Part shown: piece after piece, positions 1 to 64,000 of the stretch
Layout: every line of letters begins with the position of its first letter
Numbering within the stretch: position 1 is the first letter of the stretch
DNA from: Alphaproteobacteria bacterium
GTDB lineage: Bacteria; Pseudomonadota; Alphaproteobacteria; MPNO01
DNA length: 64,000 nucleotides
Direction of reading: 5' to 3'
Assembly: GCA_965248835.1 (NCBI GenBank)
Contig: CBDFLJ010000001.1
Span: forward strand, 1,440,001 to 1,504,000
Translations under genes and position numbers: made by a program
The notes under the pieces: generated by a model
What the model was told of the DNA's origin: nothing
Databases searched by the model: none
Seen by the model: only the letters and a program-made list of their open reading frames with translations

Positions 1-86
1 TCCGTCCGAGCCAGGTCGGCGACGGCGGTTGATCGCCGAGGCTGTGGGCGCTATCACCGGGGCTAGACCGAACGGGAGGCGAGACG

Positions 87-1133
87 ATGAACCAGGGACC
101 GCGCGGGCCGGCGGCCCGGTCTTCCGGCGCCGGCCGGCCGCCGATCGGGCCGCGCTATCAGCCGCGCCCGCTGCTTAAGCCCTCCGACGGGTTCGGCCGC
201 GGCGCGGCCGCGATCACCGGCGGACGCAAGGACATCCTGTGCGCCATCGGCATCGATGTCGATGCGGTGGCCGGCTGGCTCGGCTCCTATGGCGGGGAGA
301 ACTCGCCGTGCGACATCTCGCGCGGGATGTTCTCCGGCGAGGTCGGCACGCCGCGCCTGGTCAGGCTGTTCGACCGGCTTGGCCTGCGCACCACCTGGTT
401 CATCCCCGGCCATTCGATCGAGACCTTCCCCGTGCAATGCCGCATGGTGGTCGATGCCGGCCATGAGATCGGCATGCACGGCTACAGCCACGAGAACCCG
501 ATCGCCATGACGCCGGAGCAGGAAGAGGCGGTCATGGACAAGTGCATCGCGCTGATCGAGCGGCTGTGCGGGCGCCGGCCGACCGGCTATGTCGCGCCGT
601 GGTGGGAGTTCAGCCCGGTCACCAACGAGCTCCTGCTCAAGAAAGGCATCAAGTACGACCACAGCCTGATGAACGACGACTTCCACCCGTTCTACGTCCG
701 GGTCGGCGATAGCTGGACGCTCATCGACTACGCGCAGCACCCCGATGCGTGGATGAAGCCGTTGGTACGCGGCGAAGAGACCGACCTGATCGACATCCCC
801 GGCAACTGGTACCTCGACGACCTGCCGCCGATGATGTTCATCAAGTCGGCACCCAATAGCTTCGGTTTCATCAACCCGCGCGACATCGAGGAGCTCTGGC
901 GCGACCAGTTCGACTGGGTCTACCGCGAGTACGACTACGCGGTGTTCACGATCACCATACACCCCGACGTCTCGGGCCGGCCGCAGGTGCTCGCCATGCT
1001 GGAGCGGGTCTATGAGCACATCGCGGGGCACACCGGCGTGCGGTTCTGCACCTTCGATGAGATCGCCGAGGATTTCCGCGTACGCTACCCGCGCGACCAG
1101 GCCGCCCGGCCGCATTCCGAGACCGCCGCATAG
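87..1133 (+). CDS. Polysaccharide deacetylase (CE4, HpPgdA/PuuE-like) family hydrolase
   Basis: Motifs [55 protein letters not shown]; GGAGG upstream of ATG 87. Confidence 0.85.
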
Positions 1134-1147
1134 CGGCGGCAGCGGCG

Positions 1148-1480
1148 ATGTGCAGCCTCTGCGGGGTCCTCGGCGGGCGGATCCATTGGAGCGAGGCCGC
1201 CAGCGCGCCCGAGGCCTTCGTCAGCCGGAAGGACCCGGTGACCCGACGGCGCGAGCGCCAGAACCGGACCCGTATCGCCAACGCGGTCCTCGAAGAGTAC
1301 GGCCTGGTGCTGTCCGAATGGGCGGGACCGTCCTACGTGCTTGCCAGCCGCACCGGCAGGACCACGCTGGTCGACAATTTGACCGAGCTGTGGGCCGCGG
1401 CGGAAAAGCTCGCCCGCCGGCCGTGCGATCCGCTCGATGATCGCCTGATTGCCGCTCTGGAGCGCCGCGGCGGTGGCTGA
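1148..1480 (+). CDS. Small hypothetical protein with N-terminal CxxC (MCSLCG) and C-terminal CDPLD
   Basis: 110 aa ORF 14 nt after the deacetylase stop, overlapping the start of the next gene; globular composition unlike the shadow ORFs. Confidence 0.75.
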   Translation: MCSLCGVLGGRIHWSEAASAPEAFVSRKDPVTRRRERQNRTRIANAVLEEYGLVLSEWAGPSYVLASRTGRTTLVDNLTELWAAAEKLARRPCDPLDDRLIAALERRGGG

Positions 1481-2486
1481 GCCGGCGGTGCCGATCCCGG
1501 TCAACGTGCTGACCGGCTTCCTCGGCAGCGGCAAGACGACGCTGCTGCGGCGCATGCTGGCCGCTCCGGGCATGGGCGAGACCGCGGTGCTAATCAACGA
1601 GTTCGGCGAGGTCGGTCTCGACCATCACCTGATCGAGCACGCGACCGAGAGCACGCTGGTGCTGGAGAACGGCTGCGTGTGCTGCGCCATGCGCGGTGAT
1701 CTGCAGGCCGCCCTGCGCGACCTGCTGTCGCGCCGCGACCGCGGCCAGGTGCCGTATTTCCGGAAGGTCGTCATCGAGACCTCGGGCCTCGCCGATCCGG
1801 TGCCGATCATCTACACCGTGACCGCCGAGCCGGTCATCCGGCACCATTTCCGTATCGGCTCGGTTCTGACGGTCGTCGATGCGGTGAACGGGGCGGCACA
1901 GCTCGACCGGTTCCCGGAATCGGTCAAGCAAGTCGCGGTCGCCGACCGCATCCTTGTCACCAAAACCGACCTTGCGGGCCAAGAGCGGGGGCCGTCCTTG
2001 CGGGCGGTGCTGGGCCGGATCAATTCGGCCTGCGAGATCATCGATTGCACCGAGGTGTTGCCGGCAATCGAGGATCTGCTGGCCGATGGGGCGGCGGTGC
2101 GAGAGTGGGTGAACGGGGCGGCGGCGGCCGATCACGCCCATGCAAGCGGGGTCAGCTCATTCACGATGTGGTTCGACGGCGCGCTCGATTGGACGGCCTT
2201 CGGCATCTGGCTCACCATGCTGCTCAACCGCCACGGCGAGGCGGTGCTCCGCGTCAAGGGCATGCTCAACGTGGCGGGGGTGGCCGATCCCGTGCTGATC
2301 AACGGCGTCCAGCACCTTGTGCACCCGCCGGCCCACCTTGCAAGCTGGCCGGACGAAGACCGGCGCTCGCGGATCGTCTTCATCGTCCGCGATATCGACG
2401 AGGCGCGGATCAGACGATCGCTGGAAGCGTTCAACGCGCTGGCCGCCCGGCGGCCGGGCGATCGGGCTGCTATGCCGGAGGGTTAG
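1473..2486 (+). CDS. COG0523/CobW family G3E GTPase metallochaperone
   Basis: Walker A TGFLGSGKTT, INEFGEVGLDH, GCVCC, ETSGLADP, C-terminal LRVKG..GVQH; GTG 1473 overlaps the upstream stop. Confidence 0.92.
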   Translation: MAEPAVPIPVNVLTGFLGSGKTTLLRRMLAAPGMGETAVLINEFGEVGLDHHLIEHATESTLVLENGCVCCAMRGDLQAALRDLLSRRDRGQVPYFRKVVIETSGLADPVPIIYTVTAEPVIRHHFRIGSVLTVVDAVNGAAQLDRFPESVKQVAVADRILVTKTDLAGQERGPSLRAVLGRINSACEIIDCTEVLPAIEDLLADGAAVREWVNGAAAADHAHASGVSSFTMWFDGALDWTAFGIWLTMLLNRHGEAVLRVKGMLNVAGVADPVLINGVQHLVHPPAHLASWPDEDRRSRIVFIVRDIDEARIRRSLEAFNALAARRPGDRAAMPEG

Positions 2487-3003
2487 CCCGCCCGCCGTTG
2501 TCCCGCAGGCGGCCGTGGCTCGGGCGCCAGCCGGTGCGGAAGGCGCCTACCAATCGATGCAGCAAATAGAACGCGATCGCCAGTAGAATCAGGACGATGA
2601 TCTTCAGGACCAGCCCGCCGAAGATCGGGTCCAGCGTGGCGCCCCGGCTGATCAGGTGCTCGATCAGCATCACCAGCGCCTGCAGGGTCGCGCCGGCGCA
2701 GACGATCACCGCGATCAGGATGGCGATCTGCAGCGTATCGAAGACCAGGCCCTCGGCCCCGAGATCGCCGGTCGCGCGGACGATGTTGTGGCGAAGCGAC
2801 TGCCAGTGGGCGATCACATAGCCGATCAGCCCGACCACGGCAGCGAACCAGAACACGATGTTGGAGGCCCGGACGTCGTCGACGCCGCCGGCGATGAAGG
2901 CCTCAAACGGCTGGTAGAAATAGAGGAACACCAGCACCACCACCAGCCCGGCGGGGACGATCCACAAAAACGGTCTTCTGGGTGAATCGGTGTCGGTGCT
3001 CAT
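2470..3003 (-). CDS. Orphan integral membrane protein, about 4 TM (paralog of 15967-16428)
   Basis: Four long hydrophobic stretches; ATG at 3003 (MSTDTDS); motif-level similarity to 15967-16428. Confidence 0.75.
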   Translation of the reverse strand: MSTDTDSPRRPFLWIVPAGLVVVLVFLYFYQPFEAFIAGGVDDVRASNIVFWFAAVVGLIGYVIAHWQSLRHNIVRATGDLGAEGLVFDTLQIAILIAVIVCAGATLQALVMLIEHLISRGATLDPIFGGLVLKIIVLILLAIAFYLLHRLVGAFRTGWRPSHGRLRDNGGRANPPA

Positions 3004-3077
3004 TGCCCGGCCGGGTCGTCGCCTCGATGACGTCAGCCTATACCAACGCACCCCGCCGCGTCGACCGGCGGACTCCG

Positions 3078-3106
3078 TTGACCACCTGTGACAGGTGGTA
3101 GATCAT
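3078..3106 (+). promoter_or_regulatory. Putative sigma70 promoter (TTGACC-N17-GATCAT) overlapped by perfect palindrome ACCACCTGT-G-ACAGGTGGT (candidate operator)
   Basis: 9-bp perfect inverted repeat at 3081-3089/3091-3099 in the divergent intergenic region upstream of hyuA. Confidence 0.55.
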
Positions 3107-3163
3107 TGAAAGCGAGGCGAAGAACCGGTGATCGGGCCGAAAACGGCGTCTTTGGAACGGGTC

Positions 3164-5221
3164 ATGACAGCGCGTCTTGGTATCGATGTCGGCGGCACTT
3201 TCACCGATCTGTTGCTGTTCGACGACGATTCGGGCGCGATGCACTTCCTCAAGACGCCGTCCACGCCGCACGATCAGTCGATCGGCATCCTGACCGGAAT
3301 CGAGAAGATCCTCGCGGAGTCCGGCATGGCGCCGGCGGACATCCGCGGGCTGCTCCACGGCACCACGGTCTCGACCAATATCGTCCTGGAAGAAAAGGGC
3401 GCGAAGGTCGGCCTGCTGGTGACCGAGAACTTCGAACAGGTCCTCCACCTCGCCCGGTCGCAGACGCCGGGACCGCTTGCGGGCTGGATCACCATGATCA
3501 AGCCCGAGCCGCTGGCCGATCTGGCGCTGACCCGCGGCATCGCCGAGCGGATCAACGCCCGCGGCCAGGTTCTCAAGCCGCTGGAGGAGGAAAGCGCCCG
3601 CGCGGCGGTCCGCGAATTGATCGATCAGGGCGTGGAATCGATCACCATCTCGCTGTTGCACTCCTACGCCAATCCGAGCCACGAGCAGCGCCTGAAAGCG
3701 ATTGCGGAGAGCTTCGACGCGGGACTCCCGCTGTCGCTGTCCTCGGAGATCCTGCCCGAGTTCCGCGAGTACGAGCGCACATTGGTCACGGTCATGAACG
3801 CCTATGTCGGACCCAGCATGCGGAACTATCTGCGGCAGTTCGAAGACAAGCTGCGCGGCATCGCGTTCTCGCCCAAGGTCAACATCGTGCGCTCCGACGG
3901 CGGGCTGATGAGCGTTGCCCGCGCCTCGGAATCGCCGGTGCACACGATGCTGTCCGGGCCGGCGGGCGGAGTCTCCGGAGCTGCGTTCGTCTCGACGATC
4001 GCCGGCCAGACCGATGCGCTGGGCTTCGACATGGGCGGCACGTCGACCGACGTCTCGCTGATCCAGAACGGCCGGCCGACGATCTCGCGCCAGACCACGC
4101 TCGGCTACTATCCGGTCAAGGTGCCCTCGGTCGAGGTCCACAGCGTCGGCGCCGGCGGCGGCTCGATCGCCCATGTGCCGATGACCGGCGCGCTGCGCGT
4201 CGGGCCGGAGAGCGCCGGCGCGGTGCCGGGTCCGGCCTGCTATGGGCGCGGCGGCACCGAGCCCACGGTGACCGATGCCAACGTCGTCCTCGGACGGCTG
4301 CCGCCGATGCTGCTGGGCGGGGAGATGAGACTCGACGTCAACGCCGCCGAGGAGGCGGTCACCAAGGTCGCCCGCGCTCTCGGGCTCGATCCGCTGCAGG
4401 CGGCCCAGGGCATCCTCGACATCGTCAACGAGAACATGTTCGGCGCCCTTCGCCTGGTCACCGTGCAGAAGGGTTTCGACCCGCGCGATTTTGCGCTGGT
4501 CGCCTTCGGCGGGGCGGGTCCGCTGCACGGCAACGCGATCGCCATGCTGGCCGGGTGCTATCCGGTCATTGTGCCGGCCACGCCCGGCGTGCTGTCCGCG
4601 TTGGGCTTTCTGTATTCCGACGTGAAGAACGAGTTCGCCCAGACCTTCATCCGCAACATCGTCGATGCGCAACCCGGCGAGGTCGCCGAGGTGCTCGGCC
4701 GTCTCGGCGGCGAGGCGCGCGGATGGCTGGCCGAGGAGGGTGTGCCGCCGGACGGCCAGGACGTCCATTTCGAGGTCGACGTCCGGTATTTCCGCCAGGG
4801 CTACGAGGTCTCGCTCGAGGTCGCGCCCGACGGGCTCGGCGCCGAGGCGCTGGCCGACATCGGCCGCCGGTTCGGCGCCGTGCACGAGCGGCTCTACGGG
4901 TTCAAGCTGGAGACGCTGGTCGAGCTGGTCAATCTGCGCGCGGTCGGCGTCGGCCGCGTGCCGAAGGTCGATATCCCGCGCTTCGAACACGAGGGCGAGG
5001 ACGCATCGGCCGCCGTCGTCGACCAGCACCGGGTCTATATCGACAACGGCTTCGTCGCGTCGAAGATCTACGACCGCATCCTGCTCCGAGCGGGCAACGT
5101 CATCGCCGGCCCGGCCGTGGTCCAGCAGAAGGATTCAACGACGTTGATCCACCCCGGCCATGTCGGCGTAGTCGATGCGTTTCTGAACATCGTCATTCGT
5201 CCCGAGGCGATGAATGCGTAG
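3164..5221 (+). CDS. hyuA: Hydantoinase/oxoprolinase subunit A (ATP-dependent, HyuA/OplA family)
   Basis: GIDVGGTFTD, HGTTVSTN, EFREYER, SGPAGG, DMGGTSTD, GAGGGSIA, GPESAGA.PGPACYGRGG, FGGAGPLH. Confidence 0.95.
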   Translation: MTARLGIDVGGTFTDLLLFDDDSGAMHFLKTPSTPHDQSIGILTGIEKILAESGMAPADIRGLLHGTTVSTNIVLEEKGAKVGLLVTENFEQVLHLARSQTPGPLAGWITMIKPEPLADLALTRGIAERINARGQVLKPLEEESARAAVRELIDQGVESITISLLHSYANPSHEQRLKAIAESFDAGLPLSLSSEILPEFREYERTLVTVMNAYVGPSMRNYLRQFEDKLRGIAFSPKVNIVRSDGGLMSVARASESPVHTMLSGPAGGVSGAAFVSTIAGQTDALGFDMGGTSTDVSLIQNGRPTISRQTTLGYYPVKVPSVEVHSVGAGGGSIAHVPMTGALRVGPESAGAVPGPACYGRGGTEPTVTDANVVLGRLPPMLLGGEMRLDVNAAEEAVTKVARALGLDPLQAAQGILDIVNENMFGALRLVTVQKGFDPRDFALVAFGGAGPLHGNAIAMLAGCYPVIVPATPGVLSALGFLYSDVKNEFAQTFIRNIVDAQPGEVAEVLGRLGGEARGWLAEEGVPPDGQDVHFEVDVRYFRQGYEVSLEVAPDGLGAEALADIGRRFGAVHERLYGFKLETLVELVNLRAVGVGRVPKVDIPRFEHEGEDASAAVVDQHRVYIDNGFVASKIYDRILLRAGNVIAGPAVVQQKDSTTLIHPGHVGVVDAFLNIVIRPEAMNA

Positions 5222-5241
5222 ATCAAGGAGATCCTTCCGCG

Positions 5242-7542
5242 ATGACTGAGACATGGCGCACCGCCGGGTCGGTTTCGTTCGACGAGCTGTTGAAGGCCAA
5301 CAAGAAACAGTTCGATGAGGTCTTCTCGGTCCAGATGAAGGCGTTCGGGCTGCGCGAAGCTTCCGGCCTGCCGCCGACCGCGGACGCCCTCGGCTCGGCG
5401 AGCCTGGAGGCGAGCAACGGCGCGCCGAACGGCGAGGCGACGGCCAGGCTCAATGCCCGTTTCGGGACGGGCTGGTCGAGCGAGATCGTCGAACACAGCA
5501 TCGACCAGGGCAAGGTCAGCGTGTTGTGCAAGCTCGTGGTCGAGGGTACGACCAGGATGCAGTTCGGCTCGGCCCGGGTGAACGGCGATGCGGGCGCTGC
5601 GCTGCAGCGCGCGACCGAAGAAGCCCTCGAAAAATGCGCCGCTCAGTTCGACGCCGTCCTATCGGCTCTCGAAGGCGAAGACCGCGCGCCGGTGCCGGCC
5701 GAGCCCGCCGAGCCCGCCGCGGCCGCCTCACCGGCGCCGGCGGCAGCGCGGCGCGGCACGGGATCGCGGCTGGATACGATCACGCTGGATCTGATCGAGA
5801 ACGCGCTGCGCAACGCGCGCCACGAGATGGATGCGGTGCTGTTCCGCTCCGCCATGTCGCCGGTCATCCGCGAGCAGCATGACGAGTTCCCGATGCTGAC
5901 CGACGCCAAGGGGCGGATGATCGTCGGCCAGTTCGGCTCCTACGTCCCGGAGATGCTGAAGGAACAGAGCTTCGACCTCTTTCCGGGCGACGTGATCCTG
6001 CAAAGCGATCCGTACAAATGCGGCGGCGCGATCAGCCACATCAACGACTGGATGGTCCTGGTCCCGATCTTCTTCGACGGTGATCTGGTCGGATTCAGCT
6101 CCATGTTCGGCCACATGATGGATGTCGGCGGCCCGGTGCCGGGCAGCATGCCGACCGCCGCGACCTCGATCTTCGGCGAGGGGCTCAGGATTCCGCCGAT
6201 CAAGATCTACGAGCGCGGCGAGGTGAACAAATCCGCGATCGATCTGATCATGAACAACACCCGCACGCCGGAGATGAACTACTCCGACCTGATGGCGATC
6301 GTCGCCGGCTGCCGTGCCGGCGAGCGCCGGGTGGTCGAGATGTGCGAACGCTTCGGCCAGGAGGTCTACAAGCAGGCCTGCGAGGCGTTGCTCGAGCGCA
6401 CCAACCGGGCGATGCGCCAACTCATCGTCCGCAACCTGCCCGAGGAGCCTCAGTCGTTCGAGGACTATGTCGACGACGATGGGCTCGGCAACGGGCCCTT
6501 CAGGATGAAGCTCACCGTCTGGCGTGAAGGGGAGCATGCCTATTTCGACTGGACCGGCACCTCGGCGCAGGCGCCGGGCCCGATCAACTTCTACCTCCAT
6601 GACGGCATGTTCAAGATGTTCATCGGCGTCTACATGATCATGGTCTTCGACCCCCAGATCCTGTTCAACGACGGGTTCTATGACCTGATCCACGTCACGA
6701 TTCCGGACGGCTCGCTGCTGCATCCGAAGTTCCCGGCGGCGCTGGGCTGCCGCACCCACGCTCTGTCGCGCCAGTTCGACGTCCTGGGCGGGGCGCTTTC
6801 GAAGAACGCGCCGGAGATGGCGACCGCGGCCGGCTACGGCTCCAGCCCGCATTTCCTCTATTCCGGGCGCGACGCCAAGGGACGGGACTTCCAGCTCATG
6901 GAGATCCTCTATGGCGGCATCCCGGGGCGCCCGATCGGCGACGGTATGGACGGCCATTCGTGGTGGCCGCTGTTCGAGAACATCCCCAGCGAGTATCTCG
7001 AGAGCTACTACCCGATGGTGATCGAATCCTATGCCAGCGTTCCCGACTCGGGCGGGGCCGGGCTGCACCGCGGCGGCAATGGCATCGAGAAGGTCTATCT
7101 GCTTCTGGAAGGCGGCGAGATTTCCATCCACGACGACCGCCATTTGACCCAGCCGTGGGGGATCCTGGGCGGCAAGCCGGGCGCGTGCTCGCAGAAATGG
7201 CTGGTCCGGGCCGACGGCACGCGCGAGCCGCTGCCATCGAAGATCGACAACGTGCGGGTGCAGGGCGGCGACCGCATCGTGTTCCGCACCGCCGGCGGCG
7301 GAGGTTGGGGCGACCCGCTGGACCGCGCGCCCGAGAAGATCGCTACCGACGTGCGGCGCAAGCTGCTTACGCGCGAGGCGGCGCGCGAGCGCTACGGCGT
7401 GGTCCTGGGCGAGCGGGGCACGTCCGATATCAAGGCGACCGAGGCGTTGCGCGCAAGCCTGCGCTCCAGCCGCCGGCCGCCGGAGACGTTCGACTTCGGC
7501 GACCGCCCCGAAGGAATCGCGAACGGGGTGATCACCGTTTGA
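5242..7542 (+). CDS. hyuB: Hydantoinase/oxoprolinase subunit B (HyuB/OplB family) with ~175-aa N-terminal extension containing a Rad52/22-like domain
   Basis: AAGGAG then ATG 5242; core motifs SPVIREQHD, SDPY..SHINDW, GHMMDVGG.VPGS, EGLRIPP, DSGGAG..RGG, GGGGWGDP begin after about aa 177. Confidence 0.93.
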   Translation: MTETWRTAGSVSFDELLKANKKQFDEVFSVQMKAFGLREASGLPPTADALGSASLEASNGAPNGEATARLNARFGTGWSSEIVEHSIDQGKVSVLCKLVVEGTTRMQFGSARVNGDAGAALQRATEEALEKCAAQFDAVLSALEGEDRAPVPAEPAEPAAAASPAPAAARRGTGSRLDTITLDLIENALRNARHEMDAVLFRSAMSPVIREQHDEFPMLTDAKGRMIVGQFGSYVPEMLKEQSFDLFPGDVILQSDPYKCGGAISHINDWMVLVPIFFDGDLVGFSSMFGHMMDVGGPVPGSMPTAATSIFGEGLRIPPIKIYERGEVNKSAIDLIMNNTRTPEMNYSDLMAIVAGCRAGERRVVEMCERFGQEVYKQACEALLERTNRAMRQLIVRNLPEEPQSFEDYVDDDGLGNGPFRMKLTVWREGEHAYFDWTGTSAQAPGPINFYLHDGMFKMFIGVYMIMVFDPQILFNDGFYDLIHVTIPDGSLLHPKFPAALGCRTHALSRQFDVLGGALSKNAPEMATAAGYGSSPHFLYSGRDAKGRDFQLMEILYGGIPGRPIGDGMDGHSWWPLFENIPSEYLESYYPMVIESYASVPDSGGAGLHRGGNGIEKVYLLLEGGEISIHDDRHLTQPWGILGGKPGACSQKWLVRADGTREPLPSKIDNVRVQGGDRIVFRTAGGGGWGDPLDRAPEKIATDVRRKLLTREAARERYGVVLGERGTSDIKATEALRASLRSSRRPPETFDFGDRPEGIANGVITV

Positions 7543-7573
7543 GGGCGCGCCTGAGCAGGGAGCTGGGAAGACC

Positions 7574-10066
7574 ATGCTGGAGTCCGTAATCATCGCACTC
7601 GTCGTCGCGGTCGTCGTCATCGCGATCGTCTATATCCTGTCGGTGTGGATCTACAAGCGCGCGCCGGCGAACATGGGCTTCGTGCGCACCGGGATGCTCG
7701 GCACCAAGGTGTGCCTGGGCCGCGGTGCGATCGTCCTGCCGGTCTTTCACGAGGTCACGTGGGTCTCGCTGGAGACGATCAAGCTGATCGTCAGCCGCGC
7801 GCGCGAGCAGGCCGTTCTGACCTCCGACAAGATCCGGATCGACGTCGTGGCCGAGCTCTACGCCCATGTCGGCCGGACTCCCGAGGATCTGCTGACCGCG
7901 AGCCGGAGCCTGGGGGAAAAGACATTCGATCCCGACAAGGTCCGCAACCTCCTGGAGGCCAAGGTCGTCAGCGTGTTGAGGAGCTATGCCGCCACCAAGA
8001 CGCTCAGCGAGCTGCACGAGAACCGCGAGGCCATCTCGCGCGAGATGAAGGCCGCGGTCATGGAGAGCTTCCAGGCCAACGGGCTGACGCTCGAGGAAGT
8101 CACGATCGCGGCCCTGGAACAGACCGCGAAGGAGCATTTCAAGCCCGACAACGTCTTCGATGCCGAGGGCCTGAAAATCATCACCGACATCACCTCGGAT
8201 GCCCGCCGCAAGGTCCACGAGACCGAAAAGCGGACCGCGGTCGCGATCCGCCAGCGCGACCTCGACACCCAGCTCGATCTCCTGGAGATCGAAAAGAACG
8301 AAGCGCTCGCCAAGGCGGGTCAGGACAAGACGATCTCCAACGAACAGGCCCAGCAGCTTCGCGAGAAGCAGATCTTCATCCTCGACCAACGCAAGGCGGT
8401 TGAGGAGCGCGAGATCGAGAACGACGTTACCCTGGAGCGCATGCGGACCGACCGCGAGGTCGCGATCACCGAGGAGGCGCAAAAGCGCGAGGTGACCGAG
8501 ATCCAAAAGGAGCTTGCGCTGGAGCAGGAACGCAAGGACCGCGAGATCCAGCTCATCAACAAGGAACGCGAGCGCGAGGCGGCCGAGATCCAGCAGCGCA
8601 CCGCCGTGCTGGCCGAACAGGAGGTCGCCCGCGTGCTGCGCCACCAGGCGAGCGAGGACGCCACCGTCGCCACCCGCAAGCAGAGCGTCGAGGCGCGGCT
8701 GACCGTCCTCGATCTCGAAAAGCAGGAGGAGCTCGCCGCGGCCGGGCAGGAGCGCGACGTCGCCAACGAGAAGGCCCGCGCGCTCAGCGAGCGCCAGCGC
8801 TACATCCTGGAACAGCGCTGGGAGGTCCAGCAGGACGAGATCGACAAGGCCCTGGCACTCGACCGCGCGCAGATCCAGAAAGACGCGGCGGTGGCCGAAG
8901 AGAGCAAGATCCTGGAGGCCGCCGAGGTCCGCCGCGCGCTCGCGCTCGAGCTTGAGGAACGCGACCGCGAGATCGCCCTGATCAGGAAGGAGCAGGAACG
9001 CGAGAAGATCGACATCCAGCGGTTCCTGGGACGCGAGAGGGAGGAGCGCGACCGCGAGATCGCCCTTGTCCGCAAGACCGGAGAGCTCGAGGCGGTCGAG
9101 GTCGAGCGGCTGAAAACGACCGCAGAGAAGGAAAACGCCGAGCACGGCGTGGAGTCGGTGCGCATCCTCGCCGATGCCGAGCGGGACAAGGCGATCGAGC
9201 GCATCGAGGCCGAGAAGCTTGCCGAGGTCCGTCGGATCGACGAGGAGAACAAGGCGCAGATCTCGCGTATGCACATGATCACCCAGGCCGAGGCCCGGCA
9301 GACCTCGGCCGAGCGCGAGGCCGAGGCCACGCTGATCAAGGCGCGCGCCAACAGCGATGCGCAGAAGGTCGCGGCCGAGGGCATCGAGAAGGAGGCCGCG
9401 GCCCCGGGCCGCGCCGAGATGGCGGTCGAATCGCTGCGGGTGGAGAACACCCAGCGCATGCTCGAAGCCGAAGCGACCGGCATCGAGGCCAAGGCCGATG
9501 CGCTCAAGAAGTACAACGAGGCTGCGACCTTCCTGGAGCTGGCCAAGATGTATATCGAGGCCGAGCGCGATGTTCATATCGACCAGGCCAAGGCGATGGG
9601 CACCGCGCTCGGTGGCGCGCAGATCCGCATGTACGGCGGCGGCGACGGCACGGTGGAGACGATCCGCGGCATGTTCACCTCCGGCTTCGGCCTGGGCGAG
9701 GCGCTTGAGGGGCTTGGCCAGTCGATGCCCGAGGGGCTGCGCGAGCGGCTGTCCGCGCAGGGCCTCCGCGGCCTCCTCGGCCTGGCGCCGGGCGAGGCAA
9801 AGCCCGATGTCGAACGGACGCTGCAAAAGACCGTCCAACGGCTCGATGCACTGGCCGCCAAGTCGCTGCGCGGCCAGAAGGCGCGCGCGATGCCGCTGTC
9901 CGAAGCGCTCGCCAAGCTCGAACAGCAGGCCAGCGGCGACGACGAAGCGATTCGGGCCGTCAACACGCTCAAGGGCATGAACCCCGAAGGCGCCTTCGAT
10001 GACCTGCCTTTCGACAAGGTGTGGGCGCTGCTTCAGAGCGTGGCGCAGGCGCCCAGCCAGGCTTGA
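7574..10066 (+). CDS. SPFH/band-7 flotillin-like protein (YqiK/FloT-like) with a greatly elongated, internally repeated coiled coil
   Basis: N-terminal TM helix, YKRA..NMGFVRTG..G.KV...GAIVLPVFH, SPFH core, NVFDAEG, E/R/K/A-rich region of about 450 aa, AEA..IEAKA.AL. Confidence 0.9.
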   Translation: MLESVIIALVVAVVVIAIVYILSVWIYKRAPANMGFVRTGMLGTKVCLGRGAIVLPVFHEVTWVSLETIKLIVSRAREQAVLTSDKIRIDVVAELYAHVGRTPEDLLTASRSLGEKTFDPDKVRNLLEAKVVSVLRSYAATKTLSELHENREAISREMKAAVMESFQANGLTLEEVTIAALEQTAKEHFKPDNVFDAEGLKIITDITSDARRKVHETEKRTAVAIRQRDLDTQLDLLEIEKNEALAKAGQDKTISNEQAQQLREKQIFILDQRKAVEEREIENDVTLERMRTDREVAITEEAQKREVTEIQKELALEQERKDREIQLINKEREREAAEIQQRTAVLAEQEVARVLRHQASEDATVATRKQSVEARLTVLDLEKQEELAAAGQERDVANEKARALSERQRYILEQRWEVQQDEIDKALALDRAQIQKDAAVAEESKILEAAEVRRALALELEERDREIALIRKEQEREKIDIQRFLGREREERDREIALVRKTGELEAVEVERLKTTAEKENAEHGVESVRILADAERDKAIERIEAEKLAEVRRIDEENKAQISRMHMITQAEARQTSAEREAEATLIKARANSDAQKVAAEGIEKEAAAPGRAEMAVESLRVENTQRMLEAEATGIEAKADALKKYNEAATFLELAKMYIEAERDVHIDQAKAMGTALGGAQIRMYGGGDGTVETIRGMFTSGFGLGEALEGLGQSMPEGLRERLSAQGLRGLLGLAPGEAKPDVERTLQKTVQRLDALAAKSLRGQKARAMPLSEALAKLEQQASGDDEAIRAVNTLKGMNPEGAFDDLPFDKVWALLQSVAQAPSQA
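8237..9088 (+). repeat. Protein-level tandem duplication (142-aa / 426-nt period) with a 29-aa DRE(I/V) sub-period inside the flotillin coiled coil
   Basis: AVAIRQ (8237) vs TVATRK (8663); DREIQLINKERERE (8537) vs DREIALIRKEQERE (8963); DRE codons at 8450/8537 and 8963/9050 are each 87 nt apart. Confidence 0.8.
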
Positions 10067-10078
10067 GGCGGGGCTGCG

Positions 10079-11164
10079 GTGGCCGAGAACGACGTCGTCC
10101 TGGTCGGGGTGAACAAGACCTTCGAGGGCAATGTCCGCGCGGTGATCGATTTCAACGCCGAGATCGAGCACGGCGAGTTCGTTGCCTTGCTGGGTCCTAG
10201 CGGTTGCGGCAAGACGACCACGCTCAGAATGATCGGCGGGCTGGAGGAGATCACTTCGGGCAAGATCTACCTCTCCGGCAGGGACGTCACCGATCTGCCC
10301 CCGTCCGAGCGCGACACCGCGATGATGTTCCAGAGCTTTGCCCTGTTCCCGCATCGCACCGTCTTCCAGAACGTCGAGTTCAGCCTGAAGATGCAGGGCC
10401 GCGCGCGCGCTGATCGGGCCAAGCCGGTCTGGGACATGTTGGAGATGGTGGGTCTCGCCGATCTCGCCGGCCGCAAGCCGTCCGACCTCAGCGGCGGGCA
10501 GCAGCAGCGCGTGGCGCTGGCCCGGGCGCTGATCAGCCGGCCGACGGTGCTGCTGCTCGACGAGCCGCTGGGCGCGCTCGACTACAACTTGCGCCAGACG
10601 ATGATCGTCGAGCTGAAGAAGATCCAGCGCGAGCTCGGCATGACCTTCATCATGGTCACCCATTCCCAGGAAGAAGCCATGGGCATGGCCGACAAGGTGA
10701 TCGTGATGAGTGACGCGGTGATCCAGCAGACCGGCACCTCGCGCCAGATCTACGAGAACCCGCGCACCCGCTTCGTTGCCGAGTTCATCGGCAACAACAA
10801 CCTGTTCGCCGGCAAGGTCGCCTCGCGCAGCGGCTCGGTCGTCTTCGTCGAGGCCGAGGACAAGCTGTTCTACGTCAGGGTGCCCGAGCACATCCGCCAG
10901 GTCCCGGTCGGGGCCACGGCCAGTTTTGCGGTGCGCGCGGATCTGATGCATGCCGGCGATCACCCCGGGATGGCAAACCGGGTCGAGGGCCGCTACATCA
11001 CCACCGAGTTCCGGGGCTCGCTGGAGACCGACGTCTTCGAAGTCGGCTCGGGGCTGTTCGTCCACGTCGAGCAGCACCGCAACATCTCCGACCGGATCTA
11101 CGCGATGGGCGACCGCGAGACGATCTGCTGGCCGGCGGACGGCGGCGTTCTGCTGGAGGCCTGA
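10079..11164 (+). CDS. ABC transporter ATP-binding protein, PotA-like
   Basis: GPSGCGKTT, FQSFALFPH, LSGGQQQRVALARAL, LLLDEPLGALD, VTHSQEEA, C-terminal TOBE-like region. Confidence 0.95.
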   Translation: MAENDVVLVGVNKTFEGNVRAVIDFNAEIEHGEFVALLGPSGCGKTTTLRMIGGLEEITSGKIYLSGRDVTDLPPSERDTAMMFQSFALFPHRTVFQNVEFSLKMQGRARADRAKPVWDMLEMVGLADLAGRKPSDLSGGQQQRVALARALISRPTVLLLDEPLGALDYNLRQTMIVELKKIQRELGMTFIMVTHSQEEAMGMADKVIVMSDAVIQQTGTSRQIYENPRTRFVAEFIGNNNLFAGKVASRSGSVVFVEAEDKLFYVRVPEHIRQVPVGATASFAVRADLMHAGDHPGMANRVEGRYITTEFRGSLETDVFEVGSGLFVHVEQHRNISDRIYAMGDRETICWPADGGVLLEA

Positions 11165-11226
11165 GGCTTCGGTGCGGCCCGGCTTGCCGGGGACATGCGC
11201 CAGACCCCGCACGGTCCGAAATCCGT

Positions 11227-12054
11227 CTATCGCGCCCGCCGGTAGAGGACCGAATAGACCGTGACGAACAAGCCGATCATCAGCAGCGAGAAGATGGTCG
11301 ACGCCGTGCCCAGCGCGAACAGGGTCGGTCGGATGCGCTGGGTCATCGAGGCGTTGATGTCCAGCGGCAGCGTGTTGAACTCGCCCGACAACAGCGTGGT
11401 GCGCGCGAACTCGTCATAGGACAGGGTGAACCCGAACAGCCCGGCCGCGACCACCCCCGGCAGGATCAGCGGCAGCGTGATCTCCTTGAAGACGGTCCAT
11501 TCGCTCGCCCCCATGTCCCGGGCAGCCTCCTCCAGGCTTGAATCGAACCGGTTGAAGACCGCCATCATCACCAGGAATCCGAAGGGCAGCGTCCACACGA
11601 CATGGACCCCGAGGGCGGTCGACCACCAGGCCGGCGGGATGCCGGCCTCCCTCAAGAGCGTCGCGAGCCCGAGGCTGAGCAGCACGCCGGGCACCATGAG
11701 GCCGGACATGACCGTATAGAACAGGATCGACGAGCCGAGGAACGGCTTGCGGAACGCCATCGCCAACATGGTCGCGAACAGCGCGGTGACCACCATCACC
11801 ACCAGCGCCAGGATCAGCGAGCGGCCGAGCGCGCCCTGCAGGTCGCCCACCGTCGAGGGCTCGAGGAGCTTGTTCCACCAATAGAAGCTGAAGCCCCGCA
11901 TCGGGAAGCTGGTCCCGCCGCGCCGCGCTTGGAAGGACAGCACGAACATCGCGATCATCGGACCGTAGACGAAGACCAGGAACAGCGCGTAGTAGACGCT
12001 GAAACCGCCTTTGATCAGCGATTTGCGCCGCCGGTCCGGGGTCCAGCGCGCCAC
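11227..12054 (-). CDS. ABC transporter permease, PotC-like
   Basis: About 6 TM; EAA motif LEEAARDMGAS; FTLSYDEF. Confidence 0.93.
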   Translation of the reverse strand: MARWTPDRRRKSLIKGGFSVYYALFLVFVYGPMIAMFVLSFQARRGGTSFPMRGFSFYWWNKLLEPSTVGDLQGALGRSLILALVVMVVTALFATMLAMAFRKPFLGSSILFYTVMSGLMVPGVLLSLGLATLLREAGIPPAWWSTALGVHVVWTLPFGFLVMMAVFNRFDSSLEEAARDMGASEWTVFKEITLPLILPGVVAAGLFGFTLSYDEFARTTLLSGEFNTLPLDINASMTQRIRPTLFALGTASTIFSLLMIGLFVTVYSVLYRRAR

Positions 12055-12055
12055 C

Positions 12056-13036
12056 TCAGAGCTCCTTGCGGATGTTGACCACGCGCAGGATCATCACCAC
12101 GCCGATCATCATCGCCAGCATCAGCATGATCGCGTTGACCGCGGCGAAGGGATAGTTGGCGATGGCATAGTAGTTGAGGATCACGGTGCCGGTGGTCGAT
12201 GTCTTGCCGCCATAGACCACCACGGCGGTTGCGAACTCGCCCATGATCATCACGAAGATGAAGATCAGCCCGATGGCGACGCCCGGCAGGGACAGGGGGC
12301 CGATGATCTCGCGAAAGATCTGGAACGAGCTCGCGCCCATGTCGCGCGCGGCATCGATGATCGACCTGTCGATCTTGGCCAGCGAGAAGAAGATCGGCCC
12401 GACGATCAGGACGACATAGAGTTGGACCAGGGCCATGGTGTAGCCGAATTCCGAATAGAGCAGGAAGCCGACCGGTTTGTCGACGATGTCGAGATTGACC
12501 AGCAGCTTGTTGAGCAGCCCGCGTCGGCCCAGCATCGGCAGCCAGGCCACCGCGCGGATCAGGTAGCTGGTCCAGAACGGCACCATCGAGATCAGGAACA
12601 GCGCGAGCTGCCACTTGAACGACTCGACCTGGAAGGCGAGGAAATAGGCGATCGGGAAACCGACGATCAGGCAGAAGAACATCACCACCAGCGCGAAGCG
12701 CAGCGTCGTTCCGAGCGTCTGGATATAGATCGAAAGGGACAGGAACCGGTCCGAGGATGGATCGAAGAAACCCTCGGTCCGGAAGAAGTCGTCGTAGTGC
12801 TGGAGCGTCAGGTCGGGCGCCATGCCATAGCCGGTCGCCTTCCAGAAACTGAACACCACGATTCCGACCAGCGGCAGGACCAGAAAGAGGATCAGCCACG
12901 CCGCGGCCGGGCTGATCAGCCAATAGACCGGAAACCCCTGCGCGCGGCGCGGCTTGTCCGACCCGGCACGCTGGGCGGCCGGTGCCGCGCGGCCGCCGAT
13001 CAGGCCCGGGCGCGCCGTCTGTCCGAGCTGGCTCAC
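12056..13036 (-). CDS. ABC transporter permease, PotB-like
   Basis: PFWTSYLIRAVAW, IDAARDMGAS, PLSLPG; start uncertain. Confidence 0.92.
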   Translation of the reverse strand: MSQLGQTARPGLIGGRAAPAAQRAGSDKPRRAQGFPVYWLISPAAAWLILFLVLPLVGIVVFSFWKATGYGMAPDLTLQHYDDFFRTEGFFDPSSDRFLSLSIYIQTLGTTLRFALVVMFFCLIVGFPIAYFLAFQVESFKWQLALFLISMVPFWTSYLIRAVAWLPMLGRRGLLNKLLVNLDIVDKPVGFLLYSEFGYTMALVQLYVVLIVGPIFFSLAKIDRSIIDAARDMGASSFQIFREIIGPLSLPGVAIGLIFIFVMIMGEFATAVVVYGGKTSTTGTVILNYYAIANYPFAAVNAIMLMLAMMIGVVMILRVVNIRKEL

Positions 13037-13059
13037 GGTGTTGGCGGCCGGTCAGGAAT

Positions 13060-13088
13060 GCGGGCGGGCCCGCGACGATCCCGCCCGC
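13060..13088 (-). other. GC-rich stem-loop between binding-protein and permease genes (probable mRNA-stabilising/attenuating hairpin)
   Basis: GCGGGCGGG (13060-13068) and CCCGCCCGC (13080-13088) form a 9-bp stem; no clear U-tract. Confidence 0.45.
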
Positions 13089-13104
13089 GCGCACCGGTCT
13101 GCCG

Positions 13105-14385
13105 TCAAGCGCTGAGGAACTCCGTCCAGCGCTTGACCAAGTAGTCGTTCTCCTTCATCAGCGAGTTCCAGACCGCGATGTTCTTGAAGCGGTTCCAATA
13201 GGAGCCGCCGTCGCGGACCTCGCCCTTCTCGACGATCGGCGTGCCGAAGGGGTCGTTGAGCTCTCCTGCCGCCGGTTTGCCCATGTACCAGAAGTCCCAT
13301 TCCTCCGGCGTGAGGTGCTGCTTGACGTTTTCCGGCACCGACATGTAGTAGCCCTGACGGGCGACGAACGCGCCGGGCCAGCCGCTCATCCACCAGTTGA
13401 TATAGTCATAGGCCGCATCGAGCTTCTTGCCGGTCACCTTGGCCGAGATCGCAAGCCCGCCGTGCCAGCCGCGCATGCCTTCCTTGGGGAAGGCGTAGAC
13501 GCAGGGCACGCCCTCGGCCTTGACTGCGGTGACCGCCGGCGACCACATCGACTGGACCGCGACCTCGCCGGAGACCATCAGGTTGACCGACTGGCCGAAG
13601 GTCTCCCAGAAGGCGCGGAAATGGCCCTCTTTCTTGCGCTTGATCAGGAAATCGATCAGGAAGTCGATTTCCTCGCGGGTCATGTCGCCCTTGTCCTTGA
13701 ATTTGAGCAGCCCCATCGCCTCGATGGCGAGCGCTGCATCCATGGTGCCGATCTGCGGCACGTTGAGCAGCGCGACCTTGCCCTTGAAGTCCGCGGAGAA
13801 CAGCTCGGCCCAGCTTTCGATCTTGCGGCCGGTCTCGTCCGGGTTGTAGCCGATCGAATCGGCGTTGTGCCAGCCGGGTACCATCGAGATGTAGCGCGAC
13901 GGCCCGTTGACCCGGTTGCCGTCCTTGTCGAGCCAGAGATGGCGGAACGGCGCATCGCCCTGGCCGGGATTGGACTCCGGCGTCAGCCGGCCGGTCTTTG
14001 TAAGGTCGGTGACCTTGTCCCAGTCCTTGATGCGCTGCGTGTCGATCGGCTGCCACACCTTGGCAGGGATGAACACGTCGCAGTCGTTGTAATAACCTTC
14101 GGCGATCTCGTACTGATCGTTCTGGTTGAGCATCTTGCCGAACATCGCGCCATAGCCCAGCGCCTGGCCGCGCACCTGCATGCCGAGATCCTTGCCGGCG
14201 CGGCCCTGAATCTCGTTGATGATGCTCACGCCGAGGCCGATCGTCCGGATGGACTCGGCGCCAAACGCAATGCTGGGAAAGCCGCCTGCCGCGCCCGCGG
14301 CGAGCGCCGCGGCGGACGTGCCGACGAATGTGCGGCGCCTCACGCGCCGGGGTTTGCTGATGTCCGTCTTGAGCTTGTCCGACAT
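13105..14385 (-). CDS. ABC substrate-binding protein, PotD/PotF-like, Tat-exported
   Basis: Twin-arginine RRRTFVG plus Ala-rich signal; NADSIGYNPD, SWAELF, MWSPA, PKEG.RGW; GGAGG upstream of ATG 14385. Confidence 0.9.
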   Translation of the reverse strand: MSDKLKTDISKPRRVRRRTFVGTSAAALAAGAAGGFPSIAFGAESIRTIGLGVSIINEIQGRAGKDLGMQVRGQALGYGAMFGKMLNQNDQYEIAEGYYNDCDVFIPAKVWQPIDTQRIKDWDKVTDLTKTGRLTPESNPGQGDAPFRHLWLDKDGNRVNGPSRYISMVPGWHNADSIGYNPDETGRKIESWAELFSADFKGKVALLNVPQIGTMDAALAIEAMGLLKFKDKGDMTREEIDFLIDFLIKRKKEGHFRAFWETFGQSVNLMVSGEVAVQSMWSPAVTAVKAEGVPCVYAFPKEGMRGWHGGLAISAKVTGKKLDAAYDYINWWMSGWPGAFVARQGYYMSVPENVKQHLTPEEWDFWYMGKPAAGELNDPFGTPIVEKGEVRDGGSYWNRFKNIAVWNSLMKENDYLVKRWTEFLSA

Positions 14386-14486
14386 TTGAGCCTCCATCTT
14401 ATCCGAGACGATTAGGACATTTTCTGAACCCTCTGACAATATGGGCCGGCAAAAAGGATTTTGGGAAAGCGGCCTGGGAGGTGCGG

Positions 14487-15920
14487 GTGAGCGTATTGAT
14501 CAAGGGCGGCAGGATCGTCACCGCAGCCGATGACTACCATGCCGACATCTTCGCGGCCGACGCCACGGTGAGCCTGATCGGCACCGACCTGACGATTGAG
14601 GCCGATGAGGTGATCGATGCGGCGGGGAAGCTGGTCATCCCGGGCGGCGTCGATCCGCACACCCATCTCGAGCTTCCCTTCGGCGGCACGACGACCTCGG
14701 ACACCTTCGAGTCCGGCACCCGGGCGGCGGCGTTCGGCGGCACGACCTGCATCGTCGACTTCGCCGTCCAGTCGCGCGGTATTTCAATGCTGGAATCGCT
14801 CGATAGCTGGCATGCCAAGGCCGCCGGCAAGACCGCGATCGACTACGGCTTCCACATGATCGTTACCGACCTGCCCGAGGAGCGGGTGCCGGAGATGCGC
14901 CGCCTGTCGGACGAGGGGATCACCAGCTACAAGCTGTTCATGGCCTATCCCGGGGCGCTGCTGTCCGATGACGGGACGATCTTCCGGGCGATGCGCAAGG
15001 CCGGCCAGGACGGCACCCTGGTCTGCATGCACGCCGAGAACGGCATCGTGATCGACGAGCTGATCAGGATCGCGCTGGCCGAGGGCCATATCGAGCCCAA
15101 ATACCACGCGGTCACGCGTCCGACCCGGCTGGAGGCCGAAGGCACTCACCGCGCGCTCGCGATCGCCGAGGTCGCACGCGCGCCGGTCTATATCGTCCAC
15201 CTCAGCGCCTTTGACGCGCTCAAGGAACTGCGCGATGCCCAGGCACGCGGCGTGATGGCCCACGCCGAGACCTGCCCGCAATACCTGCTGCTGGACGTCG
15301 GCGCCTATGACGAGCCCGGCTTCGACGGCGCGAAATACGTGCTGACCCCGCCGCTGCGCGAGAAATGGAACCAGGACGAGCTGTGGCGCGGACTGCGGAG
15401 CGGCGATCTGCACGTGATCTCGACCGACCATTGCCCGTTCTGCCTCAAGGAGCAGAAGGAGCTGGGCCTGGACGATTTCTCCAAGATCCCCAACGGCGGG
15501 CCGGGCATCGAGAACCGGATGAGCCTGATCTATCACAACGGCGTCGGCGAGGGCCGGATCACCCTCAACAAGTTTGTCGAGCTGACCTCGACCGCGCCGG
15601 CCAGGATCTTCGGACTGTTCCCGCGCAAGGGCACCATCGCGGTGGGCTCGGACGCCGATATCGTCATCTTCGATCCCGACCGGTCGGAGACCATCAGCGT
15701 CCACAACCCGCGGACCCACCACATGAACATCGACTACAGCGCCTACGAAGGCTTCACGGTCAAGGGCTATACCGAGACCGTGATCTCACGCGGCAAGATC
15801 ATCGTCGACAAGGGCGCGTATGTCGGCCGGCCGGGCGATGGGATGTTCATCAAGCGCGGCCCCTATGGCGGGCTCTACGCCGCGCAGACCTCGCGCGCCG
15901 CGCGCGAGCGCTCCGCCTGA
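14487..15920 (+). CDS. hydA: Dihydropyrimidinase / D-hydantoinase
   Basis: PGGVDPHTH, GGTTCIVDF, SYKLFMAY (carbamylated Lys), HAENG, HAETCPQYL, STDHCPF, KIPNG.PGIE.R. Confidence 0.95.
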   Translation: MSVLIKGGRIVTAADDYHADIFAADATVSLIGTDLTIEADEVIDAAGKLVIPGGVDPHTHLELPFGGTTTSDTFESGTRAAAFGGTTCIVDFAVQSRGISMLESLDSWHAKAAGKTAIDYGFHMIVTDLPEERVPEMRRLSDEGITSYKLFMAYPGALLSDDGTIFRAMRKAGQDGTLVCMHAENGIVIDELIRIALAEGHIEPKYHAVTRPTRLEAEGTHRALAIAEVARAPVYIVHLSAFDALKELRDAQARGVMAHAETCPQYLLLDVGAYDEPGFDGAKYVLTPPLREKWNQDELWRGLRSGDLHVISTDHCPFCLKEQKELGLDDFSKIPNGGPGIENRMSLIYHNGVGEGRITLNKFVELTSTAPARIFGLFPRKGTIAVGSDADIVIFDPDRSETISVHNPRTHHMNIDYSAYEGFTVKGYTETVISRGKIIVDKGAYVGRPGDGMFIKRGPYGGLYAAQTSRAARERSA

Positions 15921-15966
15921 AGGTCGCTGGCGCCGGCATCGATATCCGGCGCAACCCGGCCGGCGC

Positions 15967-16428
15967 TCAGGCGGAGGCCAGGCGGACCAGCTTCAGGAGC
16001 CAGAAGATAACGCAGAAGATCCCGGTCAGGACCACCAGCAGAACCACCGCGCCGAGGCGGTCGCCGAACCCCGCGCTGAGCACCGCGCCGTCGCGCAGCA
16101 GATAGACGCACAGGATCTGCACCGCCTGCAAGGCGGCGCCCGCGCTCAGCAGGATCGCCACGAACACCGAGCCTTGCAGCGAGCTCAGCACCATCGCCTC
16201 GATCGACCGCTGCCGGGTGATGTGCAGCCGGTAGGCCCGCCAGTGATAGCCGCAGAACCCGATCACCGCGATGACCAGCGCCGCCCAGAAGATGTCGTTG
16301 CCGTAGTCGATGCCGTTGAAGACCAGGCTGAACAGGTCCGCGAACGGTTTGTAAAAGAACAGAAAGATCAGGACGATGATGAAGACCAGGAACCCGACCA
16401 GCGTCCAGAACCATTGCCACCCTGTCAT
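15967..16428 (-). CDS. Orphan integral membrane protein, about 4 TM (paralog of 2470-3003)
   Basis: Hydrophobic 153-aa ORF sharing FLxFYxPF, FW, HW, LQ and AGAxLQA motifs with 2470-3003. Confidence 0.8.
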   Translation of the reverse strand: MTGWQWFWTLVGFLVFIIVLIFLFFYKPFADLFSLVFNGIDYGNDIFWAALVIAVIGFCGYHWRAYRLHITRQRSIEAMVLSSLQGSVFVAILLSAGAALQAVQILCVYLLRDGAVLSAGFGDRLGAVVLLVVLTGIFCVIFWLLKLVRLASA

Positions 16429-16488
16429 GTCGTCACCGCTGCGGGACCGCTTGTTGGGGCACCGTTTTACCCGATCGGCCGCACGCCG

Positions 16489-17535
16489 TCATTCGCCGGT
16501 TGCCGGCAGCGCGACCAGAAGAAGAACGCCGTAGAGCAGGAAGAATACGGCATCCTTGACCGCCGGCATCCCGTGGCGCGCCTGCGCGCGCGCGCTCAAG
16601 AGGACGGCAAGCTCCAGGATGAAGAACCCCAGCGACAGATAGAAGATCGGCCACAGGGTCTGCCACCACGAGATGCCGTCGGGCGTGGCCACGCCCTGGC
16701 TCGCGCGCCAGATTACCAGAAGGACCGGTGCGAGCGTGACATAGGCATAGCCCAGCAGGAACCGCATCCGCCCGGCGGTTCGATCGATGATCCAGAAGAC
16801 GACAAGCACGGCGAGGATCTGGACGGTGTCCCAGAACAGCGCGACGTATTTCCCGTCCGCGCCGGACTCCGCGAGGTTGACGAAGCCCAACACCAGCAGG
16901 AACGCCAGCCCGTCGCAGAACAACCATTCCCGGAACGATTCGGCGCTCTGCTTCCCTGCCTCGGCGCGCGAAGCCTTGTCGAGGATGAGCACGAGGATGA
17001 CCGCGAACGCACCCGGATAGGCGAGCGATAGCATCAGCCGGTATCGCTGGGCGCCGGCGACATAGGTCCAGTTCAGCAGCAGCAGGGCCGCGATCAGGAT
17101 CGCGATCCCGACCACGGGGACGAACAGCGAGGACCCGGTGCGCTCGGCCGCTTCCTGCGCCGGCGCGGCGACGGCGCCGGTGCGTGCGCGCATCCAGACG
17201 ACGACCAGGAATCCGAGGACCGCAAGCCCGGCGGCGATCAGCATGACGACGAAGAACGACGATGCGCCGGTCTGGGTACGCCAGGGGCCGCTTTTGCCCT
17301 CCCCGAGGGAGAGGGGATCGAGCTGCCAGACCAGCACCGCGCAGGCCACGACCAGCAGCGTAGCGGCCAGGATCATCGGGTAATGTGCCCCGACCGGATG
17401 CCGCGCCGGAACGTCCGGCGCAGCGCCGTCGGCCGCGCGGCCCCACCTGGCGACCGCCGCAATCACGAAGCAGACCAGCGCCAGGACGGCGATGCCGCCC
17501 ATTACCTCCAGGAAGGCGATCGAGCGGCTATCCAT
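16489..17535 (-). CDS. Orphan polytopic membrane protein (about 10 TM) with duplicated N-terminal 2-TM unit
   Basis: Repeated hydrophobic segments; co-oriented between the nitrilase gene and the 4-TM paralog. Confidence 0.78.
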   Translation of the reverse strand: MDSRSIAFLEVMGGIAVLALVCFVIAAVARWGRAADGAAPDVPARHPVGAHYPMILAATLLVVACAVLVWQLDPLSLGEGKSGPWRTQTGASSFFVVMLIAAGLAVLGFLVVVWMRARTGAVAAPAQEAAERTGSSLFVPVVGIAILIAALLLLNWTYVAGAQRYRLMLSLAYPGAFAVILVLILDKASRAEAGKQSAESFREWLFCDGLAFLLVLGFVNLAESGADGKYVALFWDTVQILAVLVVFWIIDRTAGRMRFLLGYAYVTLAPVLLVIWRASQGVATPDGISWWQTLWPIFYLSLGFFILELAVLLSARAQARHGMPAVKDAVFFLLYGVLLLVALPATGE

Positions 17536-17567
17536 CGCCGGACCGTGCTGAGGCCGGGTGTGCCGTC

Positions 17568-18431
17568 TCAGATTCGGACCAGAGGCTCATAGGTCTCCGG
17601 CCGCCGGTCACGATAGAACTGCCAGAGGTTGCGCACCTCGCGCACGACCTCGAGATCCATCTCGCAGGTGAGGACCTCGTCCCGGTCCTCGCTCGCCTGG
17701 GCGAGGATCCTGCCGCGCGGGTCGGCGAAGTAGCTGGCGCCGTAGAACCGGCCGATCTCCCACGGCGTCTCGGTGCCGATGCGGTTGACCGCGCCGACGA
17801 AATAGCCGTTGGCGACGGCGGCGGCGGGCTGTTCGAGCTCCCATAGATGGCGGCTCAGCCCGGCCACGGTGGCCGATGGGTTGACGACGTACTCCGCGCC
17901 CGCCAGGCCCAGCGCCCGCCAGCCTTCCGGGAAATGCCGGTCGTAGCAGATGTAGACCGCGAGCCGGCAAAAGGCGGTCTCGAACACCGGATAACCCGCG
18001 TTGCCGGGCTTGAAGAAGAATTTTTCGTAAAATCCCGCAACCTGCGGGATGTGGTGCTTGCGGTACTTGCCGAGGTATCGGCCGTCGGCGTCGATCACCG
18101 CGGCGGTGTTGTAATAGACCCCGGTGGTCTCCTCCTCGTAGATCGGCACGACGATGACCATGCCATGCGCCCTGGCCTGTTCCTGCATCAGCCGGACGGT
18201 CGGGCCGTCGGGGACGGGCTCGGCCGCGCCGTACCATCTGGTGTCCTGGCTGGGACAGAAATAGGGCTGGTTGAAGACCTCCTGCAGGCACAGCACCTGG
18301 ACGCCGCGGGCTGCGGCTTCGGCGATCAGCGGCAGGTGCGCCTCGTTCATGATGTCGCGGATCCGCTCCGGCGGCTCCTCGGTGCCGGCCTTGAGAGCCA
18401 TCTGGATCAGCCCGCCCTTGAGCATGCTCAT
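17568..18431 (-). CDS. Nitrilase-family beta-ureidopropionase / N-carbamoyl amidohydrolase
   Basis: Catalytic triad motifs CLQEVF, YRKHHIP, ICYDRHFPEGWR; EKFFFKPGN; NPSATV. Confidence 0.9.
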   Translation of the reverse strand: MSMLKGGLIQMALKAGTEEPPERIRDIMNEAHLPLIAEAAARGVQVLCLQEVFNQPYFCPSQDTRWYGAAEPVPDGPTVRLMQEQARAHGMVIVVPIYEEETTGVYYNTAAVIDADGRYLGKYRKHHIPQVAGFYEKFFFKPGNAGYPVFETAFCRLAVYICYDRHFPEGWRALGLAGAEYVVNPSATVAGLSRHLWELEQPAAAVANGYFVGAVNRIGTETPWEIGRFYGASYFADPRGRILAQASEDRDEVLTCEMDLEVVREVRNLWQFYRDRRPETYEPLVRI

Positions 18432-18551
18432 GCCCGCCTCCCCCAATGCGCCGGCATCGCCTTGCGAGCGGTGTCATACCATCTGGCGGCGCCCGGCGAC
18501 AGGCGCGCAAGCCGCCCGCGATACCATGTCTCCCGCGTCACGCGATCCTGC

Positions 18552-19625
18552 TCATCCGCCGCGCGGATAGAGCCGGGTGATATGGCCCATCTTGCGGCCC
18601 GGCCGCGCGTCCGCCTTGCCGTAGAGATGCAGCCGCGCGCCGGGGTCGGACAACGGGGCGAGCCAGTCCTCGATCTCCTCGCCCAGGATGTTGGTCATCA
18701 CCGCATCGCTGTGGCGCTCGGTCCCCGACAGCGGCAGGCCGCAGATCGCGCGGACCAGGAGCTCGAACTGGCTGGTCGGGCAGGCATCGATGGTCCAATG
18801 CCCGGAGTTGTGCGGGCGCGGGGCGATTTCGTTGACCAGCAACCGGCCGCCCGCGCAGGCAAACATCTCCACCGCCATCACGCCGACCAGATCGAGCGCC
18901 CCGGCAATCTTCTCGGCGATCGCGCGCGCCTGTCCGGCCATTGCCGGATCGATCCGGGCCGGTGCGCGGGTGGTTCTCAGGATCCCGTTCTCGTGGCGGT
19001 TCTCCACCGCATCGAAGGCGGCGATCACCCCGTCTTCCCCACGGCCCAGCACCACCGAGAGCTCGCAGGTGAAATCCACCCAGGCCTCGAGCACGCCGCG
19101 CGGTGCGGCAAGCGCGGACCACGCCGGACCCGGGTCGGTATCGTCTGCGATCCGGATCTGACCCTTGCCGTCATAGCCGAGCCGGGCGGTCTTGAGGATG
19201 CCGGGCCTGCCGAGGGCGGCGCGCGCATCGGCCAGCGCTTCGGCCGAGGCGACAGCCCGGTAGGCGGTGGTCGCAACGCCGATCCGGTTGAGGAAATCCT
19301 TCTCCTCGAGGCGGTCCTGAGCGATCTCCAGGGCCTGTTTTCCGGGGCGCACCGGGATCCGTGCGGCCAGATGCGCGACCGCGCTTATCGGGATGTTCTC
19401 GAACTCGTAGGTGACAACATCGACCGCTGCGGCGAACCCATCGAGCGCGGCGCAATCGTCATAATCCGCCACCGTCGCCGCGCAGGCCACCTCGGCCGCC
19501 GGAGAGTCCGCGTCGGGGCACAGGACATGGCACCGATAGCCCATCGCCGCCGCGGCAAGCGCGGTCATCCGGCCGAGCTGCCCGCCGCCCAGGATGCCGA
19601 TCGTCGAGCCGGGCGGCAGCCTCAT
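18552..19625 (-). CDS. purK: N5-carboxyaminoimidazole ribonucleotide synthase
   Basis: GILGGGQLGRM, TYEFEN, GYDGKGQ, NEIAPRPHNSGH, RPGRKMGH. Confidence 0.97.
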   Translation of the reverse strand: MRLPPGSTIGILGGGQLGRMTALAAAAMGYRCHVLCPDADSPAAEVACAATVADYDDCAALDGFAAAVDVVTYEFENIPISAVAHLAARIPVRPGKQALEIAQDRLEEKDFLNRIGVATTAYRAVASAEALADARAALGRPGILKTARLGYDGKGQIRIADDTDPGPAWSALAAPRGVLEAWVDFTCELSVVLGRGEDGVIAAFDAVENRHENGILRTTRAPARIDPAMAGQARAIAEKIAGALDLVGVMAVEMFACAGGRLLVNEIAPRPHNSGHWTIDACPTSQFELLVRAICGLPLSGTERHSDAVMTNILGEEIEDWLAPLSDPGARLHLYGKADARPGRKMGHITRLYPRGG

Positions 19626-19631
19626 CGATGG

Positions 19632-20129
19632 TCAATCGGCCGGCGTATCGGGCACCTCGGCCGTCTGGCGCGCACGCCAGGCGTCCAGCGCCCGGGCCAC
19701 GGCCGGATCGCCGAGCGCGAGCACCGCGGCGGCAAGCAGCGCGGCATTGATCGCGCCGGGTCTGCCGACCGCCGTCGTTCCCACCGGCACGCCGCCCGGC
19801 ATCTGGACGATCGACAGCAGGCTGTCCAGGCCCGACAGCCCGGTCGAGCCGACCGGCACGCCGAAGACGGGCAATGGGGTCATCGCGGCCGTCATGCCCG
19901 GCAGGTGGGCGGCCCCGCCGGCACCGGCGATGATCACCTTGAGCCCGCGCTCGCGCGCGCCGGCGGCATAGGCGTACAGCCTGTCGGGTGTGCGGTGGGC
20001 CGAGACCACCCGGGTCTCGAAGGGAATATCGAGCGCATCGAGCGTATCGGCGGCATGGCTCATCGTCGCCCAGTCCGACCGGCTGCCCATGATGATGCCG
20101 ACGAGCGGCGCTGCGGCATCGGGCGGCAT
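19632..20129 (-). CDS. purE: N5-carboxyaminoimidazole ribonucleotide mutase
   Basis: [39 protein letters not shown]. Confidence 0.97.
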
Positions 20130-20270
20130 GGGCGGGCGTCTCCGTCTCCCTCGGGCGCCGCATTATAGGATCGCCGACCCCTGCCGGGCCAGCCGGTGCG
20201 AGACGTCGTCAACCGCTCCGATGCCGGAGCCTGTCCCGACAAGTCGGATCGGCCGACGGTTGCGCCGGCC

Positions 20271-20471
20271 TCAGGCGATGATGTCGGGCAGCAGAATGGC
20301 CCGGAGCCGGGTGATTGCGTCCTTGAGCATCAGCTTGCGCTTCTTCAGGCGCTGGACCTGAAGCTGGTCGAACGGCGCGTTGTCGGAAATTCGCGCAATC
20401 ACGTCGTCCAGATCGCGATGCTGGGTCTCCAAATCCGCAAGCTGCCGGCGCAGAACGTCGTACTCTTCCAT
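20271..20471 (-). CDS. DUF465/YdcH family small coiled-coil protein
   Basis: HRDLD..I...DQLQVQRLKKRKL.LKD.I...LPDIIA; upstream of purE. Confidence 0.85.
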   Translation of the reverse strand: MEEYDVLRRQLADLETQHRDLDDVIARISDNAPFDQLQVQRLKKRKLMLKDAITRLRAILLPDIIA

Positions 20472-20602
20472 CACCTCAATTGGCCGGTGGGAGTGGTCGG
20501 CGCAGTATAGCAGCGTCTGGACGAAACCGTTATCACTGGATTGGTTCCGTGCGGTGCCTAGTCCACCGCGGCGAATGGGGGCGGCCGGAATTGAGCGGGC
20601 AA

Positions 20603-21697
20603 ATGCGGATCGGCATCTTGACCAGCGGCGGCGACTGCGCGGGGCTCAACGCCGCGATCAGGGCCGTCGCCTATCGGGCGATCGGCGGCCACGGCTGGAA
20701 GGTCTTCGGCATCCACCAAGGGACCGTGGGCCTGATGCGCCGGCCGGTCGATCACCGCGAGCTCACCCTGGACATGTTCGACGGCAACCTGTTGCGTCAG
20801 GGCGGCACGATCCTCGGGACGACGAACCGCGGCGATCCGTTCGCCTGGCCGATGCCCGACGGGACACTCAAGGACCGCTCGGAAGAGATCATCGAAGGCT
20901 ACCGGCTGCTCGGGCTGGAGGCGCTGATCGTGATCGGCGGCGACGGCAGCCTTGGGATCGCGCGCCGGATCGCCCAGCAGGGCGGCCTCAACCTGATCGG
21001 CATCCCCAAGACCATCGACAACGATGTCGGCGCCACCGAGAACGCGATCGGCTTCGGCACCGCGGTCGATGTCGCGACCGAGGCGCTGGACAGGCTCCAG
21101 CCGACCGCGGCGAGCCACAGCCGGGTGCTGGTGCTCGAGGTTATGGGCCGCGATGCCGGGCACATTGCTCTGAACGCGGGGATTGCCGGCGGGGCGGACG
21201 TGATCCTGATCCCCGAGATCCCCTATACGCTGAACGGCATCGCCGGAAAGATCGAACGGGTCAGGAGGCAGGGCCGCAACTTCGCCCTGGTCGTGGTCGC
21301 CGAAGCGGTCAAGACCGAGGACGGCACGCGGGTGATGGTCACCGATTCGACCGGCAAAAAGCGCCTGGGCGGTATCGGTTATCACCTGGGCTCACGCATC
21401 GCCGACACGACCGCAGCGGAGACCCGGGTGACCGTGCTCGGCCATGTCCAGCGCGGCGGCACGCCGTCGCCGCGTGACCGGCTGTTCGCGGCCTCGTTCG
21501 GCGTCCACGCGGTCGAGCTGATCGCCCAGCGCCGGTTCGACCGCATGGTCGGCTGGTCCAACCGGCAATGCATCGATGTGCCGCTTGCCGATGCGATCGC
21601 CCACTACCAGGCCGTCGAACCCGGCGGAGCGCTGGTGCGCACCGCGCGCGGGCTCGGGATCTATATCGGCAGCGAGGCAGAGGCCAATGACCATTGA
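20603..21697 (+). CDS. pfkA: 6-phosphofructokinase (PfkA family, GGDG/PKTIDND type)
   Basis: LTSGGDCAGLN, GGTILGT, IGGDGS, PKTIDND, EVMGR.AG, LGHVQRGG. Confidence 0.93.
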   Translation: MRIGILTSGGDCAGLNAAIRAVAYRAIGGHGWKVFGIHQGTVGLMRRPVDHRELTLDMFDGNLLRQGGTILGTTNRGDPFAWPMPDGTLKDRSEEIIEGYRLLGLEALIVIGGDGSLGIARRIAQQGGLNLIGIPKTIDNDVGATENAIGFGTAVDVATEALDRLQPTAASHSRVLVLEVMGRDAGHIALNAGIAGGADVILIPEIPYTLNGIAGKIERVRRQGRNFALVVVAEAVKTEDGTRVMVTDSTGKKRLGGIGYHLGSRIADTTAAETRVTVLGHVQRGGTPSPRDRLFAASFGVHAVELIAQRRFDRMVGWSNRQCIDVPLADAIAHYQAVEPGGALVRTARGLGIYIGSEAEANDH

Positions 21698-22256
21698 TTT
21701 CCCCGCACACCCGTTCTGGGACTTCTCGCTGGAAGTCTATGGCAGCACGGGCATCCCGGAGGCCTGCCTGGAGCTTCAGGAGGCCCACGGCGTCGATGTC
21801 AACGTGATCCTGTTCTGCTGCTGGCTGGGCCGCACCGGCCGCGGCCGGCTGGAGCGGGCCGAGACCGAGGCGATGTGCGGCGCGGTCGCGCAGTGGCACG
21901 AGGTCGCGGTGTGCGGCGTGCGTGCCGTCCGCCAGCGGTTGAAGGGCGGCATGCCGCCGGCCCCGATCGCGCTTTCCGAGCCGTTGCGTCGCCGCCTGGC
22001 CGCGATCGAAGTCCAGCTTGAGCATATCGAGCAGCTCATGTTGACGGAATCGGTCGATCGGGACGCCGACGCGGCCCGCACCGAAGCCGACCGTTTGGCC
22101 GATGCGGTTGCCAACACGCGGGACTATTTCGATGCGTTCGGCGCCGCGGCGACACCGGCCGATGCCGAAAGCTTCGCGGTCATCCTGGGTTCGGTCTTCC
22201 CCGAGGCGCCGGCCGCGCGGGTCCGCAGGGCCGCAGCACGGCTCGCCTCGGGCTGA
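21687..22256 (+). CDS. TIGR02444/DUF2390 family protein
   Basis: FWDFSL..Y...G....CL.LQ..HG.DVN..LFCCW; R..R..LK; E..EQ..L. Confidence 0.8.
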   Translation: MTIDFPAHPFWDFSLEVYGSTGIPEACLELQEAHGVDVNVILFCCWLGRTGRGRLERAETEAMCGAVAQWHEVAVCGVRAVRQRLKGGMPPAPIALSEPLRRRLAAIEVQLEHIEQLMLTESVDRDADAARTEADRLADAVANTRDYFDAFGAAATPADAESFAVILGSVFPEAPAARVRRAAARLASG

Positions 22257-22343
22257 TTTCCCTCATGGATGATTTGCAACATCGCCGCGTCGGGTTATCC
22301 TTGGGCGGTTGCGAAGCGAACCCGGAATAGGGAGGACGGATAC

Positions 22344-22517
22344 ATGGGCGTCGGTGATCAGGTCGAATCCCTCAAGGCACGCCATGCCGAGCTCGACATG
22401 GCGCTTTCCAAGGAGAATTCCAGACCGATGCCCGATCCGGTGATCATCGCCGACCTCAAGAAAAGAAAGCTTCGCATAAAGGACGAGCTGGCCAGGCTCC
22501 AGGACGCTTCCGTCTGA
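22344..22517 (+). CDS. DUF465/YdcH family small protein
   Basis: GGAGG RBS; L.ARHA.LD..L..E..RP.PD....LKKRKLRIKDEL. Confidence 0.85.
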   Translation: MGVGDQVESLKARHAELDMALSKENSRPMPDPVIIADLKKRKLRIKDELARLQDASV

Positions 22518-22561
22518 CGGTCACACGACATGCCGCACCCGCCGGGCGCGAGGGAGGCACC

Positions 22562-24466
22562 GTGAGCGAGCTGCTGATCGACCGACTCTGCCGCCAGGCC
22601 ATCGACGATCCCGAGACGTTCTGGGCAGACGCTGCCGAGGACATCTCCTGGGACCGCCGCTGGGACAAGGTGCTCGATGACGGCGCCGCGCCGCACCACC
22701 GGTGGTTCACCGGTGCGCGGCTGAATAGCTGCTACAACGCGCTCGACCGCCATATCGAGGCCGGCAACGGCCAGCGTCCGGCGCTGATCTACGACAGCCC
22801 GATCACCGGCGCCAAGGAGACCTTCAGCTATCGCGGCCTGCGAGACCGCGTCGCGCGCCTGGCCGGCGCCCTGGCTGCGCGCGGGGTGGTGCGCGGCGAC
22901 CGGGTGGTGATCTATATGCCGATGGTGCCCGAGGCCGCGATCGCGATGCTCGCCTGCGCCAGGATCGGGGCAATCCATTCGGTCGTGTTCGGCGGGTTCG
23001 CGGCCAACGAGCTGGCCATGCGGATCGACGATTCGACGCCCAAGGCGATCATCGCCGGCTCGTGCGGGATCGAGCCCGGACGGATCCTCGCCTACAAGCC
23101 GCTGCTCGATGCCGCGATCGAGACGGCGCGCCATAAGCCGGATTTCTGCATCATCCTCCAGCGTGAGGCGCTGCGGGCCGACATGGTGCCGGGCCGCGAT
23201 GTCGACTGGCACGAGGCCGAGGACGCAGCCAGCCCCCACGAATGCGTGTCGGTCGCAGCCACCGATCCGCTCTACATCCTCTACACCTCCGGCACCACCG
23301 GGCAGCCCAAGGGCATCGTCCGCGACAATGGCGGCCACGCGGTCGCGCTGCGCTGGTCGATGCCCAACATTTACGGTATTGCCGAGGACGAGGTGTTCTG
23401 GGCCGCCTCCGATGTCGGCTGGGTGGTCGGCCATTCCTATATCGTCTACGCGCCGCTGTTCAACGGCTCGACCAGCCTCCTTTTCGAGGGCAAGCCCGTC
23501 GGCACGCCCGACGCCGGCGTCTACTGGCGCATCATCGCCGAGCACGGCGTCAAGGCGCTGTTCACCGCACCGACCGCGTTCCGGGCGATCAAGAAGGAGG
23601 ATCCTGACTGCCGGTTGCTCGCGGCCCACGACCTCGGCCGGTTCGAGACTCTGTTCCTGGCCGGCGAACGGGCCGATCCGGACACCGTCCGCTGGGCGGA
23701 GGCCAAGCTCGGCGTGCCGGTTGTCGATCACTGGTGGCAGACCGAGACCGGCTGGCCGATGGCCGCCAATTGCGTCGGGCTGGGCCGGCTTCCGGTCAAG
23801 TACGGCTCGCCGACCCGTCCGGTGCCGGGCTGGGATCTCAAGGTGCTGGACGAGACCGGAACCGAGCGGCGGCCGGGCGAGATCGGCGCGCTGGTCGCGC
23901 GCCTGCCGATGCCGCCCGGCTGCGCGCCGACCCTATGGAATGCCGAGGATCGGTTCCGGCAGGCCTATCTGGCCGAGTTTCCCGGCTATTACGCCACCGC
24001 CGACGCCGGTTATATCGACGAGGACGGCTATATATTCGTGATGGCGCGGACCGACGACATCATCAACGTCGCCGGTCATCGACTGTCGACGGGCGCGATG
24101 GAGGAGGTCCTGGCGGAGCATCCCGACGTTGCCGAATGCGCGGTCATCGGCGTCGGCGATGCGATCAAGGGCCAGGTGCCGTTCGGCTTGCTGGTGCTCA
24201 AGGACGGCGTCGCCCGCCCGCCCGAATCGATCATCGGCGAGGTCGTCGACATGGTGCGCAGCCGCATCGGCCCGGTCGCCGCGTTCAAGACGGCCACCGT
24301 GGTCGCCCGGCTGCCCAAGACCCGGTCGGGCAAGATCCTGCGCGGCACTATGCGCAGCATCGCCGATGGCGAGGAATGGCGCATGCCGGCGACCATCGAC
24401 GACCCGGTGATCCTTGAGGAGATCACCGAATCGCTGAAATCGGCAGGCTACGCCGGCAACCGCTGA
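22562..24466 (+). CDS. prpE: Propionyl-CoA synthetase (acetate/propionate-CoA ligase family)
   Basis: YILYTSGTTGQPKG, SDVGWVVGHSY, DHWWQTETG, RTDDIINVAGHRLSTG, LPKTRSGKILR. Confidence 0.9.
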   Translation: MSELLIDRLCRQAIDDPETFWADAAEDISWDRRWDKVLDDGAAPHHRWFTGARLNSCYNALDRHIEAGNGQRPALIYDSPITGAKETFSYRGLRDRVARLAGALAARGVVRGDRVVIYMPMVPEAAIAMLACARIGAIHSVVFGGFAANELAMRIDDSTPKAIIAGSCGIEPGRILAYKPLLDAAIETARHKPDFCIILQREALRADMVPGRDVDWHEAEDAASPHECVSVAATDPLYILYTSGTTGQPKGIVRDNGGHAVALRWSMPNIYGIAEDEVFWAASDVGWVVGHSYIVYAPLFNGSTSLLFEGKPVGTPDAGVYWRIIAEHGVKALFTAPTAFRAIKKEDPDCRLLAAHDLGRFETLFLAGERADPDTVRWAEAKLGVPVVDHWWQTETGWPMAANCVGLGRLPVKYGSPTRPVPGWDLKVLDETGTERRPGEIGALVARLPMPPGCAPTLWNAEDRFRQAYLAEFPGYYATADAGYIDEDGYIFVMARTDDIINVAGHRLSTGAMEEVLAEHPDVAECAVIGVGDAIKGQVPFGLLVLKDGVARPPESIIGEVVDMVRSRIGPVAAFKTATVVARLPKTRSGKILRGTMRSIADGEEWRMPATIDDPVILEEITESLKSAGYAGNR

Positions 24467-24472
24467 CCGGCT

Positions 24473-25039
24473 CTACAGCTCCGGCGAAGCGGTCCGGTCT
24501 TCGTCCGGCACGGGCGCCTCGATGTAGCCCGCCTTGTCGAGCGCATTCTGCAGGTCGTGGCGGGTGCACAGGCCAAGCGTGACCGGCTCGCGAGGCTTGA
24601 TGTTGGCCATGTTCCAATGGGTGCGGTCGCGGATCGCCAGAATGGTCGGCTTGGTCGTGCCGATCAGCCGTGAGATCTGTCCGTCGCTCAGCCGCGGATA
24701 GTTGCGCACCAGCCAGGCGATCGCGTCCGGCTTGTCCTGGCGCCGGGCGACCGGCGTGTAGCGCGGCCCCTTGGTGCGCGGCGCGGGCGGCGGGATGTTC
24801 TGCACCGCCATGTTCAGCCGCCCCGCTGGGTCGGCCGCACACCGGTCGATCTCCTCGCGGGTAAGCTGGCCGTTGGCGATCGGGTCGAACCCGACGATCC
24901 CGATCGCGACCTCCTCATCGGCGATGCTCTGGACCTCGAGCTCGTGGAGGTCGCAGAAGTCCGCGATCTGCTCGAAGGTCAAGACGGTATTTTCGATCAG
25001 CCACACCGCGGTGGCTTTGGGCATCAGTGGTCTGGCCAT
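24473..25039 (-). CDS. trcR: DUF1013 family cell-cycle transcription regulator TrcR
   Basis: PLMPKATAVWL.ENT.LTF.QIA.FC.LH.LEV, RYTPV..RQDKPDAI.W, GTTK.TI..IR.RTHWN. Confidence 0.88.
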   Translation of the reverse strand: MARPLMPKATAVWLIENTVLTFEQIADFCDLHELEVQSIADEEVAIGIVGFDPIANGQLTREEIDRCAADPAGRLNMAVQNIPPPAPRTKGPRYTPVARRQDKPDAIAWLVRNYPRLSDGQISRLIGTTKPTILAIRDRTHWNMANIKPREPVTLGLCTRHDLQNALDKAGYIEAPVPDEDRTASPEL

Positions 25040-25070
25040 CAACTCTCCCCCAACCACGCCAGGCCGGCGT

Positions 25071-26072
25071 TCAGTTGGTCAATACGATTTTACCGATATG
25101 CTCGCTCGATTCCATCAACGTGTGCGCCGATGCGGCCGCGTCAAGGGCGAAAGTCGTATGGATCAGCGGGCCGATCCGGCCCGATTCGATCACGGGCCAA
25201 ACATGCTCGCGCACCGCATCGGCAATGGCGCCCTTTTGCGCGACGGTCCGCGGCCGCAGCGTCGATCCGGTCACGATCAGGCGCTTGCGCATGACGGTGT
25301 CCAGCCGCAGCACCGCCTCCGCGCCCTGCATGACCGCAATCTGGACCAGGCGTCCTTCGGGCCTGAGCGCGGCGATGTTCCGGGCCAGGTAATCGCCGCC
25401 CACGATGTCGAGAATCACATCGGCACCCGCGCCACCGGTCATCTCCTTGACCACTGCGACGAAGTCCTCGTCGCGGTAGTTGATCGCCCGCACCGCGCCC
25501 AAGGTCTCGCAAAGGCGGCACTTCTCGGCGGTACGCGCGGTCGTCAGCACCCGGCCGCCGAACGCGGTGGCGAGCTGGATGCCCGCCGTGCCGATGCCGC
25601 CCGACCCGCCATGGATCAGGACCCACTCGCCGGCTTTCATCGCCCCGCCGTCGAACAGGTTGGTCCACATTGTGAAGAAGGTCTCGGGGATCGCCGCGGC
25701 CTCGACCATGGAGCGGCCGGCCGGCAGCGGCAGGCATTGCTGCTGCGGTGCCACGCAGAATTCGGCGTAGCCGCCGCCGGACACCAGGGCGCAGACCTCA
25801 TCGCCCTGGGCAAGACCGTTCACGCCCGGACCCAGCCCCACGACGGTGCCGGCGATCTCGAGCCCGGGAATGTCGCTGGCGCCGGGCGGTGGTGGATAGA
25901 GGCCGTGCCGCTGCACGACATCGGGGTAGTTGACGCCGGCGGCAGCGACCCTGATCAGCACCTCGCCGTCTTCGGGCGCGGGCACGGCGCGCGCAGCAGG
26001 GCGCAGCACTTCCGGGCCACCGAATTCGGTGATTTCGATCGCCGTCATCGACGCGGGAACGGTTTCGCCCAT
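25071..26072 (-). CDS. NAD(P)H:quinone oxidoreductase, PIG3/MDR family
   Basis: AAGVN.PD..QR.G.YPPP.GAS, GGGYAE, HGGSGGIG, GSTLRPR, HIGKIVL. Confidence 0.92.
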   Translation of the reverse strand: MGETVPASMTAIEITEFGGPEVLRPAARAVPAPEDGEVLIRVAAAGVNYPDVVQRHGLYPPPPGASDIPGLEIAGTVVGLGPGVNGLAQGDEVCALVSGGGYAEFCVAPQQQCLPLPAGRSMVEAAAIPETFFTMWTNLFDGGAMKAGEWVLIHGGSGGIGTAGIQLATAFGGRVLTTARTAEKCRLCETLGAVRAINYRDEDFVAVVKEMTGGAGADVILDIVGGDYLARNIAALRPEGRLVQIAVMQGAEAVLRLDTVMRKRLIVTGSTLRPRTVAQKGAIADAVREHVWPVIESGRIGPLIHTTFALDAAASAHTLMESSEHIGKIVLTN

Positions 26073-26173
26073 CGCCTTCGGTGTTCGCCAATGGTTGGAG
26101 CAGGTTGCCTGTCTAAAGGCTGAGCGTCAGACTGGCAAGGTGGAATTCGGCCGACGAGCGGGAGATCCCGGCC

Positions 26174-26362
26174 ATGGAGGAAGATGATCTGCGGCCCCAG
26201 AAGGCCCCCGCCAAGCTGCGCAATCTCGACGATCTGTCGATCGAGGACCTCGAGGAATACATCGCCGAACTCGAAGCGGAGATTTCACGCGTCAGGCAGG
26301 ACATCGCCAAGAAGAATCGGCACCGCGAAGGCGTCGAGGGGCTGTTCAAAGGCGATCGATGA
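26174..26362 (+). CDS. DUF1192 family small protein
   Basis: LDDLSIEDLEEYIAELEAEI.R...K...R...E.LFK; GGAG RBS. Confidence 0.8.
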   Translation: MEEDDLRPQKAPAKLRNLDDLSIEDLEEYIAELEAEISRVRQDIAKKNRHREGVEGLFKGDR

Positions 26363-26428
26363 ACCGGCTTCGCCCTCGGCGCATGTTCCAATCGGATCGA
26401 GTCGGTGCGGTTTGCACCCCTACCCGGC

Positions 26429-26653
26429 TCAGCCGATGCCGAGATTCTTGAAGCGCTTGTTGAACTTCGCGACCTGTCCGGCGCTGTCGACCAGACGCTG
26501 ATGGCCCCCGGTCCAGGCCGGATGGGTCCGCGGGTCGATGTCGAGCTTCAGCGTGTCGCCGGGCTGTCCCCAGGTCGATCGGGTCGTATAGGTCGTCCCG
26601 TCCGTCATGACCACGGTGATCTCGTGGTAGTCGGGGTGAGTGTCCTTTTTCAT
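26429..26653 (-). CDS. rpmE: 50S ribosomal protein L31
   Basis: [23 protein letters not shown]...L.LDIDP..HPAWTGG. Confidence 0.96.
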
Positions 26654-26769
26654 CGACCCGTCTCCGCTGCGGCCGGGCGTATATAGGCGACCGGCACGGC
26701 GCTGGCAAGCCTGGGCGATACACCTCGCGCGCCCGATGCTGTATGGATTGCACCGATCTGGGAGGTGCG

Positions 26770-28584
26770 ATGGGCCGGAGCCATCGAATCGATTGGGCGG
26801 ATAGGCCGCGCGGCGCGACCGGCGCGTTGCGCGGGATTCTGCCCTATTTGGCAGCCTACAGGCTGCGCATCGCGGGCGCGGCCTGCGCGCTGACCGTCGC
26901 CGCGGCAACGGTGCTGGTGCTGGGCCAGGGGTTGCGGGCGCTTGTCGATGACGGTTTCGGCGGCGGTGACGCCGCCCTGCTCGACCGAGCCCTGGTCGGG
27001 CTGTTCGCGATCATTGCGCTGCTGGCGGGTGCGACCTATGGGCGGTTCTACCTGGTCTCCTGGGTCGGCGAGAAGGTGGTCGCCGACATCCGGCGCGACG
27101 TCTACCGCCGCGTGCTCGCGCTCAGCCCCGCGTTCTTCGAGGTCACCAAGGTGGGCGAGATCCTGTCCCGGCTGACCACCGATACCGCCACTGTGCAGGT
27201 CGTCGTCGGCTCTTCGATCTCGATCGCACTGCGCAACGTGCTGCTGTTCGCCGGCGGCACCGTGATGCTGGTCGTCACCAGCCCGCGGCTGGCCGGGCTG
27301 GTGGTGCTGATCGTCCCCGTGGTGGTGGTCCCGATCGTCTTTTTCGGGCGCCGCGTGCGCCGGCTGTCACGGACGAGCCAGGACCGCATCGCCGACCTCT
27401 CGGCCCATGGCGAGGAGACGTTGAACGCCATCCGCACCGTCCAGGCCTTCGGCCACGAGCCGGTCGACCGGCGCCGCTTCCAGGATCGGGTCGACGCGGC
27501 GCTTGCCGCGGCGCTTCGCCGCATCGCGGTGCGCGGCGCCCTGACCGCGTTCGTCGTGCTGACAGTGTTCAGCGCGATCGGGGTGATTCTGTGGATCGGC
27601 GGGCATGACGTGATGGCGGGCCGGCTGTCGGCCGGTGAGCTGTCGGCCTTCGTGTTCTATTCCGTCGTCGTCGCCGGGTCGGTCGGCGCGGTCAGCGAGG
27701 TTATCGGCGACATCCAGCGCGCGGCCGGCGCGACGGAGCGGCTGCTGGAACTGATCCGCGTCGAACCCGAGATTTCCGCCAAGCCCGACCCCGTAGCGCT
27801 GCCCGAGCCCGCCTCGGGGACCATTGCGTTCGAGGCGGTGAGATTCAGCTATCCGGCGCGCCTCGACCTGCCGGCGCTCGCCGACATCGATCTTTCGGTC
27901 GCCGCGGGCGAACGGGTTGCCCTGGTCGGGCCGTCGGGCGCCGGCAAGTCGACCGTCTTTCAGCTCTTGCTTCGGTTCTACGACCCGCAGTCGGGATCGA
28001 TCCGGATCGACGGGGTGGACTTGCGTGATGCCGATCCGGGTCAAATCCGCGAGCGCATCGGTCTGGTCCCGCAGGACCCGTTCATCTTCTCCGCCGATGC
28101 CTGGGAGAATATCGGCTACGGCCGGCCCGGGGCGAGCAAGGCGGATGTCCGCGCGGCCGCCGAGGCTGCGGCCGCGGCGGAGTTCCTCGATGCCCTGCCC
28201 GACGGGTTCGCGACGTTTCTGGGCGAGAAGGGCGTCCGGCTGTCCGGCGGGCAGCGCCAGCGCATCGCGATCGCGCGCGCGGTGCTGCGCGATCCCGCGA
28301 TCCTGCTGCTGGATGAGGCGACCAGCGCGCTGGACTCCGAAAGCGAGCGGCTGGTCCAGCAAGCGCTGCGCCGGCTGATGGCCGGTCGCACCTCGGTGGT
28401 GATCGCCCACCGGCTGTCGACCGTACAGGAGGCCGACCGGATCATCGTGCTCGACGGCGGGCGCATCCTGGCGACCGGCAGCCACGCAACCCTGATCGCG
28501 GAGGGCGGCCTCTATGCCCGGCTCGCCGCATTGCAGTTCGGCGGCCTCGGGGCGCCCGAGCCGTCCCGGCTCAGCGCTGTGTGA
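26770..28584 (+). CDS. ABC exporter, fused TMD-NBD (MsbA/ABCB-like)
   Basis: TM domain; [35 protein letters not shown]; GGAGG at 26761. Confidence 0.92.
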
Positions 28585-30016
28585 GCTTGAACTCGATTCG
28601 GCGGTTGAGCCGGAAGGCCCGGACGGTGTTGCTCCGGTCCAACGGCTGAAACTCGCCGAACCCGGTCGCGGCCAGCCGGTTGGGCGGCAGGCCGAGTTCG
28701 ATGAGCAACTTCACGACCGAGACCGCGCGCGCGGTCGACAGCTCCCAGTTCGATGGAAAGCTCGGAGTCGAGATCGGCAACCGGTCGGTATGCCCGTCCA
28801 CGCGCAGCACCCAGTTGAGGTCTTTGGGGATGCGCCCGGACAGTTCGATCAGCGTCCGGGCGAGCTGGCTGATCTGGCTGCGCCCCGATTGCTGCAGCGT
28901 CGCGGTTCCCGAGGGGAACAGGACCTCGGACTGGAAGACGAACCGGTCGCCCACGATGGTGATGTCCCGGCGGTTGCCGAGCGTCTGGCGCAGCCGGCCG
29001 AAGAACTCCGAGCGGAAGCTGGCGAGCTCCTGGACCTTTCTGGCCAACGCCGCGTTGAGGCGCTTCGACAGATTGACGATCTGAACGTTCTGCTGCTTCG
29101 ACTCGGCCTCGGAGGCTTCGAGTGCCGCGGCGATAAGGGTGAGTTGCTGGCGCAGGGCCGCGATCTGGAGATTGAGCAGACGCACCTCGTCGCGCGCCTT
29201 CTCGGACAGGGCCTGTTCTTCGACCAGCGCGGTTTCGGTCTCGCCGGCGCGCCCGAGCAGCGCCGCCAGCCGGATGTCCTTCTCTTCGATGGTCTTCTGG
29301 GCGAGCAAGGTGCGTTCGCGTTCGGAGGCGAGCTCGGCAGCGAGCGCCTTCGATCGGTCGCGCAGCGCGCCCACCTCCTCGGCTCGGTCCTGAAGGCTTG
29401 CCGCCTGCGCGGCGACCTTCTGCTCCAGCGCCTTGCGCACCGCGCTCAGCGCCTCGATGTCGCGCTCCAGGCTGGCGATCCGGCGAAGCTGGAGCTCGAT
29501 CCTGTCCTTGTCCGCGGCGATCGTCTTGTAGGCGTCCTCGAGCTCCCTGGCGGTGGCGGCCGACGTCCTGCTGGCCTCTTCGACGGCCAGCTTGAGCGCG
29601 TCGCGCTCGGCCTCGCGCTTGGCCAGAAGGCTGGAGAACGTCTCCACCTCCTTGGCCCGCTCGCTCAGCATCGCCTGCAGCATGTCCCGTTCGGGCATCA
29701 GCTCGGCGAGCTGGCTCGACAGCCGGTCGCGCTCGGCGGTCGTGGTCTCGAGCCGGATCGAAACCTGGGACAGCTTGTCCCTCAGATCGGTGTTTGTGGT
29801 CTGCTCGATCGACAGCATCTCGGCGAGCTGGTTGACTTGGCGGTTGAGCCGTTCGAGCGCCGCATCCCGCCCGCTCAGGATCTCGTTCAGCAAAAACTGT
29901 GCGATCGTGAAGACCATCAGGAGGAAGATGACGATGATCAGCAGCGCCGAGAGCGCGTCCACGAAGCCCGGCCAGATATCCGAACCGGCGCGTTGTCTTC
30001 GGCTGGCGGCAGGCAT
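28571..30016 (-). CDS. MotB/ZorB-like protein: single TM, long coiled coil, OmpA-like peptidoglycan-binding domain
   Basis: WPGFVDALS TM with conserved Asp; about 290 aa heptad region; VLF.SG, VDGHTD, NWELS.ARA, NRRIE. Confidence 0.88.
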   Translation of the reverse strand: MPAASRRQRAGSDIWPGFVDALSALLIIVIFLLMVFTIAQFLLNEILSGRDAALERLNRQVNQLAEMLSIEQTTNTDLRDKLSQVSIRLETTTAERDRLSSQLAELMPERDMLQAMLSERAKEVETFSSLLAKREAERDALKLAVEEASRTSAATARELEDAYKTIAADKDRIELQLRRIASLERDIEALSAVRKALEQKVAAQAASLQDRAEEVGALRDRSKALAAELASERERTLLAQKTIEEKDIRLAALLGRAGETETALVEEQALSEKARDEVRLLNLQIAALRQQLTLIAAALEASEAESKQQNVQIVNLSKRLNAALARKVQELASFRSEFFGRLRQTLGNRRDITIVGDRFVFQSEVLFPSGTATLQQSGRSQISQLARTLIELSGRIPKDLNWVLRVDGHTDRLPISTPSFPSNWELSTARAVSVVKLLIELGLPPNRLAATGFGEFQPLDRSNTVRAFRLNRRIEFKLTQR

Positions 30017-30032
30017 CCGGGCTCGCCCCGAC

Positions 30033-31172
30033 CTAGCGGACCGATTTCTCGGCGATCGCGGCCAGGGTTCGCGACAGCACCCGGATCTCCGTGCGCAGCT
30101 CCTGGACCATCTCGGTCCGGCCGGTCGCGAGCTCTTCGTGCAGCCGGGTCATGTGCACGTCGATGTTGCGCACATGGGCGCGCAGGTTGTCGTCGTTCAG
30201 CCCGCCGCCCAGGACGCTATCGGCAAGGCGCGACAGGACCGGCTTGAGCTCGACCTGGCTCTCGACGAGCTTCCTCATCAGCCCCTGCTCGGCGCGCATC
30301 TGGTCGGTCAGCGTCGACAGATTTTCCGACAACACGGTGATGCTGTTGTTAGCCGAGATCCGGCTTTCCTCGCCGCGGTCGAGCGTCCGCTGGAGATGCT
30401 CGAGGCTGTCGGCGGTCTGTTCGAGCAGCGCCTGGACATAGGCTGGCACGGACTGGTCGCCGTCGCTGGCCAGCGCACTGCTGGCGAGCTTGGTCTGGCC
30501 GGCCAGCCAATCCTCCAGATCGTTGTAGAACCGGTTCTGCGCCTGGCCGGCCTGGAGCTCCAGGAAGCCCAGCACCAGAGAACCGGCGAGGCCGAACAGC
30601 GAGGAGCTGAAGGCGGTGCCCATGCCGACCAGCGGCTCGCGCAGGCCCCGCTTGAGATCGGTGAGCACCGAGCTCAGCTCGCCGCCGCCGACGGTGAGCC
30701 CCGAGATCACCGAGCCGACCGACGTGATGGTCTGCAAAAGCCCCCAGAAGGTCCCCAGGAGGCCGAGGAATATCAGCAGCCCGATCATGTAGCGCAAGAT
30801 GTCGCGCTGCTCGTCGAGGCGGGCCGAGATGCCGTCCAGCAGCGAGCGCAAGGCAAGCGCGGACAGGCTGAAGCGATGGTTTCGCTCGCCCAGCATCGTC
30901 GCCATCGGCGCCAGCAGGCGCGGGGCTGCCTGGACCGAGATCCCCGGCCGCCCGGTGCGGAAGTTCTCGATCCAGTTGACCTCGCGGCCCAGCATGAGGA
31001 CCTGGCGGAACCCGTAGGCGATCCCCAACACCAGCACGCCGATGATCAGGCCGTTGAGCGCCGGGTTGGCGAAGAAAGCCCGCGCGAGGTCGTCGAACAG
31101 GACGGCAACGATCACCGCGACCGCGATGACGAACAGCAGCATGCGGGTCAGGTAGTGTCTGGGGCTGGTCAT
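30033..31172 (-). CDS. MotA/TolQ/ExbB-superfamily channel protein with C-terminal helical tail
   Basis: LGLLGTFWGL and GMGTAFSSSLFGLAGSL TM motifs; directly upstream of the MotB-like gene. Confidence 0.85.
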   Translation of the reverse strand: MTSPRHYLTRMLLFVIAVAVIVAVLFDDLARAFFANPALNGLIIGVLVLGIAYGFRQVLMLGREVNWIENFRTGRPGISVQAAPRLLAPMATMLGERNHRFSLSALALRSLLDGISARLDEQRDILRYMIGLLIFLGLLGTFWGLLQTITSVGSVISGLTVGGGELSSVLTDLKRGLREPLVGMGTAFSSSLFGLAGSLVLGFLELQAGQAQNRFYNDLEDWLAGQTKLASSALASDGDQSVPAYVQALLEQTADSLEHLQRTLDRGEESRISANNSITVLSENLSTLTDQMRAEQGLMRKLVESQVELKPVLSRLADSVLGGGLNDDNLRAHVRNIDVHMTRLHEELATGRTEMVQELRTEIRVLSRTLAAIAEKSVR

Positions 31173-31257
31173 CGCGTCGTCGTCATTCCGGGGGCAGCCA
31201 AGTCTTGGTGGCGCAAGCTCCGCGCGGCCTTGCGCGCGCAGCAACGGGGTCGGTCGC

Positions 31258-32100
31258 TCAGCGTCTGGTCACTACAACGTCCACGCGGTCCGGCGGCCCG
31301 TCCTGGTAGCGACTGCCCAGGGCCCGGATATCGATCCGCGTGCTCCGCACACCCTTGTCGATCAGATAGGAGCGGACCGACAGCGCCCGCGTGAGGGACA
31401 GGCGACGCGATTCGCGGGCAGTGCTATCGCGCCCGCCGGCATAGGCCAGGAGCTGCAGCCGGAGGCGCCCGTCGGACTTGAGGCCGTCGACGACGCGGTC
31501 GAGAGTCCGGCCCGCCCGCGTGTCGAGCTTGGAGGTGTCCGAGGCGAACCCCAGCCGGTAATGGCTGCCCGCCCCGAAGATCCTGGAGTCTTCATGGCCG
31601 CGCTTTGGCGCCGGCGGCACGGCGGCGGTGCGCATTGGCGCGGCCCTCGGCGCGCGCGCGTCCTGTTCGGGAGCCTCCCTTTTCCGGGCCGTGGCAGTCC
31701 CGAGGTCCGGGGGGGCGACCGCCGTTCGGAGCGGGGGCGCCGCCGATGCGATTGCCGCCCGCGGCGGCGGCTCCAACGGTGGCGGTGATCCGTAGATGGT
31801 CGGTTTGGGCTTGGGTTGCGGCACGGCCGCGGCGCGGTCCGCGGGCGGCGCGGGCTTGCGCTTCGGCACCGGCGGCCCGGCCCGAGGCATGCTGCCGATA
31901 GGCGGCTTGACGCGCGGCGGCCGGATGGACGACGACCGGGTCGGGGCGTGCGGCGCCTGAGGGCGGACAGTGGTGCGGACATCGACCGGCGGCGCCGCGG
32001 CGACAGCCAGTGCCGCCCACCACACCGTACCAGCCAACAGCCCGGCAGTTGCGGCCGACCGCATACCCAGGCTCCTACCCAGGCTCAAACGCAATGCCAT
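31258..32100 (-). CDS. Exported Pro-rich protein with C-terminal OmpA-like domain
   Basis: Signal-like segment, long Pro/Ala/Lys linker, QL.AYA...RRLSL.RAL.VRSYL...GV...RID.RALG..DRVD; start uncertain (32100 or 32064). Confidence 0.8.
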   Translation of the reverse strand: MALRLSLGRSLGMRSAATAGLLAGTVWWAALAVAAAPPVDVRTTVRPQAPHAPTRSSSIRPPRVKPPIGSMPRAGPPVPKRKPAPPADRAAAVPQPKPKPTIYGSPPPLEPPPRAAIASAAPPLRTAVAPPDLGTATARKREAPEQDARAPRAAPMRTAAVPPAPKRGHEDSRIFGAGSHYRLGFASDTSKLDTRAGRTLDRVVDGLKSDGRLRLQLLAYAGGRDSTARESRRLSLTRALSVRSYLIDKGVRSTRIDIRALGSRYQDGPPDRVDVVVTRR

Positions 32101-32235
32101 GGCGTTCCCTCTGGTCCCGCCGGGCAAGGCTCTGGCGGGCGATCGGCAGAAATCGGACAATACCGCAGGCCGTATCCCGTCACAATAATTTAGGACGCTG
32201 CGGGGCCTGCTTCCAGTCCTTGAAGCTCAAGACTT

Positions 32236-33051
32236 TCAGGCGGTTGGCGCGACTTCCGCGGACGCCAGCCCGGCGCGCAGCATCCGCAGGACCGGGGCGT
32301 GCAAGGGCTCGTTCGCGGCGACGATAGAGCCGCCATAGACCATTTTGTCCGCGCCGTCGATGTCGGTCGCAAACCCGCCCGCCTCGCGCACCAGGACGAT
32401 TCCGGCGGCGACGTCCCACGGCGACAGCCCGAACTCCCAGAACCCGTCATACCGGCCGGCGGCGACATAGGCGAGGTCGAGCGCCGCCGCGCCGAAGCGG
32501 CGGACCCCGGCAGTGCGCCCGAGCGTGATGTCGACGGTCGCAAGGAACGCATCCTTGCCCGGGGGGGCGCGGGAGGAAATGCCGGTGGCCAGCACCGCGT
32601 CCGCCAGATCGCGCCGGGAGGAGACGCGCAGACGGCGGCGGTTGAGATAGCAGCCCACCCCCTTTTCCGCCCAGAACATCTCGTCGCGCAACGGCTCGTA
32701 GACCACCCCGGCGGTCATTTCGCCGGCCTCCTCCAAAGCGATCGAGATCGCGAAGTGGGGGATCCCGTGCAGGAAGTTGGTCGTCCCGTCCAGCGGGTCG
32801 ACGATCCAGCGCCGGTCCGGATCCTCACCCACGCGCGCGCCGGTCTCTTCCATCAGAAAGCCGAAGCCTGGCCGCGCCTTGTGCAGCTCGGCGTGCAGCA
32901 TGCGCTCGGCCCGCCGGTCGGCTTCGGAGACGTAATCGGCCGGGCCCTTGCGCGAGACCTGCAGGTTCTCGACCTCACCGAAGTCGCGGATCAAACCCCG
33001 CGCGGCCTTGCGCGCGGCGGCCTCCATGACGTTGATTGTCGCAGACGGCAT
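32236..33051 (-). CDS. suhB: Inositol monophosphatase SuhB
   Basis: RDFGEVENLQVS.KGP.D, WIVDPLDGTTNF.HG.PHF, RR.GAAALDLAYVA.GR.DGFWE, PWD.AAG. Confidence 0.93.
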   Translation of the reverse strand: MPSATINVMEAAARKAARGLIRDFGEVENLQVSRKGPADYVSEADRRAERMLHAELHKARPGFGFLMEETGARVGEDPDRRWIVDPLDGTTNFLHGIPHFAISIALEEAGEMTAGVVYEPLRDEMFWAEKGVGCYLNRRRLRVSSRRDLADAVLATGISSRAPPGKDAFLATVDITLGRTAGVRRFGAAALDLAYVAAGRYDGFWEFGLSPWDVAAGIVLVREAGGFATDIDGADKMVYGGSIVAANEPLHAPVLRMLRAGLASAEVAPTA

Positions 33052-33092
33052 TCAGAGAAGTCCGAAACGCCGGGCGCGCACCGCCCGGCGGC

Positions 33093-33659
33093 TCAATCCT
33101 TGGCGCGCTCGACGTAGGTGCCTTCGCCGGTATTGACCACAATCCGCGTGCCGGTCTCGATATGGGGCGGCACCATCACCCGCTCGCCGTTCTCCAGGAT
33201 CGCGGGCTTGTAGGACGAGGACGCGGTCTGACCCTTGACCACGGGCTCGGCCTCGACAACCTCCATCACCACTTGGGCCGGAAGCCGGACGCTCACCGGG
33301 CTGCCCTCGATCAGATCGATGGTCAGCGCCATACCGTCCTGAAGATAGGGTGCCGCGCTGCCCAGCATGTCGGCCGCGACGTCGAGCTGGTCATAGGTGT
33401 CAGCGTCCATCAAGGTCACGGTATCCCCGTCGCGGTAGAGATAGGTGCAGGTCTTCTCGTCGACCATCAGCTTCTCGACCGATTCCTGGGTCCGGAACCG
33501 CTCGTTCGACTTGATGCCGGTCTTGACGTCGCGCATCTCGACCTGGACGAAGGCGCTGCCCTTGCCCGGCTGCAGGATCTGGATCTTGAGCACGCTCCAC
33601 TGCTTACCGTCATGTTCGATCACATGACCCGGACGGATCGTGTTCGCGTTTACCTTCAT
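33093..33659 (-). CDS. efp: Elongation factor P
   Basis: PGKG.AF loop, VKGQTASSSYKPA.LENG, VPP.I..G..I.V.T..G.Y.ERA; only the last 188 aa of the long listed ORF. Confidence 0.96.
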   Translation of the reverse strand: MKVNANTIRPGHVIEHDGKQWSVLKIQILQPGKGSAFVQVEMRDVKTGIKSNERFRTQESVEKLMVDEKTCTYLYRDGDTVTLMDADTYDQLDVAADMLGSAAPYLQDGMALTIDLIEGSPVSVRLPAQVVMEVVEAEPVVKGQTASSSYKPAILENGERVMVPPHIETGTRIVVNTGEGTYVERAKD

Positions 33660-33788
33660 TGCTGGTGCCGTGGTGCTCAGGATGGGCGGTCTCGCGGAAC
33701 CTAGCGATTTTGCGACCGCTGCGCAACGCGACGAGCCGGCCCCGGATCCGTTAAGATGACCGCCTGTTCCTCGTCGGGATGGAGACCG

Positions 33789-34838
33789 GTGCCGGGCAAT
33801 TTCATCAGGAACGACTGGTACGTCGCGGCCTTGTCCGCGGAGGTCGGCGACCGGCCGATCGGGTTCACCGTGCTGGGCGAGCCGATCGTGCTGTTTCGCG
33901 ACAGCGCCGGTGCCGTCGTCGCGCTCGAGGACCGCTGCGTGCACCGCCAGGCGCCCCTGTCGCTGGGCAGCGTGGTCGGCGACCGGCTGCAATGCGGCTA
34001 TCACGGCTTCACCTACGACCGCACCGGATCGTGCGTGCTGGTCCCGAGCCAGGACCGCGTCCCGCCGGGTGCGGCGGTGCGCGCCTATCCGGTCCGCGAG
34101 CGTCAGGGCATGATCTTCGTGTGGACCGGCGACCCGGCGTTGAGCGCGCAGCGTGCGCCCTATGACTTCCCCTATGCCGAGGGCGCGGGCTGGTCGCTCC
34201 ATTTCGAACGGCTCTACGGCCGGTTCGACTACCGGCTGCTGATCGACAACCTCCTGGACCTGACCCATCTCAGCTTCGCGCACAAGACCACCATCGGCTC
34301 GGCGGGGCTTGCCCGAGACGACGACACCAGGACCGAGCGGGACGGCGACAAGGTCCGCGTGAGCCGATGGATGCCCGATATCGAGCAGGCGCCGGCGCAT
34401 GTCGAGATCACCGGCCATCCCGGCCGGATCGACCGCTGGCAGGTCATCGAGTTCACGCCGCCCTGCTATATCTGGCTGCAGGTCGGCACCGCCAAGGCCG
34501 GGCGCGGCGGGCGCGGGGCGGCGCCCGAGGATACGCTGCTCGACCGCCATGCGCTGCACGTCATGACCCCGGAGACCGAGGCCAGCACCCACTACCTCTG
34601 GGTGATGGCCAACAAGGCTGGAACATTGTCGGCCGATCAGGAGCGCATTCTGCACGACCGCTCGATCCAGGCCTTCAACGAGGACATTGCGATCCTCGAG
34701 GGCCAGCAGAGCCGGCTCGACCCTGAGCGGGTCACCGTCGATGTCGGCGCCGATGCCGGCCAGATCGCCGGCCGCCGGCTGCTCGAAAAGCTGATCGCCG
34801 AGGACGCCGGCCGATCCGGCCTGGCTGGAACAGGCTAG
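33789..34838 (+). CDS. Rieske oxygenase alpha subunit, VanA/O-demethylase-like
   Basis: CxH..CxxH (DRCVHR, CGYHG), DNLLDLTHLSFAH, ED..ILE.QQ; GGAG then GTG 33789. Confidence 0.9.
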   Translation: MPGNFIRNDWYVAALSAEVGDRPIGFTVLGEPIVLFRDSAGAVVALEDRCVHRQAPLSLGSVVGDRLQCGYHGFTYDRTGSCVLVPSQDRVPPGAAVRAYPVRERQGMIFVWTGDPALSAQRAPYDFPYAEGAGWSLHFERLYGRFDYRLLIDNLLDLTHLSFAHKTTIGSAGLARDDDTRTERDGDKVRVSRWMPDIEQAPAHVEITGHPGRIDRWQVIEFTPPCYIWLQVGTAKAGRGGRGAAPEDTLLDRHALHVMTPETEASTHYLWVMANKAGTLSADQERILHDRSIQAFNEDIAILEGQQSRLDPERVTVDVGADAGQIAGRRLLEKLIAEDAGRSGLAGTG

Positions 34839-35851
34839 GCGTGCGGATCGGGGTGGCGGGCGCCGCGCCAATCGGTGATCTCGCTTCCTTGGCGGTAGAC
34901 CGGGCCGACCGGGACCTTGCCGTGACCGCCGGGGATGTCGAGCACGTAGGTCGGCATGCACAGCCCGGACAGCCTGCCCCGCAGCGCCCGCATGATCGCC
35001 TGGCCTGTCTCGACCGGGACCCTGAAGCGGGCGGTCCCGGGCGCAAGATCGGGATGGTGCAGGTAATAGGGCCTCACCCTGTGGCGCACCAGCTTGCGGA
35101 ACAGCGCCTCCAGGACCGCCGCGTCGTCGTTGACGCCACGCAGCAGGACGGTCTGGGACAGGAGCGGTAACCCGGCGTCGTGCAGCCGGGCGATCGCCGC
35201 GCAGGCCGTCGGATCGAGCTCCTCGGCGTGGTTGCAGTGAATCGCCATATAGACCGGCTTGCCGCACGCCAACGCCGCGATGCGCGCCGTCGAGATCAGC
35301 CGCGGCTCGGCCACCGGCACCCGGGTGTGGATGCGCACCACCTCGACATGGCCGATCGCATCGATCCGGTCGAGGACGGCGCGCAGCCGCCGCGGCGCGA
35401 GCGCCAGGGGATCGCCGCCGCTCAGGATCACCTCGCGGATCGTCGGGTGTGCGGCGATGTAACCGACCGCCGCATCGAGCGCCGCCGGACCCAGCACGCC
35501 GCCGCCTGGTCCGACCACCTCGCGCCGGAAGCAGAACCGGCAATAGACCGGACACACGGTGGAGGGCATCAGCAGCACCCGGTCGGGATAGCGGTGGACG
35601 ATGCCCGGCAGCGGGGAATGGGCCGAATCGCCGATGGGGTCTTCGCGCTCCGCCGGATCGCGCACCAGCTCGGCCGGGTCGGGCAGATATTGCAGCGCGA
35701 TCGGGTCGTCCTTGCGCCCGGGCGCGATCAGCCCCGCCACATGGGGTGTGACCGCCAGCGCGTACCGGGCCGCGACCGCCTCGGCATCGGCGACTGCTTC
35801 GGCCGGGATCAGCCCCGCCTCGTGCAGCGCGCGGCCGGTCGTCAGTGCCAT
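34835..35851 (-). CDS. epmB: EF-P beta-lysylation lysine 2,3-aminomutase (radical SAM)
   Basis: HRYPDR.L, CPVYCRFCFRR, SGGDPL, QTVLLRGVND, PYYLHHPD, DIPGG.GK. Confidence 0.9.
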   Translation of the reverse strand: MALTTGRALHEAGLIPAEAVADAEAVAARYALAVTPHVAGLIAPGRKDDPIALQYLPDPAELVRDPAEREDPIGDSAHSPLPGIVHRYPDRVLLMPSTVCPVYCRFCFRREVVGPGGGVLGPAALDAAVGYIAAHPTIREVILSGGDPLALAPRRLRAVLDRIDAIGHVEVVRIHTRVPVAEPRLISTARIAALACGKPVYMAIHCNHAEELDPTACAAIARLHDAGLPLLSQTVLLRGVNDDAAVLEALFRKLVRHRVRPYYLHHPDLAPGTARFRVPVETGQAIMRALRGRLSGLCMPTYVLDIPGGHGKVPVGPVYRQGSEITDWRGARHPDPHA

Positions 35852-35910
35852 CCTACCCCTCCGTGTGCGGATCGGGCATTATCGCGCCATGCTCGGCCGG
35901 GGGAAGAGTC

Positions 35911-36945
35911 ATGGTTGAGCCGCGCTGGTGGGACAAGGCCCGATACGCCGCCAGGCGGCCCAACCTGATCGTGCGCGCCCGCGTGATCGCCGCGGTCCGC
36001 CGCTTCTTCGCAGAGGCCGGGTTCGTCGAGGTCGAGACCCCGGCGCTCCAGGTCTCGCCGGGGCTGGAACCGCATCTGGACGCTTTCGAAACCGTGCTGC
36101 GCGAGCCGTTCCACGACGGCAGGGAGCGGCTGCTCCATCTGCACACCTCGCCCGAGTTCGCGATGAAGAAGCTGTTGGCCGCGGGCGAGCAGCGCCTGTT
36201 CCAGATCGCGCGGTGCTACCGCAACCAGGAGCGCTCGGCGACGCACCACCCCGAATTCACCATGCTGGAATGGTACCGCGCCGGTGCCAGCTACCGCCAC
36301 CTGATGACCGACTGCGAACGGCTGCTGGCGGCCTGCACCACCGGACTGCGAAGCGGCGACCGGACGGCGAACCCGGCCGCCCCGTGGACCCGTATCACCG
36401 TCACCGAGGCGTTCGAACGCCATGCCGGGATCGACCCGATGGCGCTGATGGACGACGATGTCGAGCCCACCCCCGGTCCGCTGATCGAGGCGGCGCGGGC
36501 CATCGGGGTCTGGGCCAACGACCGCGACCGCTGGGAGGATGCGTTCTTCCGCATCTTCCTCGCCGTCGTCGAGCCCGCGCTCGGCATCGGCGCACCGGCA
36601 ATCCTCTATGACTGGCCGGCGCCGATGGCCGCGTTGTCACGGCTCCATGCGGGCGGCAGGCTGGCCGAGCGGTTCGAGGTCTTCGCCTGCGGTCTGGAGC
36701 TCGCCAACGGATACACCGAGCTGACCGATCCGGTCGAGCAGCGCGCCCGGTTCGAGCGTGACCGAGTCAAGCGCGCGGCGCATTTCGGCGCTGCCTACCC
36801 GATCGACGAGGACTTCATGGCAGCGCTCGAATCGGGTCTTCCCGATTGCGCCGGCATTGCGCTGGGCATCGACCGCCTGGTGATGCTGGCGACCGGAGCG
36901 GGCCACATCGAGGATGTGCTCTGGGCGCCGGTCACGCCGGGCTAA
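35911..36945 (+). CDS. epmA: EF-P lysine aminoacylase (GenX/PoxA)
   Basis: EVETP, LHTSPEFAMKKLLA, RN.E.S..H.PEFTMLEWYR, AERFE, ELANG, GIALGIDRL. Confidence 0.95.
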   Translation: MVEPRWWDKARYAARRPNLIVRARVIAAVRRFFAEAGFVEVETPALQVSPGLEPHLDAFETVLREPFHDGRERLLHLHTSPEFAMKKLLAAGEQRLFQIARCYRNQERSATHHPEFTMLEWYRAGASYRHLMTDCERLLAACTTGLRSGDRTANPAAPWTRITVTEAFERHAGIDPMALMDDDVEPTPGPLIEAARAIGVWANDRDRWEDAFFRIFLAVVEPALGIGAPAILYDWPAPMAALSRLHAGGRLAERFEVFACGLELANGYTELTDPVEQRARFERDRVKRAAHFGAAYPIDEDFMAALESGLPDCAGIALGIDRLVMLATGAGHIEDVLWAPVTPG

Positions 36946-36991
36946 CGCCCGGATCCCGCCCCCAAACAACCCGGCCCCCGGCGAATCGTGA

Positions 36992-37342
36992 TTACGACGC
37001 GGGAGACAGCGGATCGGCGAGCCAATCGCCGAGCCCGGTGTCGTAGGCGATGCCCTGGGCGGTGATGGTCGGCCCGCCGGGCCGGTCGATGCGCGCCAGT
37101 CCCTTGCGCAGCAGAACACGCCACACGGCCGGGTTGGAAAGCCCGCTCGCATCCCTGGCCGAAACCAGGAAACGGCCGATATGGACGTGGTCGCCATGGG
37201 GGCGCGGGATTTCCAGCAGGTGGACATCGCCGCTCGCCTCGTCCTTGCGGGCGATGTCGTCCTCGCGCGCCAGCGCCTGGGCCAGGGCCAGGGTTCGGAG
37301 CTGCAGCTTGTTCAGCTTGAGCGGATTCTTCTTCGGCGGCAT
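36992..37342 (-). CDS. Hypothetical protein (possible winged-helix-like), 116 aa
   Basis: MPPKKNPLKLNKLQLRTL..., HGDHVH, L.RKGL...IT..G; GAGG-like RBS, follows the CoxL-like gene. Confidence 0.7.
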   Translation of the reverse strand: MPPKKNPLKLNKLQLRTLALAQALAREDDIARKDEASGDVHLLEIPRPHGDHVHIGRFLVSARDASGLSNPAVWRVLLRKGLARIDRPGGPTITAQGIAYDTGLGDWLADPLSPAS

Positions 37343-37355
37343 GCAGGCCATCCTC

Positions 37356-39707
37356 TCAGGGGGATCGCATCGGGATTCGCTTCGCGTCGGGGCCGGGCGC
37401 TGCGGCGATCGCCCGCAGCACGCGAGCAGGCGTGATCGGGAGCTCGGTGATCTCAACGCCCAAAGGCCGCAGCGCATCGTTGACCGCATTGCCGATCGCG
37501 GCCAGCGGGCCGATCGCGCCGCCCTCGCCGACTCCCTTGATGCCGAAAACCGTATAGGGCGAGGGGGTCTCCATGTGGTGGACGCGGATGTCGGGCACCT
37601 CGGTCGGGCCGGGCAGCACGTAGTCGGCGAATGTCGGCGCAAGCGGGATCCCGGTCGCGCTGAACGGCATCTCCTCATAGAGCGCGGTGCCGATGCCCTG
37701 GGCGGTGCCGCCATGGACCTGACCCTCGACGATCATCGGGTTGACCATAACGCCCGGATCCTCGACGACCACGTAGTCGAGGATCTCCACCGCGCCGGTC
37801 TGCCGATCGAGCGCGACCACCGCGGCGTGGGTCGCAGCGGTATAGGCGCCGGTGCGGCGGCTCGGCGAATAGCCCTCGGTCGCCTCCAGCCCGCCGGGGT
37901 CGAGGTCGTCGGGCAGGTCCTGCGGGCGCAGGTACCAGGCGCGCGCGATCTCGCGCAGCGTCACACTGCCCGAGGGGCCGAACACCGCGCCGTCTCTGAC
38001 CTCGACGCTGGCCGCGTCGGCCTGCAGCAAGGCGCCGCCGATCGCCGCCGCCCGGCCGGCAATGCGCCGGCAGGACTCGGTCACCGCGCCGCCGGCCCAG
38101 ACGATGCAGCGCGATCCCCAGGTGCCCGACGAATAGGGGCTGAGCTCGGTGTCGCCGTGTACCACCCGGACATCGGCCGGATCGATGCCGAGGACCTCGT
38201 TGGCGAGCTGGGCGAGGGTGGTCTCCAGCCCCTGGCCATGGCTGTGCACGCCGACCCGAAGGTCGAGCCGGCCGTCGGGCGTCAGCCGCGCCGTGGCCTG
38301 CTCGAAGAGCTGCATCTTCTTGCCGTCGGAGGTGACCCCGGTGGCCGACTGCTCGCCGAAGATGCCGAACCCGACGCCGAGCAGGCGCCCATCCGGCATG
38401 CCCTCTGCCTGGCGGCGGCGCACGCCGGCAAGGTCGATCGCAGCGACCGCGTCCTCCAGGCATTTCGGGTAGTCGCCGCTGTCGAAATGCTTGCCGGTGA
38501 CGTTGTCGTAGGGCATCGCCGCCGGCGGGATCAGGTTGAGCAGGCGGACCTCGGTGGGGTCCTTGCCGACCGCGCGGGCCAGCGCATCGATCATCATCTC
38601 CATGACGTAGCAGACGCCGGGCCGCGCGACCCCGCGATAGGGCAGAATCGGTGTCTTGTTGGTCGCAACCGCGGCGGCGGTGCAGCGATAGGAAGGGATG
38701 ACGTAGGGGCCGGGCAGCACGCCGACGACCTGCGAGACCTCGACCGCGGCGGTGAACGGCGTTGCCGAATAGGCCCCGGCATCGACGACGGCCTCGGCAT
38801 CGACCGCCAACAGCCGGCCGTCGCGATCGGCATGAACGGTGATGCGGTAGTGATGCTCACGGCAATTGGCCGAGGCGCTGAGATGCTCATGGCGGTCCTC
38901 GAGCCAGCGCACGGCCCGTCCGGTCTTGAGCGCGAGCCAGCAGACCGCGACCTCTTCGGGCGCCAGGACCGCCTTGTAGCCGAAGCCGCCGCCGATATCG
39001 GGCGAGATCACCCGGATGCGCTGGTCGGCAATCTGCAAGCATTCGGCGAGCCCGGTGCGCAAGACATGCGGGAACTGCGAGGTGGCGTGGACGATGAGTT
39101 GATCGGTCCGGCTGTCGAATTCGGCGACCAGGCCGCGGCCTTCGAGCGGCGCCATGCATTGCCGCGCGGTGCGGAATTCGCGGGCGAGCGTGATCGGAGC
39201 GCCGGCGGCCGCCGCGGCGATGTTGCCGTCGTGGCCGACCTGAAGAAAGACATTCTCCGTCCAGCCGTCGTGGAGCAGCGGGGCGTCCGGGCTGCGCGCC
39301 GCGAGCATGTCGGAGACGGCGGCGATCGCCTCTGTCTGGAGTGCGATGCGCTGGGCGATGTCCTCGGCCTCCGCCCTGGTGTCGGCGAGGCACATCGCGA
39401 CCGGCTCGCCGGCATAGCGCAGCCTGTGGCCGGCCAGCACCGGCTGATCGGACGGCCTGAACCCGGCAATGCCGACCACCGCGCGGAGCGGCCGGACACC
39501 GGCGAGATCGGAAGCGGTGAAAACCGCATCGCGCACGTCGTCGGGGATCGTGATGCCGTGGAGATGGGCGTGTGCCAGGGGGCTCCTGACGAAGGCAACG
39601 TCCTGCATGCGCTCGGGCTTGAGGTCGCCGACGAACCGGCCGCGCCCGCGCAGAAACCGCGCATCCTCCTTGCGGGCCAGTCTTGCGCGCAATCCCTTGG
39701 AAGCCAC
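37356..39707 (-). CDS. Xanthine dehydrogenase/CoxL-family molybdopterin-binding large subunit
   Basis: R.ED.R.L.G.G.FV.D, VRSP.AHA, DIGGGFG.K, PYRGVARP, GQG.ET, GQ.HGG.AQG, KGVGE.G. Confidence 0.92.
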   Translation of the reverse strand: MASKGLRARLARKEDARFLRGRGRFVGDLKPERMQDVAFVRSPLAHAHLHGITIPDDVRDAVFTASDLAGVRPLRAVVGIAGFRPSDQPVLAGHRLRYAGEPVAMCLADTRAEAEDIAQRIALQTEAIAAVSDMLAARSPDAPLLHDGWTENVFLQVGHDGNIAAAAAGAPITLAREFRTARQCMAPLEGRGLVAEFDSRTDQLIVHATSQFPHVLRTGLAECLQIADQRIRVISPDIGGGFGYKAVLAPEEVAVCWLALKTGRAVRWLEDRHEHLSASANCREHHYRITVHADRDGRLLAVDAEAVVDAGAYSATPFTAAVEVSQVVGVLPGPYVIPSYRCTAAAVATNKTPILPYRGVARPGVCYVMEMMIDALARAVGKDPTEVRLLNLIPPAAMPYDNVTGKHFDSGDYPKCLEDAVAAIDLAGVRRRQAEGMPDGRLLGVGFGIFGEQSATGVTSDGKKMQLFEQATARLTPDGRLDLRVGVHSHGQGLETTLAQLANEVLGIDPADVRVVHGDTELSPYSSGTWGSRCIVWAGGAVTESCRRIAGRAAAIGGALLQADAASVEVRDGAVFGPSGSVTLREIARAWYLRPQDLPDDLDPGGLEATEGYSPSRRTGAYTAATHAAVVALDRQTGAVEILDYVVVEDPGVMVNPMIVEGQVHGGTAQGIGTALYEEMPFSATGIPLAPTFADYVLPGPTEVPDIRVHHMETPSPYTVFGIKGVGEGGAIGPLAAIGNAVNDALRPLGVEITELPITPARVLRAIAAAPGPDAKRIPMRSP

Positions 39708-39816
39708 TGTCGCCCCTCCATCCCGATGGCCCGAACATGGGCCGGGTCTATTTTGCCCTCGCCGGCCAATCGATGCATCCTGGATGGCCGCAGATCGAGG
39801 GAGGCTTAGAAAGACG

Positions 39817-41202
39817 ATGCCGGACGACGCCCCGGCGCGCGGTCGCTACGACCCGCGCGCGCAAACGATGATGACCTTCCACGACCTTGTTCCCGCTTTC
39901 CGCGAGGGCACCGCCAGCCCGCGTGCGCTGCTGGAGCGCTGCCTGGAGGCGATCGCCGCGCGCGAGGACGAGATCATGGCCTGGGCGGTGATCGATGAGG
40001 CTGCCGCACGGTCCGCCGCCGATGAGTCCGCCGCGCGCTATGCGGCCGGCCGGCCGCTCTCGCCGGTCGACGGGCTGCCGATCGGGATCAAGGACCTGAT
40101 CGAGACCGCGGACATGCCGACGGAATTCGGCAGCGTGCTCTATGGCGGTCATCGGCCGCTCCAGGACGCGGCCTGCGTGCATGCCCTGCGCGCCGGCGGG
40201 GCGGTGGTCATCGGCAAGACGGTGACGGTGACCTTCGGCGGCGGCGATCCGGCGCGCACACGCAACCCGCACGATCCGCGCCGGACGCCGGGCGGCTCGT
40301 CCAGCGGCTCGGCCGCAGCGGTGGGCGCGGCCACGGTGCCGGCGGCGGTCGGCACCCACGCGCGCGGCTCGACCATTCGCCCGGCGAGCTTCTGCGGCAC
40401 CTACGCCCTCAAGCCGACTTTCGGGGCGATCAACCGTCAGGGCGTGTTCTCCGCCGCCCACAGCATGGACCATCTCGGCACCTTCGCCGGGTCGTTGTCC
40501 GATGTCTGGATCATCGCCCGGCACATGGCGCGGCTGGGCGGTGGGGATCCCGGCTATCCCGGGCTCTATGGCGGTGCCGCGCCGCCCGCGCCGCGCAAGC
40601 CGTTGCGGCTCGTGCGGCTCGAAACCGCCGGATGGCCGCAGACCGACGACGCTACCAAGGCGGCGTTCGAGGCCGTGGCCGCGGGCTTGGCCGCTTCCGG
40701 CATCGCGGTCTTCAGCCGCGCCGACGACCCCGCCATCGAGTCCTACGAGCGCGCGCTCGCCGAGGTCCCCGACCTGTGGCGCAACCTCTACCGGTTCGAG
40801 ATGCGCTGGCCGATGCTGCAGCTCCTGGCCCGTTATCCGGACAAGATCCCGCCGCGGCTCAAGGCCGGGTTGGAAGAGGGCGCCGGCATGACCCAGGAGA
40901 CCTATCGCGAGGCCCTGGTCCGGCGTTCCTATCTGCGCGCCCTGCACCGCGAACTGGCCGGCCGGGTGGACGGCTTTATCACCCTGTCCTCGCCCGGCCC
41001 CGGCCCGGTCGGCATGGATCAGGGCAGCGCGATCTATAACGAGGCGTCCTCGGTCCTCGGCGCGCCGGCGCTCTCGCTGCCTCTGCTTGCCGTCGACGGC
41101 GCCCCTGCCGGAGTCCAACTCCAAGGCCAATTCGACGCCGACGAGGCGCTGACCGCCTGCGGCCTATGGATCGCCCGGCACCGGCTGGGGCGGGCGGTCT
41201 AA
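39817..41202 (+). CDS. Amidase signature family protein
   Basis: GLPIGIKD, TRNP...RTPGGSSSGSAAAV, GSTIRPASFCG..LKPT. Confidence 0.9.
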   Translation: MPDDAPARGRYDPRAQTMMTFHDLVPAFREGTASPRALLERCLEAIAAREDEIMAWAVIDEAAARSAADESAARYAAGRPLSPVDGLPIGIKDLIETADMPTEFGSVLYGGHRPLQDAACVHALRAGGAVVIGKTVTVTFGGGDPARTRNPHDPRRTPGGSSSGSAAAVGAATVPAAVGTHARGSTIRPASFCGTYALKPTFGAINRQGVFSAAHSMDHLGTFAGSLSDVWIIARHMARLGGGDPGYPGLYGGAAPPAPRKPLRLVRLETAGWPQTDDATKAAFEAVAAGLAASGIAVFSRADDPAIESYERALAEVPDLWRNLYRFEMRWPMLQLLARYPDKIPPRLKAGLEEGAGMTQETYREALVRRSYLRALHRELAGRVDGFITLSSPGPGPVGMDQGSAIYNEASSVLGAPALSLPLLAVDGAPAGVQLQGQFDADEALTACGLWIARHRLGRAV

Positions 41203-41310
41203 GGCAGGTTCTCCGCGCTCCGCTCGGATGCGTTCTTCCAGCGCGCGCCGGGCACGCGATCCGGTTGGAACATGCTCTAAACTTGGCGCGTTGCGACCAC
41301 GGAGGTTCCC

Positions 41311-42702
41311 ATGACCGGCATGACGGCCATCCGCGCCCGCTGGGCGCTGACCTGTGACGGCGGCAGCAGTCGGATCGAGACCGACCGCTGGATCGTCGTC
41401 GAAGGAAGGCGCATCGCTGCGGTCACCGATACCCGGCCGGCCGGCGCCGATGCGGTGATCGACCGGCCGGATGCGCTGGTCGTGCCCGGGCTGATGAACA
41501 TGCACAACCACGGGATCTCCGCGCTCCTGTTCCGCGGCATCGTCGAGGACCGGACGACCGCGTCCTGGGCCTCGGATACGGTTTACGGACTGATCATGCC
41601 GCTCCAAGGGCTGGCCATGGAGGTGCTGGACGAGGCCGAACTGCGCGCCGTCACCGCGCTGGGCTTCCTCGCGCCGCTGAAGAGCGGGGCGACCACGGTG
41701 ATGGACAATTTCCGGCTCGGCCAGGCGGTGAGCTTCGAGGTCGCCGAAGAGCTGGGCTTGCGGCTTTACGGCATGCCCTACATCTTTTCGACCGAGGACA
41801 TGGCGATCGGCGCCGACGGAAGGCCGGTCTATGCCGCACGCCAAGGCGCCGAGAGCGATCTCGATCGCTGCCTCGGGCTGTTCGATGCCTATGACGGCGG
41901 CGCGGACGGCCGTCTCAAGGTCGGGTTCGGGCCGCACGGCGTGGATAGCTGCAATCCCGACCTCCTGGTCGCGATCCGCGAGGCGGCGCGCGAACGCGGC
42001 GCGAAGGTGACCATCCACGCCTCCCAGAGCGCGCCCGAGGGCGAGACCGTGCGGGCGCGCTACGGCCGTTCGCCGGTCGCGCAGCTCGGCCATCTCGGCT
42101 TGCTGGGTCCGGACCTCCTGGCCGCGCATTGCGTCTATGCGAGCGATGACGATCTCGCGCTGATCGCGCGCACCGGGACAGTGGTGGTGAACTGCCCGGC
42201 CTCGTTCGCGCGCGGCGCGGTCTCCGCGATCTGGCAGCGGAGCACGGACATGGCCATCCCGACCGCGATCGGGCTCGACGGGTACGCGATGGACATGGTG
42301 GGCGAGTTGCGCACCGCCGCAATCGTTTCCAAGCTGGCGACCGGGCTGTCGGAAAAGGCGGCCGCGCACGACCTGCTTGCGGCCGCGACCATCGACAGCG
42401 CCGCCGCGCTCGGCCGGCCGGACCTCGGCCGCATCGCGCCTGGGGCGGCGGCCGATCTGGTGGTCTTCGATCTGTCCGGCGCCCATCTGGTGCCGGTGAG
42501 CGATCCGATCAAGACCCTGGTCTGGCACGCCAACCCGGGCGATGTCGCAGCCGTCCTGGTCGACGGCACCATCGTGGTCCAGGACGGTCGTCACCTGCTG
42601 GTCGACGAGGCCGCCATCGTCGAAGCCGGCGCCGCCGCGGTGCGCAAGGTCTGGGCCGAAGGCCTCGAAAGGGGACTGATCAGGCCGGGCGAGATCCTTT
42701 AG
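41311..42702 (+). CDS. Metal-dependent amidohydrolase (AtzA/TrzN/deaminase-like)
   Basis: PGL.NMHNH, SG.TT..D, GPH, IHASQS, AAHC, G.DG, G.I.PG..ADLV. Confidence 0.87.
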   Translation: MTGMTAIRARWALTCDGGSSRIETDRWIVVEGRRIAAVTDTRPAGADAVIDRPDALVVPGLMNMHNHGISALLFRGIVEDRTTASWASDTVYGLIMPLQGLAMEVLDEAELRAVTALGFLAPLKSGATTVMDNFRLGQAVSFEVAEELGLRLYGMPYIFSTEDMAIGADGRPVYAARQGAESDLDRCLGLFDAYDGGADGRLKVGFGPHGVDSCNPDLLVAIREAARERGAKVTIHASQSAPEGETVRARYGRSPVAQLGHLGLLGPDLLAAHCVYASDDDLALIARTGTVVVNCPASFARGAVSAIWQRSTDMAIPTAIGLDGYAMDMVGELRTAAIVSKLATGLSEKAAAHDLLAAATIDSAAALGRPDLGRIAPGAAADLVVFDLSGAHLVPVSDPIKTLVWHANPGDVAAVLVDGTIVVQDGRHLLVDEAAIVEAGAAAVRKVWAEGLERGLIRPGEIL

Positions 42703-43655
42703 CGCAGCAGCTTCATCACCTCGCCGGCGAACCGGTCCAGCCGCCCGCCCGCCTGGCCGGCGCTCGCCGCACCGCCCAGGAGCGAGAAGACGATGCAGGA
42801 TACGCCCGCCTCCTCCAGCGCCGCGACATCGGCGGCGACATCCTCGGCGTTGCCGGTGCACAGCGCCCGCTTGCCGTCGTCGGTCCGTTGCGGGCTCGGC
42901 CGGTAGCCGTAGGCCCAGTACGCTAGGCCGATGTCGTGCGGTGCCCGGCCGATCGCCTCGGCCTCCCGCCAAAGGGCGTCGCGCCTGGCGGTGTAGCGGG
43001 CCGCCGTGTCGAGGGGGAACTTCGGGTTCGCGCTGATCGGGAACCAGGCATCGCCCAGCCGCGCGGCGCGGCGGAGCGCCGCCCGGCTCTCGCCGCCTAT
43101 CCAGATCGGCGGGTGGGGCTTCTGCACCGGCTTGGGCGCGAAGGTGATGTCGGCGAAGCGGACATATTCGCCCTCGTACGATGGCCGGTCCTCGGTCCAC
43201 AGCACGCGGAAGGCCGCGATATACTCGTCCGTCGCCTTGCCGCGGCCGGCATAGGGTGCGCCGAGTGCCGTGAACTCTTCTTCCATCCAGCCCGTGCCGC
43301 AGCCGACGGTGAGCCTGCCGCCGGACAGGACGTCGATGCTGGCCAGCATCTTGGCGGTCTGCACCGGCGGGCGGTGCGGGACCACCATCACCGAGGTCAT
43401 CAGGCCGATCCGGCTGGTCATCGCGCCAAGCGTGGTCAGGATCGTAAGCTGCTCCAGGCATTCCTCGCCGCCGGGATAGTCGCCCGTCCGGCTATAGGGA
43501 TAGGTCGAGCCGATCGCCCGAGGGATCACGATGTGGTCGGAGACCGCGATATGGTCGAACCCCAGCGCCTCGCAGCGCGTGGCGATCTCCCGATAGCCCT
43601 CGGCAGTCGCGAGCGGGCCTCTGGTGGGTGCGTAGACGCCGATTTCCATGCTCAT
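42699..43655 (-). CDS. Luciferase-like (LLM) oxidoreductase, F420-dependent class-like
   Basis: E.LGFD...VSDH..IP, T.RI.L.TSV.V.PHR.P...AK..A.ID.LSGGR, G.GW..EEF, PKPVQ.PHPPIWIGG. Confidence 0.88.
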   Translation of the reverse strand: MSMEIGVYAPTRGPLATAEGYREIATRCEALGFDHIAVSDHIVIPRAIGSTYPYSRTGDYPGGEECLEQLTILTTLGAMTSRIGLMTSVMVVPHRPPVQTAKMLASIDVLSGGRLTVGCGTGWMEEEFTALGAPYAGRGKATDEYIAAFRVLWTEDRPSYEGEYVRFADITFAPKPVQKPHPPIWIGGESRAALRRAARLGDAWFPISANPKFPLDTAARYTARRDALWREAEAIGRAPHDIGLAYWAYGYRPSPQRTDDGKRALCTGNAEDVAADVAALEEAGVSCIVFSLLGGAASAGQAGGRLDRFAGEVMKLLR

Positions 43656-43740
43656 GCCGGTCCGCCGCCTGCCGCGCCGATTGCCTAAGCGGCCGGCTCT
43701 GGCATACTCGGCTGCGACGGTCAACCGAGGGAGGCACGAA

Positions 43741-44262
43741 ATGGCGCTGACCCTGCCGCTCAACCTCAATAGCTGGATCGCCGAGCACCGCGCCCTGTTG
43801 AGCCCGCCGACCGGCGCGAAGACGATCTGGGAGGATACCGACTTCATCGTCACGGTGGTCGGCGGCCCCAACGCGCGGGCGGATTTTCACGACGATCCGC
43901 TGGAGGAGTTGTTCTTCCAGGTCGAGGGCGACATCACCCTGCGGGTCATCGACGAGGGAAAGCACCGCGACATCGCGGTGCGCGAGGGCGAGATCTACCT
44001 GCTGCCGCCGCATGTGCGGCATTCGCCGCAACGCCCGGCGGGCACCGTCGGCATGATCGTGGAGCGCCGGCGCGGCCCCGGCGTCATCGACGCCTTCGAG
44101 TGGTATTGCGAGGGCTGCGGGCACCGGATGGCGCGCCGCGAGGTCTCGGTCGCCTCGCTGGCCGAGGACGTGACCGCGATGGTCGAGGCCTGGCTCGGCG
44201 ACGAAGCCTTGCGCACTTGCAAGTCCTGCGGCCACCTGAACCCGGCCCGCCCCACGGTCTGA
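43741..44262 (+). CDS. nbaC: 3-hydroxyanthranilate 3,4-dioxygenase
   Basis: VGGPNAR.DFH.DP.EE.F.Q..G, LLPP.V.HSPQRP, WYC..C and C..CG rubredoxin-like Cys pairs; GGAGG RBS. Confidence 0.92.
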   Translation: MALTLPLNLNSWIAEHRALLSPPTGAKTIWEDTDFIVTVVGGPNARADFHDDPLEELFFQVEGDITLRVIDEGKHRDIAVREGEIYLLPPHVRHSPQRPAGTVGMIVERRRGPGVIDAFEWYCEGCGHRMARREVSVASLAEDVTAMVEAWLGDEALRTCKSCGHLNPARPTV

Positions 44263-44335
44263 AGAGATGCGGCCTTGCGACCGGTCCTGAAACCTGTTCC
44301 GGTCCCGGCGGCCCGGCAGGCCCCGCGACAGCGGG

Positions 44336-44920
44336 TCAGCGCAGCCCGTCTTCGCCCTTGACCTCGGCGGTGGTCAGGCCGCCGACGCGGGGGAAAGGGC
44401 GCCCGGAGTCGGTCACCGCAATGGCGACCAGGATTTCGTCGGCGCGCGGGGCGTCGGGCAGGCGCACCTCCATGCCGTCGAAATGGCTGCGGACATAGGC
44501 CGCGTCCTTGTGGCCGAGCGGGATGTCGATCGCGCTGCCGGGACCGCCCAGCTTCTTGACCGAGGGCACGAGGGCTGCGCCCTTCTCGACGGCCTTGCGC
44601 AGCGGCGCGCCGAGCCTGGGGTGCAGGATCGCCGCGGCGTGCTCCCATTCGCCGTTCTCGCCCACGATGGCGGCCTTGCCGAAGCTCTCCGCCTGATCGG
44701 GCCGAATGCCGAGCGCCTTGACGCACATCTCTCCCAGCATGCCGCCCAACTCGGCGCCGATCGCCATCAATTCGTCTAGTTCCTCGACATAGCGGCCGGC
44801 GAACGGGTTGCGGATCACTGCGATTGCGGCGGCCTTGCGGGTCGGCGGGTTGACCGGGCGGCCGAGATCGGACCTGGTCTCCTCGACGATAACGCTGGTC
44901 TTGCGGATGTCTGCGCTCAT
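44336..44920 (-). CDS. Amino acid synthesis family protein (DUF1185)
   Basis: IRNPFAGRYVE.L, FGKAAIVG..GE.EHAAA, IDIPL.HK.A..VRSHFD, DAP..DE. Confidence 0.85.
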   Translation of the reverse strand: MSADIRKTSVIVEETRSDLGRPVNPPTRKAAAIAVIRNPFAGRYVEELDELMAIGAELGGMLGEMCVKALGIRPDQAESFGKAAIVGENGEWEHAAAILHPRLGAPLRKAVEKGAALVPSVKKLGGPGSAIDIPLGHKDAAYVRSHFDGMEVRLPDAPRADEILVAIAVTDSGRPFPRVGGLTTAEVKGEDGLR

Positions 44921-44921
44921 C

Positions 44922-45941
44922 TCAGGCCTCGGTTCGGATGCGCTCGGCGATCTTGCGCCGGAACAGGGCGGCGGACGCGTCGAGGTCGAGCCCGACGCGC
45001 GGCCCGCCCTCGTAGAGATTCTCCTCGCGCTGGATGTCCTCCAGCACCACCTTGTCCTCGGCAAACGCGACGCGGAACTGCTCGGAGATCCCCTCGCCCA
45101 CGGCCGGGTCGTCGGCACCGAAATTGCGCACATGCAGCCAGTAGTCGTAACAGCTCGTATCGGTCTCCGGCGCCATGAAGTGGCAGGAATACAGCCGGAT
45201 CGCGCCCTCGTGGTTGCCTTGGCGCGCGCGCGCCCCGGTCGGCGCGGTGCCGAAGTCGATGATCGCGATCGAGGGCGTGTACATGTGGTAATACTGCCAG
45301 CGGTCGACCTTGCCGGGGAAGTTGCCGAATGTTTTGGCGAGCCCGACGGGCTCGGAGTCGAGCGTCCAGCGGTGGGTCGTCACCCCCCAGTCCCTTTCTT
45401 CGAACGCGACCGACACACCTTCGCTGTCAGGGCTGCCGAGCGTCGTCGGGTGGACGTATTCGACATGGCTCGGGTCGCACAGATTGTCGCAGAGCAACAG
45501 ATAGTCCGCCTCGACATGCAGCGCATCGCCGTGGGCGATGCCCCAGTCCGACGCATGGTATTCCGGCAGGTCGTAGATCTTGCTCTCGTCCGCCCGGTCG
45601 GGCTCGCCCATCCAGATCCACACCAGGCCGAGCCGCTCCGCCATCGGATAGGATCGCACGCGGGCATTGGGCGGAATCACCTCCTGGCCCGGAACCCGGA
45701 CGCAGGTCCCCGAGCGGTCGAAGACCAGGCCGTGATAGCCGCACTGGACGGTATCGCCGATCAGTTTTCCGCGGGACAGCGGCAGCAGCCGGTGGGGACA
45801 GCGGTCGCGCAGCGCCGCCGGGGCGCCGTCCTCGGTCCGGAACATGACCACGGCTTCGCCGAGGATGGTCCGGCGCCTCAGCGACCGGTCGAGCTCACTG
45901 GACCACGCAGCCACGTACCAGGCGTTGCGGACAAAGGCCAT
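44922..45941 (-). CDS. Rieske oxygenase alpha subunit, VanA/O-demethylase-like
   Basis: RNAWYVA, DRCPHR, CGYHG, DNL.D.SH..YVH, ED...LE..Q. Confidence 0.9.
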   Translation of the reverse strand: MAFVRNAWYVAAWSSELDRSLRRRTILGEAVVMFRTEDGAPAALRDRCPHRLLPLSRGKLIGDTVQCGYHGLVFDRSGTCVRVPGQEVIPPNARVRSYPMAERLGLVWIWMGEPDRADESKIYDLPEYHASDWGIAHGDALHVEADYLLLCDNLCDPSHVEYVHPTTLGSPDSEGVSVAFEERDWGVTTHRWTLDSEPVGLAKTFGNFPGKVDRWQYYHMYTPSIAIIDFGTAPTGARARQGNHEGAIRLYSCHFMAPETDTSCYDYWLHVRNFGADDPAVGEGISEQFRVAFAEDKVVLEDIQREENLYEGGPRVGLDLDASAALFRRKIAERIRTEA

Positions 45942-45987
45942 GCCGGGCTCTCCCGAAAGTCGGCGTCCGAAGGCGGCGACCTTACGC

Positions 45988-46016
45988 GAAAATTTGTATG
46001 TGTACAAACAATTTTC
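45988..46016. promoter_or_regulatory. Candidate GntR-family operator TTTGTA-TGTG-TACAAA in an AT-rich promoter patch
   Basis: 6-bp inverted repeat at 45993-45998/46003-46008, flanked by GAAAAT/ATTTTC, about 50 nt upstream of the Rieske gene start. Confidence 0.5.
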
Positions 46017-46485
46017 AGGTGTAGTGATGCGGTGCGTCCGGGTCGCGCTCGAACGGTTCGGGCGCCGGCTCGCCGGCTTGGCGCGGCTGTCCGACGGCGG
46101 CAAAGAACCTCTCCAGCCCGCCCGGCGCGATCACCCACTGAAGGACCAGCGGCTCGTCCCCGTCGTTGCGGATCTCGTGGCTGACCTCGCTGCCCAGGAA
46201 GCAGGTCGTGCGCGGCGCGAAGGGGTGTTCCACCCCGTCGACCAGGATGCGGCCGCGACCGGAAAAGCAGGTCAGGAACTCGGCATTGGTGCCGTGGGAA
46301 TGGGCGTGGACATGGCAGCCGGGCGCTACGGTCTGAAATCCCATCGACAGCCCGTCGAAGCCGGTCCTGTCGGGGGTCAGCTTGGGCTCGGCGTAACCGT
46401 TGGCCGGCAGCGGCTGCCAGTAGCTCGCGCCCTCCCCGGGCTGGACGACGACCGCATGGCCGCGTGAGATCGGAGCCTTTTCCAT
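46015..46485 (-). CDS. Cupin domain protein
   Basis: PG....HSH....E......G.G...VDG and H...N.G..P motifs; PGGLE.FF. Confidence 0.85.
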   Translation of the reverse strand: MEKAPISRGHAVVVQPGEGASYWQPLPANGYAEPKLTPDRTGFDGLSMGFQTVAPGCHVHAHSHGTNAEFLTCFSGRGRILVDGVEHPFAPRTTCFLGSEVSHEIRNDGDEPLVLQWVIAPGGLERFFAAVGQPRQAGEPAPEPFERDPDAPHHYT

Positions 46486-46568
46486 CGCGTTATCCTTTCT
46501 CGGTTCGACCCGTCCGGACGTGCTGCCGGCCAGGCCCGATCATCGCCCAGGGGCTGCCGGTTTGTCCA

Positions 46569-47948
46569 TCAGGAGATCGCGTGGTTGATCAGCGACAACG
46601 CCGCGGTCGCCACCACCCCGAACACCAGGGCAAAGCCGACATTGGGGCCCCAGGCCAGACGCTCCAGCCGCACTTCGAAGAGGCTGGCGGCCGTGATCGT
46701 GGAGACCGCCGACAACCCGACCATCGAGGAAAACGCCCAGGCGATCAACGCCGCTTCCATCAACACCAGGTCGGCGACGCCCGAGGGGATCTCAACCAGC
46801 AGCACCAGCAGGACGGTGATGGTGACGATTTGGTGGACGCCGATCAGCGCGAACAGCGTCGGCACGCCGATGACCGCGGCGATCACCACCAAGGGCGGCG
46901 GCATGTTGGCGCTCAGCCAGTCCGCGGCGTCGATATCGCCAAGGGCGCCGACGAGCACCCGGCCGAGCACGAACGCACAGGTGACGAGGAGGAGCTCGCC
47001 TTGGACCGTCGGGGTCCGGGCGATCACCGTCCGCACCATGTCGATGAGCGCCGGGCGTCCGACCGGGGCAAGCGCCAGCAGGCAAAGAACCGGGATGCCG
47101 GTCACCAGCGCCTCCAGCGAGCGCAGCGCGGTGAAGCTCGCCAGCATCACCACCGCGACTGCCGCGATCAGGACCGACGGCACCACCGGCAGCAGCGCCA
47201 CCAAGCCGCCCCACCGCGTCCGCCCCGCCATCGCCTGGCCGATCAGGAGACCGGGGACGGAGAGCGCCATGCCGAGACACATGATCGACCAGAGCGGCAC
47301 ATCGGGCAGATGCTGATATGCCACCACCATCGCGACCCAGAACGGCGACCACAGCCCGGCCAGGCCCATGCCGCGCTGGGACATGATCGCGCCGGAAAAC
47401 CGCGTCGCTTCCGGCGCCTTTGCGCCGTAGATCGGCGACATCACCGCATGGGCGCCCACCACCAGGACCGAGCCGATTACATAGGCGCCGTAGAGCGTCG
47501 CGCCGGCCCGCTGGTCGGCCGGCAACCCGGCAAACAGCGTTCGCGCGCGCGCGGTCTCGGGCCGCCGCTCGGCCGTTGCGCGCAGGACGATCAGGGTGCC
47601 GAAGAAGGCAACGAAGACGCTCGCCGATTCGAGCCCGGCGACCAGCGCCTGCCAGTCTTCCCGGACGGCGGCGATCGCGAGCGCCGTCAAGCCCAGCCCG
47701 CCGACCAGCGGGACCGTCCGGCGGCGCAGGCTGCCCAGCCCGACCACGAACAGGGCGGCCATCGTCAGCGCCGGGAGCGGATCCAACCCGATCCCGGGGA
47801 TCAGGATCCCGACCAGCGCCACGAGCCAGACGGCGATGAACAGCGCCTCGATGATCGGGGTCGTGCCCCGCCGCCAGAGTCTTGCCAAAATCGCCGCGTT
47901 CCGATGACCGGTCTTGCGCGCACCATGCCGCCGCCCGATCTGCAGCAT
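46569..47948 (-). CDS. Polytopic membrane protein, probable secondary transporter (IT/DcuC-like)
   Basis: About 12 hydrophobic segments; RG.GLA..WSPF motif; start uncertain. Confidence 0.7.
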   Translation of the reverse strand: MLQIGRRHGARKTGHRNAAILARLWRRGTTPIIEALFIAVWLVALVGILIPGIGLDPLPALTMAALFVVGLGSLRRRTVPLVGGLGLTALAIAAVREDWQALVAGLESASVFVAFFGTLIVLRATAERRPETARARTLFAGLPADQRAGATLYGAYVIGSVLVVGAHAVMSPIYGAKAPEATRFSGAIMSQRGMGLAGLWSPFWVAMVVAYQHLPDVPLWSIMCLGMALSVPGLLIGQAMAGRTRWGGLVALLPVVPSVLIAAVAVVMLASFTALRSLEALVTGIPVLCLLALAPVGRPALIDMVRTVIARTPTVQGELLLVTCAFVLGRVLVGALGDIDAADWLSANMPPPLVVIAAVIGVPTLFALIGVHQIVTITVLLVLLVEIPSGVADLVLMEAALIAWAFSSMVGLSAVSTITAASLFEVRLERLAWGPNVGFALVFGVVATAALSLINHAIS

Positions 47949-48071
47949 TATATCGCCCGACCCGCAAGACGGGTTGGCGGTATACTGCCGTGCGGGGCCG
48001 CGCCGTGGCAATTTCATAACCGGTGTTTGACGAGTTTCGGCGTGCCCCGGGTGCGGTAAAGGGCTGTCAGC

Positions 48072-51000
48072 ATGCGGGACGAACGCCAAGTCCAGGCCGA
48101 GCGCATCGAATCGCTCGCCGAGAAGGTCCGCCGGCGGGAAGGCGTCGAGGCCGCACGGTTCCTCAAGCGGTTTTACGAGCAGGTCGCGCCAAGGGACCTG
48201 TTGCCGCGCGCAGAGCCGGCCCTGGTCGGCGGCGCGCTGTCGGCCTGGCAGTTGCTGCGCTCGCGCACCCACGGAACGGCCCGCATCAGGGTGTTCAACC
48301 CCGACGAGAAGGCCGACGGCTGGACCTCGCCCCATACCGTCGTGGAGATTGTCAACGACGACATGCCCTTCCTGGTCGATTCGGTCTCAGCCGAGATCAA
48401 TCGGCAGGACCTGTCGATCCACCAGGTCATCCATCCGGTTGTCCATGTCCAGCGCGACCGCGCGGGACGACTCAGATCGCTGGTCGATCCCCCGGCGGGC
48501 GGCAACGGCACGATCGCCGAATCGGTGATGCATTTGGAGGTCACCGAGTTGCGGCGACCGGGAACGCTGGAGTGGCTCCAGGAGCGCCTGGAACGAGTCC
48601 TCGAGGACGTGCGCGCAGCGGTCGAGGACTGGAGCGCGATGCGGCTTCGGACCGCGGATCTCGCCGCCTCGTTCGACGACAACCCGCCGCCGGTCCTGGA
48701 CGCCGACCTGGCGGAGGCCAAGACGTTCCTGCGCTGGCTGAAGGAGGGCAACTACACCTTCATCGGCTATCGCGAATACGGTTTGGCAAGCGACCGGGGC
48801 GGCACGACGCTGCGGCTCGCGCCGGAGTCCGGACTCGGCGTGCTGCGCGATCCGAAACGCAGCGTGCTGACCGGGCTCGCCGACGGCGCGGTCGTGCCGG
48901 CCCACGTCGCGGCCTACATGCTGGCGCCCTCGGTGGTGATGGTCTCCAAGGCCAACGGGCGCTCGCAGGTGCACCGGGCGGTGCATCTGGACACGATCAT
49001 GGTCAAGAAGTTCGCCGCCGGGGGCGCGGTCACGGGCCTGCGGGTCTTCGTCGGGCTGTTCACGTCCTCGGTTTACCACCAGGCGCTCGCGGACATCCCG
49101 CTGCTGTCGCGCAAGGTCGACAGCGTGATCGGGCGCGCCGGGTTACAGCCGACCAGCCATGACGGGATGACGCTGCTCAACATCCTGGAATCGCTGCCGC
49201 GCGACGACCTGTTCCAATATTCCGAGGACGACCTGCTGGCGACGGTTCAGGGCGTCCTCGACCTCCAGGGACGCCAGCGGGTTGCGCTGTTCGTCCGCCG
49301 CGACCCGTTCGGACGGTTCGTGTCCTGTCTGATCTATATGCCGCGCGAGCGCTACACCACGCAGATGCGCGAGCGCATGCAGCGGATCGTCGAGGAGGGT
49401 TTCGGCGGACGCGTGACGATCTTCTACGTCCAGGTCTCCGATGCGCCCCACGCCCGGCTGCAGTTCATCGTTCGGATCGAGCGCGCCGGCGACCCGGAGC
49501 CCGATCTCGGAGAGATCGAACGCCGACTGGTCGAAACCGGACGCGACTGGCGGGACGAGCTCAGCCATGCCCTTGTCGCCGCCCATGGCGAGGCCGACGG
49601 ACTGGAAGTCTTCGATCTCTACGCCGATGCCTTCCCGGCGAGCTACCAGGAACGAAACGGCTCCGAGGCTGCGCTGCGCGACATCGCCAAGATCGAGGCG
49701 GTGCTGGAGACCGGCGAGATCGCCGCCGATCTCTACCGCCCGGAAGAGGAATCCGCCAACCGGATCCGGTTCAAGGTCTATCACCCCGACGACCAGCTAC
49801 CGCTGTCCGATGTCTTGCCGATCCTGGAGAACATGGGTGTCCGGGTGATCAACGAGATCCCGCACGGGATCCTCAGGGAAGCTGCGGAGCGGGAGGTCTG
49901 GCTCCACGATTTCGGGCTGGAGACCAGGTCCGGCCGCGAAATCGACCTGGATCGGGTCAAGGCGAATTTCGAGGCCTTGTTCACCGAAATCTGCCGCGGC
50001 GCGATGGAGGATGACGGGTTCAACGCGCTGGTCGCCGCGACCGGTCTGGATGGACGGCGGGTCTCGGTCCTGCGCGCCTACTGCAAGTATCTGCGCCAGG
50101 CGGCGATCCCGTTCAGCCAAGCCTATATGGAAGCGACGCTGCTGGCCAATCCGCAGATCACGCAATCGATCATCGCCCTGTTCGAGGCAATCTTCGATCC
50201 GAATACAGAAGATCGGCGCGAGCGCCGGACCAGATCATTGCTCGGCAAGATCGAGACTGCGCTCGATGCGGTGGAGAACCTCGACCAGGACCGCATCCTG
50301 CGGCGGTATCTCAACGTCGTGCTGGCGACGCTCAGGACCAACTACTATCAGACCGAGGCGAGCGGCGCGCCGAAGTCCTGCATTTCGTTCAAGATCGATT
50401 CCCATGCCATCGACGACCTGCCTGCGCCGGCGCCGCTGGTGGAGATCTTCGTCTATTCGCCGCGCCTCGAGGCGATCCATCTGCGCGGCGGCAAGGTGGC
50501 GCGCGGCGGCATCCGGTGGTCGGACCGGCGGGAGGATTTCCGCACCGAGATCCTGAGTCTGATGAAAGCCCAGATGACCAAGAACAGCGTCATCGTGCCG
50601 GTCGGCGCCAAGGGCGGCTTCGTGGTCAAGCAGCCGCCGGCCGAAGGCGGGTACGATGCACTCCAGGCCGAGGGCATCGCCTGCTACCGGACGATGATGT
50701 CGGGCTTGCTGGACCTGACCGACAACCTCAAGCCCGGCGGGCTGGTCCATCCCGAGCGCGTGGTCCGCCGCGACGGGGACGACCCGTATCTCGTGGTCGC
50801 GGCCGACAAGGGAACGGCGACCTTCTCGGACATCGCCAATGCGCTGGCGCGCGCATACGACTTCTGGTTGGACGATGCCTTCGCCTCAGGCGGGTCGGCC
50901 GGATACGACCACAAGAAGATGGGGATCACCGCGCGCGGGGCGTGGGAGTCGGTCAAGCGCCATTTCCGCGAGATCGGCATCGACACCCAGGCGCAGGACT

Positions 51001-52901
51001 TCACCTGCGTCGGGATCGGCGGCATGACCGGCGACGTGTTCGGCAACGCGATGCTGCTGTCGCCCCACATCAAGCTCATCGGCGCGTTCAACCACACGCA
51101 CATCTTCATCGACCCGGACCCGGACCCCGCAGCGGGCCTGCGGGAGCGCAAGCGGCTGTTCGCGCTGCCGCACCCGTCCTGGACGGACTACGAGGCGGGG
51201 CTGATCTCCAATGGCGGCGGCGTCTTCGAGCGCCGCGCGAAATCGATCAGCCTCACCGCGGAGATGCGGGCTTGCCTCGGCCTGCCCGCCGGCGATGAGA
51301 TGACCCCCAGCGGCTTGATCCGCGCGATGCTCAAGGCGCCGGTGGACCTGCTGTGGTTCGGCGGCATCGGCACCTACGTCAAGGCACGCGGGGAGGCCCA
51401 TGCCGAGGTTGGAGACCGGGCCAACGACGCGCTCAGGGTCGATGCCCACGAACTGCGCTGCCGCGTCATCGGCGAGGGGGCCAATCTGGGTTGCACGCAG
51501 CGCGGCCGGATCGCTTACGGCCTTGCGGGAGGCCGGATCAACACCGACTTCATCGACAACTCCGCCGGCGTGGCGCTGTCGGACCACGAGGTCAACATCA
51601 AGATTCTGCTGGACGAGGTGATGGCGGCCGACGCGCTCTCGCTCGCGGGGCGCGACAGGCTGTTGGGCGCGATGACCGACGAGGTCGCCCGGCATGTCCT
51701 GACCGACAACTACCGCCAGTCCATGGTGATCACCCATGCCGAAGCCCAGGGAAGCGCCCTGATCGGCGGCGCGGCGCGGCTCATCCGTGCCCTCGAGCGC
51801 GCCGGCCGCCTCGACCGTGCGGTCGAGTACTTGCCCGACGACGAGACGCTGGCCGAACGGCAGGCCGCCGGGCTCGGCCTCACCCGGCCGGAAATCGCCG
51901 TCCTGCTGGCCTATGCCAAGATGGAGCTCTACGACGAGATCCTGGTCAGCGACGTGCCCGACGATCCGTTCCTGGTCCAGGACGTCGGGCTGTACTTCCC
52001 GGAGCCGTTGCGCTCGAAATTCGCCGCGTTCGTGCCCAGCCACAGGCTGAGACGCGAGATCAGCGCAACCTATGTCACCAACAGCTTCATCAACCGGGTC
52101 GGTCCCACCTTTGTCGGCGCGGTGAGCGAGAAGACCGGTGCCTCGGCGATCGAGATCACCAAGGCCTATCTCATCACTCGCCAGGTCTTCGGCCTGCCTG
52201 CCTATTGGGCTGAAATCGAAGCGCTGGACACCAAGGTCGCCGCCGAGGTGCAGACCGCCCTCAACCGCGACATCCACCGACTGATCGGGCGGGTCACGAT
52301 CTGGATGCTGCGCGACGGACCCCGCCCGCTGGACGTGACCCGTGCGATCGGCCAGTACGAGGCCGGCATCGCCGGGCTGGCGGAGAACCTGGACCGGCTG
52401 ATCCCCGCCGACCTGTGCGGGAGCGTTGCGGCAGAAGCGCAGCGCTACGTCGCGCAGAACGTCCCGCCTGCGCTTGCCCGCCGGGTCGCGAACCTCGAGG
52501 TGCTGTTCTCCGGTTGCGACATCGTGCGCGTTGCCGCCGACAGCGGGCACGCGATCGCCGATGTCGCGGAGGTCTATTACCAGATCGGCGACCGGTTGAG
52601 CCTGGATTGGCTGCGCCAGGCCGCAATCGCCCTGCCGGCCGAGACCGACTGGCATTCGATGGCTGCCGCGGCGATCGTCGAGGACCTCTACGCCCAGCAG
52701 AGCGCGCTGACGGTGCGCATCATGGATGGCTTCGGCGGCGGTTCCGGCGGCGACACCGCGATCGAGGCGTGGTGGGTGGACAACCGGCCGCGGATCGCCC
52801 GGGCCGAGGACGTGGTGGCCGACCTGCGCGCGGCCGGTGCGGCCGATCTCGCCATGCTTACGGTGGCAAGCCGCGAGGTCCGCGCGGTGCTCGGCCGCTA
52901 G
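48072..52901 (+). CDS. gdhB: Large NAD-specific glutamate dehydrogenase
   Basis: DDMPFLVDS, HLRGG.VARGG.RWSDR.EDFRTE, VIVP.GAKGGF, YLVVAADKGTATFSD, DAFASGGS.GYDHK, NTDFIDNS.GV..SDHEVN. Confidence 0.96.
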   Translation: MRDERQVQAERIESLAEKVRRREGVEAARFLKRFYEQVAPRDLLPRAEPALVGGALSAWQLLRSRTHGTARIRVFNPDEKADGWTSPHTVVEIVNDDMPFLVDSVSAEINRQDLSIHQVIHPVVHVQRDRAGRLRSLVDPPAGGNGTIAESVMHLEVTELRRPGTLEWLQERLERVLEDVRAAVEDWSAMRLRTADLAASFDDNPPPVLDADLAEAKTFLRWLKEGNYTFIGYREYGLASDRGGTTLRLAPESGLGVLRDPKRSVLTGLADGAVVPAHVAAYMLAPSVVMVSKANGRSQVHRAVHLDTIMVKKFAAGGAVTGLRVFVGLFTSSVYHQALADIPLLSRKVDSVIGRAGLQPTSHDGMTLLNILESLPRDDLFQYSEDDLLATVQGVLDLQGRQRVALFVRRDPFGRFVSCLIYMPRERYTTQMRERMQRIVEEGFGGRVTIFYVQVSDAPHARLQFIVRIERAGDPEPDLGEIERRLVETGRDWRDELSHALVAAHGEADGLEVFDLYADAFPASYQERNGSEAALRDIAKIEAVLETGEIAADLYRPEEESANRIRFKVYHPDDQLPLSDVLPILENMGVRVINEIPHGILREAAEREVWLHDFGLETRSGREIDLDRVKANFEALFTEICRGAMEDDGFNALVAATGLDGRRVSVLRAYCKYLRQAAIPFSQAYMEATLLANPQITQSIIALFEAIFDPNTEDRRERRTRSLLGKIETALDAVENLDQDRILRRYLNVVLATLRTNYYQTEASGAPKSCISFKIDSHAIDDLPAPAPLVEIFVYSPRLEAIHLRGGKVARGGIRWSDRREDFRTEILSLMKAQMTKNSVIVPVGAKGGFVVKQPPAEGGYDALQAEGIACYRTMMSGLLDLTDNLKPGGLVHPERVVRRDGDDPYLVVAADKGTATFSDIANALARAYDFWLDDAFASGGSAGYDHKKMGITARGAWESVKRHFREIGIDTQAQDFTCVGIGGMTGDVFGNAMLLSPHIKLIGAFNHTHIFIDPDPDPAAGLRERKRLFALPHPSWTDYEAGLISNGGGVFERRAKSISLTAEMRACLGLPAGDEMTPSGLIRAMLKAPVDLLWFGGIGTYVKARGEAHAEVGDRANDALRVDAHELRCRVIGEGANLGCTQRGRIAYGLAGGRINTDFIDNSAGVALSDHEVNIKILLDEVMAADALSLAGRDRLLGAMTDEVARHVLTDNYRQSMVITHAEAQGSALIGGAARLIRALERAGRLDRAVEYLPDDETLAERQAAGLGLTRPEIAVLLAYAKMELYDEILVSDVPDDPFLVQDVGLYFPEPLRSKFAAFVPSHRLRREISATYVTNSFINRVGPTFVGAVSEKTGASAIEITKAYLITRQVFGLPAYWAEIEALDTKVAAEVQTALNRDIHRLIGRVTIWMLRDGPRPLDVTRAIGQYEAGIAGLAENLDRLIPADLCGSVAAEAQRYVAQNVPPALARRVANLEVLFSGCDIVRVAADSGHAIADVAEVYYQIGDRLSLDWLRQAAIALPAETDWHSMAAAAIVEDLYAQQSALTVRIMDGFGGGSGGDTAIEAWWVDNRPRIARAEDVVADLRAAGAADLAMLTVASREVRAVLGR

Positions 52902-52913
52902 CGCAGGGTTCGT

Positions 52914-53819
52914 TCAACAGGCGTCGGACGGGACCGGCTTGGGCCGGCAACGCGCCAGCGCCGCCAGCCCCTCGCGGTAGCTCGGATAGCGCAGCACGAT
53001 GCCGAGCTCCTGTTTGATCCGACGATTGCGCACCCGGCGGTTCTCGGAATAGAAGCGCCGCGCCGCCGGTGACAGGCGCGCGGTCTCGAACGGCTCGGCC
53101 GGCGGCGGCTCGATCCCGAGCAGGCCGGCCGCATGCGCGATCACATCGGACTGGGCCGCTGGCCGGTCGTCGCAGACATTGTAGATCGCACCGGCGCGCG
53201 GGCGCTCCATCGAGGCCAGCAGGACGCCGACGATGTCGGCGACATGGATCCGTGAGAAGATCTGGCCCGGTTTCACGATGCGCCGCGCGGTCCCGGCGCG
53301 GAGCTGGACCAGCGGGTTGCGGTCCGGCCCGTAGATCCCGACCAGGCGGAAGATATGGACGGGAATGCCGTTCATCGCGCCCAGCCTCAGCCACGCGGCC
53401 TCGGCGGACAGTCTGCGCGCGGCAGTCTGGTTGCCGGGATTCGGCACCGTGGTCTCGTCCACCCAGCCGCCGTCGCGGTTGCCGTAGACACCGGTGCTCG
53501 ACAAGTAGCCGATCCACCGAAGCGCGGGGCAGGCGGCGATATCCCGGCCATGGTGGGCGAGCGCGGGATCCCCGTCCTCGCCCGGCGGGATCGACGCCAC
53601 GATATGGGTGGTGTCCGAAAGCGCGGCGACGACATCGGCGATCGGCGTCTTACCGTCAAAGGCATGCGCGGCGATTCCCCGTGCCGCCAGACCCCTGAGG
53701 GACCGCTCGGTCCGGCCGGTGCCGGCGACCGCGATCCCGCGCGCGCCGGCGGCCGCCGCCAGACGTGCTGCGACATATCCTAGGCCGAAGCAGAAAATCG
53801 ATTCGCTCACGCCGGTCAC
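52914..53819 (-). CDS. Extended SDR / NAD-dependent epimerase-dehydratase family protein
   Basis: FGLGYVA, YLSSTGVYG...G.WVDE, RL.GIYGP.R, FSRIHV.DI, YP.YREGL. Confidence 0.88.
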   Translation of the reverse strand: MTGVSESIFCFGLGYVAARLAAAAGARGIAVAGTGRTERSLRGLAARGIAAHAFDGKTPIADVVAALSDTTHIVASIPPGEDGDPALAHHGRDIAACPALRWIGYLSSTGVYGNRDGGWVDETTVPNPGNQTAARRLSAEAAWLRLGAMNGIPVHIFRLVGIYGPDRNPLVQLRAGTARRIVKPGQIFSRIHVADIVGVLLASMERPRAGAIYNVCDDRPAAQSDVIAHAAGLLGIEPPPAEPFETARLSPAARRFYSENRRVRNRRIKQELGIVLRYPSYREGLAALARCRPKPVPSDAC

Positions 53820-53947
53820 GAAAGCTCCCCATTCACGCCGAAACAGGTGGTGCAGGCAGATTGCTGGAATAGTATCCGGGATTGTCCCGACCCGTGCACC
53901 GGAGATGCGATTTGGCGCGGCGCAAGCCTGTGCTCGGCAAGCAGCCG

Positions 53948-54769
53948 ATGCGGATCCGTCCGATCCTTGCGGCCGCCACGGTGGGTGGCGCGATCACGGC
54001 GCTGTTGATGCCGTTGATGATGCCGAGCCACGCCGTGGCGGCAGAGAAGCAAGCCGAACGTTACGCCAAATGCATGTCGCTCGCCCGCACCGAGCCGGAG
54101 CGGGCGCAGAAGAAGGCGCACGAATGGGTGCGGCAGGACGGCGGCGATGCGGCCGAGCATTGCCTGGCGGTGGCCCTGCTCGGCCTCGGCCAGTACGAGC
54201 TTTCCGCCCGGAACCTCGAAGCCCTTTCCGAGCGGACGCGCAAGACCCGGCCGTCGCTGTCGATCGAGCTGCTGGGCCAGGCGGCCAATGCCTGGCTGAT
54301 CGCCGGCAAGCCGCAAGCCGCCTACGCTGCGCAGACCCGCGCGCTGAAGGAGCGCCCCGGCGACGTCGAGATCCTGATCGACCGCTCGATCGCCCTGGCC
54401 TCGAGCGCCAGGTACTGGGAGGCGCTCGACGACCTCAATGCCGCGCTCGATCTGGCGCCGCGCCGGGTCGATGCGCTGATCTTCCGCGCCGCGGCTTATC
54501 GCCGGCTGGATACGCTGGAGCTTGCCGAGGAAGACGTTGAGCGCGCGCTGGGCCTGGCCCCGGACAACGTCGACGGCCTGCTCGAACGCGGCAACATCCG
54601 CCGGCTCAAGGGCGATGTGGGCGGTGCCCGGTCCGACTGGATGGCGATCCTGCACATCGCGCCGGACTCGCCGGCGGCCGAATTCGCCCGTCTCAACATG
54701 GAAAAGATCGCGGTAAGGCGGGCGCCGGAACCCCCGAAGCCGAAACCGCCCGGCAAGACCAGCCGCTAG
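53948..54769 (+). CDS. Exported tetratricopeptide repeat protein
   Basis: Signal peptide; repeated A..DL..AL.LAP TPR units. Confidence 0.85.
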   Translation: MRIRPILAAATVGGAITALLMPLMMPSHAVAAEKQAERYAKCMSLARTEPERAQKKAHEWVRQDGGDAAEHCLAVALLGLGQYELSARNLEALSERTRKTRPSLSIELLGQAANAWLIAGKPQAAYAAQTRALKERPGDVEILIDRSIALASSARYWEALDDLNAALDLAPRRVDALIFRAAAYRRLDTLELAEEDVERALGLAPDNVDGLLERGNIRRLKGDVGGARSDWMAILHIAPDSPAAEFARLNMEKIAVRRAPEPPKPKPPGKTSR

Positions 54770-54802
54770 TCACCCGAATCCAAAGTTGGTGGCATAAGTT
54801 TT

Positions 54803-55232
54803 CCTGCTTATCCTCAAGAGTCATCCCGCGATGAGGAGTCGATAGAGCATGGGTTTGGTGCGTGCGGTGCTATGGACCGAGCGCGGGATCATGCTCTGGA
54901 GTTGCAAGCGCCGGTTGTAGCGCCGCCCGATCTCGCGCTTGCGGAAACCCCTGACTGGAGCCAGCTTCACCTCGCGCGGGCGTCTCTCGGGACTGGTCGA
55001 GACCGCCGCCACGATCAGGTGGATGGCTGCGAACCGGAGTGTCAGCGCCAGCTTGGTCGCGTGGAAGATCGTGCCCGCCGTGCGCGATGTCTGCTTCTTG
55101 CAGCGGTTGCATTGATAGAGGCCCCGGCCCGTCGGCACGCAATACCCCCTTGAACCCCATATCCGTGACCTCCTCATACGAAACATATGGAGCACACACA
55201 TTTCCTCAGGCCGAGCGTCACGGATAAGCAGG
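54803..55232 (-). mobile_element. Internally deleted IS1595-family (ISXO2-like) element, 430 bp, non-autonomous
   Basis: Terminal inverted repeats CCTGCTTATCC / GGATAAGCAGG (14-bp match 54800-54813 vs 55222-55235); transposase fragments inside; lower GC than the flanks. Confidence 0.8.
54821..55201 (-). pseudogene. IS1595 transposase remnant
   Basis: LYQC..CKKQTS.TAGTIFH.TKL (Zn-ribbon end), VAAVST...RP..VKL..V.GF, R.NRR..L..MIPR C-terminus; DDE core missing. Confidence 0.75.
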
Positions 55233-55317
55233 AAATTGAATAAGAATTTCGGAATACTTAACGCTTTCGGTTACTGGAATTGTCAAACAATTCAGTCGGG
55301 GTAGGGGGCGATAGGGT

Positions 55318-57180
55318 TCAGGTCCGGCTTGGTGACTCGACGGCCTGGCGGATGAGGTCGTCCGGGATGTCGTCGAAGGAGGCGTAGTTGAAGGCGTAGA
55401 GCCGCGCGTAGAGGCCCTTGGCTGCGATCAGGCTGTCGTGGGTGCCGGTCTCCACGATCCGGCCCTCATTGAGGACGATTATGCGGTCCACGCCGCGGAC
55501 GGTGGCCAGCCGGTGGGCGATGACGATGCCGGTGCGCCCCTCGAGCAGCCGGGCAAGCGCGATCTGGATCTCGCGCTCGGTATAGCTGTCGATGTTGGCG
55601 GTCGCCTCGTCGAGCACCAGGATCGGTGCATCCGCGACCAGGGCGCGCGCGAAGCTCAGCAGCTGGCGCTGGCCGAGCGAGAGGTTGCGGCCCTGCTGAT
55701 CGAGCACGGTCTCGTAGCCGTCGGCGAGTTTCGTGATGAAGTCGTGCGCGCCGACGATTTCGGCCGCGTGCACGATATCGGCGCGGCCTGCGCACTCGGT
55801 GCGGAAGCGGATATTGTCGAGCACGGTGCCGGTGAACAGGTAGGGGTCCTGGAGCACCATCGCGATGTGCCGGCCGAGCGCCGCCTTGGAATAGTCGCGC
55901 ACGTCGCGGCCGTCGATGGTGATGGCGCCGTCCCAGACCTCGTAGAACCGGTGGAGCAGCGAGGTGATCGAGGTCTTGCCCGAGCCCGTCGGCCCGACCA
56001 GGGCGACGGTCTCGCCCGGCGCGATCGCGAAGCTGACGTCCTTGAGCACCGGCTGATCCTCGGCGTAGCCGAAGCTCACGTCCTGGAAGGCGATCGCGCC
56101 CCGGATGGTCTCTGGGTCGGCCGCGTCCGGCTTGTCGGTGATGGCCAGCGGCACGTCGAGCACCTCGAAGATGCGCTGGCCCGAGGCCATCGCCCGCTGC
56201 ATCACCGAGTACTGGATGGTCAGCGAGCGGATCGGGTCGAAGAACCGCTGGACGTAGAACAGGAAGGCCACCATGACGCCGATCTCGAGCGCGCCGTCGA
56301 GCACCAGCCCGCCGCCGATCACGACGACGATCGCAAGCGCCGCCCCGGTCAGCGTGTCGACGATCGGAACCATCACCTGGGCGTATCGGGCCGAGCGCAG
56401 GTGAGCGCCGAGATTGGTGCCGGCGAGCTCGTCATAGAGTGCCGCATTGACCGCCTCGCGCCGCATTCCCTGGATTGTGCGGACGGCGTGGATCGCCTCG
56501 GCGAGAGCGCCGTTGGTCACGGAGTTGGTCTCACGCGCCCGGCGGAAGGCGTGGCGCGCACGCGGCAGCCAGACCGCGCGCACGATGGCCAGGGTCGGGA
56601 CCAGCGAGAGCGCCAGCAGGCCGAGCTCGAAGTCCAGGTTCAGCATGATCACCACGATCCCGACCAGCAGGATCATGTCGCCGAAGGCCGTCACCGAGTT
56701 CTCCAGGAACTCCTGCAGCGCGTTCACATCGCCTTGCAGCCGCGACATCATGCGGCCGACCTCGGTCTTGTCCATGAAGCCCATGGCGACGTCCTGCAGG
56801 TGGGCGAACATCGCCCGCCGCAGATCGAAGATCACCCGTTCGCCGATCAGCCCGACCACCCGGTCCTGAAGGTAGTTGGCGCCATAGCTCGCGCTGATGA
56901 CCATGGCGAAGGCGATGACGGCCGCGATCAGATCGGCCCGGTCGCCGGCGAGGATGGCGCCGTCGATCGCATGGCCGATGACCAGGGGGATCGCAAGCTG
57001 GGCGGCGGTGTAGACCAGGACCGCCGCGATCGCGAAGACGAGCCCGCCGCGGTAGGGCCGGACATAGCCCATGAAGCGGCGGACGACCTTGCGGTCGTAG
57101 AGCGCGCCGAAGATCTCTTCGTCGCGGCTGATCTGCGAGCCGACGACGGCGCGGGGCGGACGGCCGGCGAGCGAGGTCAT
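55318..57180 (-). CDS. Heterodimeric ABC exporter subunit (consensus Walker B, degenerate signature)
   Basis: TM domain; GPTGSGKT, LSLGQRQ, LVLDEATANID, IAHRL; ATG 57180 overlaps the upstream stop. Confidence 0.93.
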   Translation of the reverse strand: MTSLAGRPPRAVVGSQISRDEEIFGALYDRKVVRRFMGYVRPYRGGLVFAIAAVLVYTAAQLAIPLVIGHAIDGAILAGDRADLIAAVIAFAMVISASYGANYLQDRVVGLIGERVIFDLRRAMFAHLQDVAMGFMDKTEVGRMMSRLQGDVNALQEFLENSVTAFGDMILLVGIVVIMLNLDFELGLLALSLVPTLAIVRAVWLPRARHAFRRARETNSVTNGALAEAIHAVRTIQGMRREAVNAALYDELAGTNLGAHLRSARYAQVMVPIVDTLTGAALAIVVVIGGGLVLDGALEIGVMVAFLFYVQRFFDPIRSLTIQYSVMQRAMASGQRIFEVLDVPLAITDKPDAADPETIRGAIAFQDVSFGYAEDQPVLKDVSFAIAPGETVALVGPTGSGKTSITSLLHRFYEVWDGAITIDGRDVRDYSKAALGRHIAMVLQDPYLFTGTVLDNIRFRTECAGRADIVHAAEIVGAHDFITKLADGYETVLDQQGRNLSLGQRQLLSFARALVADAPILVLDEATANIDSYTEREIQIALARLLEGRTGIVIAHRLATVRGVDRIIVLNEGRIVETGTHDSLIAAKGLYARLYAFNYASFDDIPDDLIRQAVESPSRT

Positions 57181-59090
57181 TCCGCGGCCCCGCGGACCGC
57201 CGCGTCCCTTCCGTCGGCGTCCTGGCTCTGCAGCGCGAACAGGAAGGCGTAGTGGCCGCCCAGCGCGATCAGGCTCTTGTGGGTGCCGCGCTCGATGATC
57301 CTGCCTTCCTCCAGCACGATGATCTCGTCGGCATCGCGCAGCGCGCCCAGCCGGTGAGAGATGATGATCGTCGCCGCGGTGGCCATGGCCGGGGCGAGGG
57401 CCTGACGGATCCGGCTTTCGGTCGCGGCATCGATCGCAGCCGTCGAATCGTCCAGCACCAGGACCGACGGCGCCAGAACCGCGGTGCGCGCGATCGCAGT
57501 GCGCTGTTTCTGGCCGCCGGACAGCGACACCCCGCGCTCGCCGACCAGGGTCTCGTAGCCGTTGCGGAGCCCGCCGATGAAACCGTCGATCTGGGCCAGC
57601 GCGGCCGCCTCGCGGATCTCGCCCTCCTCGGCCCAGGGATCGCCGTAGGCGATGTTGTTCTCCAGCGAGGCGGTGAACAGGAACGGGTCCTGCGGGATCA
57701 CCCGGACGGTCCGGCGCAGCGAGTCCAGGGTGAGCGACCGGATGTCCCGCCCGTCGATGGTGATCCGCCCGGCGGTGACGTCGTAATAGCGCGGCAGCAG
57801 GTGGGCGATGGTCGACTTGCCGCTGCCGGGCGGGCCGACGATGCCCAGCGTCTTGCCGCGGCGGACCTCGAAGGAGATGGCTTGCAGAGCCGGCGGGCCG
57901 TCGCCGCCGCCATAGGCGAAGCCGACGTCTTCGAAGCGCAGCGTGCCGTCGGCGACCGCGAGCGGCTTCGCGCCCTCGGCATCGCGCACCGCGGGCTCCA
58001 GATCGAGGACCGCGAACAACCGCGCGCCGCAGGTCGACGCTCTGGCGAAGGCGTTGACCACCAGGCCGAGCTGGCGGACCGGGAGCTGCAGGATAGTGAT
58101 GAAGGTGAGGAACTCCGTCAGCATCCCGACCGACATGGTGCCGTCGATCACCCGCAGCCCGCCGACCCAGAGCACCAGCCCCATGGCGAGGAAATAGGCG
58201 AAGGTCATCTGCGTGCTGTAGCCGACCCGGGTCTTGATGCGGCTGGCGGAAAGCGCCAGCGCCTCCTCCGAAGCGGCGTCGTATTTGCGCAGCTCGTGAG
58301 GCTCGGCGCCGAAGGCGCGCACCACCCGGAGCCCGGTCAGGTTCTCGTCCATGATCCGGCCGAGCACCCCCATGCGGTCCTGGAACGCGAACCACAGATA
58401 GCGCAGCTTAAGCCTGGAGACGGCCGATCGCCACGCGACATAGGGCACGAAGCTCAGGCTGAGCAGCCCCAGAACCGGATCGGTCGAAATCAACATCCAG
58501 GCCCCGGCGCCGATCAGGATCACCAGCAGCAGAACCCGCAGGAGGCCGGTATTGACGAACATGCGCACGCCTTCGAGGTCGAGCATGCCGCGGGTGATCA
58601 GCTCTCCGGTATGGATCCGGTCGTGGAACGAGAAGCTGAGCTGCTGGAGCTTGCCGTAAAAGGCGAGCCTGAGATCGTAGGCCAGGCGGTGGCCGATGTC
58701 CTCCCCGCCGTAGTTGTGGATCAGGGTGAAGATCCCGCGCAGCATCGACGCGCCCAGCAGGAGCAGGGCGGCGTGCTCGAGCGCCTCGCGGGCGAGCGCG
58801 GGGGAGACCGACCGGTTGCCGAGAAGGCCCAGCGCACCGTCGACCGCATCGCCGACCAGCCGCGGGACGGCAAGCTGGAAGGCGGCGGCGATGACGGTCG
58901 CGACCACCGCGATCAGGACGCGATAGCGGTAGCGCAACACGATCCGCGTGATCCGCCAAAGGATTTCCGCATCGCCTGTCGGCGCTGCCTGGTCGGCGTC
59001 CGCCATGCCGGCATAGGCCTTGGCGTAAGCTCTGGGGTGCGCAGACGCTTGGCGTCCGTCCTCGCCGGCCGAGTTTGCTCGCGTGCTCAT
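57177..59090 (-). CDS. Heterodimeric ABC exporter subunit (degenerate Walker B)
   Basis: TM domain; GPPGSGKST, LSGGQKQR, LVLDDST (catalytic Glu replaced by Asp), ISHRL; TM287/288-like asymmetry; start uncertain. Confidence 0.92.
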   Translation of the reverse strand: MSTRANSAGEDGRQASAHPRAYAKAYAGMADADQAAPTGDAEILWRITRIVLRYRYRVLIAVVATVIAAAFQLAVPRLVGDAVDGALGLLGNRSVSPALAREALEHAALLLLGASMLRGIFTLIHNYGGEDIGHRLAYDLRLAFYGKLQQLSFSFHDRIHTGELITRGMLDLEGVRMFVNTGLLRVLLLVILIGAGAWMLISTDPVLGLLSLSFVPYVAWRSAVSRLKLRYLWFAFQDRMGVLGRIMDENLTGLRVVRAFGAEPHELRKYDAASEEALALSASRIKTRVGYSTQMTFAYFLAMGLVLWVGGLRVIDGTMSVGMLTEFLTFITILQLPVRQLGLVVNAFARASTCGARLFAVLDLEPAVRDAEGAKPLAVADGTLRFEDVGFAYGGGDGPPALQAISFEVRRGKTLGIVGPPGSGKSTIAHLLPRYYDVTAGRITIDGRDIRSLTLDSLRRTVRVIPQDPFLFTASLENNIAYGDPWAEEGEIREAAALAQIDGFIGGLRNGYETLVGERGVSLSGGQKQRTAIARTAVLAPSVLVLDDSTAAIDAATESRIRQALAPAMATAATIIISHRLGALRDADEIIVLEEGRIIERGTHKSLIALGGHYAFLFALQSQDADGRDAAVRGAAE

Positions 59091-59187
59091 TCGCACCCGT
59101 TATACGGCGCGATCGCCCGGGGTCCAATCTCGGCCGGCGCGCTGCTAAGGTGGTCGGCGGAAAAAGCTATCGAGGAGACGAACCGAA

Positions 59188-60159
59188 ATGACGACCGGAC
59201 CGAAGCCGCGGGTGATCGCGATCGAGGAGCACTATCTGGACGCCGCGGTCGATGAGGCCCTGGGCGGCAAGGGCGGCGGGGGCGGGCCGGTCCGCGACCG
59301 CCTGGCAGACCTCGACGGTGCGCGCATCACGGAGATGGACGAGGCCGGCATCGACGTCCAGGTGCTCTCGCACTGCCCGCCGGGCGCCCAGATCTTCGAG
59401 CCCGGCGAGGCCGGTGCGATGGCGCGCGGCATCAACGACCGGCTGCACGCGGTCGTCGAGGCCAGGCCCGACCGGTTCGGCGCCTTCGCCACCCTGCCGA
59501 CGCGCAACCCCGAGGCCTCGGCCGACGAGCTTGAGCGCTGCGTGAGCGATCTCGGCTTCAAGGGCGGCATGGTGCACGGGCTGACCGAGAACCAGTTCAT
59601 CGACATGCCGCGGTTCCGGCCGATCTTTACGCGCGCCGCCGCGCTCGACGTGCCGATCTACATCCATCCCGGCTGGCCGCATGCTGCCGTCGTGGAGGCG
59701 TATTACAAGGACTACATGGACAAACATCCGGCGATCACCACCGCCGGATGGGGCTTCACGGTCGAGACCGCGACCGCGGGCCTCAGGCTGATTCTCAGCG
59801 GGATCTTCGATGAACTCCCCGGCCTCAAGATCATCCTCGGCCATCTCGGCGAGGGCCTGCCGTTCTCGCTATGGCGGATCGATGCGTCCTTCCGCGCCTT
59901 CGCGCGGCCCGACGTCCCGGCGGTCCCGATCCGCGAGCTGTTCCGCAAGCATTTCTGGATCACCACCAGCGGCAACTTCTCCGATCCGGCACTGATGTGC
60001 TGCGCGATGGAACTCGGCATCGACCGGATCCTGTTCTCGGTCGATTGGCCCTATGTTGAGAACGCGCCCGGCACCGAATGGATGACCCGCATCCCCTTCG
60101 GCACCGAGGACCGCGAAAAGATCCTGCACGGCAACGCCGAGCGGCTGCTCAAGATGTAG
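59188..60159 (+). CDS. Amidohydrolase-2 family decarboxylase (LigW/gamma-resorcylate decarboxylase-like)
   Basis: IAIEEH, MD..GID.QVLS, PIYIHP, ILGHLGE.LPF, ITTSG, FSVDWPY, GNAERLL. Confidence 0.88.
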   Translation: MTTGPKPRVIAIEEHYLDAAVDEALGGKGGGGGPVRDRLADLDGARITEMDEAGIDVQVLSHCPPGAQIFEPGEAGAMARGINDRLHAVVEARPDRFGAFATLPTRNPEASADELERCVSDLGFKGGMVHGLTENQFIDMPRFRPIFTRAAALDVPIYIHPGWPHAAVVEAYYKDYMDKHPAITTAGWGFTVETATAGLRLILSGIFDELPGLKIILGHLGEGLPFSLWRIDASFRAFARPDVPAVPIRELFRKHFWITTSGNFSDPALMCCAMELGIDRILFSVDWPYVENAPGTEWMTRIPFGTEDREKILHGNAERLLKM

Positions 60160-60284
60160 CGCCGGCCCGGCAGTCCCGGCCGAGCGAGATGCCGCAAATG
60201 CGCAGCGGCGGACCATGTCTGCTGCCGAGTTGCCGCGCTCGGCGCACGCGGTCACAATCGCCGCGATCAAGCCATGCGGATCGG

Positions 60285-61484
60285 ATGATGACGGGAACGG
60301 ACGGATCGGGGTACGGGCGCATCGGCGTGGTGCCCGAGGAAGACCACACGCTGAGCCGGGTCGGGTTCGGGACGCCGATGGGCGAGATGCTGCGGCGCTA
60401 TTGGCAGCCGGTCTGCCTGTCCGACGAGCTTGGCGCGCTGCCCAAGCGGGTGCGCATCCTGGGCGAGGACCTCGTGGCGTTCCGCGACAGGTCCGGTCGG
60501 GCCGGGCTGCTCTACGCCCATTGCATCCATCGCGGCACCTCGCTCGAGTTCGGCCAGATCGACGATGCCGGCATCCGATGCTGCTATCACGGCTGGCACT
60601 TCGACGTCGAAGGGCGCTGCCTCGACCAGCCCGCCGAGCCGCTGGGCAGCGACTACAAGGACAAGGTCCGCCAGCCCTGGTACCCGGTCCACGAATATCA
60701 CGGGCTGGTCTTCGCCTATATGGGGCCGCCGGACAGGAAGCCGCCGTTTCGCAGGTACAGCGTCCTGGAGCGTCCGGGCTCCGCGTACGGCGCCTACCGC
60801 GACCACAGCCGCGGCGAAATCGCGCAATGCAACTGGCTCCAGCTCCAGGAGAACGCCATCGATGCCTGGCACACCTACGTGCTGCACACCTGGCATGGCG
60901 GGGTGTTCAACTTCACCGACGCCTATTCGGCCCGCCCGGAGATCGACTTCGTCGATGTCGGCCACGGCATCCAGTACATCCGCGAGGCGACGCTGCCCAA
61001 CGGCAACCGGTTCCTGCGCGTCAGCGAGGTGATCGTGCCGACCGCGCGCTGCATCCCGCCGGCGACGGTGCTGGGTGATGACCCCGGGCGCGAGACCGAG
61101 CCGGCCCGACGGATCGGCTGGTGGGTGCCGGTCGACGACACGAGCTCGGTCGGCTTCCACATCAACCTGTCGCCGCCGGGCAGCGACACCCCGCCGCGGC
61201 GCACCGCGCTGGCGATGCCGCCGCGCAGCTACGCGGACCGCCAGCGCCTGCCCGATGACTGGGAGGCGCAGGTCAGCCAGGGCCCGATTGCCAGCCGGGC
61301 CCGCGAGCATCTGGGCACCTCGGACAGGGGGGTGGTGATGTTCCGCCGCCTGCTGACGGCCGGGCTGGCCGCGGTCGCGCGCGGCCAGGACCCGCCGGGG
61401 TTGCTGCGCGGGGCCGACGCGCCGGTCCTTCGCATCGGCGCCCGCAACGCGGTCACCGCGCCGGAGGGGATGCTCGCCCAATGA
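60285..61484 (+). CDS. Rieske oxygenase alpha subunit, phthalate dioxygenase/LigXa-like
   Basis: GTPMGE.LRRYW.P, LGEDLV.FRD, CIHRG, CCYHGW, CNWLQ..EN.ID..H...LH, EHLG.SD.GV...RR. Confidence 0.9.
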   Translation: MMTGTDGSGYGRIGVVPEEDHTLSRVGFGTPMGEMLRRYWQPVCLSDELGALPKRVRILGEDLVAFRDRSGRAGLLYAHCIHRGTSLEFGQIDDAGIRCCYHGWHFDVEGRCLDQPAEPLGSDYKDKVRQPWYPVHEYHGLVFAYMGPPDRKPPFRRYSVLERPGSAYGAYRDHSRGEIAQCNWLQLQENAIDAWHTYVLHTWHGGVFNFTDAYSARPEIDFVDVGHGIQYIREATLPNGNRFLRVSEVIVPTARCIPPATVLGDDPGRETEPARRIGWWVPVDDTSSVGFHINLSPPGSDTPPRRTALAMPPRSYADRQRLPDDWEAQVSQGPIASRAREHLGTSDRGVVMFRRLLTAGLAAVARGQDPPGLLRGADAPVLRIGARNAVTAPEGMLAQ

Positions 61485-63883
61485 CCGTAGAGGAGGCGGC
61501 CGGACAGCTCGCCGCCGCGCGGCCGCAACTCGTCGGCGCCCGGATCACCCGGCGGGAAGACCCCCGCCTGCTGCGCGGCGACGGCTGCTTCCTCGACGAC
61601 CGGCACGTCCACGGCATGGCGCACCTCGCCTTCCGGCGCAGCGAGACCGCGCACGGCCGGCTCGCCGGCATCGATGCCGCGGCCGCGCTTGCGATGCCGG
61701 GTGTCATCGGCGTTTACACCGCCGCGGATCTCGCTTCGATCGCCCGGCCTATCCGCGCCACCTCGCGGATGCGCGACTACCATGCGACGCCTCTGCGGCC
61801 GCTGGCCCTCGACAAGGTGCGCCATGTCGGCGAGCCGGTGGCCGCGGTGGTCGCCGAAAGCCGATACGCGGCCGAGGATGCGGCCGGGCGGATCACGCTC
61901 GACATCGAACCGCTGCCGAGCCTGGTCGACGCGGCGGCCGCGGCCGCGGATCGGGACACGCTGCTTTACGAGGACGCCGGGACCAACGTGCTCGCTGTGC
62001 GCGGCTTCGGCCGCGGTGATATCGACCAGGCGATGGCACAGGCCGCGGTCCGCGTCGCCGGCCGCTTCCGGATCCACCGCAAGACGCCGGTGACGCTGGA
62101 AGCGCGCGGCGGGCTCGCCGATTACGACAAACGGAGCCGCACGCTCACCCTGCACTCCACGACCCAGATCCCCGGCATCATCCGCGACGCATTTGCCGAG
62201 ATCTTCGCGATGCCCGGCAGCCGGGTGCGGGTCATCGCATCCGATGTCGGCGGCGGGTTCGGCGCCAAGGCGACGCTGTATTCCGAGGACATATGTCTGG
62301 CGGCGCTGGCGCTGATGCTCGGCCGGCCGGTCAAATGGTCCGGCGACCGGCAGGAGGACCTGCTGTCGACCACCCAGGCGTTTGACGAGACCATCGAGGC
62401 AACGCTCGCGCTCGACGCCGACGGCACCGTGCTTGCGCTCAAAGCCGATGCGCTGGGCGATATCGGTTCCTATTCGGTCTACCCTTGGACCGCCTGCCTG
62501 GAGCCGGTCCAGGTGGTGAGCTTCCTGCCCGGGCCCTACCGGATGCCGGTCTATGACGGCCGCGTGCGGGCGGTCGCGACCAGCAAGCCCGGCGGCGGGC
62601 CCTATCGCGGGGTCGGGCGGCCGATCGCGGCCTTCGTGATCGAACGTCTGATGGACATGGCCGCGGCACGGCTCGGCATGGACCCGGTAGCGCTGCGCCG
62701 CCGCAATTTGGTGGCCGAGGACGAGTTCCCCTACAAGGCGGCCTCCGGCCTGGTCTGGGACCGCTCCAGCTTCATCGGGTGTCTCGACCGGGCCTGCGAG
62801 ACGGTCGATTACCAAGCCTTGCGCAACCAGCGCGATGCCGCGCGCACCGCCGGCCGCTGGGCCGGGGTCGGCGTCGCCTGCTATGCCGAGCTCACCGGGC
62901 TGGGCTCGCGCATCTCGGTCGCGCCCGGCATGCCGGTCAACACCGGGACCGAAGGGGCTTCGGTCGAGATCGATGCGACCGGTTCGGTCACCGCCTTCTT
63001 CGGGGTCTGTTCTCAGGGTCAGGGAATCGAGACTACGCTGGCCCAGGTGGTGGCCCAGGAGCTCGGCGCCGGTATCGGGGACATCCATGTCGATCTCGGC
63101 GACAGTGCGACCAACGCCCACAGCACCGGCACCTATGCCAGCCGCAGCGCGGTGCTCGCCGGCGGCGCCGGCATTCTGGCTGCGCGCGCGGTCCGCGCAA
63201 AAATCCTCCGCTGCGCGGCCCATCTGCTGGAAGCCGCCGAGCCCGACATCGAGATCGCCAACGGCATCGTTCAGGTCGCCGGCACCGATCGGAGGATGAA
63301 TTTTGCCGAGCTCGCCAGGGCGGTCTACGCCGACATGGGCCGGCTGCCCAAGGAGTTGCGCGACGAAATCGGCAACCTTGAAGCGCGCAGGGTATACGAT
63401 CCGTTCTTCGCAACCGCGACGTCGGCCACCCATATCGCGATGGTCGAGATCGACCGAGAGACCTGCGCGGTCTCGGTCGGCCGCTATGTCGTGGTCGAGG
63501 ACTGCGGCCGGGTGATCAACCCGCTGATCGCCGACGGCCAGGCCCATGGCGGCGTCGCCCAGGGGATCGGTGCGGCCCTCCTGGAGGAGGTGGTCCACGA
63601 CCAGACAGGCCAGATGCTCACGGCCAGCCTCGCCGACTATCTCGTGCCGTCGTCCTGCGACATCCCGCGCATGGAGGTCGTCCACCTCGAGGACGAGCCG
63701 CCGGGCACGCTGGGCGGCGTCCGCGGGCTGGGCGAGGGCGGCACCATCGGCGGCTTGGCGGTGATCGCCAACGCGGTCGCCGATGCGCTGTCGCCGCTCG
63801 GCGTCGTGGTGACCGAGGTGCCGCTGACCCCGGCCCGGATCTTCGGGCTGGTCGAGGCGGCGCGCTCGGCGGCCGAACCCTGA
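61481..63883 (+). CDS. Xanthine dehydrogenase/CoxL-family molybdopterin-binding large subunit
   Basis: RREDPRLL.G.G, DVGGGFG.K, PYRGVGRP, QGQG.ETT, T.ASRS, GQ.HGGVAQG, G.GEGG; ATGA overlap with the Rieske gene. Confidence 0.92.
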   Translation: MTVEEAAGQLAAARPQLVGARITRREDPRLLRGDGCFLDDRHVHGMAHLAFRRSETAHGRLAGIDAAAALAMPGVIGVYTAADLASIARPIRATSRMRDYHATPLRPLALDKVRHVGEPVAAVVAESRYAAEDAAGRITLDIEPLPSLVDAAAAAADRDTLLYEDAGTNVLAVRGFGRGDIDQAMAQAAVRVAGRFRIHRKTPVTLEARGGLADYDKRSRTLTLHSTTQIPGIIRDAFAEIFAMPGSRVRVIASDVGGGFGAKATLYSEDICLAALALMLGRPVKWSGDRQEDLLSTTQAFDETIEATLALDADGTVLALKADALGDIGSYSVYPWTACLEPVQVVSFLPGPYRMPVYDGRVRAVATSKPGGGPYRGVGRPIAAFVIERLMDMAAARLGMDPVALRRRNLVAEDEFPYKAASGLVWDRSSFIGCLDRACETVDYQALRNQRDAARTAGRWAGVGVACYAELTGLGSRISVAPGMPVNTGTEGASVEIDATGSVTAFFGVCSQGQGIETTLAQVVAQELGAGIGDIHVDLGDSATNAHSTGTYASRSAVLAGGAGILAARAVRAKILRCAAHLLEAAEPDIEIANGIVQVAGTDRRMNFAELARAVYADMGRLPKELRDEIGNLEARRVYDPFFATATSATHIAMVEIDRETCAVSVGRYVVVEDCGRVINPLIADGQAHGGVAQGIGAALLEEVVHDQTGQMLTASLADYLVPSSCDIPRMEVVHLEDEPPGTLGGVRGLGEGGTIGGLAVIANAVADALSPLGVVVTEVPLTPARIFGLVEAARSAAEP

Positions 63884-63901
63884 GCTGCATCGGCCGCGCC
63901 G

Positions 63902-64000
63902 ATGGCGGACGCGCTGACGCTGACCACGATCGGGCTGACGTTCCTGCTCGCCGGCACGGTCAAGGGGGTCATCGGGCTCGGCCTGCCCACGGTTTCGCTC
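63902..64000 (+). CDS. Sulfite exporter TauE/SafE family protein (partial, runs off the window)
   Basis: MADALTLTTIGLTFLLAGTVKGVIGLGLPTVSL fits the AG.VKG..G.G.P start of TauE proteins. Confidence 0.7.
   Translation, partial: MADALTLTTIGLTFLLAGTVKGVIGLGLPTVSL

Follow-up and report, generated by a model that had tools for sequence, protein, structure and literature searches.

An SPFH-centred module conserved in a hydantoinase-type catabolic operon of Alphaproteobacteria

In gene content, gene order, co-occurrence across genomes, domain homologies and the modularity of an enzyme tag, we found a real, conserved and apparently undescribed module centred on an SPFH protein and encoded in an alphaproteobacterial hydantoinase operon. 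Our search found no published description of an SPFH-centred module in such an operon. We lean towards reading the locus as a catabolic island that combines a base pathway with a five-part add-on, whose SPFH scaffold would dock the amidohydrolase HyuAB, which the importer could then feed with substrate directly. The module points to an undescribed bacterial way of organising a metabolic enzyme at the membrane. The window is the whole stretch of DNA analysed (64,000 nucleotides), and coordinates refer to it.

Gene content of the cluster

The initial annotation had described hyuA, hyuB, a flotillin gene and an ABC ATPase gene separated by gaps of 20, 31 and 12 nt, and ORF calls with Pfam and NCBIfam searches reproduced this arrangement exactly. 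The ORF calls also agreed with its claim that the ATPase end faces permease and binding-protein genes on the opposite strand, and the flanks hold a dihydropyrimidinase, a beta-ureidopropionase and, as the three orphan membrane proteins it had listed, a pair of 4-TM paralogs and one 10-TM protein. The cluster extends further left than was first described, taking in a CE4 deacetylase-like gene and a CobW GTPase gene. Its features are as follows.

87..1133, + strand: CE4 polysaccharide-deacetylase-like hydrolase (Pfam Polysacc_deac_1 E 1.3e-16)
1449..2486, + strand: CobW-family GTPase (Pfam cobW E 4.9e-44, CobW_C E 1.6e-24)
2470..3003 (ORF open to GTG 3051), - strand: memA1, ~4-TM orphan, divergent from hyuA (TM prediction)
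3078..3106, + strand: sigma-70-like promoter match (9/12 hexamer matches)
3128..5221, + strand: hyuA, ATP-dependent hydantoinase/oxoprolinase A subunit (Pfam Hydantoinase_A E 2.1e-95, Hydant_A_N E 5.6e-50)
5242..7542, + strand: hyuB, 766 aa (Hydantoinase_B at residues 178-692)
5242..5772, + strand: HyuB N-terminal extension, the "tag" (alignment A1, AF2, Pfam Rad52_Rad22)
5773..7542, + strand: HyuB catalytic part (Pfam Hydantoinase_B E 8.8e-150)
7574..10066, + strand: SPFH protein, 830 aa (Pfam Band_7 at residues 38-181)
10079..11164, + strand: PotA/MalK-like ABC transporter ATPase, last gene of the apparent operon (Pfam ABC_tran E 1.1e-34)
11227..12054, - strand: PermC (Pfam and NCBIfam)
12056..13036, - strand: PermB (Pfam and NCBIfam)
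13105..14439, - strand: PotD-like solute-binding protein, SBP (Pfam and NCBIfam)
14481..15920, + strand: dihydropyrimidinase / D-hydantoinase (NCBIfam TIGR02033, 601 bits vs cut-off 393)
15967..16428, - strand: memA2, 4-TM orphan, memA1 paralog (TM prediction)
16489..17535, - strand: memB, ~10-TM orphan (TM prediction)
17568..18446, - strand: CN hydrolase, beta-ureidopropionase-like (Pfam CN_hydrolase E 8.3e-62)

The promoter match just upstream of hyuA was the only one in 2300-18600, which is weak evidence given that 1.8 sites were expected in shuffles. No + strand terminator-like site was found in the gaps between hyuA, hyuB, the SPFH gene and the ATPase gene, and each of the three genes downstream of hyuA is preceded in the window by a purine-rich Shine-Dalgarno-like stretch. 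For hyuA, an ATG at 3164, conserved in orthologs 12 codons downstream, appears a likelier true start than 3128; for memA1, the ATG at 3003 is the conserved start.

The base pathway would comprise a PotABCD-like importer, HyuAB as a ring-opening amidohydrolase, dihydropyrimidinase, beta-ureidopropionase, the CE4 hydrolase and CobW as a putative metallochaperone, and would take up and break down a dihydropyrimidine-, hydantoin- or lactam-type cyclic ureide or amide. The ATPase scored 347 bits with the NCBIfam PotA model, under its cut-off of 482. HyuA and HyuB carry over their full length the domains of the ATP-dependent hydantoinase/oxoprolinase family (7hk5, CapAB 6yra, acetophenone and acetone carboxylases), but both scored too low for the NCBIfam equivalogs caprolactamase (518 and 254 bits, cut-off 1000; the 518 with the caprolactamase-alpha model) and acetophenone carboxylase. 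Solved relatives of the HyuB catalytic part include N-methylhydantoinase 7hk5 (E 9.8e-74) and caprolactamase 6yra (E 1.9e-65). The closest solved relative of the CE4 protein is 3qbu/4ly4 (E 1.5e-146), and the best ones for the CN hydrolase are the beta-ureidopropionases 2vhh, 8pt4 and 6ftq. The CE4 and CobW genes are syntenic in most related loci.

The paralogous orphan proteins memA1 and memA2 align over 110 aa with 35% identity (E 5e-21) and have about four TM segments each, and memB has about ten; the memA1 termini are positively charged. None of the three matched a family in Pfam/NCBIfam searches, and with memB perhaps a permease of unknown family, these proteins might form with SPFH a separate membrane device (one that exports product, acts as a sensor or shields the membrane from substrate, for example) that touches neither HyuAB nor the importer. 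We consider this improbable: the SPFH gene has hyuB and the ATPase gene as its neighbours, not memA2 and memB, and the HyuB tag, predicted to be cytoplasmic, has the same phyletic profile. By Pfam, no cluster ORF matched an encapsulin or BMC shell family, and the cluster contains no FtsH gene.

The SPFH protein and the HyuB tag

What had been annotated as an 830-aa flotillin is indeed an SPFH ORF, with a Pfam Band_7 match of 58.6 bits vs 23.6. An N-terminal TM helix (residues 2-29, 7577-7660) precedes the SPFH domain (residues 36-183, 7679-8122). An AF2 monomer then has a single predicted helix of 327 residues (residues 197-523, 8162-9142), a second helix (residues 532-680, 9167-9613) and a small C-terminal helical domain (residues 693-824, 9650-10045), but its mean pLDDT is 61, which leaves both the helix lengths and any oligomer's shape uncertain. 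The best fold matches were the flotillin complex 9l3g/9bq2, then stomatin, prohibitin, HflK/C, erlin and vault, all of them cage-forming SPFH assemblies. Members of the long-SPFH family are 804-1023 aa in length and 53-87% identical, and the wall helix differs in length among them by exact multiples of 29 residues, with up to 7 extra units. There is no positive residue before the TM helix and a Lys-Arg directly after it; by the positive-inside rule, the bulk of the protein is predicted to be cytoplasmic. The NCBIfam FloT equivalog model gave 19.6 bits vs a cut-off of 700. Some relatives carry the database label 'YqiK'. The initial annotation had recognised no NfeD partner, and cluster ORFs gave no NfeD (PF01957) match, the sole one in the genome lying ~330 kb away.

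No solved relative aligned with the first 163 residues of HyuB. The N-terminal extension has a conserved helix (residues 12-35, 5275-5346; alignment A1), followed by a variable linker, an alpha-beta3-alpha Rad52-fold domain (residues 64-135, 5431-5646; AF2 pLDDT 83-90 over the domain) and a Pro/Ala-rich linker (residues 136-177, 5647-5772). The suggestion that it is Rad52-like was upheld by Pfam, fold and profile searches. Pfam Rad52_Rad22 matched residues 65-140 at borderline strength (E 3.6e-4, 20.9 bits vs cut-off 20.3), spanning profile positions 36-130 of 153, the ~70-residue core of the Rad52 N-terminal domain. Rad52 and Mgm101 were the best folds (Foldseek E 1.4e-4; VIA Z 9.3/8.8/8.7), with ring structures as top matches, and an A2 profile search led to proteins matched by Pfam Rad52_Rad22 at E 6.8e-18. 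We conclude from these alignments and models that the extension is indeed a Rad52-fold module, joined by a flexible linker. Domains that bind dsRNA share the generic alpha-beta3-alpha arrangement.

Most loci have the tag at the N-terminus of HyuB; a second HyuB lineage, deeply separated from the first, has it at the C-terminus (L139, L140, L145, L148, L151, L156, L158). Free-standing tag proteins of 153-191 aa occur in at least 19 loci, and the module is also found beside isochorismatase-type hydrolases. In L058, L090, L124, L125 and L149, HyuB retains the helix alone, with a free-standing copy near for L125 and for L058 (L075, same genome). Because the Rad52-fold domain is unfused to HyuB in some genomes, simple covalent tethering cannot explain everything. 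As judged by these alignments, the tag is a modular unit. Its N-terminal helix has a moderate hydrophobic moment (0.28-0.54), in most sequences not clearly above shuffles; no TM segment was predicted in HyuB, and in HyuA only a single weak internal hydrophobic stretch.

We asked whether the module could retain a nucleic-acid role, binding ssDNA or RNA, for example to autoregulate translation or transcription of the operon, with only an indirect link to SPFH. Its homology to Rad52/Rad22 annealing proteins (A2 profile, Rad52/Mgm101 folds) is real, and it shares the dsRNA-binding arrangement just mentioned. Rad52, Rad22 and Mgm101 also have the beta-beta-beta-alpha core in common with it (Pfam at the gathering threshold, Z 8.7-9.3, profile link). 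What the module keeps, though, is only that ~70-residue core, joined by a Pro/Ala linker to either terminus of a metabolic enzyme or placed beside hydrolases, outside any recombination or phage context. We therefore regard a nucleic-acid role as very improbable.

Conservation, relatives and mobility of the island

The synteny survey had been set beforehand as a check on whether the long SPFH protein, the Rad52-like HyuB extension and the 4-TM family co-occur, and they did so on every count. One sample of the class, 400 alphaproteobacterial genomes, contained the long SPFH in 17, the HyuB extension in the same 17, and memA as exactly two copies in each of them, with none of the three found in the other 383 by single-query searches (E 1e-5 to 1e-100). 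memB was present in all 17, which were the search set in its case. These genomes cover 11 GTDB families but are related to one another, so the co-occurrence counts overstate independence.

Gene order was equally constant. HyuA-HyuB-SPFH-ATPase stood on one strand in 19/19 genome loci, with gaps of -13 to 108 nt (HyuB-SPFH) and 7 to 55 nt (SPFH-ATPase) over these orthologous loci. Among 80 metagenome loci, counting those with enough flank, HyuB was directly upstream of SPFH in 64/64, the ATPase directly downstream in 73/73, and memA1 upstream in 37/37.

We then compared loci with related binding proteins. SBP orthologs at 71-85% identity were confined to SPFH-bearing genomes among those searched, and homologs at 39-57% identity were found in 27 SPFH-less genomes. 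We fetched 10 of these 27; all 10 cousin clusters were without SPFH, memA, memB and tag. Three carry HyuAB, with HyuB untagged as a rule. One of the SPFH-less clusters, L168, reads SBP-PermB-PermC-ATPase-HyuA-HyuB plus CE4-CobW-DHPase; the CE4 gene recurs in cousin clusters at 78% identity, the CobW gene in L168 and L169, and the ATPase gene is placed with the permease genes. Judged by gene content, the add-on module is separable from the base pathway. The survey held on all counts, the SPFH gene kept its place between hyuB and the ATPase gene throughout, and the cousins are without all the add-on parts, so that a functional module is well supported by these comparisons.

The same data bear on a narrower role, in which SPFH, memA1, memA2 and memB form a microdomain or quality-control platform that stabilises or gates the PotABCD-like importer, much as stomatin acts on channels and flotillins on membrane complexes. 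HyuAB would then be neither enclosed nor docked, and the tag would merely drive its self-oligomerisation. The ATPase gene, always directly after SPFH but with the permeases in SPFH-less cousins, fits such a platform, as do the high-identity SBP orthologs confined to SPFH genomes; Rad52-family domains are known ring formers, in keeping with the ring structures matched by the tag. The exact tracking of tag with SPFH (17/17, and none found in the other 383) would nevertheless go unexplained, as would the tag on two HyuB lineages and on free-standing proteins in SPFH-type clusters only, and the untagged HyuB of the three HyuAB-bearing cousins. We judge this role unlikely, though the most serious rival to docking.

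The island was not found in any of 40 close relatives searched, same genus included, and synteny with the same-genus genome G002 restarts just past the CN hydrolase, at window position ~18556. Missing from close relatives and found in distant families, the island moves or is lost as a block; we conclude that it is a conserved, patchily distributed catabolic island of ~18 kb that is probably horizontally mobile. This distribution is also what would be seen if the SPFH and orphan genes had merely been co-transferred, with no functional tie. Such hitch-hiking is hardly credible, as gene order stays constant in the 64/64 and 73/73 loci while protein identity drops to 53-67%, one component is fused to an enzyme, and the cousin clusters are without all add-on parts together.

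Proposed scaffold and known assemblies

For the docking scaffold that we favour, we infer an oligomeric form, a topology, protein contacts and a substrate. The acquired add-on would consist of the giant flotillin-like SPFH protein, memA1, memA2, memB and the Rad52-fold tag on the HyuB Pro/Ala linker, with all proposed soluble partners predicted to be cytoplasmic. SPFH would be held in the membrane by its N-terminal helix, most of the chain lying in the cytoplasm, and would, as other SPFH proteins do, oligomerise to form a barrel or dome on the inner membrane face, with a wall height set by the number of 29-residue helix units. memA1, memA2 and memB would occupy the membrane patch under or beside it, in place of an NfeD partner. 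HyuB would use its N-terminal helix and Rad52-fold domain to dock the ~300-kDa HyuAB to the assembly, and the free-standing module may serve as an adaptor. The importer, whose ATPase gene would be co-transcribed with SPFH, could then pass substrate directly to ATP-dependent ring-opening. The assembly might be a cage enclosing importer and enzyme, or a tether.

Encapsulin loading peptides, microcompartment encapsulation peptides and the vault INT domain are short tags on flexible linkers. The module would work like these cargo-tag compartments without being a member: a helix and small domain sit on a poorly conserved linker, at either terminus, only where the putative shell gene is present. That putative shell differs in being a membrane-anchored SPFH protein. 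Bacterial flotillins with NfeD (FloT/YuaG-NfeD2, FloA-NfeD1b, E. coli YqiK-YqiJ) have in common with it the N-terminal anchor, SPFH domain, long helical region and predicted cytoplasmic side. Flotillins of the FloT/YuaG, FloA and YqiK type are ~500-550 aa in length, whereas the SPFH protein here is 830-1023 aa long and is accompanied, in place of NfeD, by a pair of 4-TM paralogs, one 10-TM protein and the Rad52-fold tag; its SPFH gene lies inside a catabolic operon, between enzyme and transporter ATPase genes. The HflK/C-FtsH cage (7wi3, 7vhq, 9cz2) resembles it in fold and in pairing an SPFH assembly with a client of its own, to which it is genetically linked. HflK/C is a periplasmic cage whose client is a membrane protease, whereas here most of the SPFH protein is predicted to lie in the cytoplasm, with a soluble, tagged, ATP-dependent amidohydrolase as candidate client.

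The flotillin-associated rhodopsin (FAR) island of SAR11, HIMB59 and Pseudothioglobus is patchily distributed, ~26 kb long, and holds a flotillin gene in fixed synteny, alongside genes for membrane transport and amide metabolism (PxpA-like, N,N-dimethylformamidase), whose products its authors propose that flotillin organises (PMC10308929). It is alike in fixing a flotillin with transporter and amide-metabolism genes in a patchy island. Its partner, though, is a rhodopsin, encoded 16 nt from the 1,977-bp flotillin gene, and the available text of that report describes no HyuAB, enzyme tag, memA or memB (PMC10308929).

The top structural match of the SPFH protein was the eukaryotic flotillin-1/2 complex (9bq2, 9l3g; Foldseek E 1.9e-5), described in the available text as a membrane-attached, right-handed helical barrel of 22 flotillin pairs with 32 nm/19 nm ends (10.1101/2024.05.09.593390; PMC13000311). 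In contrast to those chains of ~420 aa, the module's wall helix alone is predicted to reach 327 residues, and a single SPFH gene stands in place of the heteromeric pair.

The cluster and its predicted pathway

The initial annotation had described hyuA, hyuB, the gene of an SPFH (flotillin-like) protein and an ABC ATPase gene as one apparent operon with gaps of 20, 31 and 12 nt, within a block bracketed by two paralogous membrane proteins and lacking an NfeD partner. ORF calls combined with Pfam and NCBIfam searches bore out this map, with the four genes in the order given, and the three gaps follow exactly from the ORF coordinates. The bracketing proteins, memA1 and memA2, are indeed paralogs (35% identity over 110 aa, E 5e-21), and no ORF of the cluster matches NfeD; the sole PF01957 match in the genome (C1:1779023-1779184) lies ~330 kb away. 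To the left of where the initial annotation began, the same conserved cluster also includes genes for CE4, a polysaccharide-deacetylase-like hydrolase, and CobW.

Genes of the cluster (window coordinates, strand where assigned)
87-1133: CE4 deacetylase-like hydrolase
1449-2486: CobW GTPase
2470-3003, - strand: memA1, orphan membrane protein, divergent from hyuA
3128-5221, + strand: hyuA, as the longest ORF
5242-7542, + strand: hyuB
7574-10066, + strand: SPFH gene, 830 aa
10079-11164, + strand: PotA-like ABC ATPase gene, converging on the PermC/PermB/SBP genes
11227-14439, - strand: PermC, PermB and the PotD-like binding protein (SBP)
14481-15920, + strand: dihydropyrimidinase (TIGR02033, 601 bits against an equivalog cut-off of 393)
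15967-16428, - strand: memA2, orphan membrane protein
16489-17535, - strand: memB, orphan membrane protein
17568-18446, - strand: CN hydrolase, with beta-ureidopropionases as nearest solved relatives

For hyuA the probable start is not 3128 but the ATG at 3164; most orthologs keep a start 12 codons into the longest ORF. For memA1, a start at 3003 is more probable than the GTG at 3051. In the window, each of the three genes downstream of hyuA is preceded by its own Shine-Dalgarno-like stretch. A consensus scan, which is weak evidence, gave a single promoter-like site, ahead of hyuA, and no + strand terminator-like site in the gaps.

Hydropathy gives about four transmembrane (TM) segments for the memA proteins, about ten for memB and one, N-terminal, for the SPFH protein, with none in HyuB, the binding protein or the ATPase and a single weak internal hydrophobic stretch in HyuA. 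Atlas searches with memA2 and memB returned no named family, and Pfam at E values up to 10 returned only noise. A Rosetta-stone search for longer proteins containing memA1 found one protein of 320 aa, in which the additional N-terminal stretch apparently reflects a gene call extended too far. The HK97-fold encapsulin and BMC-H/BMC-P shell families had no Pfam match among the 19 ORFs scanned.

The pathway parts are dihydropyrimidinase, beta-ureidopropionase, ATP-dependent HyuAB, the CE4 hydrolase, the CobW metallochaperone and a PotABCD-like importer. HyuA carries Hydantoinase_A (E 2.1e-95) and Hydant_A_N (E 5.6e-50), and HyuB carries Hydantoinase_B (E 8.8e-150). Among solved structures, HyuAB is nearest to N-methylhydantoinase and caprolactamase; the pair scores below every equivalog cut-off, including that of caprolactamase CapAB (518 bits against 1000 for alpha, 254 against 1000 for beta). 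Taken together, the enzymes, the importer and the relatives of HyuAB indicate a probable pathway that takes up cyclic ureides or amides and opens their rings. The CE4 protein (87-1133) matches the solved structures 3qbu/4ly4, deposited as peptidoglycan deacetylase, at E 1.5e-146. Because its gene is fixed beside those for CobW, dihydropyrimidinase and beta-ureidopropionase, also in clusters that lack an SPFH gene, its position points to a function in the breakdown of ureides or amides rather than in modifying the cell wall.

The SPFH protein and the HyuB extension

The protein encoded between hyuB and the ATPase gene is a member of the SPFH superfamily. It matches Band_7 (PF01145) over residues 38-181 with 58.6 bits against a cut-off of 23.6, and by hydropathy and a low-confidence AF2 model a membrane anchor comes first, then the SPFH domain and after it an extended helical (coiled-coil) region. 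The single TM segment lies at residues 4-22 by hydropathy. In the AF2 monomer (mean pLDDT 61, which is low), a TM helix spans residues 2-29 and the SPFH domain residues 36-183; helices of 327 residues (197-523) and then 149 residues (532-680) are modeled with low confidence, and a C-terminal helical domain (693-824) is better defined, with pLDDT 71-86 over 750-820. A profile of the aligned long SPFH proteins (A3) had no match among PDB sequences at E 0.001, and the SPFH domain alone had only weak stomatin matches (E 0.02-0.4), so that a fold search was needed to place the protein. In a fold comparison the monomer model comes closest to the flotillin complex, stomatin, prohibitin, HflK/C, erlin and vault, each of them a cage former. 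No positive charge precedes the TM helix, and Lys-Arg follows it; by the positive-inside rule most of the protein would lie in the cytoplasm, on the side of HyuAB and the ATPase.

The protein differs from the established bacterial types. It falls far short of the NCBIfam FloT equivalog (NF058507, 19.6 bits against 700), and the adjacent NfeD gene expected for the FloT/YqiK-NfeD type is absent from this cluster. The HflK/C type has paired HflK and HflC genes and FtsH as its client, whereas here there is a single SPFH gene and no protease gene.

The family is large and highly conserved; its members are 804-1023 aa long, with a mean column identity of 67% in A3, and are named in databases only as 'SPFH domain-containing' or 'YqiK'. 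Among 34 members, all large indels in the long helix (window 8162-9142) are exact multiples of 29 residues (29, 58, 87, 116 and 145), and lengths group at 822/826, 851/852, 909-915, 936-946, 963-966, 994 and 1023 aa. Relative to the 1023-aa form, the window's protein is missing 58 + 145 residues. Self-comparison revealed a duplication of ~142 residues, with weaker lags of 29 and 11. At ~0.15 nm per helical residue, 29 residues correspond to ~4.3 nm. Flotillin, by comparison, has chains of ~420 aa and is reported to form a barrel 32 to 19 nm wide (10.1101/2024.05.09.593390; PMC13000311). If the SPFH protein assembles like flotillin, it would have a considerably higher wall, with a height adjustable by fixed increments.

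HyuB carries an N-terminal extension. An alignment of 17 orthologs (A1) divides it into a helix (12-35), a variable linker, a domain of ~70 residues (64-135) and a Pro/Ala-rich low-complexity linker (136-177) that precedes Hydantoinase_B, with the helix and the domain conserved. The initial annotation had called this HyuB Rad52-like, which is correct as a statement of homology, judging by a Pfam match, fold matches and a profile link to Rad52_Rad22 proteins. The Pfam match to Rad52_Rad22 is borderline (20.9 bits against a gathering threshold of 20.3, E 3.6e-4, profile positions 36-130 of 153), and ortholog fragments reach 23.3 bits (protein P0122). The AF2 model of the domain (pLDDT 83-90) is an alpha-beta-beta-beta-alpha fold, sharing the beta-beta-beta-alpha core of the Rad52/Rad22 family. 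Structurally it is most similar to Rad52, human and yeast, and to Mgm101 (Foldseek E 1.4e-4), with VIA Z scores of 9.3 (rmsd 7.5, 82 aligned), 8.8 (rmsd 1.6, 70 aligned) and 8.7, followed by generic alpha-beta3-alpha folds at Z ~7. A profile of the whole module (A2) matched 833 cluster representatives at E <=0.001 among 1.84 billion proteins. Of the 37 that were scanned against Pfam, some are genuine members of Rad52_Rad22, with E values as low as 6.8e-18, 15 carry Hydantoinase_B as full HyuB fusions or fragments, one carries an isochorismatase domain and one an NTF2-like domain; all 8 small complete proteins among them (142-195 aa) lack a Pfam family.

The module also occurs in other arrangements. 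An additional free-standing copy of 153-191 aa is found in at least 19 loci, mostly upstream of the CE4 gene. In five loci (L058, L090, L124, L125 and L149) HyuB has the helix only; for two of them the Rad52-fold domain comes from a free-standing copy, which lies within L125 itself and, in the case of L058, in L075 of that genome, right after memA1. Seven loci have a second HyuB with the domain at its C-terminus, and in L078 a second HyuB has it at the N-terminus, without the helix. In a quick maximum-likelihood tree of 30 HyuB catalytic domains, starred branches split these second HyuBs from the main tagged clade and place them as sister to untagged HyuBs of loci that lack an SPFH gene. The divergent HyuAB of L047-L049 and L129 had been considered a separately recruited lineage, an idea we dropped, as the same tree nests them, on a long branch, in the tagged clade.

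Being mobile in this way (free-standing, at either end of HyuB, or split), the module behaves like a portable docking or oligomerization unit rather than catalytic machinery. A nucleic-acid role for the Rad52-fold module is a lesser alternative. The N-terminal helix has a moderate hydrophobic moment that in most cases does not exceed that of shuffled sequences, so we do not call it a clear amphipathic targeting helix. A complex prediction of full-length SPFH protein (A3) with the HyuB extension (A2) scored 0.00 with controls that were not folded, a result that speaks neither way on binding.

Conservation of the locus and candidate assemblies

Orthologs of the SPFH protein are patchily distributed. 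None was found in 40 close relatives, including a complete same-genus genome, although 7 of these have paralogs of up to 39% identity; the cluster's binding protein is likewise absent from all 40. In a class-wide sample, 17 of 400 alphaproteobacterial genomes, from 11 GTDB families, have an ortholog at E < 1e-100, and at E 1e-60 none was found in the 300 genomes searched across the phylum. Given these 17 of 400 alphaproteobacterial species and 208 metagenome stretches encoding a relative, this type of system is not rare.

Where the SPFH gene occurs, its neighbors are fixed. We compared 19 genome loci (20 kb around each of the 17 orthologs, plus two found by scanning genome contigs with one protein), and HyuA-HyuB-SPFH-ATPase has the same order and strand in all 19, with gaps of -13 to 108 nt between HyuB and SPFH and of 7 to 55 nt between SPFH and ATPase. 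Among the best 80 of the 208 metagenome stretches, HyuB directly precedes SPFH in all 64 loci that extend 700 nt or more upstream, the ATPase gene directly follows it in all 73 that extend 500 nt or more downstream, and memA1 lies farther upstream in all 37 that have an upstream flank of 5.7 kb or more. The SPFH gene is not an incidental neighbor, and we rank hitch-hiking as a lesser explanation.

The same 400 genomes were queried with HyuB residues 1-177 and with memA2. The extension matched in exactly the 17 SPFH genomes and in none of the 383 others; memA2 matched in the same 17, each with exactly two copies (memA1 and memA2). memB, searched for in the SPFH genomes, was present in 17 of 17. 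The co-occurrence check proposed in the initial annotation thus came out positive, with the SPFH gene, the tag and the memA pair in an identical 17 of 400 genomes, which are mutually related, so that these counts are not independent trials.

The base pathway also exists by itself. In a 370-genome class sample, binding-protein orthologs of 71-85% identity occur only in 15 SPFH genomes, and homologs of 39-57% identity in another 27 genomes. We fetched loci from 10 of these 27, several of which are clear cousins of the cluster. One (L168) has the order SBP-PermB-PermC-ATPase-HyuA-HyuB beside CE4 (78% identity)-CobW-dihydropyrimidinase, and another (L169) has the transporter, CobW, CE4, dihydropyrimidinase and CN hydrolase (73% identity). 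SPFH, memA and memB were found in 0 of the 10 loci, as was the HyuB extension, including in a six-frame profile search; hence the base pathway exists without the SPFH gene. The SPFH-type cluster differs from it by five parts, SPFH, memA1, memA2, memB and the HyuB extension, a set that is gained or lost together.

The best reading, which we favor with modest confidence, combines an SPFH assembly, memA/memB membrane partners, tag-docked HyuAB and the adjoining importer; every contact in it is one that we infer. The SPFH protein would form a cytoplasm-facing assembly on the membrane, with memA1, memA2 and memB in the membrane in place of the absent NfeD partner, HyuAB docked via the helix and Rad52-fold module, and the importer working beside it. 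The main rival, which we judge unlikely, is that an SPFH platform stabilizes or gates the importer and the tag serves only self-assembly of HyuAB; it leaves the exact tracking of the SPFH gene by the tag unexplained. A separate membrane function is a lesser alternative.

A bolder form of the docking model, possible but doubtful in our view, is a tall SPFH metabolic nanocompartment with height steps of 29 residues, a Rad52-derived cargo tag, a floor of memA1, memA2 and memB and a feeding importer. The membrane-attached, cytoplasm-facing cage would be far taller than that of flotillin, with height quanta of 29 residues (about 4 nm). HyuAB, the second HyuA'B' pair found in some loci and possibly isochorismatase-type amidases would be loaded into or onto it by a targeting module derived from the Rad52 DNA-annealing domain, and the ABC importer would feed substrate directly into the cage. 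If true, this would be a kind of prokaryotic organelle not described so far.

Relation to known systems and further observations

How SPFH/flotillin scaffolds choose their clients is a long-standing question, and bacterial SPFH clients, HflK/C-FtsH and NfeD partners aside, come mostly from proteomics. In the system described here, HyuAB is a candidate client defined by genetics, and the helix with the Rad52-fold module is a candidate recognition element that can be removed. There are three dedicated membrane partners instead of NfeD, the wall helix varies naturally in length by steps of 29 residues, and SPFH-less cousins provide natural controls. Recruitment and cage geometry should therefore be directly testable. 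If the enzymes are really enclosed, the system would join encapsulins and microcompartments as a third kind of protein compartment in bacteria, and a DNA-repair fold would have been reused as a protein-sorting tag.

Openly accessible full texts yielded nothing on SPFH, flotillin or Rad52 with hydantoinase, and, among the papers listed, no description of the system under flotillin with oxoprolinase, SPFH with HyuAB-family terms or flotillin with catabolic operon. The closest published parallel that we found is the flotillin-associated rhodopsin island of SAR11, a patchily distributed island of 26 kb that holds a flotillin at a fixed position, along with transporters and amide-metabolism genes (PMC10308929); the partners there are different, and no enzyme tag is described. 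We rate the present system as a putative SPFH scaffold with a dedicated client set, of a known kind but a new variant; true enclosure of the enzymes would make it categorically new.

The right border of the island is clear, at window ~18556: synteny with the same-genus genome G002 (81-83% DNA identity) starts there, exactly past the CN hydrolase gene, PurK occupying 18552-19625. The left flank of G002 scatters over the two contigs of the genome that contains the window, a sign of heavy rearrangement between these genomes. In some orthologous loci (L012:13915-20515, L045:12373-18485 and L047-L049), genes spanning 1.5-6.6 kb are inserted between the ATPase gene and PermC, which makes the convergent junction a variable spot.

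The module may have more than one HyuAB-type enzyme associated with it. At the left ends of the metagenome loci L088, L092, L098, L101, L103, L122 and L126, a second HyuA-like gene (38-49% identity) lies beside the free-standing module upstream of CE4, and a second HyuA'B' pair is found at the right end of L139, L140, L145, L148 and L151. In genome G046 (L077:855-1340, - strand), the tag's helix motif alone precedes a peroxiredoxin-like, apparently shortened protein, adjoined by an IS-type transposase gene; this may be a further tagged enzyme or a rearrangement artifact. At a distance of 1.4 Mb from the cluster, the window's own genome encodes a second, free-standing homolog of the module, of 175 aa (profile E 4.3e-10; C1:44885-45442, - strand; L172:7882-8409). 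It has an isochorismatase-family hydrolase on one side and a luciferase-like monooxygenase on the other, and an FAA hydrolase follows the monooxygenase. This isochorismatase/monooxygenase pair resembles RutB/RutA of pyrimidine degradation. An isochorismatase gene also lies ahead of the free-standing module in G046 (L077), and protein P0233 is an isochorismatase-module fusion.

Follow-up and report, generated by a model that had tools for sequence, protein, structure and literature searches.

A Rad52/22-like core fused to the N-terminus of a hydantoinase B subunit: degenerate ssDNA-binding features and a putative assembly module

Introduction

What is the core of a DNA-annealing protein doing at the head of a small-molecule amidohydrolase? 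Rad52-type annealing proteins serve recombination and repair in phages, bacteria, mitochondria and nuclei, and in Rad52 itself the beta1-beta2 hairpin forms the outer wall of the single-stranded DNA (ssDNA) groove and wedges between bases. In the window analyzed here (a 64,000-nt stretch of an alphaproteobacterial genome; GCA_965248835.1, contig CBDFLJ010000001.1, positions 1,440,001 to 1,504,000), a first inspection of the letters alone (the sequence-only reading) had proposed a Rad52/22-like domain fused to the N-terminus of hydantoinase B (HyuB). A full-text literature search found no paper on such a Rad52N-HyuB module. We ask whether the domain is genuine, whether it could still hold DNA, and what else it may do.

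Results

The fused gene

The gene (5242..7542, +; P0001) begins with an ATG at 5242 and encodes, in a 766-aa frame ending at 7542, a Rad52-like N-domain, a Pro/Ala linker and a HyuB body. A Shine-Dalgarno-like AAGGAG, read from the sequence, lies at 5225..5230 (+), 11 nt 5' of the ATG, and the stop codon of the preceding hyuA-type gene (5219-5221) is also 5' of the fused gene. Because the DNA is GC-rich and the frame is already open far upstream (ORF 3088-7542), the open frame alone says little, and the sequence-only reading had allowed that translation might really start near 5770, leaving an unconserved upstream part whose likeness to Rad52 would be due to chance. That explanation is refuted, and we give it practically no credence: residues 1-176 match 54 proteins (the window's own included; 527-792 aa, E 1e-26 to 1e-44), all 54 of which carry Hydantoinase_B, and M1 and 23 other N-domain positions are invariant in an alignment of 51 fused homologs. 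Further against it stand a GC3 of 0.86 in the fused-gene frame, a dN/dS of 0.22-0.26 for the core (about 0.24; window versus four orthologous loci) and an hhalign match to canonical Rad52_Rad22 proteins (E 1.7e-29, below). The upstream part of the HyuB frame is a conserved domain under purifying selection, not an unconserved leader, and the same fusion, which had been suggested as something to search for elsewhere, is shared.

The protein is laid out in five parts, all on the forward strand. An N-terminal helix (residues about 10-35; 5269..5346), with the family consensus VSLDDLLKANKxQFDxIF, has L16 and F24 invariant and S12, D14, D15, L17, K21, Q23 and D25 kept in at least 90% of the aligned proteins; the AF2 model forms it over residues 13-34 (pLDDT about 57-62). 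It is followed by a linker of low confidence (residues about 36-63; 5347..5430; pLDDT below 50 over residues 33-63) whose length and sequence vary in the alignment. The Rad52/22-like core (residues 64-141; 5431..5664) is supported by PF04098, AF2, Foldseek, hhalign and dN/dS, and in the AF2 model consists of a helix (64-74), three strands (78-88, 91-100 and 103-112) and a second helix (117-141), at pLDDT 83-91. The peptide on which the sequence-only reading was based is present exactly as quoted, running from A68 to F136 (nt 5443-5649); its start had been placed at about residue 65, three residues too early. Next comes a flexible Pro/Ala-rich linker (residues about 142-177; 5665..5772), seen in the sequence and the alignment and variable in both length and sequence among orthologs, much as had been described (about residues 143-170). 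The Hydantoinase_B/oxoprolinase domain (residues 178-692; 5773..7317) spans PF02538 from end to end (positions 1-519 of 519 in the profile; E 8.8e-150).

Sequence evidence for a Rad52/22 core

Residues 64-140 align with positions 35-130 of the 153-position Pfam Rad52_Rad22 model (PF04098), scoring 24.6 bits when residues 1-176 are searched alone and 20.9 bits with the whole protein, against a curated cut-off of 20.3. Taken alone this match would be borderline, since as whole proteins only 5 of the 51 fused homologs match PF04098 at E <=0.01; a PF04098 scan of the organism's own whole genome gave no match, missing even this domain. Single-sequence phmmer of residues 1-176 against the PDB returned nothing meaningful, and a profile of 25 N-domains retrieved no RAD52 chain there; its only PDB matches, to designed armadillo-repeat proteins (a sum of weak repeat hits) and to uL23 (E 1.4), were set aside as spurious. 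Matches to Rz/Rz1 spanins in NCBIfam and PHROGs (E 2e-4 to 1.6e-3, below cut-off) were likewise rejected as compositional, falling in the Ala-rich helix-linker region.

The same 25-domain profile, searched against 1.84 billion sequences, matched 492 proteins at E <=1e-3. One class among them, proteins of 175-320 aa matched over profile positions 60-136, comprises canonical bacterial Rad52_Rad22 proteins, retrieved at E 1e-13 to 1e-8; all 10 that were tested are PF04098 members (35-65 bits). Compared by hhalign with 34 canonical proteins, the N-domain profile gave a probability of 99.8 at E 1.7e-29 over 78 columns, and the canonical 34-protein profile in turn matches human RAD52 (2e-6) and yeast Rad52 (3e-7). 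The fused domain shares with the canonical bacterial and phage proteins (about 175-320 aa) alpha2, beta3-beta5 and alpha3 and the motifs LNxxFGxxWSxEVVEH, KMQFG and DALxxCAxxFG. The canonical proteins, however, start with the hairpin region (consensus PFxPxxIKxRxGxxGxxLxYVE) and have C-terminal tails of their own, whereas in the fused domain the hairpin is replaced by a helix and a disordered linker and the HyuB enzyme then follows.

Predicted structure

The AF2 model has an alpha-beta-beta-beta-alpha core, with the elements of the Rad52/22 core fold as given in the available text of PMC13110880, a helix followed by beta-beta-beta-alpha (alpha2, beta3-beta5, alpha3). The best Foldseek matches in the PDB are human RAD52 (2e-4), Mgm101 (rmsd 2.6 A, 76 columns) and yeast Rad52, and those in BFVD are phage Rad52/59/22 and Sak3. 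The human RAD52 N-terminal domain and yeast Mgm101 (PDB 1KN0, 5XRZ, 8RJW, 9YI9) align at E 2e-4 to 1e-3 over 76-107 columns with 15-22% sequence identity; unlike them, the N-domain lacks the hairpin, the C-terminal lobes or helices past alpha3 and the RPA/RAD51-type tail. Identity as a double-stranded RNA-binding domain (dsRBD) was considered and rejected: dsRBD structures rank below RAD52 and Mgm101 (from 5e-3), and no such family appears among the Pfam matches at E <=10.

The first 140 residues are a genuine but stripped-down core of the Rad52/22 superfamily, and not merely a dsRBD-like fold. A Pfam score above cut-off (24.6 versus 20.3 bits) agrees with this identification, which rests on the profile search, hhalign and Foldseek, and the outcomes that the sequence-only reading had named as fatal to it (no profile or structural match to Rad52, or a generic dsRBD-like fold only) do not apply, as RAD52, Mgm101 and phage Rad52/Sak3 all outrank the dsRBDs.

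Loss of DNA-binding features

In the available text of PMC6137706, human RAD52 residues K152, R153 and R156 contact the ssDNA backbone and the hairpin residues R55 and V63 sandwich bases. The fused domain is missing the beta1-beta2 hairpin, since its match starts only at position 35 of 153 in the Pfam HMM and at column 36 of the canonical profile; in the AF2 model the region is occupied by the helix and the disordered linker. The equivalent of human K144 is K in 34/34 canonical proteins and never K in the fused ones (Q in 22/25, R in 3/25). The backbone ligands K152 and R156 are also replaced in the fused domain: the position of K152 is basic in 34/34 canonical proteins versus 10/25 fused, and that of R156 is A, E or D in 23/25 fused proteins (being non-basic in most bacterial canonical proteins as well). 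Net charge does not separate the cores (-0.9 fused versus -1.4 canonical), but when the whole stretch from the first residue through the helix is counted it averages -3.8 in the fused proteins versus -0.2 in the canonical ones. The degeneracy of the ssDNA-binding features and the absence of the N-terminal hairpin, both suspected at the outset, are borne out by Pfam, hhalign and the residue counts, and DNA binding by the N-domain has probably been lost. Some phosphate contacts could survive, because R123, adjoining the lost lysine, is R in 21/25 fused proteins and 18/25 have a basic residue at the place of R153 (versus 34/34 canonical).

Could the module, then, still bind ssDNA or RNA, whether for autoregulation of the operon, for localization or to reach damaged bases in a nucleic-acid context? 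The family core is genuine, these two positions are often basic and dsRBD domains do occur among the weaker structural matches. Against this weigh the invariant canonical lysine that no fused protein keeps, the scarcity of basic residues at the K152 position, the more negative charge up to the end of the helix and a conserved neighborhood consisting entirely of small-molecule hydrolases, a GTPase, and membrane-associated and transport proteins, so that we regard continued nucleic-acid binding as very doubtful. The more specific suggestion of a nucleic-acid-linked route for salvaging damaged bases is supported by none of the results; the neighbors are transport and small-molecule amidohydrolase genes.

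The adjoining gene for a CobW-type GTPase prompted the idea of a metal site formed by E84, H85, C96 and C132, which was set aside: many canonical relatives (25/34) likewise have the Cys on alpha3, H85 becomes R in most stand-alone forms (below), and the available text of the Mgm101 paper describes Cys on the corresponding helix as buried core residues.

The enzyme and its neighborhood

Directly upstream, ending 20 nt before the fused gene, is the gene for a hyuA-type subunit, the ATP-binding partner (3128..5221, +; 697 aa), which matches Pfam Hydantoinase_A (2e-95), Hydant_A_N and Hydant_A_C. A full-length Hydantoinase_B domain next to a hyuA-type gene relates the protein to the HyuB/CapB subunits of ATP-dependent hydantoinases, caprolactamase and 5-oxoprolinase (PF02538; PDB 6YRA), and this gene order is that of (alpha-beta)2 enzymes (PMC8453981, as far as its available text goes). 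Neither subunit reaches the caprolactamase models: the fused protein scores 254 bits against the CapB equivalog (NCBIfam NF050157; cut-off 1000) and HyuA scores 518 bits against the NCBIfam CapA model, also below its 1000-bit cut-off. According to the same text, HyuAB-type enzymes of solved structure assemble as (alpha-beta)2 without requiring a module of this kind, and the characterized HyuB/CapB proteins listed there are 564-594 aa long, without an N-terminal Rad52-like module. That (alpha-beta)2 enzymes exist without the module counts against a scaffold reading.

The core order HyuA, Rad52N-HyuB, flotillin-like protein, ABC transporter is kept in 20/20 loci. The flotillin-like SPFH/Band 7 protein (7574..10066, +; 830 aa; Pfam Band_7 1e-15) is encoded directly downstream of the fused gene in 20/20 loci, and the ABC transporter ATPase (10079..11164, +; Pfam ABC_tran) directly after it, again in 20/20. 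On the other side lie a polysaccharide-deacetylase-fold hydrolase (87..1133, +; Pfam Polysacc_deac_1 1e-16; 19/20 loci), distantly like PuuE allantoinase (76 bits against TIGR03212, below cut-off), and a CobW/COG0523-type GTPase (1449..2486, +; Pfam cobW and CobW_C; 18/20 loci). A 193-aa protein (2470..3051, -), divergent from hyuA in 20/20 loci, has no Pfam or NCBIfam match; to judge from the hydrophobic stretches of the translated sequence, it may be a membrane protein. A dihydropyrimidinase/D-hydantoinase (14481..15920, +; TIGR02033, 601 bits, cut-off 393) lies at the cluster's far end. The context of the fusion is metabolism and transport, not DNA.

Stand-alone paralogs and distribution

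A family of stand-alone Rad52-like proteins of 140-190 aa is closely related to the fused domain (hhalign probability 100, E 5.8e-39, 135 columns, N-terminal helix covered), although 9 of the 10 tested have no Pfam match. Like the fused domain they consist of an N-terminal helix, which is absent from canonical Rad52 proteins, a disordered linker and a beta-rich core ending in an ALxKC helix; unlike it they are separate genes that end right after this helix, with no HyuB. Most carry an insertion, which the model of the copy from the window's own genome folds as an extra beta-hairpin. That copy (P0204) lies 1.4 Mb off, where its operon also includes genes for a luciferase-like monooxygenase and a member of the FAA-hydrolase family. 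The model of P0204 has no significant match in the PDB (the best, at E 0.038, being a RAD52 chain), and direct comparison with canonical Rad52 by hhalign gives a weak match (probability 84, 40 columns).

HyuB orthologs with core identities as low as 44-48% still carry the fusion. A distant HyuB paralog also has a Rad52-like N-terminus (hhalign E 2.8e-14), with the core but without the N-terminal helix. Genome searches with a single sequence as the query detected no copy in any of 40 relatives, and they also missed the own-genome stand-alone paralog; as the family profile later found that paralog, these zeros are insensitive. The N-domain profile matched 0/400 other genomes in a sample of the phylum. 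In a core-only tree (quick search; 77 of 96 rows, 78 columns) the fused, stand-alone and canonical groups each fall on one side of a branch (SH-aLRT 96, 93 and 94), while the sister relation of fused and stand-alone forms is not resolved and the distant HyuB paralog, on a long branch, is placed with doubt. The 19 rows left out of this tree comprise 2 without an HMM hit and 17 with fewer than 50 matched positions, the latter mostly stand-alone proteins split by the insertion.

Partners, subunits or self-association

The stand-alone paralog follows directly after an isochorismatase-family gene in 12/13 genomes, usually beside the same cluster. This arrangement raises the possibility of docking to a different protein instead of a homo-oligomer: the module, or its N-terminal helix, would recruit HyuAB to a specific partner such as the flotillin-like SPFH protein, or the stand-alone paralog (in a mixed ring) together with its isochorismatase-family neighbor. 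Such docking would fit the constant places of the flotillin-like gene downstream and of the divergent 193-aa protein upstream, the common helix-linker-core layout of the paralog, and a helix kept in both forms. A mixed ring cannot be obligatory, however, because in a class sample 8 genomes have the fused form with no stand-alone copy detected and 4 loci have the isochorismatase gene with no small gene after it; the distant HyuB paralog does without the helix, the own-genome copy sits far away in another operon, and gene neighborhood alone is weak evidence of contact. Docking of this kind is unlikely overall, if still a reading to be taken seriously.

The module might instead act on its own enzyme, as a lid, an allosteric or stabilizing domain or a substitute for a third subunit, with no higher-order assembly. 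Relatives of HyuAB do use extra small subunits, acetone carboxylase being (alpha-beta-gamma)2 and acetophenone carboxylase having gamma and epsilon subunits according to the available text of PMC8453981, and the occurrence of the module both fused and as a separate small gene is often seen with subunits. A long, variable Pro/Ala tether argues against a fixed intramolecular position, though, and the own-genome stand-alone copy adjoins no hyuA or hyuB, nor does the gamma family of acetone carboxylase occur among the Pfam matches at E <=10; we therefore hold this to be very unlikely.

Self-association was modelled with four copies. The runs gave ipSAE values of 0.42, 0.42 and 0.53 versus 0.05 for the best of 3 controls, where the calibration mark was reached by 20/30 proteins solved as pairs of one chain and by 1/23 solved as single chains; unlike the calibration, these runs used four copies and a custom alignment, and the score may owe something to RAD52 rings that the model has learned from solved structures. 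The runs share at least 43% of their contacts, with a partner pLDDT of at least 59. In the predicted interface the invariant MQFGS strand (residues 103-110) lies against segments 76-82 and 116-125, a contact that would employ the sheet edges and alpha3; for comparison, the available text of the Mgm101 paper has the ring interface built by almost the whole monomer apart from the hairpin and the C-lobe. The model suggests that the N-domain may associate with itself, and the oligomerization or docking module envisaged by the sequence-only reading is plausible on this in silico score.

Discussion

The explanation that we put forward, and to which we would give about an even chance, is that the N-domain is an exapted assembly or scaffold module of HyuA/HyuB and not a recombinase. 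It descends from a Rad52/22 SSAP core, of which it has retained alpha2, the three-stranded sheet beta3-beta5 and the long alpha3 but neither the beta1-beta2 hairpin nor the conserved lysines with which the helix holds ssDNA. A conserved helix at the N-terminus is an addition, and a flexible Pro/Ala linker of about 30-35 residues tethers the domain to the catalytic body of HyuB. DNA annealing is then most likely gone, and side-by-side self-association, the other ancestral property of the fold, is probably retained. So equipped, the module may serve as an assembly hub for an ATP-dependent HyuA/HyuB amidohydrolase, placed within a conserved cluster for the uptake and breakdown of cyclic amides or ureides; this scaffold role is our inference.

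A more elaborate version, which we consider quite unlikely, would have a DNA-annealing ring converted into a metabolic scaffold, with Rad52-like homo- or mixed rings forming a metabolon near the membrane in which cyclic amides or ureides are broken down. One ring module would be the one fused to HyuB through a swinging Pro/Ala arm and the other the free small protein made together with the isochorismatase-family amidase; the rings would gather several ATP-dependent ring-opening enzymes, and perhaps the next amidase, beside a flotillin-organized ABC importer.

Returning to the simpler assembly module, what is at hand is a Rad52 core conserved under purifying selection inside a catabolic enzyme, with the elements that hold DNA lost and the ring-building parts kept. 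For annotation, a Rad52_Rad22 match on such proteins should not be taken to denote a recombinase. If self-assembly persists, a fold for nucleic acids would clearly have been turned into a scaffold for proteins. The enzyme family of HyuAB, oxoprolinase and carboxylases would then gain a new level of quaternary structure, and a natural minimal Rad52 core would be at hand in which ring assembly may be studied apart from DNA binding. The cluster conserved in 20/20 loci, with its flotillin-like gene, offers a concrete place to examine how enzymes are organized at bacterial membranes.

Gene Layout and Coding Status

The fused gene (5242–7542, + strand) begins with an ATG and encodes a 766-aa protein in which Pfam recognizes Hydantoinase_B over its full profile (HyuB; residues 178–692, E 8.8e-150) and, before it, Rad52_Rad22 (residues 64–140; HMM positions 35–130 of 153). 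A complete HyuA-type subunit (Pfam) is encoded upstream (3128–5221, +), and AAGGAG (5225–5230, +) lies between the hyuA stop (5219–5221, +) and the ATG. The N-terminal part is real coding sequence: a search with residues 1–176 returned 54 proteins including the window's own (527–792 aa, all with Hydantoinase_B) at N-terminal identities of 44–63% (E 1e-26 to 1e-44), and when 51 of these were aligned, M1 and 23 other N-domain positions proved invariant (including L16, F24, G75, W78, E84, H85, V94, L98, M106–S110, G115, A120, L121, A124, A128, L129 and C132). GC3 in this frame is 0.86, and core dN/dS against four orthologous loci is 0.22–0.26, with synonymous sites near saturation. These results contradict the possibility, raised by the sequence-only reading, of a start near nt 5770 behind an unconserved stretch; the peptide quoted there is found in the protein from A68 to F136. 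A 1484-aa open frame (3088–7542, +) also runs across hyuA in the hyuB frame; its upstream part is a GC-rich artefact, which could misdirect gene callers on the hyuB start.

Identity of the N-Terminal Domain

Taken alone, the Pfam match is borderline: scoring against Rad52_Rad22 (PF04098; curated cut-off 20.3 bits) gave 24.6 bits for residues 1–176 and 20.9 for the whole fused protein, only 5/51 fused homologs scored as whole proteins reached E <= 0.01, scanning the own genome (GCA_965248835.1) with PF04098 gave zero matches, missing even the fused gene's own domain, and a profile search of PDB sequences had no RAD52 chain among its matches. The question is settled by three independent lines, namely profile search, profile–profile comparison and a structure model. 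A profile of 25 fused N-domains, run against 1.84 billion representative sequences with no word index, retrieved 492 proteins at E <= 1e-3, among them fused HyuB proteins, a class of small proteins, and proteins of 175–320 aa that aligned at profile positions 60–136 (E 1e-13 to 1e-8), ten of ten tested carrying Rad52_Rad22 at 35–65 bits in Pfam. Against a profile of 34 canonical bacterial proteins of this last class, which itself matches yeast Rad52 (3e-7) and human RAD52 (2e-6), hhalign gave a probability of 99.8 (E 1.7e-29, 78 columns), with LNxxFGxxWSxEVVEH, KMQFG and DALxxCAxxFG as common motifs.

The AlphaFold2 core (pLDDT 83–91) comprises helix 64–74, strands 78–88, 91–100 and 103–112, and helix 117–141, a helix, three strands and long helix shared with the Rad52 or single-strand-annealing protein (SSAP) superfamily. 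Its best PDB matches in Foldseek were human RAD52 (2e-4 to 1e-3), Mgm101 (rmsd 2.6 Å, 76 columns) and yeast Rad52, with dsRBD structures first appearing below these at 5e-3, which argues against a merely generic dsRBD-like fold and bears out the earlier claim of a Rad52 fold at the HyuB N-terminus. The best BFVD matches were phage Rad52/59/22, Sak3 and ERF-named proteins, and language-model atlas neighbors (0.86–0.90; viral hypothetical proteins, PF04098, Sak, Mgm101), leads only, point in the same direction.

Degeneration of the DNA-Binding Site

As excerpted from PMC13110880, the SSAP core consists of helices alpha2–alpha3 flanked by a beta3–beta5 sheet and a beta1–beta2 hairpin; in human RAD52, as excerpted from PMC6137706, hairpin residues R55 and V63 sandwich the bases while K152, R153 and R156 bind phosphates. 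The beta1–beta2 hairpin was not found in the fused N-domain, where the Pfam and hhalign matches begin past it, and a conserved helix (residues about 10–35) and a variable, low-confidence linker take its place (alignment, AlphaFold2). Residue equivalents were mapped through the fused–canonical hhalign alignment and the canonical matches to human and yeast Rad52. The K144 equivalent is K in 34/34 canonical proteins and Q (22) or R (3) in the 25 fused; that of K152 is K/R in 34/34 vs basic in only 10/25, and that of R153 is basic in 34/34 and 18/25, respectively. The degenerate ssDNA site suspected at the outset is thus confirmed as regards the lost hairpin and the K144 and K152 equivalents, changed in most fused proteins. 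A neighboring arginine, R123 (21/25 fused), could partly compensate for the changed basic residues, and the net charge of the core fails to tell the two groups apart; for these reasons we only infer that DNA binding would be lost. An N-domain that still binds nucleic acid appears improbable.

Stand-Alone and Distant Relatives

The profile search also found stand-alone proteins of 140–190 aa with the same helix–linker–core layout, terminating right past the last helix (hhalign against the fused family: probability 100, E 5.8e-39); nine of ten tested had no Pfam match. The own-genome copy, P0204 (175 aa; G000:C1:44885–45409 in the own genome, L037:8886–9410 in the fetched locus, − strand; no Pfam or NCBIfam match), lies 1.4 Mb from the window in an operon; the gene before it, whose end it overlaps, is of the isochorismatase family (RutB/BiuH-like, below cut-offs), and after it come a luciferase-like monooxygenase (MsnO8-family) and an FAA-hydrolase-family gene. 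Its model (pLDDT 77.5) has the fused core plus an extra beta-hairpin and no significant PDB match (best a RAD52 chain, E 0.038); direct hhalign against canonical Rad52 was weak (probability 84). The stand-alone copy stands directly 3' of an isochorismatase-family gene in 12 of the 13 genomes holding one. Another HyuA paralog (36–39% identity) begins ~500 nt past the stand-alone gene, in the same orientation, at three loci from MAGs (L003:1–720, L004:1–663, L006:1–723, all −).

A distant HyuB paralog (L036:1–1689, −; also in L034 and L035; ~29% core identity) opens immediately with a Rad52-like core, which matches canonical proteins in hhalign at E 2.8e-14; it lacks the N-terminal helix and has a Pro/Ala-rich linker of ~80 residues, so that Rad52-like N-termini may occur in the HyuB family beyond the 54 close matches.

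The distribution of the module is patchy: 19/401 genomes in a class sample, 0/400 others in a phylum sample and 0/40 relatives by a single-sequence query less sensitive than the profile. Named relatives are alphaproteobacterial MAGs. In a quick tree of 78 core columns, built from 77 of 96 rows, the fused, stand-alone and canonical proteins form separate groups, without an order of branching among them.

Gene Cluster

The same fusion does occur elsewhere, as had been asked: the window and all 19 fetched loci (20/20) show the order 193-aa protein (divergent), HyuA, Rad52N–HyuB, flotillin-like SPFH protein and ABC ATPase, and the fusion is kept down to 46–48% HyuB core identity. The 193-aa protein (2470–3051, −) has no Pfam or NCBIfam family; its translated sequence has hydrophobic stretches that hint at a putative membrane protein. 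A hydrolase of polysaccharide-deacetylase fold, with distant likeness to allantoinase PuuE (19/20 loci), and a CobW/COG0523 GTPase, possibly a metal chaperone (18/20), occupy 87–2486 (+), 15 loci have an isochorismatase-family gene, and a dihydropyrimidinase/D-hydantoinase (14481–15920, +; TIGR02033, 601 bits) closes the cluster in the window. Together, the hydrolase, GTPase and dihydropyrimidinase point to putative cyclic ureide or amide catabolism. Throughout L006 and at L004:1742–2429, isochorismatase, deacetylase, HyuB, flotillin and ABC genes are broken into at least two tblastn segments lying in different frames, which looks like assembly frameshifts, not biology.

The flotillin-like protein (830 aa; 7574–10066, +) directly follows the fused gene in 20/20 loci and has a Band_7/SPFH N-terminal domain and a long, repetitive Glu/Ala/Arg/Lys-rich region; it is 53–67% identical even where HyuA/HyuB identity is 37–48%. 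To our knowledge, it is unusual for an SPFH scaffold to be linked with a soluble amidohydrolase plus an ABC importer. Specific docking of the N-domain to the flotillin-like protein, or its assembly with the stand-alone paralog into a mixed ring, is conceivable though rather unlikely.

Proposed Role

What the domain keeps are the segments from which RAD52 and Mgm101 form their ring interface; what it has shed are those holding DNA. Four modelled N-domain copies gave ipSAE 0.42, 0.42 and 0.53, with the best of three controls at 0.05 (the 0.42 mark is reached by 20/30 proteins solved as same-chain pairs and 1/23 solved as single chains), with at least 43% of contacts shared between runs and partner pLDDT of at least 59; the confident interface sets the invariant MQFGS strand (103–110) against residues 76–82 and 116–125 of the next copy. 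The modelling supports self-association, although the score may reflect solved rings that the model has memorised; the oligomerisation module first proposed is plausible, with support in silico. The variable Pro/Ala tether suggests a mobile connection from hub to catalytic body and may resemble E2-chain linkers in 2-oxoacid dehydrogenases. Characterised HyuAB relatives form (alpha-beta)2, (alpha-beta-gamma)2 or larger assemblies (PMC8453981, in excerpt), and extra subunits are therefore nothing alien to these enzymes. An intramolecular or subunit-like role for the N-domain seems improbable to us. We give about even chances to an assembly module that self-associates and has no DNA function.

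In the full-text literature, with subscription journals mostly outside its scope, no paper joined rad52/Rad52_Rad22 with hydantoinase/Hydantoinase_B or flotillin with hydantoinase, and nothing relevant combined Rad52 or single-strand annealing, domain fusion and a metabolic enzyme. P0050, a fused homolog, already bears a precomputed PF04098 label, and the architecture is thus in databases, without comment. We regard the N-domain as a genuine offshoot of the Rad52 superfamily in a non-DNA context, with a predicted function.
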